Source: Phyllosticta citribraziliensis (taxonomy: Eukaryota). Taken from it: DNA of 64,000 nucleotides. The notes beneath the pieces were generated by a model. That model searched no databases and had not been told where the DNA came from. It saw only the letters and a program-made list of their open reading frames with translations. The stretch spans positions 310,001-374,000 of the forward strand of contig NW_027117343.1 of the NCBI RefSeq assembly GCF_038025025.1, in the 5' to 3' direction. The translations under genes were made by a program, and so were the position numbers. This document shows, piece after piece, positions 1 to 64,000 of this stretch. Numbering within the stretch: the stretch's first letter is position 1; each line of letters starts with the position of its first letter.

Positions 1-550
1 CGGAATAACCGCATTTTGTCCGTCCCCGGAGCGCAACGACGGATGACGACTTCCAAACTAGCTTTTTTGCGGCAGATTGGGTTGGATGCGTGCCATAGAG
101 TTGCGAACAGCCTTTGGCCGCCTTGCTTGAAAGATGGGAGGGAGATAGAGTTTTATTCGAAAGGGGCAGTTTTGGAGCGAGTGGGGCTTGGTATTTGCGG
201 TTTGTGGTTCTCCTGCTGCTACTCTCCTTGTCTGCTTGGTTCTCAAATGACTCCTGTTTGTATCGACGCATTGTGCTTTTTGCAGTGTTGGTTTTACGAG
301 TTGATTAATGTTTCTGTTTCCTTGCTTTTCCGTTGTTCTCCTGCTCAGGGGCTGGCTTGTGGTGAGTCCCGAGAGCGATACCTTTCTTTCCACATACCCA
401 ACAACCATAGCCTAGAGAACGAGGGGACACAATGATTGATTCGGCGATGCAGATGATAAAGCAATATTCGCTGCCTCTCAAATGTCCAATACACAACCAC
501 TTGCAACCTCAGGCAAACCCAACCCAGCCATACCCCTGAGCCCCCACCCC

Positions 551-1308
551 CTATTCCTCCTCCATCGCCTCAGCCAACTCCTCCTCTGCACGCATCAACT
601 CACTCTTCCTCTCCTCCACACCCCTCATAAGCCTCTCAACCATCCGCCGCCTCATCCACGCACACTCCCTCTCAATCTCCTCAACATACCGTCCGCGCGC
701 CTCATCTTTAGACCGCAGCCACCTCACCTCTTTCTCCAGCGCCGTGACGCGCTCATTAGCGGCATCGAGGGCCTCACTGCACAATTTCTCGCCATGACAC
801 GCTTCGGCCTAGAGCCCCACCCGCTTGCCGGCCTGCTTCGAGTACCACCTGTGCAGCTTTTTGGACGTTGCCAGCTCGGCGGCGAGGGCGGCCGCGCACG
901 CTTTGTGTCAGTTGCCGCGCTGCTTGTATTCGTCGCCGCGCCGCTTGTGGAAGGAGAGGTCGTCGAGCATGGGATGACGGCGGAGGTGCGCGTACTGTGA
1001 GCGGTGGAATGGTTAGCTGAGGTTTGAGAGATGAGAGATGAAGGAGTGTCAGGGAGCAGGCGGAGGCGCACCTTACTCTTGGGAAGGTACTGCGGCTTGT
1101 ACTTGACCAGAGAGCTCGTCTTGGGTTTGTGCTGCTGCTGCTGCGCCGGCGCAAGCGGCGCGTCGCTCGTGGAGGTCGTGGCGTCGGGGGCAGGCTCGCT
1201 GCACGCACGAGGGAAAGACGAAGCCAACATGTTGATGGTGGTGGTAGCTTTTGCAGTCTTGGATGGAAGAACTGGTGAAAAGGAGGTTTTTCTGGTCGTC
1301 GAAGACAT
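551..1308 (-). pseudogene. Two-exon coiled-coil hypothetical gene with two in-frame stops (probable pseudogene)
   Basis: Exon 1 MSSTTRK...YLPKSK, donor GTGCGC at 1071, CTAAC branch, acceptor CAG ending at 995. Exon 2 reads YAHLRRHPMLDD...RGN*HKACAA...RVGL*AEAC... in frame with the E/R-rich ORF 551..784. Stops are TGA (908-910) and TAG (809-811). Confidence 0.45.
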
Positions 1309-4300
1309 GAAGGTGGCAGACTTGGTAATGGCGACGTGCGGAAGAGCCGGTGGACGAAAGGTTGGAGACGGTGCTGTTGGACGAGAGGTCTGAAGTTGGA
1401 AAGGAAGTTGTGCGAGCAGAAGATATAAGATGGCGAAGTAAAATCAAGTGAAAGAAACTTGAAAAGGGAAATGGTGTCAAGTGAAAGGGACTGAAATGGG
1501 AACACTGCGAGGAGTTCACGTCCACATTCACAATTCCTGACAGGCGCCAGTCATTTCCAACAGGCGCAACACAGTGCCTTCAAAAATACAGTGTCAGTTT
1601 TCAAAAGATTCCCCGAGGTTGATGGATTTGACTTAGGCTTTAGGGTGCTCGTCCACGATCAGTCTGATCTGACCGACGAAGTGTTGAAGTGGCGCTCCCT
1701 CCGCTTCCCCTTTGCTGTGGCTACGCTTTTCAGCAACGGCGCCTGGGGAGTGAGAAGCCTTACCAGTTGGAAATGACAACTCGAGCACATTTGCAGCAAG
1801 GAATCTTGCTTGCCTGAGAAACCACAACAATAAGACAATCAAAATGCCTTAGTCCAACCAAGCGCCCACGTGAATGCGTACCAAAGAAAAACCTTCGTGG
1901 GCGACACTTCGCGACGACTCCACATCCCTTGCCTTTCTCCCTTCTTTCCGGTCAGCTTTGAGTCTCAAAGACTACCACCACCAACATAGGACTGACTCCT
2001 AGTCTGCCTTCTTCTTGAATGTTACTAAATCTGCCAAATCTACAACGCAGAGACTCATCTCATGTACTTCTTCATCAGCAGTCCTCCATGCTCTGTCAAA
2101 GCAAGCAGAGCCAAAGCCCACCAACAAGCACCGCGTCCGTATTCCATGTCACATATTATCAACGACGCCGATTCTTCACGCACAACTCCAAGCAGCAGCT
2201 CTACCGCACACGAAACCCATCAAAAGCACGTCATACCGACATCCTTTACGCCGGACTTCCGCTCTGCCCCCATCACATCGCCAATCCGGAGCACAGAGAG
2301 ACAGAGAGCTAAATCCGACTGAGACGGCCTCACAAACGTGCTCTCCCTAGCCCCCCGCACGTCAATCTACATCCTCGCCAGTGTGCAATCCTTCTCGCCA
2401 CACTGCCCGCCTGCCTGCCGCACAGCTGTCGGAATCTGGAATCCACATAGCGGTCTGCTGCAAGCCCATCACGTCTCTTCTCGTCTCGCCTGGTCTCGCC
2501 TCGCTTCTTTTGCTTTTCGACGTCGCTGTGGCATCCCACGCCGCAAGTCACCGATCTCCCGTGCGTGATATCATACACTGAGCAGCCAAGAAGGAAAAGC
2601 ATTGCCCAGACGACTTGGCGACGATCAAGCAAGCATGAGAGCAAGCAAGCAACAAAAGCAATGAAGAAGCTTCACTTGAGAGAAAGAGCATAGACGCCAA
2701 CAGGCAAAAGGAATGCCCAATCGCATCCTGCCGTACCAGGAATCCGCCGCCGCCGCCAGCGCCGCCGCCAAGTACGGAGCATCCTCGTCCGACACTGCTG
2801 CACCTCATTCCTACCGACCTACCTGCTAACCGAGCGGCCTGCTAAGATCGTCAATCGACCCGTCATTCGACAAGTCATCAGACGCGCTGCCGCGTGCGCC
2901 TGCAGTCTACGCAGGCCGGCGGCTTGGCCCGGAGCGGCTCCTCGGCTTGGCGGCGGCGGAGAGGCGGGCGGGAAGGGAAGGGAAGATCAGGAGCAAAGCC
3001 GAGAGCGCATCAGATGAATGCGGCGGCCGTGATGCCGAAGCTAGACGCTTGGCCCGCATGGTGATGGCGACGGCGACGCCGCGCTGCTGCTTGCTCGGCG
3101 AGGCGAGGCGAGGCGCTATTTGGAGAGTTCGTGCGAGGAGGAAGGAAGAGGAGAGCACGGAGAGGTTGGGCTGATGTTGCTGCTACTACCAAGAGCTGAG
3201 CTGATATGCTGTTCATGGGCGAGGGTGGTCGTGGTCATTCTCATCTCAGCTGCCGAGGTGTTTGTCGTGCTGTCTGTCTGTCTGTCTGCAGTTTCAGTTT
3301 CAGCAAGCCGCCAGACGCCAGACGCCAGGGAGAGCCAGGCCGCACCGACGGCGGGAAGAGTGCCAGGCAGCGTGAAGCAGCGTCTAGCTTCTCGTGACAG
3401 ACGGACAAACTGACGGCTCCGGCCACAAGCGGGTGCCTGTGACAGGTCGCGTCGCGCCGCGTCTCGTCCGTCTGGTGCCTGGGCATGTCGGACTTTTCTG
3501 GACGCCTTCTCGAGCACTTCGAGTCGGTTCAAGCGAGCGAGCGAGCTGCTGCAGCTGGGCGTGCGTGAGCGATGGATCGGTGTCCTGCCGTCGTGGTCCT
3601 TGGAACCCAAGCGGCTGGGTCTGGGCGAGTCGTTTTGCGCATGTCTCATCCTCGTGAGAAGCTGGATGGTAGCGCCGCACGGCGGGGAGGGCGAGCACCG
3701 AGAGCCGTCGGTGTGAGTGTGTAGACGACTCTCCTCGTCTCTGGTGCTTGGCGATTCGGATAGGCCGGGGGACGCTGAGGCTGTAGGAGCGTAGCGCTGT
3801 GCCAGTCACTGTTAGCAAGCGAGAGGCTGAAGTCATGGATGGCGGGCTTGGTGTTGCGAGGCAGGTAGGTAGCGGTGAGCGAGCATCACGATGTGAGAGG
3901 ATGTGTGGTGGCAGAGCAGGAGGACAGCGAGGAGGCCAAGAAGTAGCACTCTCACGAGCCGTCGCCATTGTCGTTGAAACGGACGGAGTGAGACACGGTT
4001 GACAACGTCAACGTCGATGGAGGAAGGGTAGCAGTCGGTTGACCTTCCTCTCCACCGCGACACCGTTTTTTGCCTCCATGAGACGGAGAGCGACATCAAT
4101 GCCGCCAAGGACTCTGTTGCCGCGCCCAGCATTCCGGCTCCTCCCCGCCCCGCCGTCTCTCGCAGCCATGTCCCCTGCGCGCGCCTCAACCGCATCCAGG
4201 CCATCTCATTCTCCGCCCGTTGGCCTGTGTCTCTGTCGCTCTTGGCCAGCAGCCTCTCATACCAAGCTAACGCAGCAAGCCCTCGGCGCGCCGTCACACC

Positions 4301-5397
4301 GGGGCGACACACAGCTTGGCATGCCACGGGGCGGCGGTCGAGCGCCGTCTTGGTCGTTGTGGTGTTTGCTTTCCGGAGCTGGCTGTCGTCCACCGCCGCT
4401 AACTGCGTCCAACAGAATCACCACCTCCATCCCTCCCTCGCAATTCCAAAGCAAGGAATCCTCCACATCAAAAGTAAAGCAGACGGCAACACGCCAAGCG
4501 CGCCAGCGACCATCCCGCCGGCCCACTGGGTGCGGTGTCGCCTTGTCCCCGCACTCGCACCGCCCATCTCTTCCCAATTCTTCAACAACACTGCCTTGGA
4601 TGACGATGAGTTGTCGCGCGCGCCACTCAACTCTCTCCACACCACATAGTTGGCACCAATCCTAGCCTCCAAAATCACATCCCCACGCCCCCACGCCCCA
4701 TCCCGCCCGCCCTCCCCAAAGGCAAGGCATGGCAAAGCAAGGCCAAGACGAGGCAAAACCGGAGACACCGGCCAAGCGCCAAGGCAGCGCGCCGCGCAGC
4801 GGCGTCATGCTTGATGCGTCGACGACGCCGCGGACGGATACACATGTGCGCGGGCTTGGCGGCGCTGCTTGGGTAACAGCAGTAGGAAGGTACACAGACA
4901 TTCCGCCTCACATGGCCCGCAGCCAAGACGGTGCGGTGCGCGCGTCCGCGCCGCCGCCACTGCCAAGGCGTGGGAGGTGCTGGCATCCTGCTTTTTCCTC
5001 TCGATCTTCTTCCTTTCTTTCTTTCTTTGCTTGCTGTGTACCTACATGGCTCGGGCAGGTGTCAACAGCAGCACCGCGTCACATCCTCCGCAGACACGGC
5101 AAAGCGTCGTCCGTCTGCGCACGCCAAGGTACCTACAGTAGATGACTACATTCGGTCTTTCCCTTCCGGCCTTCCATATGAATACCTAGCATCAACCAGC
5201 CAAGACGGGCAGCGGTACGTATGGCTCCGGGACTTGCGGACACAGATACACGTGTCGATGCGTTTTTGGCTACTCTCGCTTCATCAAAAATAGAGAAGCT
5301 CTTGTGTAGCTATTGAAGTAAGTACAGCACTATCGCTCGGTCGGCCGAGAGTGACAGCGAGGGCGGAGGAAGCTTGGCACGGCTAGCAACGCGGCGC

Positions 5398-6355
5398 GGA
5401 CGGACGGACGGACGAATTCCAAGTTTCCAACTCTAGCAGAGAGGGTGTGCGTTGCCTTGCGTTGCGTTGCGCTGTAGTGCAGTAGTGGTGCGTCACCGCA
5501 TTCCTTCTAGCACAGCACGTCCTTCCATCCATCCTACACACGCACGCTACACGCCATGTATACGGCTCCTCAGGAAAGCATGCGGCGATTGAGTCAACTA
5601 CATGTGCCTTACCTAACCTACACGCCTACAAGCCTACATGCACGTAACTCCGCGGCGCTGCTCTGCTCTGCTGCGCTGCGGGGAATAACCACCACCCCAC
5701 GACTCGCACCCGCCACCCACTACCTGGTAGCCTACGAGCTGCACCGCACTCGGCACGCGCTATCCCGCTCCCGAGTTGTGCTTCTGCGGTTGCTTCTTCG
5801 GTTCCTCCCCCCAATCCACAACCCGCACCTCCGCACCTCCGCGCAACTACCGTACACAATGCGAAGCAGAAGGCGAAGCAATGTGCTCTAGTCGCGGCTG
5901 AGCCATCATTCTTCCCTGTTTTCAGCTGCGGCGGGATCAGCAAGCGACGAGCCGACGAACGAGCGAAAGGGAAAGGAGGGAGCGGGCAGACGGGGAACCA
6001 AAGAGGGAGGCAGCGCAGGGTGTCGTATGGTAGGGCTGAGCGGGCATGACTCGACTCGACTCGGGGCGCAGAGGGAGGGAGGGAGGCAGAGAGGTGTGAG
6101 GGGTTTATGGATGGCGAAACCATGGAAAAAGCAGTGCGTATACGGCAACAAACGTAGTTCAGCGTCAGACACCAAGACGAGCACGAGGCACACATGGCAG
6201 TGGTATAGGCAGGCAGGCGTGCATGTCTTTCGCATGGCATTCATTCGTAAGAATAACAGCGTCGAGGGTGAAAGGTATGTAACGACGAGACAGCAGTGCC
6301 CACCCATTGTCCAGTTCATCTGTCCCAGGGAGTCCAGTCCAGTCCAGTCCAGTCC
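5398..6355. repeat. Scattered microsatellites in non-coding DNA
   Basis: (GGAC)n at about 5398, (GCGTT)n at about 5450-5470, (GACTC)n at about 6048, and (AGTCC)n at about 6331-6355. Confidence 0.7.
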
Positions 6356-7384
6356 GTGCAGCGCGCCCAAGCAATGCAACTCTCTCTCTCTACTCTACAA
6401 CAGCAACAGCAACGACTGCAAGTAATCAAACAAGTCAACGGCGACCAGAGCGGCCTGTTGTCGGTTTCGTCGTCTTCGTCTCCCTTCCGAGGCCGTAAAA
6501 AAAGATCATTCCAAAATCAACGAGACCCTCACGCGGCGTGAAGTGCAAGCAGCAACGGCCAAACGCCAACTCGTGGTATCAAGCACCCGTCGCATGTGCA
6601 TGTGAGGGGCTTCCTTTCTTTCTGTACGGTGCATGTGCAACAAGCCGACCAACCCAGACAAGGAAATGAATAGAGCAAGCAAAAACTCTCTTTCAAAAAA
6701 ACGACCGCAGCAATAGCAGCGGTCGCGGGTTCGTCGACTCCGACAACGCGAGTTGTGCAAGACAGGGACGAGCTGGGAGACGACGGTGCCGAACAAGCGA
6801 CGACCTGACCGACGCTCCAGCCGCGCCGCACCCGCACACCTGACGTATCCGTGACGTGAAGGAAAAAGACGAGGGAGCCAATCGCATGGGATAGCCAGCA
6901 TCCGAGCAAGAGGAAGAGGAGCAAGCAGAGAATGCCTTTTCTCAGCTGGCTGCGAGGCGTGCGCCCCGAGACGGTTGCCCAAAAACTCGCCTTCTCATTT
7001 GCGAGTTCGGCTTCGGCGTGTGTAGGCAGACTGGATGGGGAACTCGTCGGGCGACGGCCTTCGCATGGTTGCGCGAATTCCAGACCTCCCCTCGATGCTC
7101 GCCCACGGCACCCTCCACCCTCCCACACCAACCCACACCCCCGGATTCTCCGGACCCATGAACCTGGGAAAGTGGGGCCTCTCAACAACGCAAGTCTTAT
7201 CGTTTGCCGCCGTCTATCACAGTTCGAAATGCGTGGCGCACAATGGTGGAAGAGACTGGAAAAAAAAAAAAAAGGTTTGTGGAAAGAATAGCTCCAACTT
7301 TTTGACCCTCTTCGCGCTGATGATCAGCGACAAGGTGGTTGTGGCAAAGAAACGTTGATTAAGAAAACCGCGCAATGGCACCGA

Positions 7385-9505
7385 TCATGACCACCCATGG
7401 CCCATGTCGAAACGGTGCTGCAACGCCTTGGGGATCTTGCTTTCCTTGGGCGGGAGGTGGTGATGCTTCTTGACCGTGAGCGCTTTTCGAGCGTTCTTGC
7501 AGCCCGCCTTGGTGCGAGCGTCGACCGAGAGTGTGGAAGAGGGGTCGTCGAAGCTCTCCGGAGTGCAGCATTCTATCGCTCGCATTGTTGGTGTGGCGAG
7601 GACCTCGCGCATTGTGGCACGCTTGGCCGGGTCAGGATGCAGCATCTTGACGAGGAGCTTCTTCATGGATGGATTGTCCAAATGTCGGAAACAGGGCGCA
7701 GTCAATGGGAAAGCGTCGGTCGAGTTGTCGTCGAGGATGCGGCCATCCGGATGTTTCTTGCGCCACTCGTCCCAGTTGTGCATATAGGAAGCGTACTTGA
7801 CGTCGTTTTTGGGGTCAGCTGAACCCCACGGTTGCTGGTTGCACAGGTAGAAATAACAAATGGCGCTCGACCATACGTCAACGGCTCTCGGGTCGTACGG
7901 GCCTCTCTTGTCGAGGATTTCGGGTGCAGTGTACGGCGGGCTTCCACAAACGCCTGGTTTGCAGAGGCGGATTTCGCCCATGTTGACACCACACTCACCG
8001 CGAGCAGCGCGCAGGCCTGGGTGTTCGCCAGAAAAGACTTCTGACACGCCAAAGTCGGAGATCTTTAGGTGGCCTTCACTGTCGAGCAGGAGATTTTCCA
8101 GCTTGAGGTCTCGGTGTGCAATGCCGTGGTCGTGCAAGTAGAGAACTCCCCTACAGAGCTGCTTGAAGAAGCAGAGCCGGTCGGGTGCACGGTAATGACC
8201 ACCATAAGATGCCGGGAGAAAAAGGCCCCTTTTGACCAAGTCGTAGAGCTCTCCGTGGGGGCAAAACTCCATAATGTGGCTCCATCGGTTGTTGTGTTTG
8301 CAGAGGCGGATGCTCTCGACTATGTTGGGGTGGTGCAGGGACTTGTTGATGCTGAACTCGGATTTGATCTTCTTGAGGTAGTCGTCCTCGGTTTCGTCCT
8401 TGTCCTTGACGCGGAACTGCTTGGCAGCAAACAATGCCTCGCTGACACCATCTCTCCGACGCATGACGCGCACCTCGGCTGTCGCGCCATCGCCCAGCTT
8501 TCGTCCGCGGCGGAAAGGAATGGCGCTGGCACTCTTGAACTCCTTGTCCAGTTCGCAGTAGTCGATGATGAAGTCATCCGGAAGGATTGTCGACAGGCGA
8601 CGAGACTTGAGACCGGTGCCCTCGGTTGCTCTGCCGAGAAAGGGGCGTGATGCTGGGACCTTATCCATCGGCGGCTGTGGGTGTGAGACAGTCTCGGGCA
8701 GGGACTCGACGCTTGGGTTCTTTTGGTGGTAGTGGTCTCTCCGATCCACCATGCCCTGCTTTGTCACATAATCGTCGAAGGTGATGCCGTTGCGGAGGGG
8801 GTTGGCACCAGAGTGGGTTTGAGTGTGGAACGGCCGAGGCCCAAAGTCGAACGAGGTCATGGGGTCGTCGAGGGTGCTGGTAGGAGAGCCAGGGGACGGC
8901 GGGGTCAGCGACCGAGTGGAATTGTTGGTGTTTGGTTGTGAGCGAGTCCAGCCGGAAATAACGGCATAGTCGGCCTGAGGAGGAGAGGGAGGGAGGGCTT
9001 TGTTCGGGTTGGGGTCGGATTGAGCAGCAGGGCGGCAGGCGGCAGGGGCGGGCGCGGAAGCGTCCGACGAGTGCTCACTGCTGCTGGTGCTGTCGTCACC
9101 CTTTTTGGACGAGTTGGTGCGGTGGATGCGCTTCTTGACAAAGGTGCCGATTTTCTTAAAGCCGCCTCTCGGCCCATTGTCCGTGGTGGTGGCGCGTGGA
9201 CGAACGGGACGCGGGCCCGAGAGGGTCATGGTGGCCGTGGCCATTTGAGGATCGGTGGCCTTGTCTACAAAGGCATGCGTCTTGGAGAAGTTGGGAGGCG
9301 AGGTCGAGTCGCTGGTGGGCGTGACAGGCTCGGGGTGCTCGCTGGCCGAGTCGTTGCTGTCGCTGTCATCGGGGACAGGAACAGAGTTATAGTCGGCGGC
9401 GGCGGGAGCATGTGGGACAGGTCGCGCCATGTTTTTAGGGGCCGAGACGGAGGGCGAGGACGCGGGTGGTCTTGGGGAGTCTTCGACGGGCTTGGCAACG
9501 AGCAT
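7385..9505 (-). CDS. Ser/Thr protein kinase, fungal HAL family (Hrk1/Ptk/Sat4-like), intronless
   Basis: Kinase motifs LGDGATAEV, AAKQF, KSEFSINKSLHHPNIV, HRDLKLEN, DFG and CGSPPYTAPE after a long S/T/P-rich N-terminus. The start is taken at the ATG of MLVAKP (9505) rather than the upstream start of the 855-aa ORF. Confidence 0.88.
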   Translation of the reverse strand: MLVAKPVEDSPRPPASSPSVSAPKNMARPVPHAPAAADYNSVPVPDDSDSNDSASEHPEPVTPTSDSTSPPNFSKTHAFVDKATDPQMATATMTLSGPRPVRPRATTTDNGPRGGFKKIGTFVKKRIHRTNSSKKGDDSTSSSEHSSDASAPAPAACRPAAQSDPNPNKALPPSPPQADYAVISGWTRSQPNTNNSTRSLTPPSPGSPTSTLDDPMTSFDFGPRPFHTQTHSGANPLRNGITFDDYVTKQGMVDRRDHYHQKNPSVESLPETVSHPQPPMDKVPASRPFLGRATEGTGLKSRRLSTILPDDFIIDYCELDKEFKSASAIPFRRGRKLGDGATAEVRVMRRRDGVSEALFAAKQFRVKDKDETEDDYLKKIKSEFSINKSLHHPNIVESIRLCKHNNRWSHIMEFCPHGELYDLVKRGLFLPASYGGHYRAPDRLCFFKQLCRGVLYLHDHGIAHRDLKLENLLLDSEGHLKISDFGVSEVFSGEHPGLRAARGECGVNMGEIRLCKPGVCGSPPYTAPEILDKRGPYDPRAVDVWSSAICYFYLCNQQPWGSADPKNDVKYASYMHNWDEWRKKHPDGRILDDNSTDAFPLTAPCFRHLDNPSMKKLLVKMLHPDPAKRATMREVLATPTMRAIECCTPESFDDPSSTLSVDARTKAGCKNARKALTVKKHHHLPPKESKIPKALQHRFDMGHGWS

Positions 9506-12266
9506 GGCGGCAGGGCACAGTCGCGGCGCTGAGCTTGGAGGAGCGGGTGCTGTAGCGAGACGCGAGGGTGAGACAGGCGAAAGCGGTTCAGATGATGGAG
9601 GGCGAGTTAGGCTGGAGGGGGAGTAGCGGCTTGGCGTGGGAGGTGGTAGTCGAGGTGGTGATGGACATGGATGGAGAGGATGAGATGGAGGAGGGGAGAG
9701 GAGAGGAACGGCGAGTCGAGGGAGTATATGTTGAGCGAGTGGAGTGGTCGATGGTACTGTAATGGTGGGTGAGACGGGCTGGGCCTGACGTCGTGGGGAC
9801 ATGAACGGATGGATCCTCAGAGCGCCTCTTTTTGCTGGGCTCCGGATTTGAGATGCCGGCAAGCGTGCAGTGCAGTGCCAGGCTTCCCCAGACGTGCCCC
9901 CCATGGCCGGCGATCCATTCCTGTCGAGTCCCCACTCCACTCCTGCAACCATCGAGCCCTTCTGGCCTTCTCGTGGTGGGGGTGCATCGACCCTCGCTCA
10001 ACCTTCTTCAAAAATAGCCCCCCTCAAAACCACCACCGCCAATCATGGCGCCCCATGGCTACAGAGAAATCTTCGAACAGAGCCCGCGCCCTTCCTTGGC
10101 TCCAGGTCCGTGGCCGACACCCCAATGCTTGAGTGTGCCGCGACCGCGATAGGCGACTGGCTGCCGACATTACCCACCCGGCCAATGGGCTATTCTCTGC
10201 ACCACTCCCTCCTCTCTGCACTACAATCAAAGGGCCCGATGGCCAATGCCGGCAAACGACACGAAACACCTCAGCCCATCAAACCCAAAGCCAAAACCAA
10301 AACCGAAGAAGAAATCAGAGCGAAAAACCGCTCAACGCTTCGGTCTGCCCCGGTGTCAAGCCTGCCCTGCACAACTCTCACCTCCCAAGAGCCACGTCAC
10401 GACAGGCCAAGGACCAGCTCAACCAGGACTGCGAGACAGGCTGCCCGTGGGACGCTTGCGACTTGGTGTACCAGTCCATGGCGTCGCCGAGCCCAATCAA
10501 CCGCCTCTCGCACACCCCCAGCATTTGCCAACTGCTGAATCCACGCATGGATGCATGCATTCAGGCTTGGCCTCACGTGCGCCTCCATAACCATCATAGG
10601 TATCTATCAGCCTCAGGTCTTCGACCGAGCAACCACCCTGTCCGTGTCTCGCATCTGCTCGAAACAAGGGGGAGGCCGACAAACGGGAACCTGCCGCGCC
10701 CGCCCCCGCGCCCTCCCTCTTCCGTCCGCCGTCCGCTGCCAACCCACGCCGTCGACGTCACTGGCGCCGCCCTTTGCAACGCTGCACTATCGCTTTCCGC
10801 CGCACTCGCCCATCCTGCCCATCATGCCCATGTCCACAAGGGCCAAGAACGCCTGACTATGTACAATCATTGTCGACCTGCCGCGGCACATTGCTCGTCA
10901 GGTACGGAACGTCGATGCCGCAGGGGTCTGCGGACAAGGTGCGCCCGTGAATCAAGCCAATCGGAGCGAGGGAGATGAAAGGGTCGACCTGCCTTGAACG
11001 CGCGGGAGACGGACACCGACTTCATCTGACGTGTGCTGTGCTCCCCCTGTGTCCATCGGCCATCGTCAATCGCCTGGCGACACTTACTCCTTGCTCTTCA
11101 TCTACTTCGCAGGTCCTGATCAAGCCCATCATCAACTTACGACCAGCTCGATCCCCCAAACCAAACAATGCATCAGGAGAACCTTTCTGGCCTTTGATCG
11201 CATGCTCCTCGGCTGCTTAGGCAGCGCTCCATGTTTTGGTACCACCGTGTCACAACATTTCCCATCAACCTCGGTCTTGTCATCAAGGCACGGAATCGCC
11301 TACATGTCGTCGTCATGTATGTCAGCCAAGTAAGCTCAGCTAAGCTTCGCAACAACGGCATCTAGGGGCTTAGCGTTCCGATCCGCGTAGCCGTCGTCGT
11401 CGTCGTCCACCTCGCTGTTTTGACGAACAACACTGTCGCATCTACTGCACCTGCGGCAGAAGTGCGGGGACCACTTGGCGACTCGCATCCTGAGTGCTAC
11501 GTGAAGATCTTTTGTTTTCGAGACGGAAGTAGACATGGCACTGCGCCTATGCCGCCAAGCGCTCTGGAAACGCCATGGCGATGCGGTGCTTCCTAGTCGA
11601 ACTCCAGTGCAGCGCCGCCGGCTTGCAGGATTGCAATTTGAGTGTTCTACAGCAGTGGTAAGCGGCTTGCCGTTTTCCAAATCGACATGGAGACTTGCAA
11701 AAAAATGTCCGCGCCAATCATCGCATGGAGCAACTCAAATCGAACATCACCACGTTCAGGAAGTAAGAGCTTGGAACTGCCTGTGACTGCAAGGTGGATG
11801 ATTTGCCCACTGGATGACGTCTGGACGTTTGAACTCAACGCGATTGCAGTGGATCTGCCCCGCTCGTCACTCCCGCTCGTCGCTCAAATTGCTCGAATCG
11901 TCATATCAGATTCCATGAATCATCTTGCTATCAGCGATTCGACATCTCAAACCCGCATCATCCTCCTCGTTGCTCGTGCCGACGTTCTGCCGGACATCAA
12001 CACCCAATGCAGGGCCGCAATCACGCGATTGAGACCCCGGGCGAGCAGCATATAATTTGACATCAATCCCCCTCTAGGACCCACACGCGCCGCTCGAAGC
12101 AGCATCTCCGCTCCCACTTTTGAGACCCAATCACCAAGTCGCGCAATTCGACGCAAAAGTTGAACAATGAGGCAAGAGATTTTCAACATGGCACTTATAA
12201 AAGCTGGCGACGAGAGATTGTCTGCTGCCAGTTGCTACTCGCTTTGCTGTCGCCACCGTTGCCGAA

Positions 12267-14022
12267 ATGCACCAAAATGTTGAGCAAAAGACGGGCCCCG
12301 TCTCCAGGCTCCACGCCATCTACAGGGGAACCATCTTTCAGGCCGTAATCCTCGGCTTGATAAGCTTCACGCAACCGGGAATCTGGTCTGCCCTCAACAG
12401 TGCGCCGCCCTCATTTCCATCTTTTCGCGGGACGTGATGCAAACTGAATTGGCCAGATTTGGGAGCCGGTGGGCAGGCTGAGCCCTACGTCGTCAATGCT
12501 GCCAACGTCATTACCTTTGCGTAAGTGCATTCTGGCAGCCTGTGCGCTTTTACTGACTCGAAGCGTCCAGCATCATGGTGTTTGGAGCACCGCTGGCAAG
12601 TGTGGTCGCCAATGTCATTGGCGTCAGATGGGTCATTGTGTTTGGAACCATTGGCTACGTGCCGTACTCTGCTGCGCTGTACTGCAACTCGGCATTCGGT
12701 ACTCAGTGGTTCCTGATATTCGGATCAGTCACCTGCGGTCTATCGGTGCGTCTGACGAAGAAAAATCAGAAGCAAACGCTGACGGAGAATAGGCCTCTGC
12801 GCTCTGGTCGGCTGAGGCTACAGTCGCCGTGGGCTACCCAGAGCCAGCTCGGAGAGGGATCTGCGGTAAGAAGATGACCACTCGCACAAGAATTGCAGCT
12901 GACGCATTTTCAAAAAGTGAGCATCTGGCTAGCACTCAACAAGCTCGGCTCCATCATTGGCTCCGCGATCCAACTCGCCCTCAACAAAGACGGCAGCACA
13001 ACGGGCTCCATCTCGACGCAAACCTACCTCGTGCTCGTCGCCATCCAATGTCTCGGCCTGCCCCTCGCCTTCCTGCTCTCCCCGCCCGACAAGCTGATCC
13101 GCACCGACGGCAAGAAGCCCACCTTCTCGGGCATCGGCCGCAGCTGGCGCGCGCAGTCCCGCGAGTTCTTCCGCATCCTGCGCCGCAAGGACATGCTGCT
13201 GCTCATCCCGGCCTTCATCACGTCCGAATGGGGCCAGACGTACCAGGGCAACTACCTCACGGCGTACTTTTCGGTGCGCTCGCGCGCGTTGGTAGGCTTC
13301 CTCGTCGCCGTCGTCGGCGCCATTGTCAACATCCTGTGCGGCTGGTGGCTCGACACTAGATGGGTCAAGCGCTCCACGCAGGCCCGCGGCACGTGGCTGG
13401 CCACGCTGGCCCTCTTTACGGCCATGTGGATTTGGTATCTGGTTGTGCAGGTTCGCTGGTCGAAGGACGCGCCGAGTATTGATTGGAGCGACTCTCAATT
13501 CAGTCAGGGCGCTGCGCTGTACATTTTGCTCCGGTACGCAAACCCCCTCTCCCTTCTCTTTTCCACCCCCCTTCCCCCTTTCTCCCTCCCCCCACCACCA
13601 CCGCCACCACCACCACCACAACTCACTAACCCGCCTCCCACAGCATCGCCTTCGAAGTAATCCTCGTCTGGCTCTACTGGGCCGTCGCAGCCTTCGACTC
13701 GGACGCCGACGCCATCTCGGTAACGGTCGGCATCCTGCGCGCGGGGCAATCGCTCGGCGAAGCCTTCTCGTACGGCGTCGGCGCCGCGCGCTCCGCCTCG
13801 CTGCTCACGAACCTCATCGTCGCGTTCGTCGTCTTCTTTGTCAGCGTCCCGTTCACGACGTGGGCGGCGTGGATCGTGCCCGAGCGGCTGTTGGGCGAGG
13901 ATGAGGATGACGATGTCGTGGTTGGGGGAGGGGAGGCGGGGAGTGGGAGCGGGGCGGCGAGTGATTCGGAGAGGGAGAGGGATTTGGAGCAGGTGGGCGT
14001 CAAGGTGGAGCCGAAGGAGTAG
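12267..14022 (+). CDS. UNC-93-like (DUF895) MFS membrane protein, multi-exon
   Basis: Spliced reading MHQNVEQK...FQAVILGLISFTQPGIWSALN|NLGAGGQAEPYVVNAAN...; also GTIGYVPYSAALY, YQGNYLTAYFSVRSRAL and GILRAGQSLGEAFSYG. Many hydrophobic helices and several GT-AG introns. Stop TAG at 14020-14022. Confidence 0.85.
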
Positions 14023-15359
14023 GGAGATGAGTGTAGATGACGAGGTGTTGCTGCTGCTGCTGCTGCTGCTGGGAAGAGCACATACCAGCGCCTCCTCTCG
14101 TCCAGCCCGTCGGGCTAGACGCGCGAAGACAAAAAATAGACGTTTACTTCTTTCGAAAAACCCTTTCACTGCTCGACTTACTTCGCAAACGTAGCGCCAT
14201 CAACACAGGCGCGGAGGGCTGGCTGCGTTGGGCCAGCATCTGTTTCCCTCCCTCCCGCCTTCAAGGCTCCTCCCTGTTGCCGTTGACCATCTATCACAGA
14301 GTCTGAGTGCTCCACCAATCAGTCATCCGCCAGAGCAAGCAAAAACACGCTCCCTGATTCACCTGCTCATGATCGCATTGCTCGACCAAACACTCCATCG
14401 AGACGACCTGCCAGCAATCGCCAGCCAGCGTAGACAAAGCAAGCATACATACATACATACACCGACAGTCGCGTTGCTGGTCGCTTGATTCGTGCTGCTG
14501 CCGCATACATACACAGTCAGGAGAGACACTACCACGGCATCCACCTACCTCTGCGCAGCTAGCCAACTCGCTGCTTCTCTTCCAGCACTGCTGGTTCTGC
14601 TGCTCGTTTCGCGCGGCGCCGTGCAGTGCCCTGGCAGTCAGCGTTGCGGGATATTGAGCGTTGGTTGGTTAGGTGGCTAGGGAGCAACGAGAAGGCACAG
14701 GACCTGGTAGGTACGTCATACTCGACCGCACTCATCCATTTGGTCGCCCGCGGTTTTGGCGGTGGAGCGAGAAAGTGAACGACGGCTCAGGGAAAGGGGT
14801 GCCGCGCCACTGTGGCTTTGGGCCAGCTCGGCAAGCTCATTCTCGAGTCCCCGCTCTGTTGGTGTCGTGATGGGCTGTGGAGCTTGCCTTTTTGTTAAGG
14901 GACTTCGGCTTCTGCTGCGGGATGGCGCACTGCGAATTTGAACGGGCAACATGGGGTATCGGATCGGATGGGGTGTTGAGCTTGCGCCTTCGAGTGTTTC
15001 GAACAGCCAAAGAATGAGAGAGGTCAGGGGTGTTGACTGATCAAAACGAGGAAAGAGAGATTGCAGGACGCGTGTTGCTCGTGATTTTCATCTGGTTTCT
15101 AGCCATATGCATCCGGAAGGCGCTGGGAAATGCCAGAGGCGGCGCCTGTAGAAAGGAAGCATGTCTTCTCCCATCTGGAGCGGCTATGTGTCACTTTGGC
15201 ACGGTCTGGATGCGAGGCAAGGATGGGGTTGAAATAAGCATAACGCGCTGATGTATTTCTATCAACAAGAAGCATCGACCCCAGATCCCTTCACCTGTAC
15301 GACACCCCAAGCCATCCAGTCCACTACTCACCATCTCTCCTCTCGCCGCCGTCGTCCAT

Positions 15360-16972
15360 CTACGCCGCAAACATCTTATTGAAATACCTCCCAATGACCA
15401 TTCTCCTGACCTCACTCGTCCCCGCGCCAATCTCATAAAGCTTCGCATCGCGAACGAGCCGCCCCGCCGGGACCTCGTTCACGTAGCCCATGCCGCCCAT
15501 GAGCTGGACGGCGTCCATGGCGCACTCGGAGGCGCGCTCGGCGGCGTACAGGATGGCGCCGGCGCAGTCCTGCGTCGGGATGACGTAGGCGCCGGAGGCG
15601 ATGGCGGCGTGGTTGGCGTCGATGGCGGCGGCCATGGTCGACGTGTACGACCGCGAGGCTTGCAGCTTGGTGTGCATGTCCGCGAGCTTGCCTTGGATCA
15701 GTTGGTTGTGGGCGATGGGGATGCCGAACTGGGTGCGTGTGTGCGTGTACGGCAGGACGAGGTCGAGGGCTGCTTGCATGATGCTGTTTAAGTGTTAGCT
15801 GGCTGGTTCACCGGCCTTCGAAGAGGTTTCGCGAGCAAAGCAGAGATCTGGAATTGCGATCATGAAGGGAGACATGTGTTGCGTCTTTGCTTACCCGAGA
15901 GGTCCAGCGCTGAGGACCAACCGCTCTAGATCCAGGCCTTCCATGAGGACGCGCACCCCCTTGTTGATCTCACCCAGCACATTCTCTTCTGGAATGAAGA
16001 CGTCCTCGAAGGCCAGCTCGCCCGTGTTGGAGCCGCGCATGCCAAACTTGTCGAGCTTGCGTGCACACGAGAAACCCGCCGTCTCAGTCTCGAGAATAAA
16101 CGCCGTGATGCCCTTGGATGCGGCTTTGGGTTCTGTTTTGGCGTAAACTACCATGTAGTCGGCGTCTGGGCCCTTGGAATGGTCAGCGTCTGCGTGGAGC
16201 ACACTACGAATAGGCGAAATGAAGCCCGTACGTTGGTGATCCACATCTTGGTGCCGTTGAGGAGGTACCCGCCATCGACCTTTTTCGCCGTGCTCTTCAT
16301 GCTAACCACGTCGCTGCCCGCCGAATGCTCGCTCATAGCCAGCGCGCCAACCTTTTCTCCAGAAATAAGCCCCGGCAGATACTTTTCCTTCTGGGACTCC
16401 GACCCATTCAGCATGAGCTGGTTCACGCAAAGCTGCGAGTGCGCGGCATACGACAAGGCAATGCTCGCTGTCATTCTCGTCAGCCGGTCTGTCAAATTCA
16501 CCGCCAGAAGCCAACCCGGCGATCCAGCCGGACCTCGCACGTACCTGACGCGCGACTCAGCTCCTCCATCACGATGCAATGCGCCTGGTACCCCATGGCG
16601 AGCCCGCCGTAGTCCTCATCCGCCGTGATACCCAGGAACCCCGCCTGCCCGAGCTTCTTCCACATGTCGTTTGGGAATTCGTTCTTCGAGTCCGTGGCCG
16701 CGGCGACTTCTTCGGGGATCTCTCTTGCTGCCACGGGCGTCAGGACGAAGCATTCGCTCCATAGAATGAGTCCACGCACCAGTAAACGCCTGCACAGTGC
16801 TCCTGAGCTCCTCGAGGTCGTCTCGCGTCGGCGGCGCAAAGCCCCGCGGGTGTTTGGATATGAAGGCGCGCTGGAGGGGCGAAGGCCCGGAGAAGGCGCG
16901 CGGCTGGCATGGCCGTAGCCTTCGGGCGCCGTGCGAGAGGAGCAAGCTCGGTCGCGGTAGTATTGAAGCCAT
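15360..16972 (-). CDS. ivdA: Mitochondrial isovaleryl-CoA dehydrogenase, multi-exon
   Basis: Acyl-CoA dehydrogenase motifs [63 protein letters not shown] and [19 protein letters not shown]-rich presequence [20 protein letters not shown]. Confidence 0.92.
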
Positions 16973-17400
16973 TGTCGACGTTGTTTGTTTGGAGGAGGCG
17001 GAGGCGGGAGATCGGCGTGGGGTGAGCTGGAGGTGAGCTGGGGTTCCTTCAGCCGAGGGTAGCCGAGCTGGCATGGACGGCAGACGTCATCAAGGGGGAG
17101 GAAAGTCGTGCCGGATACAAGTCATTGTTCTTTCTCTTTTCCAATGATTTGATGTTGCGTTGCATGAACACGCTTTTTGGTTGCTTGAAGTGATTTAAGA
17201 AAAGTCGGTACATCCCGTCTTCCTGTGCATTCAGGGGGCGGCTAGAGCTTGTCAATCAAGCGTGACACCAAAATTTTTGCGTTGACAACACTATAACACA
17301 CTTGATCGTGTTCAAAATATCTTTTCCCATGACCAAGCCTGCCCCACAAGAAGCTCCCCCAAGGCATTACATCCAACACTACTATCAACATCCCAGGCCA

Positions 17401-18874
17401 TCACTCCGAACTAGAATCCGAACTGGAATGCGAACTCAAATCCACAGACTGTAGACTACCGCGATCATCTTCCTCGTCCGTGGTACTCCAATCACTGAGC
17501 CACGCCTCGGAATCATCTTGCGGCTCCTCCTCGCTCTTCTCCTTCTGAACCCACTTGATCGCCAAATCTGGCTCCTTCTCCAGCAGATAAAACTCATTCA
17601 ACGGGTTCAAGAAGAGACTCGTCAGCGCCAGACACCCCTCGAAGAAGCGCACGGAGTGCCGCGCAAAGTAGAGACGCGTGGGATACGGGACTTCGTTTTC
17701 CAAAGAGGGCCCGCCGATCAGGCAATCCATGCGGTAGTCGGGCGGCTCCTCGGGACTGTCGCCCCATGGACGGGACGAGGATTTGAAGTCGTGCCGGAAG
17801 GAGAAGGTGTGTAAGCGTGGAAAGTGAGCGAGGGCTGAAATGATGCGCTGTTGTGAGCCGAGGCAGTGTCAGCGCTGATAACTTGGAGGTTCAAGAGGAG
17901 ACGCAGGAAAGTGAGCAACGACGGGGACAAAATTGCCAAAGGATTGTGATATCCATACCTCGCGGTTTTCAACATAGATCATATTTAGACCCGATCCGGT
18001 CAGGGCGAGGCGTTCGAGGTTTGGTAGGAACGTGTAGATGGCTGGCTGGTGTGAGTACCGAGTGGAAAACAGGAGGGAGCTGTGTTTGATCGGGCTGATG
18101 GGCCAAGACTCACTTTTCACAAGCTCTGGCTCAACTTTTGAGTCCAGCTCAAAGCTGATCAGATGCGGCGATTTGCGAAACTTGCCAATCGCGTTTGACA
18201 ACATTTCCTCCGCGTCCGTGCCGCTGTCCAATGCCCTCCTGACTTTGATGCTTTCGACGTTTGGACACAGGCGCCCCAAATAGTAGAGATCTTGGTAAAT
18301 CGACAGCTCTTTGACGTATCGGAGGGTAAAAGTGGGATTGTCTCTCAAGAACACAGGCTGGCGAAAGTCACCGTTGTGAAAAAACATCCCAGAGAAACGG
18401 TCGCGTCTCGCCGTCTTGGATATTCGTGAGTGCCCCGCGTCGAGCTTCTCCAAACGTTGGGGCGTTCTCAGAAGACGGTTCAGTTCATATTCACCGACAG
18501 TAAGATCTCTATCAAAAGGCGTGACATAAGGATACGGGATTCGGAGTGACCTAAAATGACTTCAGCGGGTGGACTGTTACGAACGGTATGGCGCACCTCG
18601 TCCGCTCAAGAGCTTTTGGAATATCCAATGAACATCCCTCAAAAACGCATTCATTGAGTTGAGCCGGTAAACTCCCTCCCTCCAGCGAGACTGAATGAAA
18701 CACAGATCTCTTTGCAACCCAAGTCGCCAAATACCGCAACCTGCGATTGGCAGAAGACAGCGCAACCAAGTGATTACGCCTCCGCCCTTTAGAATCTCGC
18801 CGAAGGCTTTCCTCCGCAAGGAAGTCGATTACAATCAAGAGGACATCATCATTGAGGTCATTGAAAGTAGCCAT
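17401..18874 (-). CDS. F-box-like domain protein, 3 exons, acidic C-terminal tail
   Basis: N-terminus MATFNDLNDDVLLIVIDFL...LVALSSANRRLR resembles an F-box. Introns GTGCGC..TAG (about 18597-18552) and GTATGG..CTGAC..CAG (about 17958-17850) join the three ORF pieces in frame. LRR-like fragments CPNVESIKV and LPNLERLAL. Confidence 0.6.
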
Positions 18875-19696
18875 GATACCACCAAACCGTGAGTCTCCTA
18901 CCAGGGGTCGAGCAAGTTGTATGGCTAGGGACTGCGAGGGAGGGGAGAGAGAGGATAGGTATGTACCTTAGTGCTACAACCTTGAGTTGTACCTAGCAAC
19001 TCCTGCCCTGGCATGCCTGTGCTTGGCACACCAGCCAGGAACCAAATAGCCTCGGGTGACGCCATTGGCTTGCTTCTGGTTACACACAGCAGATTTCCAA
19101 GATTCTGCTTACCAGGTAGAGGCGCAAGTCACCACATAACCTAAGCAGTCAGTCAGTCAGTCAATCGCCAGCATGCAAGACAAAAGTGACTGTTTCAATT
19201 GCAGCTGGGCGCCCACTGCCCTACAAATTGGGGCGAAGCCCGCCGGATAGGGGAGCATGTGGAGCAAGCGGCGCCAGCGATGGTGGGGAAGTGGGGAGGC
19301 GGGGGAGAGACATTGGGGATCCACTTTGCGGGCGAGATGGGATGGAAGGAAGGTTGCTTTTTGTGCTACGATGAGATAGATGGGCTTGAGGAGCACTGAC
19401 TGCAGTGCACCCGCTGGCCATCATGGCCCATGTCCGCTTGCGCCAAAAGATCAAGGGAAGTTGTAAATGTTCATATACCCAGGCCGCTCGCCCATACGTA
19501 TCAAAGGCGCGCAGACACTCGAAGGCAGCGACCTGCTCAAGCGTAAGCAATCGTCGTGTCCAAGGAACCCCAAACGCCAGCATGTCTCATGGAGCCAGAA
19601 CTCATGAATGCAGCCAAAAACTCCCAAAATGCAAAAGATCTGCGGCAAACCGCCCACCGCAAAAAGAAACAGAGGGAAGCCCCCACAATGACACGC

Positions 19697-20549
19697 TCAC
19701 TTTTTCTTCTTGCCCACGTCCAAGTCGCCCGTCGCCAACAACTCTCTCCTGCGCGCCTCGACCTTTTCCTTCTTTTCGTTCAGCTCCGCAATGATCTTGT
19801 CGACTTCGCCCTCGGCCTGCTTGAACTGCCGTATGAAGCTGTCCTCCATTTGCTTGCTGTAGGGGTTGCGCTCGCTTCCCCTCTCCGGCAGCTCGACGCT
19901 CTTGTCTTCCTGTCCGACGGCTTTTCGCCGCGCGGCCTCCTCCGCCGCCTTGACTGCTGCGCCTTTGCCCTTGCCGCGACCGCCAGCTGCAGACTGCTCA
20001 GGCCACTGGCGGTCTTCGTCTGTGAGCAGCGCGTACAGTGCCTCGGTGGGCTCGTTGAACTCGATAAAGTCGAGCATCTCCGCCTTGACCAGGTTCTGCG
20101 CGCGCTGCCGCGCCATGGATTCCTCGGGGCCATAGGGCTCGAGATAGAGGTAGTGGGAGCGCACGGCGTGCTTTTCGCCGACGTAGGGTTGGAAGTAGAG
20201 GCGGATCTCGACAGTGAAGCCGCCCCAGCCGGTCTCGCGGACTTCAAAGGGCGGGTTCGCAATCACTGGGAGGAGGGTCAGAGAGGGCGCGCAAATTCGG
20301 CGGGGCCGTCGTACTTCTCTTCGCGTTTGGATATGTCTCGTGCAAGCTGAACTGAACCTTATTCAGCCACGTGCTAATGTCGGGGCCGCCGTCGACGTTC
20401 TCGACGTAGACTCGCCATCCTGTCGTGTGATCGTCTGGTATGCCGGGCGGGCGGTTCTTGTCGTCGAGTTTCCACGCCTCGCTGCCGATGCGGAATGCGC
20501 GCGTGATCTTGACGCCCTTGACGCGCTTCTTGTCCGAGAGGCCCGGCAT
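19697..20549 (-). CDS. YAF9: YEATS-domain protein Yaf9 (NuA4/SWR1 subunit), 2 exons; possible N-terminal extension to 21317
   Basis: KKRVKGVKITRAFRIGS, HTTGWRVYV, KVQFSLHETYPN, PPFEVRETGWGGF and a C-terminal coiled coil. Intron at about 20311-20268. Confidence 0.85.
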
Positions 20550-21508
20550 GGCTGGGTATGCGCTGGATGGAGTCGCAGGGTGCTGGGCGGCGGCTCTGCG
20601 CCTGGTGGAAGTTTCGATATGGGGGACGGCGGCGGCGGGCGCCTGGGCCGGGGTCTGGGTATGCTGGGTCTTGCGACGCTGGGGGACGGGCGTGGAATTG
20701 TGCTTTGGGTCGAGCGAGTGCGACGGGCCTCTCTTCTTGCTGTTTGTGGTTGTGGCGGCGGCGGCGGCGGCGGCGGGCTGAGCTTTGCCGCGACGGTGGA
20801 TATGGCGCGGATCTGGGGCTGAGGCTGAGGGTGCTTCTTCGTCCGACTCGCTCGGCGGCTCGACCAGCGACACGTTCCGGCTGTGGGTGCGACGTTTGTG
20901 GTGGGCGGGCTCCCAGACGCCAGGCGCAAAGTCGCCCCGCAGTTCGGCGGGTATGAGCTCGGGCGGGATGTTCCCAGTTGGGGTGCGGGCGGGAGTCTGG
21001 CGGGCGGACGAGGTGTTGCGCCTGTGGTGCGATTTTCCTCGTCCTGCACCGTGTGGATGGGCGTGGACTGCGACGGGCGTCGACGTCTTTTCGACTGACG
21101 GGATGGCGGCGGGCGAATTGGGGTTGGTCTCAGCGTGTCGAGAGCTCTCTGGTTGCTGGTCGAGGTCGAGGTCGCGGTCTGGTGCAGCAGCGGAGACGGC
21201 CTTCTTGGATCTCGACGGCTCTGGTCCGCTGGCATTGTGCTCCAGCTCCAGCTCGCGGTGCGACAGAGCTGCAGCACCTGCGCCTGCGTCTGCGTCTGCC
21301 GGTCCCATGGCTTCCATTGGCTTGGCGGACGGAATGAAGGCTAGGCTAGCCCTTGCTTGCCGTGTTCGAGTTCGAAGATCGATGCGGCGGAACAGTGCGG
21401 TGCGGTCCAACGTCGTCACGGTCGAGGTCAGGTCTCCAGATCGCTCGCCAGCATCAATGCTCAGACCATGCCCGACAACCAACATCTCCCACATCTCTCC
21501 CGTCCACC

Positions 21509-22573
21509 ATGGCCTCGACTGCTGCCAAACGGAAGCTTGTCGTCTGCGGCGGCAACGGATTCCTCGGTGCGTCCCTCGACGGCATGCCTGGCGAGCTCCA
21601 GCTAACCCCATCTCTTCGCAACAGGCTCGCGAATTTGCAAAGCTGCCGTCCAGCGCGGTTGGACCGTCACTTCATTAAGGTATGGCCTTCCATGTTGACC
21701 GCCAACTCTGCCTCCCTGCCATGACACGGGCTAAACACCACGCACAGCCGATCCGGCGAACCCACCTGGTCCAGCGTCTCGTCGTCAACCACCGCCCCAC
21801 CGTGGGCCTCGTCCGTCCAATGGGCCAAAGCCAACATCCTCAACCCAGATGAATACTCGCACCACCTAGACGGCGCCGACGCCGTCGTCCACAGCATGGG
21901 CATCCTGCTCGAGGCAGACTACAAGGGCGTGCTGCAGGGCAAAGAGTCGCCGCTCAACGGGCTGCGGAGAGCTTTCAGCGCCACAAAGGCCGGCAGCCAG
22001 AACCCGCTGGAGCGGAAGCCCGGCGAGGAGCTGCGGCCGCAGGAGAAGGACGGGCAATTGACATATGAGCTGATGAACCGCGACTCGGGTACGTCCACAG
22101 GCCGTCACCGACACCAATAGCCTCAGATCCTAACACACTTACCTACAGCCATCCTCCTCGCCCGCGAGTCCTCCACCGCACACGTCCCAACCTTCGTCTA
22201 CATCTCCGCCGCCGCCGGCGCCCCCGTCCTGCCGCAGCGCTACATCACGACCAAGCGCGAGGCCGAGTCGACCATCGCCAGCGCCTTCCCCACCATGCGC
22301 AGCATCTTCATCCGCGCGCCCTTCATGTGGGACAAGAGCCGCGGCTTCACGGTGCCGCTGGCCGCCGCCACGGGCATCGCCGCCACCCTCAACGACGCCA
22401 TTGGCGGCCGCCTGACTTGGCTGATGGGCGCCGGCGGCGTCAAGCCGCTGAAGGCCGACTTGGTCGGCGAGGCTGTCGTCGAGGCTGTCGACGCCGAGGA
22501 TACCAAGGGCCCCGTCGAGGTGCCGGAGCTTGAGAAGCTGGCGAATAAGGCGTGGAGGCGCGGAATGTTGTAG
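21509..22573 (+). CDS. COQ11: Atypical SDR / NAD(P)-binding protein, COQ11 (YLR290C)-like, multi-exon
   Basis: MASTAAKRKLVVCGGNGFLG|SRICKAAVQRGWTVTSL, AVVHSMGILLEADYK, TYELMNRDS, FVYISAAAGAPVLPQRYITTKREAE. Confidence 0.8.
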
Positions 22574-23205
22574 ATTGAGCCATTGAGCTCGCGCGCCAAA
22601 CCACTCCTCTCTGGGTACATATGCGATGACGGCTTTCTTGAAAATAAACTCTATTTATGTTGTGTAGGACAATCTCCAACCCACGTTCAAATTCAATGAG
22701 GATGGGGAGTCCATGTCGTGATGGACGTACTCACATCATGACGTCACTGGGAGACGACACACCACACCACACATGCACCACCCGCACATATCAAATCCCA
22801 TCCACCAGATTTCCTCATCCTCACATGCCCAACTGACCAAGACTCCCACATACAACTCGACCATGAGCGTTCACACCGGAGCTGAGCACTTTCAATTCCC
22901 GAACCGCGTCTCCGTGCTCAGGTAGGTGGGAGAAGGGAGGTACCGGTACGCATGCATGGAGGCACTGAACGTGCACAAGCAGAAAATAAGGATGTCTGTC
23001 ACGCTGTGGGAAGTGTGGGAAGTTTTGGAAATCCTCAATTGATTCTTGTTGGGGTATATATCGAATCCATCCACGGTTCTGTGATGCGATGCATGGCAAG
23101 CCGTTCATGGACTGCTTCTGCTCGTTCTCCATCTCCCCCTCTTTCATGTCCTCGTTCTGTCTTCCTCTCCTTCCATTCTTGCTTTTGCGTTTAGACGACC
23201 CGGTC

Positions 23206-24798
23206 CTAGTTGATGTCCGTCGAAAACACCAGCGAAACGCCATCGTCGCCCGCAGTGACGACCTTGTCGCCCGCGCCCTGGACGAAGCCCATGATGCCGC
23301 CGCCCTCGCCGCCGCCCCGGTGGCCCCTCCACTCGCCGACCAGCCCGCGCGCCGCCGCCGCCGTGCCGCCGCGCGTGTCCCACCGCCTCACGACGCCGTC
23401 GTTGCCGCAGGACGTCAGGAGCCAGCTGCCCTGGGCGGGCTGGCCGGGGCCACCAGCAGACGACTGCCGCGGCGATTGCAGAAACTCGACCTTGATGACG
23501 GCCTGCTCGGTGCCCTCGTCGTCGTCGACGTGCGCGGCCTGGATGTGGCGCCGCACGGCGAAGCGGTGCGCCGTGTCGAGCAGCACGATGGACCCGTCGA
23601 CGCTGCCGGCTGCCAGGAGAGTCAGCGGGGGCGCTGAGAACGCGAGCGTCTCGACGCTGTCGCCTTGCGTCTTGAGGCTGGCGAGGATGGCACCGGCTTG
23701 TCCGCTCGCCGCGCTGCTGCCGCCGCCCCTGGGCCCCCCTGATTGCTTGCCGCCGCCGGCCTTGTTGCGTGCGCCGGCGCCCCGCGCGCCGCTCGTCACG
23801 GATGATGCTGCGTCGCCGCCGACACGCGGCAGGCCGATGACGCGGACGTGGCCTTCGGCGCCGCCGACGGCTGCGAAGGCGCCGTTGGGTGCGACGGCGA
23901 CGCTGTAGAGGCCGCCTTCGACGCGGAAGCGCTCGTCGTCGCCCGTGAGACCGACGACAGCTTGGCCGGAGGGGTTGGACAGGCCGGCCGCAGCGGCCTC
24001 GCCAAAGACGTCCCAGAGGTAGAACGATGCGTCTTCGGAGACGGTGGCTAGCATCGTGCCGTCGGGGGTCCAGGCGCCCGCCGTGCAGGGCATGGTGTGC
24101 AGGTAAAAGGCTTGGACGATGGTGAGCGGCGACGCCGTGTCGGCGGCGTTGACGGTGTAGACCCAGACGGAGCCGTCAGCGGCACCCAATGCCACCGTGT
24201 TGGGGTACGACGGGTGCGGGCAGGTCGCGATCCAGGTGATTTCTTCCACCTCCTGCATTTCGCCAACAGACTGCCACGACCTGGCCTGGCCGTTGGACGA
24301 ATCGCGCCAGGCGCGCAGGCGCCCGTCCATGCCGCCAGTGACGACGTACTCGCCGGCGGGCTGGGTAAACGCAATGGCGACGATCGAGTCGCTGTGGCCC
24401 TCCAGCTTCGCGATGCTCTTGAGGCTCTCCCGCTCGCCCTGCTCTCTTCCCGACTCGCTCCCCGACCAGCTGGCCGGCAGCGGCGGCCGGTCCTGCTCCT
24501 TGACCACCACCTCGAATATGTAGCCGACGTCGTCGCCGCCGCCCGTGGCCACTATCGCCGGGTTGCGCGGGTGCTGTGCGATGCAAAACACACTGTCGTT
24601 GTGTCCGTCAAAGTGCGCCACGCTGTCGTTGTGCAGCTGGATCTCGGCAATGGGGCCCTCATCGCCTTCTTCCTCGTCACCCGAGTCCATGGGCGCGTCC
24701 TCATCATCGGCGATGATTTCCTCCGCGTCTTCGGGGTCGAGCATGTCGACGTTGTCGGGCTCGTCCTCGTGTTGTTGGTGGGGGTTTGGCGCCGACAT
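23206..24798 (-). CDS. SQT1: WD40 ribosome assembly chaperone Sqt1 (AAMP-like), intronless
   Basis: Acidic N-terminus followed by NDSVAHFDGHNDSVFCIAQHP, ATGGGDD, GHSDSI...VVTGGMDG, and further WD repeats ending VVTAGDDGVSLVF. Start taken at MSAPNP (24798). Confidence 0.85.
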   Translation of the reverse strand: MSAPNPHQQHEDEPDNVDMLDPEDAEEIIADDEDAPMDSGDEEEGDEGPIAEIQLHNDSVAHFDGHNDSVFCIAQHPRNPAIVATGGGDDVGYIFEVVVKEQDRPPLPASWSGSESGREQGERESLKSIAKLEGHSDSIVAIAFTQPAGEYVVTGGMDGRLRAWRDSSNGQARSWQSVGEMQEVEEITWIATCPHPSYPNTVALGAADGSVWVYTVNAADTASPLTIVQAFYLHTMPCTAGAWTPDGTMLATVSEDASFYLWDVFGEAAAAGLSNPSGQAVVGLTGDDERFRVEGGLYSVAVAPNGAFAAVGGAEGHVRVIGLPRVGGDAASSVTSGARGAGARNKAGGGKQSGGPRGGGSSAASGQAGAILASLKTQGDSVETLAFSAPPLTLLAAGSVDGSIVLLDTAHRFAVRRHIQAAHVDDDEGTEQAVIKVEFLQSPRQSSAGGPGQPAQGSWLLTSCGNDGVVRRWDTRGGTAAAARGLVGEWRGHRGGGEGGGIMGFVQGAGDKVVTAGDDGVSLVFSTDIN

Positions 24799-25296
24799 TC
24801 TGGACGGTTGTTCGAGGGAAACGCTGGAAAAACTTTTGGAAGAAATGCTCGGGCTGTATTGGTGTAGTTTGGAGGGAAGAGAGGAGCGTTTAAAGGTCGG
24901 ATTGCCAGTGTTGGAGGGTGGTTGCTTAGAAATTGAAATTTCTTGGATTCGGCGCAAAAACGGCATGGCGGGGCACTGGAAGAATCCAGCGCTTACATCA
25001 TGCGCTATGCAGTTTGGTCCGAGTTCAGGCACCACGGTACACAAACACATGATTGTTTTTGCCGTTGGAATCCAGCTTTCAGCCTTGACTTGCTGACAAT
25101 CACTGGTACATCCTTATAAACGAGGACAGCCGGCCACTTCATCACAATTTGGTTCCCAAGCTGGGCTGACTGTACGTTGTATCGACATCCCATCAACTAC
25201 AACCTGACATCACGCCAGCTGAATATTGACACGGTAGCTTCGCAACACGCTCAAGACCGTCATTCATAAATACGGCCAGAGACCCAACTTCAAAAC

Positions 25297-27114
25297 CTAC
25301 ATCTTGGCGCCATTCTTCCTCCTGCTTTCCTTTTCCTTGTCTCTCAGGAGACGGCGCAAAATCTTGCCGCTCGGGCTCTTTGGAATCACGTCGATAAACT
25401 CAATACCTCCCTTGAGCCACTTGTGCTTCGTCTTGTGCTGCTCAACATGTTTCTCAACGTCGCGCTTGACCATCCGGTCATTCTCCTCGACGCCGACTGA
25501 AGGACTCTTCACCACAAACGCCTTGGGAACCTCTCCCGCCGAGTCGTCTGGCACGGGAATCACGGCGCAGTCAGCCACGGCGGGGTGGGTTAGCAGGTGC
25601 GCTTCCAGCTCTGCAGGCGCGACTTGGAAGCCCTTGACCTTGATGAGCTCTTTGATGCGGTCGACGATGAAGACATGCTCGTGGCCTTTGGGTGAGACGC
25701 GAATGACAGCCTCGTCACCAGTCCGCATCCAACCGTCCTGGAACGTCTCCTTGGTGGCCTCGGGCTTCTTGAGGTATCCCAGCGTCACCGCAGGCGACTT
25801 GACCACCAACTCTCCGGGCTGGTCGTACTCGGTAATCTCGCGCCCCTCGGGTGAGATCAGTTTGGCCTGGCATCCGGAAATCAACGATCCAGAGGAACCA
25901 AACCAAATGTCGTTGACGCTTGTCGAAGTCACGACGGTCGAAGTCTCGGTGAGACCGTACGCCTGAAGGACGAACCATTTTGGGTGCTGCGCGGACAATT
26001 CGTCTGCAGTCTCCTTTCCTAGCGGTGCGGCGCCGGTAAAGAGCGACTCGACACTGCTGAGGTCGTACTGGTCCAGCAATTTCTTTTGCTTGGCCATCAA
26101 GATGATTATCGGCGGCACCAGGTACAGCGTGTTGACCTTGAAGCGCTGTATGGTCTCGAGAAACGGCTTCATCTCAAACTTGGGCAGGACCACGACACGG
26201 TCACCACGGTACACGCTGCAAAGACACACAACGACCAGCCCATAAATATGGCTCATGGGAAGCAACCCAAGAGCCGTCTCGGTCGGATCAAGCTGGTGTC
26301 CGCTCTGTTCCCGGTTCCTGTCGCGGTCAAGCTTGTTGTACATCTTGAGTTGGAGGATGTTGGAAATGACATTGTAGTGCGAAATCATGACTCCCTTGGG
26401 GAGTCCCGAAGTTCCGCTGGAGTAGCAGAGAAACGCTGTACGTCTCCGCCCCTCTCCTGGTTGCATTTTGAATCCTTCAATTCTACGCGCGCCAAGGCCC
26501 CTTTCGATAAGCTGGTCCACAGTCTTGAATTCGGCTGGAGCTTTTTTGCCGCCAGTCAATGCATCTGGCAAGTCCAAAATGTATATGTGCTTCCGAGGAA
26601 TTCCGACTCTCCCAGCAGCCTCCAAGGCAGTCTTCAGAAGCGGCAGGCAAGTGAACAAGCATTTGGCGCCGGAATCCCTGAGCTGGTATTCGATTTCTGC
26701 AGCCGAGTAGGCGGCATTCGCAGGGGTATGGATACCCCCGAGTCGATGGGTTGCTAACGCGACAGTCATGGTGTCGATCTAACAGCAGTCAGCTCCGTTT
26801 GTCCTGGTCCGCATCCAATCCTTCCGACGACGCACCGTATTGACGCTGAAAACGCCAATGACCTTGTCCCACTCGGATCCGTTGTTCGGCTGCCAGCCCA
26901 GCTCCTGGGACAGGGCACGCGCAAGAGCTTCGATTCGGTCGATGACATGCTTGGCCGGATATTCCTTGCCAGAGAGGCCGCAAGTAAAAGGAGCACGAGC
27001 GTATGTGAGGGAAAATCGGCCGTAGGACTCGTTGTAGAGAAAGTCGAAAACGGAGGCAGAGTCCGGCGGTTCGGACGAAAGCTGGGGGACCCAGGACGGC
27101 GGATTGAAGACCAT
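25297..27114 (-). CDS. 4-coumarate/phenylacetyl-CoA ligase-like AMP-binding enzyme, 2 exons, PTS1-like C-terminus -AKM
   Basis: YSSGTSGLPKGV, AYGLTET, GWMRTGD, DRIKELIKVKGFQVAPAELE and PKSPSGKILRR. Intron at about 26835-26780. Confidence 0.9.
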
Positions 27115-28010
27115 GATTGCCAGGGGCGCGAGAAAAGAGACTCAAAGGCTAGCGACCACGACCGAGCGAACGGTACAGCGGTACAGACAGGAGACAGGCT
27201 TGGTTTGGTTTGGATGAGTGATCAGTGATCAGACAAAGGAGGAGGAGACTGAACGGTAGCCGAGCTTACCGTGGACTGGCTGTGAGGGGTACAGCTACAG
27301 CTCCGCCCGCAGAGGAAAAAGTCCGGGGGACAGGGGGGAGACGTTCCCGGTCCGTTCCCCGCGCTAGCCTGCAGGAGCAGAGGGTGCCTGCGCTTCGCTG
27401 CATGTGTGGGGTAGGGAGCTATGACGCATCGCAGAGCCGCAACACCAAAAGGACAATCAAGCTGCCTGCATCAAGACTCTCGGCCATGGATGCTCCTCAA
27501 GCTTGCACATGCCACGCATGACAGCTTTGTTCGCGCCTTCCAGGGTGGTGCGCTACAGGACCTTTGTGTGCGCCATGACCACCTGCACTGCACCTCGTGC
27601 CGGTGGTATATATCGAGGTTCTTCGCCGGCTTCCGCCTCTTCCTCTCCATCCCACATTCAGCCTCAACATTCTTCTCATTGATACACCCCGATCCATCCC
27701 TCCATTGTACAAGCATTACTGCTTCTTCCATCATCTATTCTTGCGCGCGCGCGTGCAAGTGGAGCGACGCGCCATCACATCAGGCCATCGCCATCCAGTG
27801 CAGCTTCTTGAGTTGGCGGCACTACCCCGCCAAACCACGCTAAGGGGTCAGTTGACGGGACTCGCTACCGAGCGCTCGGTTACCGTAAATACCCTCTGAT
27901 TCTCTCTCCAGACTCTTCATCTCTTCATCTCTTCATCTACTCTTCATCTGCGCATCCTCATCCATATTCTCAACATCGACCTGCGCACACCTCCTCACTA
28001 CCTAGCAGCA

Positions 28011-31000
28011 ATGGCGGCGACCGCACCTCTTCCCTCAACGCCAACCCCCCTTTTCAGGCTCGCGCAATCGATCGTCAACACGCCTTCTTCAAGCTCCTCG
28101 CTGAGCCCTCCTCCATCGGACCTTAGTGACCAGTCCATCCCTGAACTCCTCCGCTATGACTCTCGCCATGCGCACACTGGTCCAATCCCTTTCAGCGTGG
28201 ATCCTCGTGATGCGACCGTCCAAGACGCTCCATTGTCTCTCGAAGCCGTGCGCAGTCAGTCTATTTCTTTCGCATCGGAGCCGACCGACGAACATCTCCC
28301 TCCAACTCCTTCCCCTGTCGACGCGAAGCCCAGGAAGCGCAAGGAGCCGCCTTCCCCCATCGGCTCGAAGCGCAGGAAGCAGAGGAAGGTTGCATTCCCA
28401 CAGAGGACCTCGAGCCGCATCGCCGCCGCCAAGTTGAATCTTGAGGCAGACCTGTCGGATACGCTTGAGTTGCCCCACAAGCGCGAGAAGGTCCAGAAAA
28501 TCCAGAAGGCTCAGAGGACCCAGAAGGTCCAGAAGTCCCAGAAGATCAAGAATGCCAGGAAGATCCAGATCACCCAGAAGCGTGAGATGATAGTGTGTCT
28601 ATTCATCTCGGCAGAAAAACTCGGCGCGGTCGTCAAGAATCTTGAGGATGCCAGTCAACCCCAGACCGGCCCCCAGAGGAGATCTACTCGCTCAAGTCAG
28701 CGATTGCAGCAGCCAAACCCGCAGCCCACATCTTCTCCAGAGTCTCTCCCGCAATCAGGTCTATCCCTCCCGCCAGAAAAGCTCGCCGAGGTCATCAAGA
28801 ATACTGGGGATGTCAGTAAATCCCAGACTGGTACCTCGAGGAGATCTACTCGCTCAAGAAGGCAACTGCAGCGACCAAGCCCGCAGCCTACATCTTCTCC
28901 AGAGTTTGTCCAGCAACCGGTCCGTTCGCGCCAAAATGTAGGCCAGTCCATCTTGTCGCCTCCAACTTCACAGGACGAATCAAACATTCAGCTTGCATCC
29001 AGCGCTACCACAGCTCCATCCCGGGACTTTACGGAAGAGGAAAAACACCTCGCAGGCATCTCCAGAGCCCTCATCGTCCTCAGCGATCCGCCAGAGGACC
29101 CGAGCTCATCCAAGCCGCCACCTGTGCGTGAACCAGAAGTCTGGGCTGACGGAAGACAAGCCCTGTGCGAGACGCTTCCTTACTACCACGCCTATCAGAG
29201 TGGTGGATACGTCACTGGCGGCTTTGCATATGGCTTCATGGTCGACAAAGAGAGCAGCGCTCGTGACTACATGGATTCCGAGGTTCTCATCACTCGAGCT
29301 GGAGGGGGACTCTCCAGAGACGCCAACAGCGGAAGCATGGTGCGAGGAAGCGACCAATCCCTCAAGTCGTCACAGGTCCAGGGAGTGAGAAACAGCATGG
29401 ACTTCTTCAATCCTGTCGCCATCATTAGCGGCGATCGAAACCCACAGGCCCCGTGTGCTATGCCGCATCCCTACAACGTCCTCGATTGGTTCAAGCCAGC
29501 ATACGTCTGGGCAGAGAAGTCGAACGGTCATGTCGTCGTCAAATACCGCTTTGAAAAGCTGGACAAGGACAAGTCAAGCTGGTGGATGCCTCAAGGACTG
29601 GAGGAACCAGCCAAGCTCGGCAGCCTTCCTGCGCCAGAGATCAAGACTTGTGATGATTGTTCCGAGTCCAGCACAAGGGTCTACCTTCAAGGATGGATGT
29701 GCCTTCAACCACAATGCGCCAATTTCTGGAAGATCGACGGCTTGGAGCCGGAAGAGGCCAGCCTGCTGTACGACCCTCGATTCCTGAAACAGTATACTCC
29801 ATGGGGACACTCGAGCGCTCCGCAGCCTTTGCGACCCGAGCCCATGCGACTGGGCAGTATGCCGGTTCTTGGTGATGACGTTTCTTGGGCAGCAGGCAAG
29901 GGCATTGCTTGTCCTGACTGTGGCCGTTGCAACTCCCGAGAGGTTTGGAAGGGCTGGCAATGTGGAAATCCTGCCTGCAGCTTCGAATACAGCCTCCCTC
30001 ACTCCCTGATCCCTCCATCCGGAATCCGGAACCCTTACGACCCGGCTTCAAAAGGCTACACCTCCTCCAAAGACCAGGTTTTGAGTTCCAGCGTCGGCTT
30101 GGAAGTCGAATTCGCAAACAACTACCGCATCCACAAGTACATCATTCCTGGCATCCCTGGATTCATCGCCCACTTCATAGCCAATGGCACCGTCAACGAG
30201 GAGCTTGATGGCCCTGATGACATGTGGACAGAGCTCCAGTCGACTGAGATTGGTCTATGCCGCCGCCCCCTCCAGTGCTCTACTCTGCGTGGCCCCATGC
30301 TCACCCAGCACTTTTCTGTGAACTACGGCATGCCCTACAAGTTCATCGCATCTACTGAAAGTCACAGCTTCGAGAATGCTTGCAAGGCCATCAAGGATTC
30401 TCGCTCGCGCCTGAACTGGGCTGCCCGCCAGTGCAATCCAGACCACGGAAACGAGTTCAACGAGTTGCTGGCTCTTGGCTACTTTGAGCGCCAAGGCATC
30501 GACTACCATGACGATGGCGAGAAGGGTCTCGGACCGACCATTGCTACGCTCTCGCTCGGTTCAACATCCAACATGAAGATCAGGATGAAAGCAAAGCACC
30601 ACAACGGCGCCACCAAGTCTGGAGCGTATGTCGACCTGCCGCCCATCCCTGGATGTCTCAAGTACGAGGAGCGCAAGGCAGCGCACGATGCATTGGAGCA
30701 GCTTCGAGCACAAGGCGAATTCGACGCCGCAAAGGCCCGCGTGAAGCAGCTACCCAAGCAACTCGGCCTGAAGAGCAAGGGCAATGCCAAGGATGTCCTC
30801 AACATGTTTCTGCGCCACGGCGACATTGTCATCATGCACGGAGCCAAGATTCAGCAGTACTTTGAACACACGGTCGAGCATGCTGGCAAGCTGCGCTTTG
30901 CCCTCACTTGCAGGTACATTGATCCGGAGAGCCTGCCGCCGGCGGACCGACCAAGCTACATGGTTGAGGCTGATCAGGGTGTGTACGACGGACGTATGCT

Positions 31001-31019
31001 CCCTGACGCACGCGCGTGA
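28011..31019 (+). CDS. Large fungal AlkB-family 2OG-Fe(II) dioxygenase with upstream SRA/SAD-like and Cys-rich regions, intronless
   Basis: C-terminal FNELLALGY, HxD motif YHDDGEKGLGPTIATLSLG, HGDIVIMHG..Q..EH and RFALTCR. Central CDDC...WMCLQPQC and CPDCGRC...WQCGNPAC. Conserved-looking block PEVWADGRQALCETLPYY. Confidence 0.82.
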   Translation: MAATAPLPSTPTPLFRLAQSIVNTPSSSSSLSPPPSDLSDQSIPELLRYDSRHAHTGPIPFSVDPRDATVQDAPLSLEAVRSQSISFASEPTDEHLPPTPSPVDAKPRKRKEPPSPIGSKRRKQRKVAFPQRTSSRIAAAKLNLEADLSDTLELPHKREKVQKIQKAQRTQKVQKSQKIKNARKIQITQKREMIVCLFISAEKLGAVVKNLEDASQPQTGPQRRSTRSSQRLQQPNPQPTSSPESLPQSGLSLPPEKLAEVIKNTGDVSKSQTGTSRRSTRSRRQLQRPSPQPTSSPEFVQQPVRSRQNVGQSILSPPTSQDESNIQLASSATTAPSRDFTEEEKHLAGISRALIVLSDPPEDPSSSKPPPVREPEVWADGRQALCETLPYYHAYQSGGYVTGGFAYGFMVDKESSARDYMDSEVLITRAGGGLSRDANSGSMVRGSDQSLKSSQVQGVRNSMDFFNPVAIISGDRNPQAPCAMPHPYNVLDWFKPAYVWAEKSNGHVVVKYRFEKLDKDKSSWWMPQGLEEPAKLGSLPAPEIKTCDDCSESSTRVYLQGWMCLQPQCANFWKIDGLEPEEASLLYDPRFLKQYTPWGHSSAPQPLRPEPMRLGSMPVLGDDVSWAAGKGIACPDCGRCNSREVWKGWQCGNPACSFEYSLPHSLIPPSGIRNPYDPASKGYTSSKDQVLSSSVGLEVEFANNYRIHKYIIPGIPGFIAHFIANGTVNEELDGPDDMWTELQSTEIGLCRRPLQCSTLRGPMLTQHFSVNYGMPYKFIASTESHSFENACKAIKDSRSRLNWAARQCNPDHGNEFNELLALGYFERQGIDYHDDGEKGLGPTIATLSLGSTSNMKIRMKAKHHNGATKSGAYVDLPPIPGCLKYEERKAAHDALEQLRAQGEFDAAKARVKQLPKQLGLKSKGNAKDVLNMFLRHGDIVIMHGAKIQQYFEHTVEHAGKLRFALTCRYIDPESLPPADRPSYMVEADQGVYDGRMLPDARA
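28611..28905 (+). repeat. Intragenic direct duplication, 162-bp (54-aa) period
   Basis: EKLGAVVKN...RRSTRS...PQPTSSPE is repeated as EKLAEVIKN...RRSTRS...PQPTSSPE. DNA segments such as GAGGAGATCTACTCGCTCAAG and ACATCTTCTCCAGAGT occur in both units. Confidence 0.85.
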
Positions 31020-31506
31020 AGGGTGATGAACGCTCCTGGCGGTGGTACGTGAACGTGGTCGAATGCTTCTGGTGCGGTGCGCTGTACGATTCCGAATGCT
31101 CCCTGGTGTCGTCGGTGGGAGCGATCGAAGGCTCCCTGGGTGTTTGCTGTTTGCTGTTGCGTTCGAAGGCTCCCTCTATTCTTTCGGTGTTTTCTCTGGG
31201 AGCAGTCGACGACTGCCCCATTTCCTAGTATGGGCGTTGCTATCTACACTTTGCTTTTCGGGACATGCTCACATGGAGCATGGATTTACGGACTACTGAT
31301 ACCACTGGGAGGACATACTCTTGCTCACTTCATCAATCATTTGCTCTTTCTTTGCTCAGGTAGACACATTAATCAAAAGTATGGTTTCGGATAGACAAGA
31401 CTCCTGCTGCCATCTATGCACCAAGTAAAGACACTTTTGAACCCGCTTTCCCACCGAGACCGGAATGAAATTGCCCGTGAACGCCAGCCCTGATACCTTT
31501 GGGTGG

Positions 31507-32503
31507 CTAGAGAGCCGTCCCCCGCTCGAAGCTCTCGCGAATGTCGGCTGTGTACTTGTTGTAGAAGCGGGCCAGCTTGTCGTTGAACTGCTTGTTCTGC
31601 GCGGACGTCAGCTCCCACCCTGCAAATCCACGCGGAAAGAAGAGCACAAACCTTTTGATTGATGTACGTGACATCGCCGGCATCTTCCGCATCATTGATA
31701 CCACGCGCCCTGCGGGCCTTGAGCCGCTGCTCCTCCGCCTTCTTCATAGCGCCGACCAAGCGATCGACGCCCTCCTTGTCGGGGCGATGGTTGACAAAAT
31801 CGGTGCTGTCGGCGGTCGAGTAGAAGCTGCCGTCCTTGTCGACAGCGATCAGCTCGCCGCCCTCCATCTCGACGATCTCGAGGCCACCACTGCGCGCGGC
31901 GCGCTCGATGGCCTGCATCTTCTGCCGCTCGTAGCCGTCCAGGTCGGGCGGCAGGTCGCGCAGCTGGCGCTTGTACGTCTTGCGGGCGTCGGCGCGGTAG
32001 TCGGCGAAGGCGACGCCCGCGCGGTGCTTTTCCTTCTTCTCGACGCGGCGGTCCCACCGCTCGCTCTCCTCCACCGTCCAGTCCCAGGCGCGCTTGCGCT
32101 CGAAGTCTTCGCCTGAGTCGGCCGTTTCCGCTTTGAGCAGGTTGTGCGAGGCGACGGCGTGTTTGCGTTTGAGCGAGCTGAGCGCGGCCGGGTCGACGGT
32201 TGCTCGTCGCGCTTCTTCGGAGGAGTCTTTGAGGTTTTGCTTGCGTGATGCTGCTTGTCGTGCTTGTAGCGCTTTGAAGCGTGCGAGGCGATCGTTGGAT
32301 GCTGTGCTGGGTGCCGCGCTGCTACTGCTGGAGGAGGCGGCGGTGGGCTCGTTGCTATCGTTGTTCTCGCTGCTGTCGGCGTTTTCTTGCGTCTCGTTCG
32401 TTTCTGGGGCACCTGCTGGGTCGGTCTCGATAAATCTGCGCTTCGATGACTGCTCCCCGGCGATGTCGCTCTCGGGCGTGGTTTTGCGTTTCTCGGACGG
32501 CAT
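31507..32503 (-). CDS. SYF2: Pre-mRNA splicing factor Syf2, 2 exons
   Basis: [21 protein letters not shown] and [37 protein letters not shown]. Confidence 0.92.
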
Positions 32504-32737
32504 GGCGTGTGGGTTTGCGGAGGCTGGTTGGAGTAGAGAGAGGAGGCGAAGTCGAAAGTCAACAAGTGACGTTGGAGTGCAGCTGAAGGCGGTGAGGAGG
32601 TGAGTGGGTGAGGGCGTCCCCGGCACAGGGCAGGGATGCCAAGCCCAACCACCACCTACGGCACGACGCGCGGACATCAGAACGTCAGAGTTCCGCAACT
32701 CTCTCCGTCGACCAAAAACGGCCCGAAGCCATCCACC

Positions 32738-34195
32738 ATGGCACGCCCCGTGCACTCTTCTCTGATCTACAATCCATCCTCCGTCTTCATCAGTCGCAAC
32801 TGCAGTCAACGGCGCATCTTCAAGAGGCGGAGTTTCTCGACCGCGGCGCAAGCTGCCGATGACACGACTCCTCCTCCTCCGCCCGGCCTATCAACATCAC
32901 TGCTCGAACTCAATCGCTCGTTCATTAGGAAATCAATTGGCGCCGAGCAGCTGGCGCCCGTCAAGAACGCCATCCTCAAGCCCTTTAGCAACCCATTCGC
33001 CGGCAACCCGCTCAACTATGATTCCCTGTGGTACGACCCGCCCTCGTTCGACGCCCTCGTCGACAGCCATTTGCGCGTTTTGGAGTCCTACGAAAACGGT
33101 ACCAGCTTCCTGCGCGTCTCCGGCAAGCGCTACCTCTACTTCATGAAGGCCGTCTTGTCCGAACGCACGCTACCGCGCGACTGGAAATGCCATGCCATGG
33201 ACCGCGTGGCCACGTATCTTTCCTGCCAGCATCGCGCGCAACTCGTTCGACCGCGGCGCCGGCGGTTTCCTGTCGAACTGCTGGGTCGCAACGAGCGCCT
33301 CTTGATCTTGCTCAATGCCATTTGCGCCGAAGCAGAGAGGGCGGGCAACCTGCCTCTGCCGCAGTCTCTTGTCGAGTTAAGCCTCGAAATGGCAGTCGAG
33401 TGCCGCAATTTCCCGGCGTGCATGGCTCATCTCCAAAGGCTCTGCGAATCCAACCACAAAATGAGTAGCAGGGTCTTCAAGAAGGTGGTTGTGAGACTCG
33501 GCGAGCCGCCGCGGTCTTTTTCCAAAATTCTTGCGCTGAGGCCTTTTCGGGCGTGGGATAGCACTCTCTCGGCGATGGTCATGGTCGGCGTGCCGGAAGA
33601 GACAGGAGAGAGCTATGGTTATGCCAGATTGAGCACTCTTGTTGAACGCAACGATCCAACGTGCTTCAAGCCCTGGCTGGAATCGCTTGCGGCTATGAGC
33701 GCCCAGTCCCCAGAATCCAGGCTCCGGTTGACACGACAACTACGCAGAGAGTGGGACAACTGGCGAAACTCACTGCGACCAAACTACGAGAAACGTCAAG
33801 CTCCTGGCATCCGGCCAGACCGCCGCGCTGCGGAGCTGGAAATGTGCTTTCTGGAGTCCTTCGTCCGCGCTGGCGCGTATTCAGATGGGTGGAGAGTCCT
33901 TTTCAGCACCAAAATCGCTTTTACCGCTCTGCCCCCGGATGTCAGGCGAGCGCTGATTGAGAATCCTGAATTCACGCAGCCAAAATCCTGGACGCCAGAG
34001 AACGAGAAGCAGGTGCTCAGCGTCTATGCAGAGTACTTGCGCGCCATTGAAGGTGCCCTTGGAGTCCAGTGGGTCCGAGACGAGGCGACGGGTGAGAGCT
34101 ACCATAGGATTTCAACCGGTAACCTGCGTGCTGGAAAGTCTCGTGCGTCCAGGGGAAGAGTCCGGCGAAGAATTTCTCATCGCCCCAAGAAGTGA
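32738..34195 (+). CDS. Hypothetical protein with mitochondrial presequence-like N-terminus
   Basis: Long ORF starting at CCACCATGG. N-terminus is R/S-rich and lacks acidic residues (RRIFKRRSFSTAAQ). Divergent from SYF2. No family recognised. Confidence 0.65.
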   Translation: MARPVHSSLIYNPSSVFISRNCSQRRIFKRRSFSTAAQAADDTTPPPPPGLSTSLLELNRSFIRKSIGAEQLAPVKNAILKPFSNPFAGNPLNYDSLWYDPPSFDALVDSHLRVLESYENGTSFLRVSGKRYLYFMKAVLSERTLPRDWKCHAMDRVATYLSCQHRAQLVRPRRRRFPVELLGRNERLLILLNAICAEAERAGNLPLPQSLVELSLEMAVECRNFPACMAHLQRLCESNHKMSSRVFKKVVVRLGEPPRSFSKILALRPFRAWDSTLSAMVMVGVPEETGESYGYARLSTLVERNDPTCFKPWLESLAAMSAQSPESRLRLTRQLRREWDNWRNSLRPNYEKRQAPGIRPDRRAAELEMCFLESFVRAGAYSDGWRVLFSTKIAFTALPPDVRRALIENPEFTQPKSWTPENEKQVLSVYAEYLRAIEGALGVQWVRDEATGESYHRISTGNLRAGKSRASRGRVRRRISHRPKK

Positions 34196-34490
34196 GAATC
34201 GCTGTTTTGTGCTTTTGTAAGTGAGCTGTATCCTTTCTCTGTGTCCCTTTCGTATTGACTTAACAGGATGTGTCGATCTGCCTTGCCGCATTGCATGTTC
34301 TCAGCGGATACCCATTTGCTATTCAATTGTAGATAAATAAACAGCATCTACACTTCCGCACCACTGGAATGCCAACACTTTAATGGATCACCTGCACGGG
34401 CTTCGGGCTTCAGGACAACATTTTCTGGATTATGGATTTTATTATTAACAGTCGTATACTGACATGACAGCCTCTCGTCTGACCGTGGTA

Positions 34491-35984
34491 TCAATAATGT
34501 CGAGCTCTATAAGCTTCGTTCCTGTCGGACCCTGCCGACGTTCCCGACCTCTCGGACCACTGGACGTCATTCACCACGGTAACCTCAATCCTCTTCAACG
34601 GCACCTCGTCGCCGTGCTCGGAATCCCCTCCCTGATTAGCCGTATGGCTCATCGATCGTTCCACGACCGTCGTCGACGTCCCGTAGTCCTCGCCGTGCGT
34701 GGTGAAGATGTCGTCCAGGCGCTGGAAATGGCGCTCGCCCGTCTTGCTCCTCGTTGCGCCTGTGCCGCCAATGGTCACCAGCTCGGCGCCGAAACTGCGG
34801 CTGCGGCTCTGGCTGGGCGTGTTTTTGGAACGAGCCGCGCTGCTGCCGAATTGAGTCGATATCGCGCGCATGAGTGGCCGCAACGTCGGGAGACATGCGC
34901 TGATGATGCCGCATGCTACCTCGACGACGCACCACGTGCATGCCGTTGCAAGCGTCCCTTGAGATTGTCAGCAGGCGGTACCGCAATGCATTTCTCTCGA
35001 CTTACACGTCGTGTCGCTTGTTTGGAACTGCATGATGGTCGTGAAGCGGTAGATGCTGGCAAACAAGACGCTACATTTGTTAGCCATCTGCTTTCGTCGG
35101 CCGAGGAGTGTGCTCACAAGCTACCGAGCAGGAACATGAGGCAAAGAGAAATCTTTTGCGCCAGCGTCACCTGCAGCTTAAAAACTTGGCCAACGGGCAT
35201 GGCCAGAATCGCCACATCGGTGATGATGTTGGGAATGGCGTTACCGATGAACGAGGCCTTGAGGTCGATGCAAGACGCCTTGATGGACGTATCCCACGCG
35301 CCCTTGATGGGAGTACACTGGAAAATGCTGACGCAGTTGATAGCGATGACCCATCCGACGGTCATGAAACCCAGGATGTACGCGCCTATCCGGAACCCGG
35401 GCAGGGGGAAGATGCGCGAGTACATTGTGACGACGGACAATTTGACGAGGCCGACGCCTGTGCAGTAGATGCACTCGAAGGCCATGAGGAGCTACGAAGA
35501 ATCAGATGGCCGCGCCGCTCAACCAGAAACCGGAAACGGGTACCTTGAGGACCATGACTATGTCTGCCGGATCGAGGATCTTGGCGTGCTGTCCCAAGCC
35601 GTGGGCAATCACTGTTGGTTTTTCCTGGTTAGCGTACTGCGGCGTCACTCGGAGCACTTTGCGTCCAAACGTACTGCCATAATTGAGACCGCCTGCGCCG
35701 TAGCAGAACAGCTATTCCAAGTCAGCCCTACTCCCAACACACAAAGGACTTGACAATACCAAAGCAACAACCGTCATCCAGTCGTCGGCCCCGAAATTCG
35801 CTCCTCTAGTCCACCGTGCCGCAAACCGCAGCACGACAAAGACGGTCGCGAGGACAAGCAGCGCGCTCGTGATGGCTGTAAGACTGGGGCCCTTGTCTTC
35901 ATACAGGTCGTCCCGCGGCAGGAGAATCGACGCGTTGCTACTCATCGAGGTGGCATGGCGGGCCAAGGAGGCGTACGGAACCAT
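34491..35984 (-). CDS. PTH11-like (rhodopsin-domain) integral membrane protein, multi-exon, no CFEM domain
   Basis: FVVLRFAARW...FGADDW, GLGQH, VKLSVVTMYSRIF, FQCTPIKGAWD...C, NIITDVAILAMP and WCVVEVACGIISACLPTLRP. Start at 35984 or 35945. Confidence 0.85.
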
Positions 35985-37383
35985 GGAGCTGCAGAGATCG
36001 ACAAAAGCCGGGGTGTGGAGGAGGTCGACTGGGACGACTTGTTCAAAGCATTCAACGCATAGGCGGCATGTGCGAGTTGTACGATATAATCTTCTGATGA
36101 CAACGGTCGTCGGTGATGGAAGTGGCTGCGCGGTCGGGATGTCTGTCTCGGCGACGACGACGGGCGACTCGACTCGACTCGATTCGAAGCCGGGGGCCTC
36201 GCCCTACTTAGTAGACAGCGTCAACCGACTGGCAAGAGTCAGGAACAGAGTCAAGAGAAGGGCATGGGGCTCCAATTTTGCGCGGGCGAGGCGCTCAGAC
36301 CGCAGCACAAAAGGGCTTGCACTTCAGCAATTGGGCATGCGGACGCGTTCATCGCTCTCCCCTCCGGCTGGATGGCTGCTGCGAAATCTCCAGAGCTGTG
36401 ATTACATTAGTCGCGCCAGAGGCCGGCCACCTGCCGGAGCGTGGCGGGCAGATCTCTTTCTAAAAAACGTGGTCGCTGTTTGAAAGAGCGAGGCGAAAAA
36501 GTCCACCCCTTTGTTTGCTCCTCCTGCTCGACCAATCGCCTGGCCAGTCCTGGCCGCGGTCCGCGAGTCGCTCCCGTCGCCCACGAGTCGCAACAACACG
36601 CAAGGCCATCTCGCCCTTTGCCCATTGGGCCGCAGGGGACTGACGATGGCCAGTCAGCTGGATGTATCCGTCCATTTCTTACTGGCTCGGATCGCATCGA
36701 GCGCTCCGTGATTAATACGGCGTGGAGCTGGGTGATGGGCAGCACGAAAACACGTTGGGACAAGATTGTCGACGCTGCTTGTCCTTCCCGGGCCGAAGGA
36801 TAGCCGCTTGGAGCGCGAAGCGCAAACGGGCCGCGTCCCATGGACGGCATTTCACCCCGAGATCCCGAACTGCTGCAGCGCCCCGGCTGTCTCGCGAAGA
36901 AAGAGGAAGCTTAAGCAACAAGGTTCTTGCGCCTCGGGCCCAGGAAGAGGGATCTTGGGACATGGCAGGCCTTTTGCTCGCGTATGCTCGTCTGCGACGG
37001 GTAAGCGAGCACGCTGATGCAACTTGTTCCCCGCCGTTTCGAAGCGTTTTGGGCCTCTCCGGCGGTGGACACCAGCCCCCATCTGGTTCACCCTGCCAAG
37101 TCTCCACGATGCCCCAATATGGTAAAATGGAGCCGCAGTGCAGCCGCCGCATGAAGGTCTGACTCGCAGCGTCCTCCGCGCTTCACCCAGGCCACGCGTT
37201 AGTAAGGGTCCAGCGATGTTCAGGGACCCGGAAGCTCTTAAAGCTATTGTGGAGGCCGAGCAGAAGAGGGGCGCCAGGCTCTATTACCAGGACCATTCTT
37301 CCCTCGTCAAACTCACCTCTTCGACAACTTTCTCCGGCATCCTAGGTTCCTAGCACAGCTACTGCCTTCCTCGCATCACCAAC

Positions 37384-38218
37384 ATGTCCAAGCCCGTCAT
37401 CGTCTTAGCCCCCGGCGCGTGGCACACGCCCGACTGCTTCGACATTGTCCGCGACCAGCTCCACGCCCGCGGCTGGACCACCGACGCCGTCGCGTACCCG
37501 TCCGTCGGCGGCGAGCCGCCCAACAAGTCGCTGCCGGACGACGCTGCGGCGGTCCGCGCCAAGCTGGAGACGCTGGCCGACCAGGGCCAGGACATTGTCC
37601 TCGTCGTCCACTCGTACGGTGGTCTGGTCGGCGCCAATGCCGTCGAGGGCCTGGGATACGAGCAGAGGAAGCGCGCCGGCAAGAAGGGCGGCGTCATCAT
37701 GTTTGTCTATCTGTCGGCGTTTGTGACGCCCAAGGGCAAGAGCATCAAGGACATGCTGGGCGGCCAGTTCCTGCCGTGGATGAAGTTCAACGTAAGTGTG
37801 CCCGAAAAACAAAACCAGGGGGTGAAGGGGGCGGCAGAGGGAGCACCAAGCTAACCACCAACACAACGCGCAGGGCGACTACTGCACCCCGGACACGCCC
37901 GAGCAAATCTTCTACCACGACGTCGAGCCCGCGCAGCAGGCGGCCGCCATTTCCAAGCTCAAGCACACGAGCGCCGCCGTCTTCTCGTCGCCCGTCACGT
38001 ACGAGCCGTGGCACGACATGCCGACCTTCTTCCTGTACTGCGACGCCGACGCCGCGCTGCCGCTGCCCGTCCAGGACCAATTCGTCTCGCTGCTCGGCGC
38101 CGGCGCCACCACGTTCCACTCCAAGGGCAGCCACTCGCCCTTTTTGAGCGTGCCGGAGGAGGTCGTTGAGGGCCTGGAGTTGGCGGTCAAGACGGGCCTG
38201 GAGAAGAAGTCGTCGTAA
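37384..38218 (+). CDS. Alpha/beta hydrolase (methylesterase/Abhydrolase_6-like), 2 exons
   Basis: VLAPGAWH, nucleophile elbow VHSYGG, candidate acid in CDADAALP and His in SHSPFLS. Intron GTAAGT (37792) to CAG (37873). Confidence 0.88.
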
Positions 38219-40082
38219 GGTGGTTGTCGTTGGTGTTGTTGTTGTGCTGGGAAGGGGATGTGATGTGATACCACCGGTCTGAAAGCGCGGAGTTGGCGGA
38301 CCCCCAAAGTCCTTTCAAGCAAAGAAAAAAAATCGATGTTTGTTGAGTGACGCACGCATGCGTTGCTACTCTTCCTCTCTCGCTCCCTCTCCGTCTCTTG
38401 CCCTCTCTCCGTCTCTCGGCTCTTCCATCTTCTTTTCCTTGTTCACCAAACGCCGCACCAGCGGCCCCCCAACGCGCTTCGAGAACATCGATCCCTTCCA
38501 GGCCTCGCGCGCGTGCGTGCGTGCGTGCCCACGAGTCGCGGCAGACCCACCGGGGAACCCTTGCCGAACCAGCGTCTCCACTCGCTCGTGGTCCGTGAGC
38601 GGCGGCGCTCCGGGCCTTGCGCGTGGCGGGCCGAGCCCCCCGTTGGCCCATTCGCTCCCCTTTTTTCTTCCTCTCTCTTCTCGTTTGCCTTCTTGGGCGT
38701 TTGGTCGGCTCACTTCTGGCTTCTTTTGCTGTGTGTCGCTGCTGCTGGACGTTCTGTGGAAAAGCGCAGAACGTTTTACGACGCCTTTGTCAATGTCGTT
38801 GGTGTTGGTGGTCTCGCGAGCTTTGAGGAGATTCTGCGCGCGTCGTGAGGGCGTCGGGGGCGCGTCGTGCGCACTGATCAATTGTGAAGACGACACATGC
38901 CGGGAAACCCAAACGAGAGAATTCGATGTGTTCCCTTTTGGGAAGCCATCGAGTGCTTCCTTGTGGCCGATCTTCTCGTCTTCTCTTCTCTCTACGCGAG
39001 GGGATCGTCCTTTGCTCCCCCTGTCTCTTCAGACTCAGAGATCGCTTCTCTTTTACTATTGCGTAGCTTTTTGATGCGGCGTCTCTGTTCATACATCCGC
39101 CGCTCCCCAAAGGCCATCCATCCCGCAGGAAGAACTGCGTAGTTCTCGCTAAGCGCTCATCCTCAAGCGCGGCAGGACAGAGCAGAGCAGCAAGCACGAC
39201 AAACAACAGCACCAAGTTGCCGAAATCACACGGCGCAGCGTGACCCTCACACGCCATCCTCTGACGACAATCAGCCAACCAGCAAAAAGATTGCCGGCGA
39301 ACAGAGGTTTCCGGTAGCGCGCAAGCGGCAACCGCAACCGCAACCGCGACAGCCGCACTTGACGGCCAGAAACGGGTCTACGCGCGCGCCTCTCGCCATC
39401 CCAAACGCCTGCGACTCGTGTGCCGAGTCGCTGGGGCTGCGGCGCGCCATGTGGGCGGCGTGTGGCGCGCGTGCTTGAGTCATGGGTGCGCGTCAAAGAT
39501 GTTGGGTCTGGGTCTTGCAAGAGGTGTGCTTTGGCTGCCGTGGTCGATTCTGTGCGTCCGTCACTGTTGACGGCACTGGTGGCTTGAATCCAGAATGTCG
39601 TAGGCTCATTCGGTCTGAAGGGAGGGACCTTGAGCCCGTTTGTGGACGTGGAGAAGGAGCGGTTCAGCGCCAGAAATGGCGTGGACTAAGATCTAAGATT
39701 TCCTATCCTATGACGCTGTTCATCGAAGCACTGTTTGCGCCTGGATTCCGACCGAGAATCGCCATTGATGCCAGACTCGAAACCTCAAAAACTCCCAAAT
39801 GCACCGAAAGCTTAATGACCCGTCAACGCCGATTATGCTGAGCAATAGGAAATTTTCTTGATTGACTGTCGGCAGTCCCAGATCATCCTCCTCGTTTTTG
39901 TACTCCATTGCCCTGGCCTGGCACGACGTCTGAATGGAAAGGTAGGGACTCGGCCTTGGACGTATCTTCGATCGCGGAACCACTTGGCGTGCCAGTGTTC
40001 CGAATCTTCTGCAGAGAAGTGACGGCGGACTGCTGCGTGTCTCTCCTGTGGCAGTCGAGCAGATTCAGTCGAGGTGTGCAGA

Positions 40083-41152
40083 CTAGGCCGAGCTGGCTCC
40101 CCTGTGATTTCTCAATTGAAAGTTTAGTCCCTCTCCAACTGACACATCCTCCGTTTCGGACGGGTAGAATGAAGCAGTTGAACTGGCTCTTTGGCGTCTT
40201 TGTGCTTGACGCGGAGGCTCTTCAACAGGTTGTCCGAGGACTTTCCTCTTGCCGCTTGTGTCCTCTCTGGACGGCTCCTCCAACTTGTTCACAGCGCGGC
40301 ATTTGGGACATCGCCAGCACTCATCCCGCAGGTAAAGCGTGTAATCCTGATCCTGGAATGAAATGGACGAGCCCACTTTGCACTCCTTGCAGGTCCGGAG
40401 CTGGTCTTTGTTGTTGGCGCCAAACTTGATGATGCTGTCGCGTAGACCCTCAATCTCGCCCAGAAGCCACTTGTAGTCTGGGTCTTTGATCAAGTGGGCC
40501 GGGCCTTTTGAGGCGTATGCGAAGAGAATTTTGAAGAGGGCCTGAGGAAACGAATCCTTTTCATCGTAAAGCATGTCTGTCCATGCCACAAAGAACGTCG
40601 GTTTGAGGCGGTCACGGGGCCCCTGGTTTCCTGCCCAAGATTCTCTGCCCACAGGATCGTCTGGAGGATCGCCAAAGTATGACCAAAACTCGCTAAATAT
40701 CTCATCCAGCGAGTGTCGCACCAACCTGGCCATCTTCAATTTTTTGGCTAAGAAGTACATCACCGTGTGAGCTATGATGGCTTCCTCGTCTTCCAGGGAG
40801 CGGCCGAATGTTTCATTGATTAAGCTCCGGAGATACTCCTGGGGCTTGAAATCGGCCTCCGGCTGATAACAAAAGGCAAGCAACGCCTTTATGGAAGCTG
40901 GATTCGCGTGAACGAGGTTGAGTTGCAGCACAGCACCTGGATTTAGTTCCTAATTTCGTGTGAGAATAAATCCAAGGCTGCAAAAGGGATTGATGTTACC
41001 TGTGAGCAAACTCGCGCAAAAACTTTGGAATGCGCACTGATGATGCTCTTGTGAGCACGGAATTCGGTCCTCTGCGCTGACACGATGACATCCGTGGATT
41101 CCTGCAGGGTGAAGCCACTGTCGAGGAACCTCTTGAGCTCTTCTTGCTGCAT
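40083..41152 (-). CDS. BTB/POZ protein with C-terminal CxxC-CxxC module (array copy 1), 2 exons
   Basis: TDVIVSAQRTEFRAHKSIISAHSKVF, phase-0 intron ...CSQ|GTAACA..TTAG|ELNPGAVLQL, MYFLAKKL, CKEC...CPKC, and KRK tail. Confidence 0.75.
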
Positions 41153-41290
41153 CGTTGAACGTTGAACGTTGATCGTCGGAGAGGTTGAAGGTTGTAGCGG
41201 GAAGAGTGAAGGTTGAAGGTCGGAGGTCGGAGGTTGGAGGCGGAGCGTTGAAGAGTGAAGGTTGACAGTTGGGGTTTAAGGGTTGAGTGT
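41153..41290. repeat. Degenerate heptamer tandem repeats directly upstream of BTB copy 1
   Basis: On the + strand: GTTGAAC GTTGAAC GTTGATC and GTTGAAG GTCGGAG GTCGGAG GTTGGAG. Confidence 0.55.
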
Positions 41291-42172
41291 TGAAGAGCGA
41301 AGCGGAAGGAGGCGAGGAGAGAGAGAGGGATGAAGACGTCGAGAGGTAATGAGGAGGAAAGAGTCGCCTTTTGGCAGTAGTCGTTTGACCGCCAAGCACT
41401 AGTCCACAGCAAGTCTAGCGCCCACGTGCGCAGGCGTCACCAAAGGAAGGCGATGTCTCGCGTCCGCCGCGTCTCTCGGTATGAGTCGCCTTGTTTCCGC
41501 TCTCGTGGCGGACCTGTGCTCTTTCAGAGAAGGCTAAGAGGACCGACGAACAGTGGAATGGGAAGGAAGGGGGGAAAAGTAGATGCACAGCGAAAGAGGG
41601 AAGGGAGGGAGTTGGGTCGAAAGTGAAAGAGGAAGAGGAAGATGAACGCGAAGCCTTCATTTCTTTGTGGGTTACCAGAGGTTAAATAGTCGGAGAGTCG
41701 CCAAGAAAATTTATTCGGAACATGACACCTTTCGCAGCGACACTGCGTACGCACATCTCACGCAAATATGTTGAGACCGGGTTCATACGGACCCGAACTG
41801 AAGACTAGTTGGGGACGAAAAACGACACGGCTATCAGCTCCTGTAACTCACGGATTAAGGTCTGATGTGAGTTGTTGAAACATAGAGACAAGTTGAGCTT
41901 ATTCAATCTTGGGAATGGAACAAGAGCAGTGTTGGGAATCAAATCAATAGGGCCCACACGAAGCTCTCCTTCATGGCTACCCCGGTATATTTTGAGCGCC
42001 AGCTTCTAAAGCAAGACCAGTTCTCCCTTTACAAACGAAAGCAAAAGACTCCATGGGCCCCTCACTCGAAGCAACTCTAACAAACAAGAAAAAGGGAACC
42101 TCCTCCGTCACTTTCTGTGCGCCCGGAAAGTCCACCTCAATTTCTGTTGTAGTTGGTTTTGGAATTTGCGCA

Positions 42173-43160
42173 TCAAGCCTCGGGAATCCTTTTTCGCTTC
42201 GATGCCCTTGGATCTTCAGCTGGTGACGCCTCTGATCTGGTCGGGCAAACAGTGGGGTTGTTCGAGTCATCCAGAGAATTACGGGTCGCGCATCGCGGAC
42301 AGCACCAGGCAAAAGGGCGACTGTTGAGACCATCATTCGGCGAGATCAGCGACATGATACGGCACTTGCTGCATTGGCGATGCTGGCTCGTGAATGTTGC
42401 GATCTGCTCGAGAAGTTCGTCGCGGAAGTCGTCAATATCGTTGACCATGTCTTTGAACTCTCGAGATTTATTGAGGTGGGTGATGTGCTTCGCCGCATAT
42501 CTTAGAGTAATCAGTCGAATACTCTGCCGCGCAGTCGTCTGGAAGATTTCCCTCGCCAATTTCGCGAAAAACGACGGCGAAAGGTTGTCGAAGTAGCTTT
42601 CGTCGCTCGCACAGGGCTTCGAATGATAGTCCTTCATTCCTTTGATGAAGTCCTTCTTTTTGTCCATCAGACCGCGGACTTGATACTTGTCCGCAATCGC
42701 GTACAGGCAAAAGCTGCTCCAGAGTGGCACGAATTTTTCTTCCAGTGTATTCTTGAGTTCGTGGCTCCATTGTGAGCACGCGCGGCCGAAGGAGTCGTCA
42801 TCCAAGTAGCAATACGAAAGCAGAAGCCTGACGAGCTTCGGGTCGTCGTCCTCCATGTTCACGACGCCAGTTCGAGCCTCCTGGGAGGCGAGTTAACACA
42901 CATAATTGTTTTTGGCTGGAGTCGACGCTACCTTGAAGCCCGACTCTGGCCTGCAAGCATTTGTGAAGAAATCCGAGCACCCCGCAAGTACGACTTTGTG
43001 AACGTAGAACGTGTGGTCCTGGCAGTGGATAGTAAGATCCGAGTGATCTTTGAGCTGGAAGCCAGACTCGTGGAATCGTTTGAAATGCGAGCGCGAGACT
43101 GAACAATGAGAGTTAAATTAGCTTTGCAAATAGAGGTGAGAGGCAGTACTTACGCGCCAT
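42173..43160 (-). CDS. BTB/POZ protein with C-terminal CxxC-CxxC module (copy 2), 3 exons
   Basis: 7-nt first exon ATGGCGC|GTAAGT, then HSDLTIHCQDHTFYVHKVVLAGCSDFFTNACRPESGFK|EARTGVVNMEDDDP, LYAIADKYQV, CSKC...CPRC, and KRKR tail. Confidence 0.85.
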
Positions 43161-44359
43161 GTTGTTGTAAACTGATTCACGTTAGGCGGACTCGAAAGCT
43201 GAACCCCGGCAAAGCTTCCTTGAGCCCGCGGGGAGAGATTTTGACTTCGCCGCCCGCAAGCAAGACTTCAAGGTGCAGACAGCCTTTGCGAGGTGGGGTG
43301 TCGTGGAGATGGCTGAGATTCGCGGCGATGGGGGGCTTTTATAGCTGCCGGCCAAGGCGTAATGTTTTGCAGCCTCTGCTTGGAGGAGACCTAGAGCACA
43401 CGTCGCGACTTCCAGTTCCGGCGCGCGACGTCACTGGTGACTGGCTGAGGTCCGGTGACACCCGGACGGTCGGGCACTTCCATGTTTCTACGCGTCTTTG
43501 CGTGCCTCTCCCCATAAACAATACACCACCACGGTTCCGGCCATGCTCAGTGTCGCGCCGCCGTCCAAAAGACAATCTGTATGGGCAGGAAACGGAGACC
43601 AAACTGGAGCACGTCAAAGCAAGCCCGCAATGTTTGTCAGAAAGAAAAGCTGCGGCAGCCCGTCAAGACAGCGACAGACAAACCATCCCATCAGAAGGCG
43701 CTGAACTGGTGGTCACCAACTGAACCAAGCCGACTCGACGTCATCTCCACGTGATGGCCTTGACGGCAGAGGAACGGGAGCGCAACACCTCGGCCTCACG
43801 CCATCAAAACAGCAGAGCCCCCAGCTCACACGGCGCAGAGCAGATGTCCCGTCCGCTACTTCAAGCACCGAGTGCGGAGCCGAGTCCCACATCACAAGTC
43901 AAAAGCGCCCCCACCGCAGCTTACACAGCAGTCCCCAAACCCATATCTCGAACCACGCCTCGCAAGCATTGCCGGTTCGAGCGTCAGGCTGCAACCTGCG
44001 GACCTCCGAGCCAACGGGCACTACTCCAGATCCAGTAATTGTGGCACTGCTTCTTCTTTGAACATCCCAATTTGCACGCTGTGGGTTCGTCGATGTTGCT
44101 AGTCTTTTGCGAAAAATGGCGGAGTTCTTGCAAAGAATTTGCTCGCTTGCGGCTGGCTGGTGGCGCGGTTTGGACAGAACAGGACGTGCCGCTTTGAGGT
44201 AGGTGAGTTTCCGAGGAACTGAGAGATGCGTTGCTCGGAACATATGAACGGATGAGTGAGCAGGTGGGTTTATAGAGAAGCGGTTTGCGGGTATGTTGTC
44301 TCTAGCATTTTTTCTCTATCGATGGTCAATCCGATTCAGTCGATTCTCTCTCCAACAAT

Positions 44360-45693
44360 ATGCATTTCACAAACGCCATTTCCTTTCTTCTCATCACAGC
44401 GCTCTGCCGAGCGTCTCCCAACCGACATCGCTACCTTTCTCCCCGTCAACTCGAGACACAGCCTCCCACCGCTGTCACCAATTCCTCATACGCGCCACCC
44501 CTCTACCAAAGCACCGTGTCCAAAACCTAGTCCCCAACGAAGAAGACGACACCAAGTACTACCTGGGCTACCGCGCAGCAGACTTCGCGCGGCCGTACGC
44601 CAAGTATTGGGATCCGAATGTGCAGCCCATAAGCAGCGAGGTTCAGAAGGGACTGAGTTCCAGTCCGTGGGCGAAGCCGCTTGGTAAGCTTGACCAGATG
44701 AGCTGATATGTCTTTGTTTTGCGTGTGGTTTGGCGTTGGCTGATTGGCGCCACCAGCTTTCTCGCCACAAGAAGCCGGTCGCCTGCTCATGCAGCCCGGG
44801 TATCTGCAGATGGAAAACGGGTGGACGGTAGGAGGTGACGGGTCACTGATGATAGCTGTGCGCACCGATATCCCGTCGAGTGAGTTCGTCCTAAAGCACC
44901 ACCGCATCACGCACTTCTCCTTCTTCCTGCTCTTCCCCGTCCTCCAGCTTCCCCAAAAACAACAACAACACTGACACACCGCCCGCGCAGTCTCGGGCGA
45001 AATGTTCGACTGGTGGTTCGGCTGGCACCAGGTCGACTCGGCGCGGTACAAGCTGTTGAACCCCGTAGCGCACCAATACGCGTGGCACTTCCCGGAGCAA
45101 CTGGAGTGGGCCAACACGTCGTCGTACGCGCAGCGCTACATTGGCACATTCTCGCAGATTGACGAGTACATCGGGCAGGACGCCAACAAAATCACCATTG
45201 CCTTTGTCGATCCCAAGGAGCTGGGGTTTGACAGGGAGCGATTTGAGGAGCGCGGCGTCGAGACGGTTGTTGTGGCGCAGATTATCTTTGGTAGGTCTGG
45301 TCTGGTTTTCTTTCAGTATGTTATTTTGAGAGTCGCGGCCGTGATGGGGTTGAGGCGGATGCGTTTGACGAGGAAGTGTCCGCGCTAACGTCCCGCGTCG
45401 ACGGACTGACCGACGGCAGGCCACACCAACTCGACTGATCAGGGCTCCGGCCAGTACCTAGTCCACCAAGTCCGCCGCCTGGACGACGGATCCCGCGAGC
45501 TGCGGTCGCGCTTCTTCCTCAAAATCACCTCGGCGCAAATAGCGCACGACCTGCTTGTGCATTGCAACATTGAGATGCAGCGTAAGTTTCTCGTCCCGGT
45601 CTGCCGCCGTGATCGTCGGGGCTAACTCATTTTTGTGCAGACTTGAATTGCTTCCTGCCCGACTTGTTCAGCGAGTTTAAGGATAGGCTTTGA
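44360..45693 (+). CDS. PhlG-like DAPG/phloretin hydrolase, 5 exons, with an apparent frame break after a signal-peptide-like N-terminus
   Basis: YYLGYRAADFARPYAKYW, PGYLQMENGW, MFDWWFGWH..RYKL.NP.AH, IDEYIG, HQVR...ELRSRFF and HDLLVHCNIEMQ|HLNCFLPDLF. Four canonical introns. Stop TGA at 45691-45693. Confidence 0.78.
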
Positions 45694-46268
45694 GGGCGTG
45701 GTGGATGCTGGATTGTGCCGAGGTGTTGGTCGTCTTCGTCTTTTTCAGTGTATTGCTGTCTTGTGTGATTGACACGTCGGTGTGCATGTTGGCCTTGGAC
45801 GTGAGGCTTGCTACCGTGGCGCGCGAAGGTTACAGAGATTCCCTATCTCCGGCTCTACAGTGGGTGTGAGAGTTTCCAGTTCTGCCGTGTCGCATCCTTC
45901 CGGGCATGACGTGCATTTTGCAAATTGGCTGTATTGTTGACTATCCACCAGCCAGCCCTCTTTTCGCCGAACGTGTGAAATCGTGATATGGATGAGAAAG
46001 AGGGGGACTTATGGATTCTGGATCTCAACAAGGAACCAAAAGACAGCTCGCACCTTACGGGACGTCAGGTTCGTTCATTTATGCCGTTGGAAGCGGGAGA
46101 GCGGAACCATGTGAATCCCCCGCAACAAAGCAGATGCACCATTACTAAACAAAGCAGGCCGCGCCCTATATAAACGCAATCCATGACTTATGAGCTTTTT
46201 TTCAGTGTGAGATAAAAGAAGGAAAAGAGGACAAGAAAAAAAAGGAGAAATATTGTCGAACCGCGAAT

Positions 46269-48587
46269 ATGGTCGCATCCACCAATGGCATCGACGACAT
46301 CATTGTCCGCACACCAACAGACCTGGCAGTCGAATGGCTGCGCGCCAAAACTGGAAACAGCACAATAGAATCCTTCACGTACACGCGCATCGGCACCGGC
46401 CAAGTCAGCGACTGCTACCGCGTTTTCTTCACCCTCACCGACGCCCCTGAGCCGCCGCACCAACAGCAAAACAACCACCAACCACCGACGACTGCGATTC
46501 TCAAAGTGGCATCCGCATCCGCAACATCGCGCCGCGCCAGCACCTTACTGTCGCTGTACGAGCGCGAAGTCCTCTTCTACAACGAACTCGCGCCCGCAAT
46601 CGCCATAAGCGACGCGTCGCCCCTGGCGCACTGCTACCACTCATCATTCCACGCCGACGACGGCTCGTTCTGCCTGCTACTAGGCGACGCAGGAGCGGAT
46701 GCGGTCGTCGGGGACGACATCGCGGGCGCGACTCTCGCGCAGGCGCGCGCGGCCATGGCGGGGCTGGGGCGGCTGCACCGGGTCGGACAGGACGAGCGGC
46801 GCAAGGCCGAGTGGGCGGGCAAGAGCTGGTTTAGACGCGCGCGCCAGATCGAGCAGACACAGTTGCAGGCGCTGTACGGCGGGTTTGTGGAGCGGTTTGG
46901 CGAGCGCGTGGGGTCGAGGGAGAGAGAGGTGTGCGAGCGGCTGGTCGAGGTGTTTGATGTGGTTGATGCGGAAGAGAGGGGAGAGAGCGTGGTGCAGGGG
47001 CTTGTGCATGGCGATTATCGGTTGGATAATATGCTTTTTGCGGCCGAGAAGGGGGGTGTTGGGGAACCGGATAGGGGCGACGGCGAGACGAACGGCCTAC
47101 CCCTGACTGTGGTCGATTGGCAGACTGTCTCCTGGGGCCCGGCCATGGCGGATGTCGCGTACTTCCTCGGCACCGCGCTGACAGTGGACATGCGCCGCCA
47201 ACATGGCGAAGAGCTGTTGCAGACGTACTTTGACGCGCTGGGTCCAGAGGCAGTATTATCGCTGGAGCAGTGCCGCAAAGGCGTCCGCCGCCAGGCCTTC
47301 TACGGCATCGTCATGTCCATCGTGTCGCCAATGCTCGTTGGGCGAACGGAGCGCGGCGATGCGCTGTTCCTCGGGATACTGTCGCGCCACTGCGAACACG
47401 TCCTCGATCTAGGAGCGCTCGACACACTGCCTCAACCACAAGCTGTTCCTGTGCCGCTGGCTCCAGAACCGCAGGACGAACAGCGCCATGAGACGCGACA
47501 AGAAGAATACTGGCAGGAGAGCTGGTATTTTGACTTCATCGACGAGGCGCAGGGTTTGGGTGGTTACATTCGCATCGGCGTGGACGCCAACAGGGGCAAG
47601 ACGTGGTATACCGCCATGCTGTGTGGGCCAGGTAGGCCGACAATAGCTCTTGTCAACTTTGAGGCTCCGGTTCCAACTGGAGAGGATCTTGCCATCAAGA
47701 CGCCGGCGTTTGAAGCTCGCCATACGGTGGTGGAGCCACTTCGACAGTTCTCAATCTCGTTGAGCGGCACGGCGCGAGCGTATGAAGACCCTGCCGTGCT
47801 GCTGCGCGAAGAAGGGAGCCGGGGAAAGGAGCAAGAGCAGGAAGCAGGAGAGCCGGTACATATTCGGCTGAATCTGACATGGCATACGGAGGGCGTGCCG
47901 TATCAATACCGATTGACGACGCGCTACGAGATCCCCTGCAGCGTATCAGGGGACGTCTCAATACTCGCCTCCTCTACATCAAGTTCGCCAGCTACCACAC
48001 AAATCTCCAATGTCCCCGGCCAACGCGACCACTCCTGGGGCTCGCGCGACTGGTGGACGCCACGCTGGGTGTGGAATGCCGCGCATCTGGTCGACGGGAC
48101 GCACATGCACGGCCTGGATCTACTTCTTCCGCCGGGTGGCATGAGGTTGTACGTTGGTTACATTCAGCAGCAGCAATCTTCCTCCGGCGACAATGATCCA
48201 GCAAACGCCGGAGGTGGGAAGATACGTGAGCTTTCCAAGCACTCCGTGAGCGCCACGTTGTTCGACGCACGCGACGAGCTACCCGTGACAGCGGACATCG
48301 AGCTTGAGACTGAGCGAGAGCAAGGGCAACTGTCCAACGCTGAAACTGCCGCCCTCACCCTGCATTTCGAGGCGAAAGGACATGGACCGTTGAGACTGGT
48401 GGATCCCGCTTCGGCCGGTGATATTGACGGTGGAAATGATGCGGCAAACGGCGACGGAAATCCGAAAGCGCGTGTGGCGCTTTTCCCACGGGCTTGGGGT
48501 ACTGTGACTACAGGCGATGGACGACGCGGCGTTGCGTGGATGGAGTGGAACCGGGGTTCAGGAGGCGAGGCGACAGGGGCGGCATGA
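46269..48587 (+). CDS. Intronless APH/EcKinase-like phosphotransferase fused to a C-terminal beta-rich domain
   Basis: RIGTGQVS, ILKV, YEREVLFY, LVHGDYRLDNMLF, VVDWQ and DVAYF. Second domain has WQESWYFDF, GGYIRIG, RYEIPC, GQRDHSWGSRDWW and G.AWMEWN. Confidence 0.85.
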   Translation: MVASTNGIDDIIVRTPTDLAVEWLRAKTGNSTIESFTYTRIGTGQVSDCYRVFFTLTDAPEPPHQQQNNHQPPTTAILKVASASATSRRASTLLSLYEREVLFYNELAPAIAISDASPLAHCYHSSFHADDGSFCLLLGDAGADAVVGDDIAGATLAQARAAMAGLGRLHRVGQDERRKAEWAGKSWFRRARQIEQTQLQALYGGFVERFGERVGSREREVCERLVEVFDVVDAEERGESVVQGLVHGDYRLDNMLFAAEKGGVGEPDRGDGETNGLPLTVVDWQTVSWGPAMADVAYFLGTALTVDMRRQHGEELLQTYFDALGPEAVLSLEQCRKGVRRQAFYGIVMSIVSPMLVGRTERGDALFLGILSRHCEHVLDLGALDTLPQPQAVPVPLAPEPQDEQRHETRQEEYWQESWYFDFIDEAQGLGGYIRIGVDANRGKTWYTAMLCGPGRPTIALVNFEAPVPTGEDLAIKTPAFEARHTVVEPLRQFSISLSGTARAYEDPAVLLREEGSRGKEQEQEAGEPVHIRLNLTWHTEGVPYQYRLTTRYEIPCSVSGDVSILASSTSSSPATTQISNVPGQRDHSWGSRDWWTPRWVWNAAHLVDGTHMHGLDLLLPPGGMRLYVGYIQQQQSSSGDNDPANAGGGKIRELSKHSVSATLFDARDELPVTADIELETEREQGQLSNAETAALTLHFEAKGHGPLRLVDPASAGDIDGGNDAANGDGNPKARVALFPRAWGTVTTGDGRRGVAWMEWNRGSGGEATGAA

Positions 48588-48798
48588 GAATCCCAGGAGA
48601 CGGGTTGCATCCGAGGCGGAGTTGGATGCGCCGTCTGAGGTCGTAGCGCAACTGTGGAAGTGAAAGAATGCTCTGAGCACAGAAGTGGCGTCAAACAACA
48701 GCTCCCAAAGCGCCGCCGCAGTGTTACTAGACTCCAGCTGGGAGATTCCGGAACATCCCAGAAAGGCAGACGAGTAGATTTCAAGAATGAGCAAAGAC

Positions 48799-49875
48799 CT
48801 AGCCCTGAGAGCTAGAACAGCGTTGCCTTTTACGATGATTCCCCTCCTCTTCCTCTTCCTCTTCCGATTCAGATTCAGATTCCGGGTCCTCCGACTCCGA
48901 CTCGTCAGCCATCGACTTGCTCCACTCATCCACACAGTATTCATTCTCACTGGTGAATTTCGGACACGTCACGACCATCACACCTTTCCAAAAATCTCCC
49001 TCCCACGCCTGATCATTTTCTCTTCTGCAGCGCGGACAACAACGTTTCTGGATCTCGAAGTGCGTCGAAAACCTTGCGAAGCCATCCCAGAAGCCGTCGA
49101 TCACGTCCATATGCGACCAAAAATGCGACGACTTCAACAACTCATGAAGGTAAGTCTTAGTGAAAAAATATATCAGGTTGCGAAGAGCCGTGGCCGAATC
49201 AGGAGTCGTCTCGAAGACGTATTTGGCGAGGATTGGGAGACCGACTTTTCGGCGAGGGTATCTTTTGGGGTCTTTCTTGTCCAGCTCAAACCACGCCGTC
49301 AAAGTGCTCTCGAAGCGTTCTGCGGCGTGTTTCTGCACGACGGGTGCTTGGTATTTGTCCCCCAGTGCGTACAATTCGGCGAAGCAATGTAGCTCTGCTT
49401 CGTACTCAGGAAGATCAGAATGGTGGGCTTTCATGAACTTCTCGCAGGCCATATTGTTTGAGTACAGAGTTTCGAGCATGAGCATAACCATGAAGGCGTG
49501 ACCATCAAGGTTGATGCGCCTCCTAACAGATTCTCAGCACTGAGATCCTCAAGGATTCGGGGATTACCTGCCACAAACGGCGAATCGGGCTTGCAGGCGT
49601 TGGCAAAGAAGTCGGATTGCAGACAGACAATCATTTTGTGGACATAGAACTCGACATGCTCGACTTCTTTGGCATCTTCGTCCGTGTGCTTAAATTTACA
49701 CCGGATGGTGAGATCACTGTACCGCTCCTCTTTGAAGCGGCTTTTTGAGAACTCGTGCAGACCACGTGAGAGTTTTGGGTCGACTGAAACAGAAGCGTTT
49801 CCACAGCATGATTTGGGACGTGATGGAGTTACCAGGCCTTTCGTCCGTGTCCCGTGCAACCCATCGTGGAGGCAT
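48799..49875 (-). CDS. BTB/POZ protein with C-terminal Cys module (copy 3); splice junction 2 doubtful, possibly disabled
   Basis: MPPRW..RP|VDPKLSRG...RYSDLTIRC...FYVHKMIVCLQSDFFANACKPDSPFV, then LYALGDKYQ, FETTPDS..LRNL, DGFW, CPRC, and an acidic plus RKRQR tail. Confidence 0.7.
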
Positions 49876-50425
49876 CGCTGGTGACAGTCAAGTATGACTT
49901 GCTCAAGGGTTTGGAGGAAAGCGAGAGTTTGAAGACAATAGGGCGCCACCTGGAATTGGTGCTGTGACGGGTGATGATGCGCAAACAATGGAGTAAAAGA
50001 GGCGATAAAAAGATGCTGAAAAGAATGACTGCAAGGCGCGCGTCGGCGCTAATCCGAAATTGCGACCACTCCCCGCCGTGTGCAACCACCAGCCACCTCT
50101 GGTGACCGGGTCGACAAAGTCGTGCCACACAAAATTTTGGATGTCCACACAATGAAGATTGAGTATCTCGGATTGCCATTCCGTATGAATACTTGAATCC
50201 TCTTTGGTCACAGCCACTAGGTATCTTGGAAGACAAATTGAATACTTCCCATTAACTACTGCCTATCATCTCTCTTTTGTTTTGTGTCGAAGCATCACTC
50301 TTTGCGCCGACACAGCCGCAGCAAGACGAAGTTGAAGAAATACAAGCAAACTTGTTCAGGTGGATACGCGCCAAGGTCGATGAACTGAAGTTTGTTCGAC
50401 GCGAGGTCAGCCCACTGGAACATGT

Positions 50426-51444
50426 TCATATGTCGTGCCCGTCCGCATCACTCGGACCGCGCCGCCTCTTGCGAGGATTCCCGTCTTGCATTTGAGCTGT
50501 TCCATTGGCCGGCTTCGCGCCCTCTTCGTCTGGACAGACCCACCTGTCGACCGGGGAGCTTCTCTGACAAAAGTCCATGGGACAATGCATGAGCATTTCG
50601 CCATCGACAAATTTCCCAGTGTGTTGGATCGGCGTGGTCTCTCCGCACTCTGGACACGTCCGACGGCAACGCAAGAGAAAAGTGAGCCAGTTCGCGTAGC
50701 CGCTCCAGAAACCATCGACGTGTTTCATTTCTGACTGGAATCGCGGAGACGCCATGAGGGTGGATAGGTTTGCGTTGGTTTGACTGAAGACGATGTTGCG
50801 GAGTCTGATTCGGGAGTGGTTTCGAAGACTCTTTTGATGACTTCGATGAAGCAGCTTATGGAGATACCATCTTCTTCATGGCCAATGACCGGGTCTACGT
50901 CTTCAAAGATTTGATGGAAGTCTTTTGCCGCGTGGGTCTTGACGTTCTTGGCCTGGTATTTGTCCGCAATGGCGTACAGCTCGACATCGCAGAGTATCAT
51001 GGCTTCTTGCTCAGGCAAACCCGGGAAAAGCTTGTCCTCGCATTCTACGTATTCCAAGCGCTCGCAGTACATTAAGTCCAGAAAATATCGGATGACGTAC
51101 GGATTGTCGTCGAGATTGACAATGCCTGTCTTTGCTTCCTAGTAAAACACTTTAGCGATAGCCCGTTGGAACCCCACTCAAGCTCAACCCACCATGAAAG
51201 GAGAATCTGGCTTGCACATGTTGGCAAAGAACTCTGATTGCAGGCAAACAATCATCTTATGTACGTGGTACTCTTTGTACTCGCCGGAAACTTCATCTTT
51301 ACAGCGGATTGTAAGATCACTGTACAATCTTGATGAATATAACTCTCTCGAGGAGTTGCAGAGGCCAGTTGTAAGATCTACAGCGCGTTAGAAAAGCATT
51401 GGTCCGTGAGGGTAGTTGAAACCTTTTTTCTCGCTCCACTCCAT
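50426..51444 (-). pseudogene. BTB/POZ + Cys-module paralog (copy 4) with a frameshift near 50803
   Basis: MEWSEKK|D...YSDLTIRC...HVHKMIVCLQSEFFANMCKPDSPFM|EAKTG...LYAIADKYQ...FETTPESD. The homologous continuation LRNIVF...DGFW...CPEC...RKRRR lies in a different frame. Confidence 0.75.
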
Positions 51445-52130
51445 GATCTTCGGCGTTTGCGGAGGCGGTGCGTTCAAGGTAGAATGAGGAATGAAAAGAA
51501 GTCGTTGACAGTTGATTCTCTGTCTGTGTAAGCAAGAGAGCCGTCCGACCGAGGGCGCGCAGGCAGGAGGCAAGAAGTATCTAGAAGTACTGCGTGATTG
51601 CTAAATTTGGTTTTGTAGTTCAACGCGTAGCGCGTCCGCGCTAAACTAAATTGGTCACCTTACTTTGAGTATGACTCCGACAAAAGCATCTTCGTTCCCA
51701 CGGTGCAATGCAATCAATTGAAGCTGTGGCGCAAAAAGGTCGATTGACGAGTCTCCATGCGGCTGGATATGGCGAAGTCGTCGTGGCAAGCAGCCGACTG
51801 CGCTGGTATTTTAAACTGCACGGCTCTTTGCGCTGACTTCAGCAGACTGGCGACTACAGACCAGATATGATTCCAACGCGCCAAAACTCCTGTCTTTGAT
51901 CGTCCTGGAATCCCAAGCTCTGGTTCGAAGGCCCTCTCTCCTCTCTCAACCCAAGCAATCGATCGCCTTTTACGCCTATCCCAGGAAAGCGCAACGAAAA
52001 TGACGACGCAAGCAAAGCCGGCCTGCATCGAGTCCGCGGCAATCTAGTCGCCATCATCGCTTGAAAGGTGCTGTCTCTTGCAAGACACGACATAGCAAGT
52101 CGACCCAAGCACCTCATCAATGTCCGCTGC

Positions 52131-53065
52131 TTAAGCAGGTTTGTTCCAGTCATCGAGCGAGCTGAACTCCTTGCAGCTGTCAACCAGACACAACATGCCC
52201 AAGACGCCCTCCTTAAACATTATGTCGTCGGACCCGTTGGTGGCAGGCTGCTCACATTCCGGGCAAGCGCGCTTTCTCTTGATGCAAAAGCTGAGGTAGC
52301 GCGCGTAGCTGCTCTAGAAGCCATCGACGCCGTTGATTTCCGCGTGGAACTGCGCCGTGTCCATTAAGAGCTTGAAGTGCTTCTTCATGTAGCAGTAGAT
52401 GAGGTTGCGAAGGGTCTGTTCAGAGTCAGGCATTGTTGTGAAAACGGTGTTGGCGACGTGAACAAAACTTGCAATGCTGATAGCCCCAGGTCGATTTGAT
52501 TTCAGTTTAACGCTGGCCGCCTCTAAACGCATGGTGACGGCTCCGGCCAAATGGACTTTTACATGCATTGCCTGATATTTGTCCGCAAGCAAATACACCA
52601 TGGCGTAGCAAACAACTGCTGCTTCTTCGCTTGGGACGTAGGGAGAGAAATGTTGGAGCTCTATAGGGAGAACAGTTTTCACATAACGCGTGTAGAACAA
52701 CATTAGCAAAAGTGAAATAAGAAACGCATTGTCATTAAGTATAATAACACCAGTCCTCGCTTCCTAGCCAAAGTCAGCAACTCTGTTAGAGACGGAGCGG
52801 TGCTAGACAAACTACAAAAGGGGAGTCAGGCTTGTAAGCATTGGTGAAGAACTCCAACTGCAGACAGACGACTAATTTATAGACGTAGAATTCTTTTACT
52901 TCGCTAGAGGAATGGTCTTTGCAACGGATTGTAAGGTCACTGTATAATTGTAACTGAAATCCATCTTGTAAGATTTCCTAGAGGCTTTGGTAGAAATCTT
53001 GGGGACGTTAGTATTGATCAGTCCTGCTAGGAATGGCACAAACTAGGGCCAATTTGCCGTTCCAT
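52131..53065 (-). pseudogene. BTB/POZ + Cys-module paralog (copy 5) with RIP-like transitions and premature stops
   Basis: YSDLTIRC...FYVYKLVVCLQLEFFTNAYKPDSPFV|EARTG, VYLLADKYQ, DGF*SSYARY...CPEC. TAG at 52978-52980 and 52314-52316. TpA-rich 5' half. Confidence 0.82.
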
Positions 53066-53662
53066 GCTGGCTGTGACAACAGGTCCCCCAAGATATTGCT
53101 GTAAAAGCAAAGATGCAAGACTAATACGCGTGAGTTTGCGAGTTGGCTGTTGAAGACACTGTAGAGGCAGCTGACAGTGAAGTGCAAGCTTCTAAGTAAC
53201 TAAGAAGGCACCATGGAAGCTGCTGCCCTTTTATGCTGGCTTGAATTGCTGCGTTTGTATGAGTGTCAGCAGAGTTCAGAGGATGTCTGGGAAAGATGGA
53301 GCTTCCAACTGGGGGTGCGCTGTAAGTGCGCATGGATGCGCCCACACTAGACCCGAATGGGACCCTTGCTTCCATGACAGCAAATGACTAAAACAATGTT
53401 TCTCTGACTTTAACACTGATCAAAGACAATGATAGAAAACTACCATCTAAATGTGAAGTCCTAGATGATTCAACAGCCGGGAAATGGCAAGCAAGACGGA
53501 GACTTGGACCAACACAATCAAAACAAATGAAGATGTGAGATAAAGAGAGATGCTAAATGAATGTAACATTTTAAAAGCAAAGTAGTAAACAGTCATCAAC
53601 ATTTCGTTCATCATCAGACAGGCGCAGGGCCAACCACGCCTACAGCGCCTCGCCAACAAATG

Positions 53663-54869
53663 TCAACCAATGCTCATGCGCGCAATGGTAACATGATCAT
53701 TAGCGCGCTCCTCCTCCTCAGCCTCATCCCTCACAATACTCTCGGCCCAATGCTTCAACGGGAAGGTCTCGCGGCAATTCATGCAACGGCCGAGCATCTC
53801 CCCACCGATGGTCTCAGGCTGCATCTCGCACAAAAACTCGACGCGGCAGTTGGTGCAGCGATACTTCTTGCCGACGTACGGCGCGCTGTACTCCATCAGC
53901 TCGCGCCAGAAGCCCGGCGTGCGGTCGGCCGTGTCCTTGAACGTGTCGTCCTCCATCAGCTCCTGGATGTGCTCGCGGCAGATGCTGAAGATGGAGCTGC
54001 GCAGCCACCGGTCCGACGCCGGGATCGGCTTGAGGATGCGCCACAGGATGAGCGGGAACCCGCGCCATGCGTTTTGGTGCCGTGCTTGCGCGATGAATTT
54101 GGCCCATGCCAGCTTTTTGAGCTCCATGACGCGGTACTTTTCGGCTAGCACGTAGATTTCGACGTGGAAGACGAGCTCTGCTGCGGTGTTAGGAGCGTGA
54201 GCTGTGACGGGGGCCTTGCATGACATTACCTTGGTATGGCGGCAGCTGGTCAAAGTGTGGGATGTCTTCGATCCTGTAATCGTATGTGTAGAAGAAATGT
54301 ATCATAGCTGACCTAAACATCAGCAAAGCGCTCAACCACACGTTTACCCAAAGCTACACACCCGTGACATGGTCAAGATTGTCCTCCTCGCCGAGATCAA
54401 TAACGGCAGGACAAACGCTCGCATCCTAAACTCGTTGGCACGCTGCTTGAGCAAGAGAAAAGGGACAAAGGCATACTTACCGCAGACGACGGCGCCTGTC
54501 TGCACGCGCTGGCGAAGTACCCGCTCTGCAAGCAGATGACTACGCGGTGGACGTGGAACTCGCGCCCCTGACAGCGCAGCGTCAGGTCGGTGTACAGGTT
54601 GTTTGTGAAGCCGTAGTCCAGGAAACTGGCGGTGTGTCAGCAAAAGCGTGCATACAGGCGCCATCAACAAAGAAAACACCAACGCATCAAGAGCGAGAGA
54701 GAGGCAGACGAATGACTCGAACCAAAACACAGCACACAAAAAGCTAAACGTACCCTCTGAGTCCGTTTTTGAACTCGGGGTTCATCTCCTGCGAGAAGCG
54801 GAGCGACTCGTCAAGCGACGGCACCGAGTTCCTAAAGGACGAGGCGCGCGAGTTTCTGCTCAGCGACAT
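53663..54869 (-). CDS. BTB/POZ protein with C-terminal CxxC-CxxC module (copy 6), about 5 exons
   Basis: MSLSRNS...GLRG|FLDYGFTNNLYTDLTLRCQGREFHVHRVVICLQSGYF, AMIHFFYTYDY, FHVEIYVLAEKY, SDRWLR, PGFW and CTNC...CMNC...W. Confidence 0.8.
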
Positions 54870-56601
54870 GATGATTGATTGGCGTCGTCGTCGTCAAGTC
54901 GTCGTCCCGGTCCCTCGTTTCAAACTTGGTCGGTGTGTGCGTCGGTCTGGAAAGGAAAGATCTGCCGACGGAAGCTGGACAGCGGGGAGACCAGACAGAG
55001 GCGATGAATGGCGACGCAGGCTGAAACGGGAAGGACGAGGCGCACAGCAGGAGACCCTGTATCAGGTGGTGTCTGGGGAAGCGCTTTTTTGATGAATTGA
55101 TGACGACGGACGGGGTCCAGGAGTCGATAAAACGCTGTCTGTCTGTCTGTCGGTGTGCATGGCGTGCACGGCCGGCTAAACATAGGGGTGCGTGCCCGGG
55201 CGCTGCGCTGCTTTATCGATACATGACTGAGTTGGTTGGCACGGTGGAAAGAGTGGGGGCTGCTACGTTGCACCTCGGTCGGTGCTTTGGCGTTTGGTGG
55301 AGAGGTTGGCTGGCCATGATGCAAAGCAGCTGGTTGCGAGTTGGGCCGGAGCGTGTTGGGAGCCGTGTGGTGAGTTGTCGCGTTTGCTGCGATGGATAGA
55401 TGCTAGAGTTGTGTACATAGGCGAGGTTGCGATGGAGGCAGGCAGCTGCTGTCTGCACTCATGTCAATCTCCACGGATGCCATGGAAATCATGTACAAGG
55501 TAGATCAGACGATCGACAAACTCACCTCTGTCAATCGGTTAACCGCTCAGTGACAAGGCCTTCGAATAGGTGAAGGATGGATGCATCCAGCTGCTGAAGA
55601 ATAAGAGGCTGAGCTCCATAAATGGAAGCTGTCATCTCGTCTGAGCTCTCATCATCATTGCCTATCCAAATCGCAGAATGCACGGTATTTCCAACAGTCA
55701 AGTCTAGAAACAAAAGTACGTCGAAGCAAGACGTTGGCCGTGGACCACGGGGCGGAACATCAATAACGCAGACCCTTAGGTTCCTTTGTGTAACCTTAAC
55801 CAGCAGGCAGCCCTTGAGCGCCTCAGTGCTCCAGTCAGCGGCGGCGGTGCCAGGCCGTCAGCCAGCAGCTCGGCCTCGGACATAAGCCTCTTGCGATCGC
55901 AGCCCACGCTCTCGGTCTTAAAGCTCACCAACCACAGCGACTCCACGGCCTCGGGGCCAGACTGGGGTGTGTAAAGACCGAGACAGCCAGCAGGCAGCAG
56001 AAAGAGTCATGTATTGGCACGTGGCGGGGCTGGGTGGCAGCCACGGACGACACGGTGAGAGTTTTTAAGAAGAGGGAGTGCTCCGCCATGATGACCGAGT
56101 GGCATCGACAGAGCACACAGCATACGCAACGAACGAACAGAGTTGACAGACTCATCACCTTTATTTCTCTTTCGACAAACGCAAAAAGATCTTAGTCCAA
56201 GTGTATCAAGACAGGACCCAAAAGGAAAAGAAAGAAAAAAACGCCATGCGAGCGATCCATCCATCGCTTCAACCCCCTAAAACGCCGCTGTATCCCTCTT
56301 TTTGAGAAGCGTGCCTCGCTCCCTCGCAACGGTGCAGTGCCATGCGCAGAACTACTACCACCAGCCAAAGAGAGACGCAAAAAAGGAAATGAATCGATCG
56401 ACAACCTGAAAATGCTCAGGACGAGTCCCGTACGACCATGCAAACTCTAGACCGCATATGCGCCGATATGTGGACGATCAGGAAAATGAGATAATGGATA
56501 CTTTGTACAACGTGCAGAGTCTAGCGCACGTAAACGGTGAGGGCCGAGAAACGGTACGGTCCATCTTGGGTCGGCGGCCACGAGGTACTGGACTGGCAAG
56601 T

Positions 56602-58646
56602 TTACCAAGTCTCCTGTTATTTTGTTAGAATGTGCAAAAGTATTCGGGACGGCTTCCACTTACAGCAATGTACTGGCCATCCTCCCTCTTCCTCTCCCAA
56701 AAGTCTTCAGCCTCTGCCTGGTTGAGGTTGCCCTTCTCCATGGCCACATCGACGAGAGCGCGATAGACTCCTTCGCCCATACCCTTGCTGCTACCGCAGA
56801 CAAAGATACGACCATCCAGGGCGTTGATGACGAACCATACGACGTCCGCCTGCATCCGCACCTCATCCTGGACATATCTGGCCTCGCCGGCGCGCCGCGA
56901 CTGCACGACCCGCTTGATATCGGCCTCGTGGGCACCCAATTCGCCGCGGTAGATTTCATCGAGCATGCTGTCACGAACGCCTTGGACAAGCCAAATCTTG
57001 TTGGCGCAGTTGGCGTTCTTGAGCCTGTTGAGGATGAAGCCACGGAAGGGCGCCATGCCAACGCCAGCACCGACGAGCATCATTGGGCCATCGCCACCGA
57101 ATTGGCGCGAGAGAGGGTTCGCCATCAAGCCGCGGAACATGGGCACGGAAATATCAAGAGTCTTGGCTGGGTCCACAACTCCAGAGGTCTCGGCCTCGAT
57201 GAACTTGTGCGCAAGACGCTCGAGGTAACCGGATCCAACACCTGTGCGCTTGGACTCGGAGCTGTGCCAGTCTTGATCCTCGTGGATGGTGACGGCCATT
57301 TCGATGAGGCGGCGACCACCGGGAAGACCAGGGCGCTCAGACGAAATGTGAGGGTCGTTGGACAACGAGTAGAAGCGAGGCATCAACTGAGGAAGAACGG
57401 AAAGCAGGCGGTCAAGAGGTGGCCTCGTCGACGGGAATGCATTAAGGAACTGGGGAACAGTGATGTGGCCACCGGTACGGAGGCTAAAAGAGGTCAGCAG
57501 CTGATTGTGATGTTTCAGTGGTGGGACTTACTCGCAGAATGCCGCCTGGCCCTGTGCAGAGGTCAGGTAAAGCAGAATCTTCTTTTCGGTCGGGTTCTCT
57601 GCGTATTCGGCCAACAAGCGAAGGAACTGCTTCGTTGGAGGGGTGCTTTGCAGATCAACACACCAGGTGAGGAGCTCGCGGCGAGTCGTTGTCAGCGACC
57701 TTTCAACCTCATCGCCCCAAATGGTGGGCCAGCGAATGGCCGTTGTCTTGAGGACGACTGGCTTGTCCCGCAAAAATTTCGGAACACCCAAGTGGTCAAA
57801 GACGTCATTGACTAGCTCATCTGCGTTAGGCGGGCAGATGCCAATCGCTCCACCAACCTTGAAGTCAGTGCCACCCTCTTCGGGGTAGTCGGTGACATCA
57901 ATGTCAAAATGGTAAGTCCGCTTCTCAGCACCCGGCTTTGTGAGCTCTCGCGCGTGATGGACGGGGGCCGAGTGTACGTGGTAGGGCGGGTGAGGTTGGA
58001 CAAAGGTAGGCGGGGCCTTGTCGACGCGGGAGGTGTGCTTCGACGCGGGCTCGTCGGCAGTCTCAAAGGTGGCGGTCACGGGAGGCAGAGGTTGGACTTG
58101 GTCCAACTCGGTGTTGAGGCTCAAGGTGCCAATCTTGAGGTTCAGGCTTCGGAATGCATCGTTGTCGGGAACAGTGAGGGGCGTAAAGTCGGTCGATGTG
58201 GCTTCGGGAATGGCCGACTGCACGAGACAGCAACCACCACCGCAGCAGTACTTTTCGATGAGCTTGGTGCCCGTCTCGCCGTCACCGAGCAGCTTTCGGA
58301 TGCCATCGGCGTCTTCAGAGATGAGGGTCGTGGAAGCACGACGAGCGGAAGGGTCTTTCTTCGCGACGGGGGTGGTTTCCAAGGAAGCAGCATTCAGGCT
58401 GTTCAGCTTGTCAACAACCTCATCGACCTGGGCGTCTGACGTGGGCTCTGTGTTGGGAGTCGAGGGTGCTTCGGAGTCGCTAGAGTTTTCAGACCAGGCC
58501 AATGATTCGTGCGAGGAGCGCAGCGAGTTGTTGGACGACTTGGAAGGCGCGAGGGTGACGACTTTGGCGGTCTGCGGCTCGCGGGGCACAGGGTCGTCGG
58601 GATGCGAAGTAGCGGTGGTGGGGATGGAGTGGTTTTGGTGCAGCAT
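56602..58646 (-). CDS. FAD/NAD(P)H-binding reductase of the cytochrome P450 reductase / methionine synthase reductase type, lacking the FMN flavodoxin domain; 3 exons
   Basis: KRTYHFDID, GAIGICPPN, PRFYSLS, GVGSGYL, MLVGAGVGMAPFRGF, YVQD and IFVCG. The last micro-exon encodes ETW* (TAA 56602-56604). Confidence 0.85.
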
Positions 58647-60949
58647 GGCGACGGTAGCTGGAGCGAACCGGGTCGGGGTGCGAAGAGGCGCGAGGGCTGT
58701 TCAACGGCCATGTCAGTAATGGTGACGATTGGGAAAGGTTTCGGGCGATGGATGCGCGTCGGGCTCGGGGGCGCACGACGCGGTGGTGTGGTGGGTGTCG
58801 AGGGGTGCGGCTCACTTATCAGATCAAATTTCGTCAGAGGCTTCGAGAGGGCAATGCCGGCGCAAGAACCAAACAGAACAGCTCGGCGCGCCAGCAAACG
58901 AGACGCGGAGGACAACACGGTGGATGGGAGTGCGGGAGAGGAGGTGGTGGGGTGGGCGGTCTAGAAGTAGAGGCTGGAAGGAGAAGAGGTCGTCGACGAG
59001 GGTGGGTGGGAGTGGAAAGGATGGAAATGGGATGGACGGGAGCGCAGTGTTGAGTGGCGGTGATGGATTACGGTAGCAGCTGGAGCCCGAGGCTTGGCCA
59101 CCAAACACTCTGCCGGTCTTCGGATCTGCTCTCGGCAAGCCCCCCCTGCTACACGCCCGTGTCGATGACTTCTTGACTGGCGGCACTCTCGACGGCTGTG
59201 GGCGCTCGCGTTTTGTCTTCCGGCGGGGTGAGGTCGGGAGCTTTTTTTCCTGCAATGCACCACTTCTGCCTCTCCAAAGCGTCTGTGGGCGATTGTTAAG
59301 CCCGCAGCTGTGGGCTGACGGCTGACGGTCACAAAGCAATCATCAATCACGCAATCATCACCTCTGGCAATGTAGCGACTCGGCGCCGTATTGTCGTGTT
59401 CGACGCAGGTACACGCCCGCGGTCCTTTGCCCTTCACACCTCTTGTCAGATTGATTGCGCCGCGTGTCATGGCCACAAACACTCAGCTCGAACTGACCAT
59501 GCTCAATGCTGCGGCTCTCGCCGAGCACCATAGTCCCCCTTTTCCTAAACGAGGTTTTCATCAGATAACCTCCACGTCAATTTTCGCCCTCGCCTCGCAG
59601 CCCCCACTTGGCGCGCCCTGTCTGACTCGGCCTTCCTCCACATTTCCAGAACTCTGTCAATTCCCAAGGTTTGGCCCCGGAGCCGCGACCTTCCTTTGTG
59701 CGTTCCGTTCGTTCCAGTCTTGTGACAGTCGCCACCCTGGCTTATCTCAGGATCTAGCCGCCTTCATCAGATAGCAATTCCAGCTGCCCAACAAAGACCG
59801 GACTGCATCTCCCTCGACTTCCGCTCATCCCTCTTGCCGGCTTGGCAGTTGACACAGAGATTCCCCCACATTTCCTTGGCCACCTGCTGTTTTGACGGCT
59901 CTCGTCCGCGGCACAAACGACACTACTCATATGTCGCTCGCAGTCGCGTGCATGTCGGCGGCATGTTTCATTGGCCCTGCACTTTTCTGCCGTCTTCAGG
60001 CAATCTAACCAATTCCACCGACGCCACGGAGAAGCTCGGAATTCGAGCGGGCGACCAAGCTGGATATCGCGTCCCGATGTCGGCCCATTTCCGTGCCTCG
60101 GGATTGCGGGCGAGTGCGACAGCCAGCCTGAGCTGGTGACGGGATGCTCGTGTTCCTCACCACCCCTCTGACCTCAACTCGCAGAGCCATCGCCATCTCA
60201 TCGTCTCCTGAGAATCGAAACCTACAACTTGTGTGGATTCCACTTGTCGATCCGCGCTGATCAACTCGGGAATCGTCGCCTTGCGGAGGCGGCCAGCATT
60301 GCGCGACTCCACGTCATCCTAGCTGATCTTCGCTTCGAGAAGACCTATTCGTTGCAGGTTCTGGCAGCATGTTGGGATTCATGCACACAAGTGGAAACCT
60401 GAGGCGGTGAGACTGGTCGCCAGCAGCATCCTTAAATTCCTGTCCGTTCCCGTTCTGTCTCACGGCCATGATGCAAAACCGCGTCAGTTACATCTTCTCC
60501 GAGCTTCTACCAAGGCCAAGGAAGAGTGTCTTTCCTTTTGTCCACCGACGCGCAGCTTCCATGGCACTTCGCAAGTGTTGTTTACCATCACCACGTCCGT
60601 GTCATGGATAGATTGGCCCTCTCTCATGTCTGTTTCCAATTTGCATGGGCATCGCGTGGGCGCTGCGTGTCGACGGTCGGGCGCTAGTCTGTATCCAGAA
60701 GGCGGGGTCACTCCCTTCGATTCCTCACCCTCATCGACTCCGGCTCGAGTCCTCAACAGTCATACTGTACAAGCCGCTAACCAATGAGGCAAACAACCGT
60801 CTGTCTCAACACGGCCTCGCGCGGCTGCATCGTCGCTAGACCTCGTCCATCTCCTGCTTACTCCTGTCTCCCTTCCTCACCACCCAACCTCGCACCCACT
60901 TCCAATTGACCCGCTTATCCTGCATATCGCCGTCTGAGCCCAACGCACC

Positions 60950-62315
60950 ATGGCCCGTCAAATCAGAAACGATCCAGTGGCAAAACTCATGAACAACCTC
61001 ACAAAGTCAGTCTGCGGATTCGGCCATGCTCGGCACTGCTTGTGAGGGCCCGTTGGACAAACTGACAAACATTAGATTCTACAAGTCGGGCGAGCACTCG
61101 GACATGACGCTCAAGTCCAAAGACGGCAAAGAACACAAGGTTCACCAGATAATTCTACGCGCTCAGTCAGGCTTCTTTGACCGTGCGTTTGATTCAAAAT
61201 CCACCTGGAAGGTATCTAGCCTTGCTCGTCTTTCTCATCCCTTTCGCATCACGTGAAGTCTTCTATCCCTTCTTGAACATGATCGACGTCGGGAAGTTAG
61301 ACTCTTGAGGATCATGTTAATGCTTTTGGGTCCGCAGGAATCGAAGGTAGGCGAAATGGAGCTCTTCAATGATGCCCCCGAGAATATCCAAGCCATGATC
61401 GACTGGATGTACACATTTTCGTACGAGTCCCCAGCACACTTGACGTCGCGGCAAGAACGCACCCTATTCCACGTCCAGATGTATGCAATGGGAGACATTT
61501 ACGACGCGACTCCCCTCAAAGACCTGGCCGCCAGAAATTTCGACACCGACGTGGACCACCGCGCCGAGCTTTTCCCTGAAACTGTGCGCGCAGTATACGC
61601 AACCACGCCCCCGTCTGATCGAGGACTCAGAGACCGCGTACTGCGGGTATGCGCAGCCAACGTTGCCGAGCTCCTTGGAAGCAACAGCAACAGCGGCAGC
61701 AACACCAACAACAATGCCAACACCTCCGCATCCATCTCAACCGAATCGACCATCAGGAAGCACAACTTCCGAGGCAGAGGGAGAAAGTACACGGCAAGAA
61801 CCCCGCAAAGCGTCAAAAGCGCCACCGAGCCCGCCGCCCCCGTGTCGATCCCCTCCAAGGCCGAATTCTCCATCATGATGGACGAGCTGGGCGTCTTCGG
61901 CCGCGAACTCACCACCTTCATCGCCTTTAGCTCGCCCGCGTGGCCGTCGTCCTCGGACGCAGCCCTCGGCGGCTCCATCCTCGTGCAGCGCTACCGCTGC
62001 GGCGTCTGCCGCAAACTGTGCGGCATGGAGCTGCCGGCGACGACGGGCGGCGCAGCCGACAACGACCAGCTCATCTCCTGCATGTACTGCCAGGCGGGCT
62101 TCAGCCCCAACAATTGGCGTAGCCGCCGTGCGGGACCCGGCGAGGGCCCGGATGAGCCGCTCGATGACCACATGGCTGGCTCGTCGCTTCTTGATGATAG
62201 CGCTGCTGTCCGGGCGCCGCCACTGGAGCGCGCTGATGTCGGGAGTACCGCTGGTGAGAACGGGAGCTTTGGCGGGTGGCGAGTTGGGTCGTCGCCGGCG
62301 CCTGCAATCTGGTGA
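60950..62315 (+). CDS. BTB/POZ protein with C-terminal CxxC-CxxC module (copy 7), 3 exons
   Basis: MARQIRND...|FYKSGEHSDMTLKSKDGKEHKVHQIILRAQSGFF...WK|ESKVG, FHVQMYAMGDIY, VYATTPPSDRGLR, an N/S-rich insert, and CGVC...CMYC...W. Confidence 0.85.
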
Positions 62316-63076
62316 GTGGAGGCTGAAGATCTTGTACATACACTGTATCTGTGCTGAAACTTTCGCGAGCTCGATCAACATTCTGTGATAGGGAACGATA
62401 TTGGAGTTCTGGAGAAATCAGTCTCGGGGAAGGTATGCAGTATATAGTCTTTAATTTTGGGATCGTATTTCACGTACGACCATAGCACGTGGAGAACTCG
62501 GAACCCCGTCCGCTCTTCCATAGATAAGCCACGTTGTGGCCGATTAGTAGTTGCGTGGGTGACCAGCAGCGAATCCCGGCTGTCGTACGTTTTGTCTTTT
62601 TTTGCTTCAACTTGACAGCCAGAAGAAAGCAACACTTTGAACGCTTCTTGTGCGTTGGTAGGAGGGAGACGTTTTGCCTAGTATTGTTCAAGTGACTATT
62701 TGAGTTTAGCGTTGGCGCGGTGCGCGTCTTCCCGCCCTTCTTCCCTGCGCGTCGTTTGGCAACGGAGCTCCGCCTCTCTCCATTTTGATTGAATCGAGCT
62801 GCGTTCCCACGTGCACTTCCGGCTCTTTACATGCGTGCTCCCATCTTGTTTTCTCAACGTTGCTCTCGCTCTCTCTATCTCCAATTCTGTGGGTTGGCTC
62901 GGGAAACGCCGACAGCTCCCGCAGCGAGTTTTCGTCTGCTCGGAAGCTTGCGCGTCCACGCCTGGCGGCTTCTCCCATGCTCTGAACGCGAAGGCGTATG
63001 ATTCCGACAAGTATTCGACACGATGACCGAGATAGTGCCAGGATCATCATTGAAAGGACCCGGTTCGGAATATGAC

Positions 63077-64000
63077 ATGGAATGGATTAAGAGAGTCGGT
63101 AAGTCTACCCTTCCAAAAAGCCCAGTCGAGCTCTGCTAACGCCAACCAGACTTCGCGAAGAGCCTTTGTGGTTTCGCAAAGGACGGCTTCCAGGCGAAGC
63201 TATACAGTGATCTCACGATCCGCTGCCAGGACAAGGAGTTCTACGTCCACAAGATGGTGCTTTGCTGCCAGTCGGAGTTCTTCGCCAACGCCTGCAAGCC
63301 GGACTCGCCGTTCGTGGTAAGCAGAACCCACCACCGTTTGCATTTTCTTCCATTTCTGAAAATAAGAGCTAGGAAGCGAGAACGGGCATCATCACTCTCG
63401 ACGAAGACGACCCGTTCATAGTCCAGCTGATGCTGGACTCGTTCTACGCCGACGGGTACGACTTCCAAGACCAGGCAGAGCAGCGCTTCCAGCCTCTGCC
63501 GCAGGTAGAGGCCATGGCGCTCTCTGACGTCTTGCTGTACGCCATGGCCGAGAAGTATCGCGCGCACCACGTCAAAAGCCACGCCGTGAACAATTTTCGC
63601 ATGTGCCTGGATCGCGAGAAATTGCCCCCGATCAAAGAGGACGACCGCAAGCCTCTGAGTGTGGCGAGCATCGTACGCCTCGCTACCAAGATTTTCGAGA
63701 CGACGCCCGATTCGGATCGCCGACTCCGCAACCTCATGTACCTCTACGTCAAAAACAACTTCTCCCGCCTCATGAATCGGTCGCGCTTTGAGGCCGACAT
63801 GGACAAGGTCGAAGGCTTCTGGAGAGGCTACGCGCGCTTCCTTGCCTTTTTCCTGGAGCTGGACCGCGTGTGTCCGAAATGCTCGTTGAAGGTTGGGACG
63901 TCGTTCGAGGGGAGGTTCCAAGATGGCTTCATGCTCATGCAGTGTTTTTACTGCCAGGCACGTCTTCCAGTCGACGAGTGGGAGCAGCCCGTTGACGATG
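63077..64000 (+). CDS. BTB/POZ protein with CxxC-CxxC module (copy 8), truncated by the window end; alternative in-frame start at 63023
   Basis: MEWIKRV|DFAKS...YSDLTIRCQDKEFYVHKMVLCCQSEFFANACKPDSPFV|EARTGIITLDEDDP, LYAMAEKY, FETTPDSDRRLRNL, EGFW and CPKC...CFYC...DEW. Confidence 0.88.

Follow-up and report, generated by a model that had tools for sequence, protein, structure and literature searches.

The 64,000-nucleotide stretch of Phyllosticta citribraziliensis DNA analysed here (the window) carries eight BTB genes and pseudogenes. Together they represent a cluster of adaptor-type genes undergoing ordinary birth and death, and their C-terminal module is undescribed. On the whole it is probable that this is a syntenic cluster of paralogs evolving by birth and death, in which the members with a phi-x-E motif are, by homology, Cullin-3 (Cul3) RING ligase adaptors. 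When eight family proteins were used as tblastn queries, only eight loci were matched, all within 40,170-63,999, and positions 1-40,000 gave no match to these queries. The first-pass annotation had placed eight BTB and zinc-ribbon genes or pseudogenes at 40-64 kb, and exactly these loci were recovered; our own gene models agree with its start and stop coordinates for c1, c2, c4, c6, c7 and c8. The copies are listed below, each with its phase-0 intron at the homologous site and its C-terminal module, the modules of c1 to c7 being homologous to that of c8.

40083..41152, minus strand: c1, two exons (41152-41000, 40949-40083), conceptual protein of 339 aa, ORF intact; intron 40950-40999; module 40263-40466
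42173..43160, minus strand: c2, three exons (43160-43154, 43098-42932, 42880-42173), 293 aa, identical to deposited P0001; intron 42881-42931; module 42251-42448
48799..49875, minus strand: c3, transcribed pseudogene with an RNA contig; intron 49523-49571, in a spliced RNA contig; module 48904-49113
50426..51444, minus strand: c4, transcribed and correctly spliced, frameshifted near 50804-50808 (TTPESD / LRNIVF); intron 51139-51192, in a spliced RNA contig; module 50522-50731
52131..53065, minus strand: c5, pseudogene without a clean start, TGG>TAG at 52314-52316 in the GFW motif; intron 52764-52812; module 52134-52313
53663..54869, minus strand: c6, conserved member, five exons, 305 aa, identical to deposited P0170; intron 54426-54480, in a spliced RNA contig; module 53729-53932
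60950..62315, plus strand: c7, three exons, 389 aa, low-complexity insert before the ribbon; intron 61212-61337, in a spliced RNA contig; module 61875-62135
63023..64000, plus strand: c8, three exons, 325 aa, identical to deposited P0005, leaving the window at residue 290; intron 63317-63372; helix and four-Cys zinc-ribbon module 63796..63999 (ribbon CPKC...CFYC)

All eight copies have in common a BTB start, the phase-0 intron at the same site, the motifs YA.ADKY, TTP.SD..LR and GFW, and the four-Cys module. From the wording given earlier for the BTB start, 'SDLTI.C..F.VHK', c1, c6 and c7 deviate. The family proteins, of ~250-390 aa, consist of an N-terminal helix, the BTB domain, a 3-box/BACK-like bundle with the TTP.SD..LR loop and the C-terminal four-Cys zinc ribbon, often followed by an acidic stretch and a basic KR.R cluster (within the last 70 residues in 34 of 66 relatives, and also in c1-c4 and c8). 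The composition of c1 is BTB, helical region and four-Cys module, and the ribbon of c2 reads CSKC...CPRC. The BTB identity assigned earlier was borne out by Pfam (PF00651, cut-off 20.5 bits): six of the eight BTB exons exceeded the cut-off (25.5 bits for exon 1 of c1), c3 stayed below it with 15.5 bits, and the c5 exon gave no Pfam BTB match. Full-length proteins all exceeded it (8/8: c2, with 52.5 bits, c6 and c8 from the window, P0044, which is the c1 ortholog, P0190, a relative of c7, and P0178, P0043 and P0113), and the scan of these proteins detected no domain besides BTB and no C2H2 fingers.

Transcription and splicing were established directly by spliced RNA contigs with 0 mismatches over c3, c4, c6, c7 and c8, the phase-0 intron being confirmed in the first four; these are assembled contigs, which give no expression levels and leave rare in-frame c3 isoforms possible. 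Both RNA runs contain each of the c6 introns (54626-54753, 54426-54480, 54308-54361, 54178-54229) and the c7 introns 61006-61075 and 61212-61337, and an alternative 3' intron of c7 (62311-62368), which alters the last residues, appears in RNA run X2 only. Intron 1 of c8 (63098-63148) is also supported by an RNA contig. For c1, the deposited P0049 spans only the last 225 aa.

Five copies look intact and three (c3, c4, c5) are disabled. In c3, the GC-AG intron splices PFV onto 'EAHQP*', out of frame with the remainder, and an in-frame start is reached only through an intron without RNA support. The first intron of the c3 model, both in the annotation and in our own version, is left unspliced in the RNA contig, which is collinear with the genome over 45990-49972 with 0 differences except for the 49 nt skipped at the intron. 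The ortholog of c3 in P. citrichinensis, P0009, has PFVEARTGVINLD in frame. The ATG frame of c4 stops after 206 aa, without GFW or ribbon; its introns 51378-51422 and 51139-51192 are both present in the RNA contig, and since this contig spans 50234-51137 without gap or mismatch, the frameshift is also in the RNA. The P. citrichinensis ortholog of c4, P0035, reads through the site in frame. In c5, Tyr stands in place of both the His and the Cys that are conserved in the BTB domain. The decay of c5 is AT-biased, with a TpA/ApT ratio of 0.98 vs 0.42-0.63 in the other copies and 26 private C>T/G>A changes vs 8 reverse ones.

To place the fold, an AlphaFold2 model of c8 was made (pLDDT 87.3, pTM 0.81); it consists of a BTB domain and a BACK-like helical bundle, then the zinc ribbon. 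The top Foldseek match is the BTB/3-box of SPOP (4j8z, E 2.8e-6, TMt 0.73), and VIA-align superposes the model on full-length SPOP with Z 13.3 (181-193 residues aligned, model 6-247), on the Cul3-bound BTB-BACK of vaccinia A55 with Z 11.9 and on KBTBD2-CUL3 with Z 11.8. Against PDB sequences, the family consensus 'spFkEaktgvieL' aligns with 'heMeEskknrveI' of SPOP and 'gqFsEsrsgrveM' of KLHL11. The phi-x-E element, found in 55 of 66 aligned relatives, occurs in five of the eight copies (c2, c4, c5, c7, c8) and reads F-K-E in c2, W-K-E in c7 and F-V-E in c8. In KLHL3 this element touches Cul3, and binding is lost in the E85A mutant (PMC3616122); for N. crassa, an interaction of Cul3 with a BTB protein is reported (PMC3349749). 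In helical bundle and motif alike, these BTB proteins are of the structural type of Cul3 adaptors, in line with the candidate adaptors of the first-pass annotation, but the adaptor reading cannot extend to all copies because c1 (S-Q-E) and c6 (A-D-A) are without phi-x-E.

All eight copies contain the four-Cys module; its second knuckle has degenerated to Cx9C in c3 and has the looser spacing CxxxxC in c4 and c5. In the whole-protein model of c8 the module is four-stranded, and each of the two Cys pairs sits at a hairpin turn. The four Cys columns are occupied in 66, 65, 65 and 66 of 66 rows, an invariance partly built in because 64 of these rows were pre-selected by a regular expression for the C-terminal Cys pattern. 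The divergence is concentrated in this ribbon, in agreement with the variable C-terminal part noted earlier. Between orthologs, the ribbon and the remainder are identical at 73 vs 89-94% in c8, 76 vs 84-85% in c3 and 38 vs 63-66% in c2, and the column entropy of a 12-row Phyllosticta clade is 1.23 bits for the BTB core, 1.55 for the helical extension and 1.88 for the ribbon, with 2.08 for the ribbon loop and 0.76 for TTPDSDRRLR. In a fold search with the ribbon, NrdR and further ribbons linked to nucleic acids were among the weak matches, none of which reached significance.

The family occurs across Pezizomycotina, and its C-terminal module is undescribed. The family profile matched 11,741 clusters (50% identity) at E<=1e-3, 2,757 at E<=1e-10 and 116 at E<=1e-30; among the matches listed, 64 of 119 with 200-400 aa have the C-terminal CxxC...C..C pattern. 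The same architecture is present in Botryosphaeriales, Pleosporales and Eurotiomycetes (Lasiodiplodia, Diplodia, Neofusicoccum, Aplosporella, one Phaeosphaeriaceae species, Rhizodiscina, Aspergillus steynii and Arachnomyces), which contradicts the earlier view of a lineage-specific locus. Nor did the expected local clade emerge in a quick tree search: the eight copies are scattered, c6 and c7 being placed with other genera (SH-aLRT 98), although a single Phyllosticta clade is not rejected by the AU test (p 0.0545). A Phyllosticta-only expansion comprises c3, c4, c5 and c8. In contrast to these, c7, which shares 88% identity with P0190 and P0029 (both derived from transcripts), seems to represent an old lineage.

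One-to-one orthologs in P. citrichinensis were found for c1, c2, c3, c4 and c8, and therefore no species-specific duplication is seen. Identity to the orthologs of this species is 59% for c2 (P0002), 67% for c4, 82% for c1 (P0044, 255 columns), 83% for c3, 83% for c8 (P0006; another c8 ortholog, P0007, has 49%) and ~99-100% for c6. The rate control was one neighbour, a kinase-like non-BTB gene inside the array that is 87% identical to its P. citrichinensis counterpart; against it c2 and c4 are faster, whereas c1, c3 and c8 are not unusually fast. Conserved one-to-one orthologs across genera, which would speak against diversification, have a partial equivalent in c6 within one genus: a single 90%-identity cluster contains proteins named from five Phyllosticta species, 97.7-100% identical in the last exon (95.4% in one further contig fragment). 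These very unequal rates and the three disabled copies agree with the birth-and-death evolution already envisaged for the locus.

Like SPOP, KLHL3/11, KBTBD2/4 and vaccinia A55, the family has an N-terminal helix before the BTB domain, phi-x-E in the alpha3-beta4 loop and a 3-box/BACK-like bundle, and such SPOP-type and BTB-BACK adaptors superpose on the model with Z 11.4-13.3 over ~180-190 residues at 14-18% identity. Unlike them it is without MATH or Kelch, its sole extra being the C-terminal C4 zinc ribbon of ~40 residues, which even with the helical loops makes a small target-binding part. Plant NPR1 superposes as well as SPOP (Z 13.2, 200 residues, model 17-242), but there ankyrin repeats and a salicylate-binding domain follow, and at 10% identity this is a fold resemblance only. 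Tandem divergent paralogs, a conserved BTB, a variable partner-binding part and gene death are shared with the MATH-BTB expansions of Caenorhabditis and grasses and with the BTB/POZ expansion of Agaricomycetes, as far as the available parts of PMC1257465, PMC4091423 and PMC10282164 describe them; compared with the MATH-BTB cases, the target-side module is a zinc ribbon, the expansion is modest (8 copies and at least 5 further) and the duplications are old.

Taken together, these data suggest that the phi-x-E members (c2, c7, c8 and relatives) would be substrate adaptors of Cul3 RING ubiquitin ligases, the conserved BTB/3-box face gripping Cul3 and the target being held by the variable helical loops and the ribbon surface; zinc binding and a nuclear location are predicted for the family. 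Birth and death would proceed at very unequal rates, with c6 nearly frozen across the genus and a Phyllosticta-only expansion (c3, c4, c5, c8) in which three copies are already disabled in the P. citribraziliensis genome. As c6 is without the Cul3 motif, it may serve another role. That the proteins are instead nuclear BTB and zinc-finger regulators is unlikely; in that case the BTB would act as it does in animal BTB-ZF factors, in oligomerisation or in contacts with co-repressors, and nucleic acid or chromatin would be bound by the ribbon. BTB-ZF proteins typically are without phi-x-E, as are c1 and c6, and they resemble the family in having the BTB at the N terminus and a zinc-binding part at the C terminus; the profile matches the Miz-1/NAC1 fusion 4u2n (E 5e-19), BCL6, Kaiso and ZBTB7A, and the KR.R cluster and the non-significant NrdR-like fold rows point the same way. 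However, a single short C4 ribbon replaces the C2H2 arrays, BTB is the only Pfam domain, phi-x-E is retained in most relatives, and the top whole-model matches are BTB-3-box-BACK adaptors over ~180-200 residues, vs ~120 residues for BTB-ZF domains.

Whatever the molecular role, it is quite possible, although we lean against it, that partly redundant and dispensable paralogs diverge and decay by neutral 'genomic drift' without adaptive diversification, a process proposed for plant F-box genes in the available part of PMC3030570. Two of the three disabled copies are still transcribed, the fastest copy pair includes the pseudogene c4, c5 decays with an AT bias, and the neighbouring non-BTB gene is nearly as diverged as c1, c3 and c8. 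On the other hand c2 is intact and identical on two contigs, yet the most distant from its ortholog, above all in the ribbon, and although surfaces change, conservation persists in the BTB core, in TTP.SD..LR and at all four Cys, a sign that the scaffold is still under constraint. A repertoire view developed from the first-pass annotation takes the opposite side: the Cul3 adaptors would diversify so that their variable C-terminal half keeps up with targets that are non-self or evolve fast (mycovirus, transposon or host proteins), and the array would be the fungal equivalent of the MATH-BTB expansions in nematodes and grasses. This proposal appears very improbable. The variability of the ribbon and adjoining loops beside a conserved Cul3-type face, the speed of c2 and c4 relative to the neighbouring gene, the tandem layout with pseudogenes and the lineage-specific BTB expansions documented elsewhere (PMC1257465, PMC4091423, in the parts available) would fit it. 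Against it, all window copies with a near tree relative have a one-to-one sister-species ortholog and no recent duplicate, c1, c3 and c8 diverge like the control, c6 is nearly invariant, and NLR, HET and RNAi genes and transposon or virus remnants were absent among the 23 large ORFs scanned. Moreover, each of the proteins deposited for c2, c6 and c8 is recorded on two contigs, and for c6 the accessions are from both sequenced strains, so that no polymorphism is visible (n=2).

P. citribraziliensis has at least five further named family members, none matching the window at >=60% identity. The array probably extends beyond the window end, since c8 overruns it and a contig of a second strain carries both P0008 and P0020; the 90% cluster of P0020 includes P0178, which sits on the same 2.46 Mb contig as the window.

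When the window was searched by tblastn with eight family proteins as queries, eight loci were found and no others, all within 40,170-63,999, and positions 1-40,000 gave no family match. The eight-copy array at 40-64 kb proposed by the first-pass annotation (c1 to c8 from left to right, c1-c6 on the minus strand and c7-c8 on the plus strand) is therefore borne out; its loci are packed into 24 kb, and three of the eight are disabled. The DNA of the window is fungal, with a GC content of 0.49-0.64. The family motifs named in that annotation were also seen, in stop-to-stop ORFs and three-frame translations. At the Pfam gathering cut-off for BTB (PF00651, 20.5 bits), the BTB exon alone passes in six of the eight copies, that of c3 reaching 15.5 bits and that of c5 giving no Pfam match. 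Full-length proteins pass in eight cases out of eight, with 32-53.5 bits; these are c2, c6 and c8 of the window, P0044 (the c1 ortholog of P. citrichinensis), P0190 (a c7 relative), P0178, P0043 and P0113. No Pfam family other than BTB exceeded its cut-off in these eight proteins, and none covered their C-terminal half. The paralogs in the window share 17-39% identity with c8, a divergence that makes them unsuitable for a codon-based rate comparison.

Introns were modelled as GT..AG between anchored exons. Most copies have the same layout, with a tiny first exon, a BTB exon, a phase-0 intron and a single large last exon. As the first reading had claimed, the phase-0 intron occupies an equivalent position in all eight gene models, 3' of PF[VMK] and 5' of EA.TG. 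The deposited protein P0001 is identical to our c2 model, P0005 corresponds to c8 and extends 35 residues beyond the window end, and the five-exon P0170 corresponds to c6. Spliced contigs from two public runs not recorded as RNA (X1 and X2) match the window without mismatch; their depths were left out of any gene ranking, and the comparison spanned 20 kb, with c1 and c2 outside it and no splice joint listed for c5. In these contigs both introns of c4 are confirmed, as are the four of c6 (X1 and X2), both of c7 (X1 and X2) and intron 1 of c8. Reading frames are intact in c1, c2, c6, c7 and c8, those of c1 and c2 being taken from sequence models only.

Two copies show further transcript features. 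An alternative 3' intron of c7 (62311-62368, plus strand), present in X2 only, changes the protein end from '...APAIW*' to '...APAICSINIL*', and the transcript-derived relative P0190 ends in the style of this alternative form. The c6 transcript contig (53115-55526, minus strand) runs about 550 nt past the stop codon and also far upstream of the ATG, with one further intron at 55453-55525, so the c6 UTRs are long; the 3' UTR extends as far as the region where the promoter of the disabled c5 presumably lay.

The fold of c8 was predicted from a 66-row alignment (A3), 64 rows of which were chosen for the C-terminal CxxC...C..C pattern. The resulting AlphaFold2 model of c8 has a pLDDT of 87.3 and a pTM of 0.81, and contains the following elements.

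Elements of the c8 model (residues)
16-36: N-terminal helix
about 47-142: BTB core
up to 239: helical bundle
244-247, 254-257, 267-271 and 278-280: four short strands

Against the PDB, Foldseek returned 67 matches at E<=0.001, and those listed are all BTB proteins. The top match is the BTB/3-box of SPOP (4j8z, E 2.8e-6, TMt 0.73); KBTBD2/4, KLHL11 and vaccinia A55 come next. The predicted structure is thus that of a BTB fold, and the VIA-align comparisons were as follows.

VIA-align comparisons of the c8 model
full-length SPOP: Z 13.3, model 6-247 on SPOP 171-365
NPR1: Z 13.2
A55 BTB-BACK bound to Cul3: Z 11.9
KBTBD2 in the CUL3 complex: Z 11.8
BTB domains of BTB-ZF proteins: Z about 10.6-11.3, over roughly 110-125 residues

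The superposition on SPOP 171-365, KBTBD2 7-190 and A55 1-182 takes in the model to about residue 245, so that its middle third is a 3-box/BACK-like bundle and the ribbon the sole extra. The 3-box/BACK-like helical hairpins that follow the BTB domain in Cul3 adaptors of the SPOP/KLHL type are therefore also found in the c8 model. Those adaptors carry in addition a MATH, Kelch or similar substrate domain, whereas Pfam recognises BTB only in the eight proteins scanned. BTB-ZF factors, for their part, end in C2H2 fingers, but zf-C2H2 was found in none of the eight, where a single C4 module stands instead. A homodimer prediction with two copies of c8 10-290 scored 0.00, which means 'no answer' and is evidence neither way.

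When the A3 profile was compared with PDB sequences, the family consensus 'spFkEaktgvieL' aligned with 'heMeEskknrveI' of SPOP and 'gqFsEsrsgrveM' of KLHL11, placing the Cul3-contact motif phi-x-E column for column on M-E-E of SPOP and F-S-E of KLHL11, in the alpha3-beta4 loop. According to a KLHL3 study, the hydrophobic residue of this motif buries the most surface against Cul3 and the substitution E85A abolishes Cul3 binding (PMC3616122). A hydrophobic residue and Glu occupy these columns in 55 of the 66 A3 rows. The motif reads FKE in c2, FME in c4, FVE in c5 and c8, and WKE in c7, and c3 carries it up to its frameshift; it is absent from c1 (SQE) and c6 (ADA). A second family signature in A3 is TTP.SD..LR (T192 in 57, D196 in 51, L199 in 57 and R200 in 60 of the 66 rows); in the c8 model it spans the end of helix 178-191 and the loop that leads to helix 198-209. 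By its position it may be the counterpart of the 3-box contact region of KLHL3. Neurospora Cul3 is reported to bind a BTB protein (PMC3349749), and on that report the Cul3-BTB pathway exists in this fungal group.

The C-terminal module of c8 has the predicted layout of a zinc ribbon, with two CxxC-type knuckles (Cys 248/251 and 272/275) at the beta-hairpin turns of the four strands, and putative zinc binding. Its Cys columns are conserved in 65-66 of the 66 A3 rows, 64 of which had been pre-selected for the Cys pattern. Folded alone, the module has a pLDDT of 76.6 and gave nothing in the PDB at E<=0.001 with Foldseek, the best E being 0.4; the non-significant rows were RBR RING2/IBR, the ATCase regulatory zinc domain, rubredoxin and NrdR. 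A wide VIA-align search with the ribbon against 48,161 chains reached at best Z 4.5, and with such values a specific structural relative cannot be named. ESM Atlas searches with the C-terminal half of c8 and with c6 returned only Ascomycota clusters annotated 'hypothetical' or 'BTB domain-containing protein'.

The three disabled copies carry different defects. For c3, an RNA contig is spliced at 49523-49571 (minus strand, 49 nt, GC-AG), joining '...KPDSPFV' to 'EAHQP*', and the message is out of frame, the remainder ('RRINLDGH...') lying in a different frame; the frame depends on how many nucleotides are skipped, and the exact cut position makes no difference to it. In P0009, the c3 ortholog of P. 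citrichinensis, 'PFVEARTGVINLD' is in frame. An in-frame ATG is available in c3 only if an intron is assumed that the RNA contig lacks, and the second zinc knuckle is Cx9C. A c3 model in which the first intron is 49 nt long and a GTTTGT intron of 56 nt is in frame was dropped, neither intron being present in the RNA contig. The c4 copy is transcribed with correct splicing, yet its frame shifts between 'TTPESD' and 'LRNIVF', and reading from the ATG stops after 206 residues, ahead of GFW and the ribbon; an RNA contig (50234-51137) spans the frameshift gap-free, so it is not an assembly error.

The third disabled copy, c5 (52131-53065, minus strand), is without a clean start, has the near-invariant His of 'VHK' changed to Tyr and carries a TGG>TAG change within GFW (52314-52316). 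Its TpA/ApT ratio is the highest, at 0.98 compared with 0.42-0.63 in the other copies. Private changes, scored where the three other copies of the c5 subclade agree, run 26:8 in c5 for C>T/G>A against the reverse, compared with 10:10 in c8, 13:10 in c4 and 17:14 in c3. This transition excess is only a hint of RIP-like or AT-biased decay. The composite RIP indices are negative in all copies and TpA/ApT is raised in c5 alone, which does not amount to classical RIP.

The relationships of the copies were assessed with a quick maximum-likelihood tree of 42 rows. Copies c3, c4, c5 and c8 fall in a 12-row clade containing Phyllosticta only (SH-aLRT 99), in which c3, c4 and c8 each pair with their own P. 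citrichinensis ortholog. Copies c1 and c2 form a group (91) that also holds a P. capitalensis protein, and both have an ortholog of their own; c6 and c7 lie across a 98-supported split, alongside proteins of other genera. No species-specific duplication was seen in the 42-row tree. The expectation that the eight copies form a local clade was rejected (p-AU 4.7e-5), a trivial outcome given that orthologs of the sister species interleave. When all 32 Phyllosticta rows are constrained to one clade, the log-likelihood falls by 16.5 units and the AU test does not reject the constraint (p 0.0545), so the c6 and c7 lineages may, but need not, predate the genus. Identity to the P. citrichinensis orthologs differs widely between copies.

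Identity to the P. citrichinensis ortholog
c2: 59%
c4: 67%
c1: 82%
c3: 83%
c8: 83%
c6: 98.8-100% on compared exons

In addition, c6 forms one 90% cluster with proteins of five species, and c7 is 88% identical to its relative P0190. The rate control was a single gene, the kinase-like gene inside the array, which is 87% identical to its P. citrichinensis counterpart. Judged by these identities against that one control, c2 is clearly fast, c4 is fast though dead here, c1, c3 and c8 are ordinary, and c6 is unusually slow.

The ribbon is the most changed part in three ortholog pairs, with 73 versus 89-94% identity in the other parts for c8, 76 versus 84-85% for c3 and 38 versus 63-66% for c2, whereas in c1, c6 and c7 every part is conserved, ribbon included. 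Column entropy was computed within the 12-row Phyllosticta-only clade.

Column entropy
BTB first half: 0.66-0.97 bits
TTPDSDRRLR: 0.76 bits
111-120: 2.48 bits
151-180: 2.1-2.3 bits
ribbon: 1.88 bits (ribbon loop 2.08)

Tandem paralogs, three disabled copies out of eight and ortholog identities of 59-100% constitute a birth-and-death pattern. The best-supported reading of our analyses is that the array encodes Cul3-adaptor-type BTB proteins, with predicted Cul3 binding, undergoing birth and death at unequal rates. The conserved BTB/helical scaffold would then be the ligase side and the C-terminal surface the variable side. Neutral turnover of the copies explains much of the same pattern. A role as nuclear regulators rather than ligase adaptors is a viable alternative, above all for c1 and c6, the two copies with SQE and ADA at the Cul3-contact columns; the phi-x-E motif of the remaining copies and the match of the c8 model to SPOP and KBTBD2 are in agreement with the adaptor-type reading. 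The defence role that had been proposed for the array is possible, but nothing speaks for it beyond the general pattern.

A more specific proposal, which we consider quite unlikely, is that c3, c4, c5, c8 and their relatives, perhaps together with c2, would be fast-turnover nuclear Cul3 adaptors, whose hypervariable ribbon surface would recognise fast-changing proteins of mycoviruses or transposons, or plant proteins that the fungus encounters on citrus as an endophyte or pathogen, and that the invariant c6, devoid of the Cul3 motif, would serve the other copies as a partner or regulator outside the ligase. If this were true, the BTB-BACK-ribbon family of Pezizomycotina would be to fungi what the MATH-BTB repertoire is to nematodes.

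To place the adaptor-type array in its wider family, a profile of ten family rows (A2) was searched against 1.84 billion representatives, giving 11,741 clusters at 50% identity with E<=1e-3, 2,757 with E<=1e-10 and 116 with E<=1e-30; the weaker matches presumably share for the most part the BTB part alone. The C-terminal Cys pattern is present in 64 of the 119 listed matches sized 200-400 residues. The ten best matches looked up are all from Phyllosticta, and distant ribbon-bearing matches come from Lasiodiplodia, Diplodia, Neofusicoccum, Aplosporella, a Phaeosphaeriaceae species, Rhizodiscina, Aspergillus steynii and Arachnomyces. This range shows the architecture to be ancient and widely distributed in Pezizomycotina, and the idea of a lineage-specific locus did not stand. 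Accession order suggests similar clusters in P. capitalensis, P. citrichinensis, P. citriasiana and Diplodia intermedia, the P. capitalensis members forming by this order two groups separated by about 30 genes; the two members of Diplodia intermedia share a 50 kb contig. P. citribraziliensis itself has further members, P0178 and probably P0008 on the contig of the window, and three adjacent ones (P0037, P0032 and P0057) on another contig.

Our literature search, with subscription-only papers and supplements outside it, found nothing on the fungal BTB, BACK-like and zinc-ribbon architecture or its role. Two sources describe lineage-specific BTB expansions and standard BTB architectures (PMC1257465) and expansions of F-box, BTB and RING families in Agaricomycetes (PMC10282164). 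Passing mentions were a single BTB row where genes induced on infection by nematode-trapping fungi are tabulated (PMC3828140), and one BTB orthogroup among the expanded families tabulated for a Dothideomycete (PMC11412873). Filamentous ascomycetes have very many 'BTB domain-containing' hypothetical proteins, and the present cluster, with gene models backed by RNA, offers a compact natural series that comprises a frozen copy, old and fast copies and recent pseudogenes, usable for asking which surface holds targets and whether the proteins feed Cul3. If the ribbon is a target-recognition module, it would establish a new Pfam-type domain together with a large class of ligase adaptors in fungi; if it is not, the cluster would be a well-annotated case of ordinary birth-and-death evolution.

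Three non-BTB genes are interleaved with the copies, a DAPG-hydrolase-like ORF, an intronless EcKL/APH-type gene and a FAD/NAD reductase, and the genes upstream of the array are ordinary (kinase, YEATS, WD40, AMP-binding, 2OG oxygenase, SYF2). No transposon or NLR-type domain was found among the 23 ORFs scanned in the window. The DAPG-hydrolase-like ORF piece (44975-45388, plus strand) carries the DAPG hydrolase PhlG domain (PF18089, E 4e-26) and lies between c2 and the EcKL/APH-type gene. The latter (46269-48587, plus strand) encodes 772 aa with EcKL/APH, DUF7065 and DUF7064 domains and is 87% identical to its P. citrichinensis counterpart and 66% to one further contig; the next matches, at 44-47%, are one fungus (Rhizodiscina) and many Mycobacterium, Mycolicibacterium and metagenome proteins, and the 120 matches listed include none from P. 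capitalensis. The gene is a candidate for bacterium-to-fungus transfer. An RNA contig (45990-49972) runs continuously from this gene on the plus strand into c3 on the minus strand, so the two convergent units overlap or abut at their 3' ends. Finally, a dispersed 5S rRNA gene (62472-62591, plus strand; RF00001, 81.4 bits) lies between c7 and c8 and accounts for the very high contig depth there and for the two variant letters, at 62530 and at 62533, whose source is probably other copies of the 5S gene.
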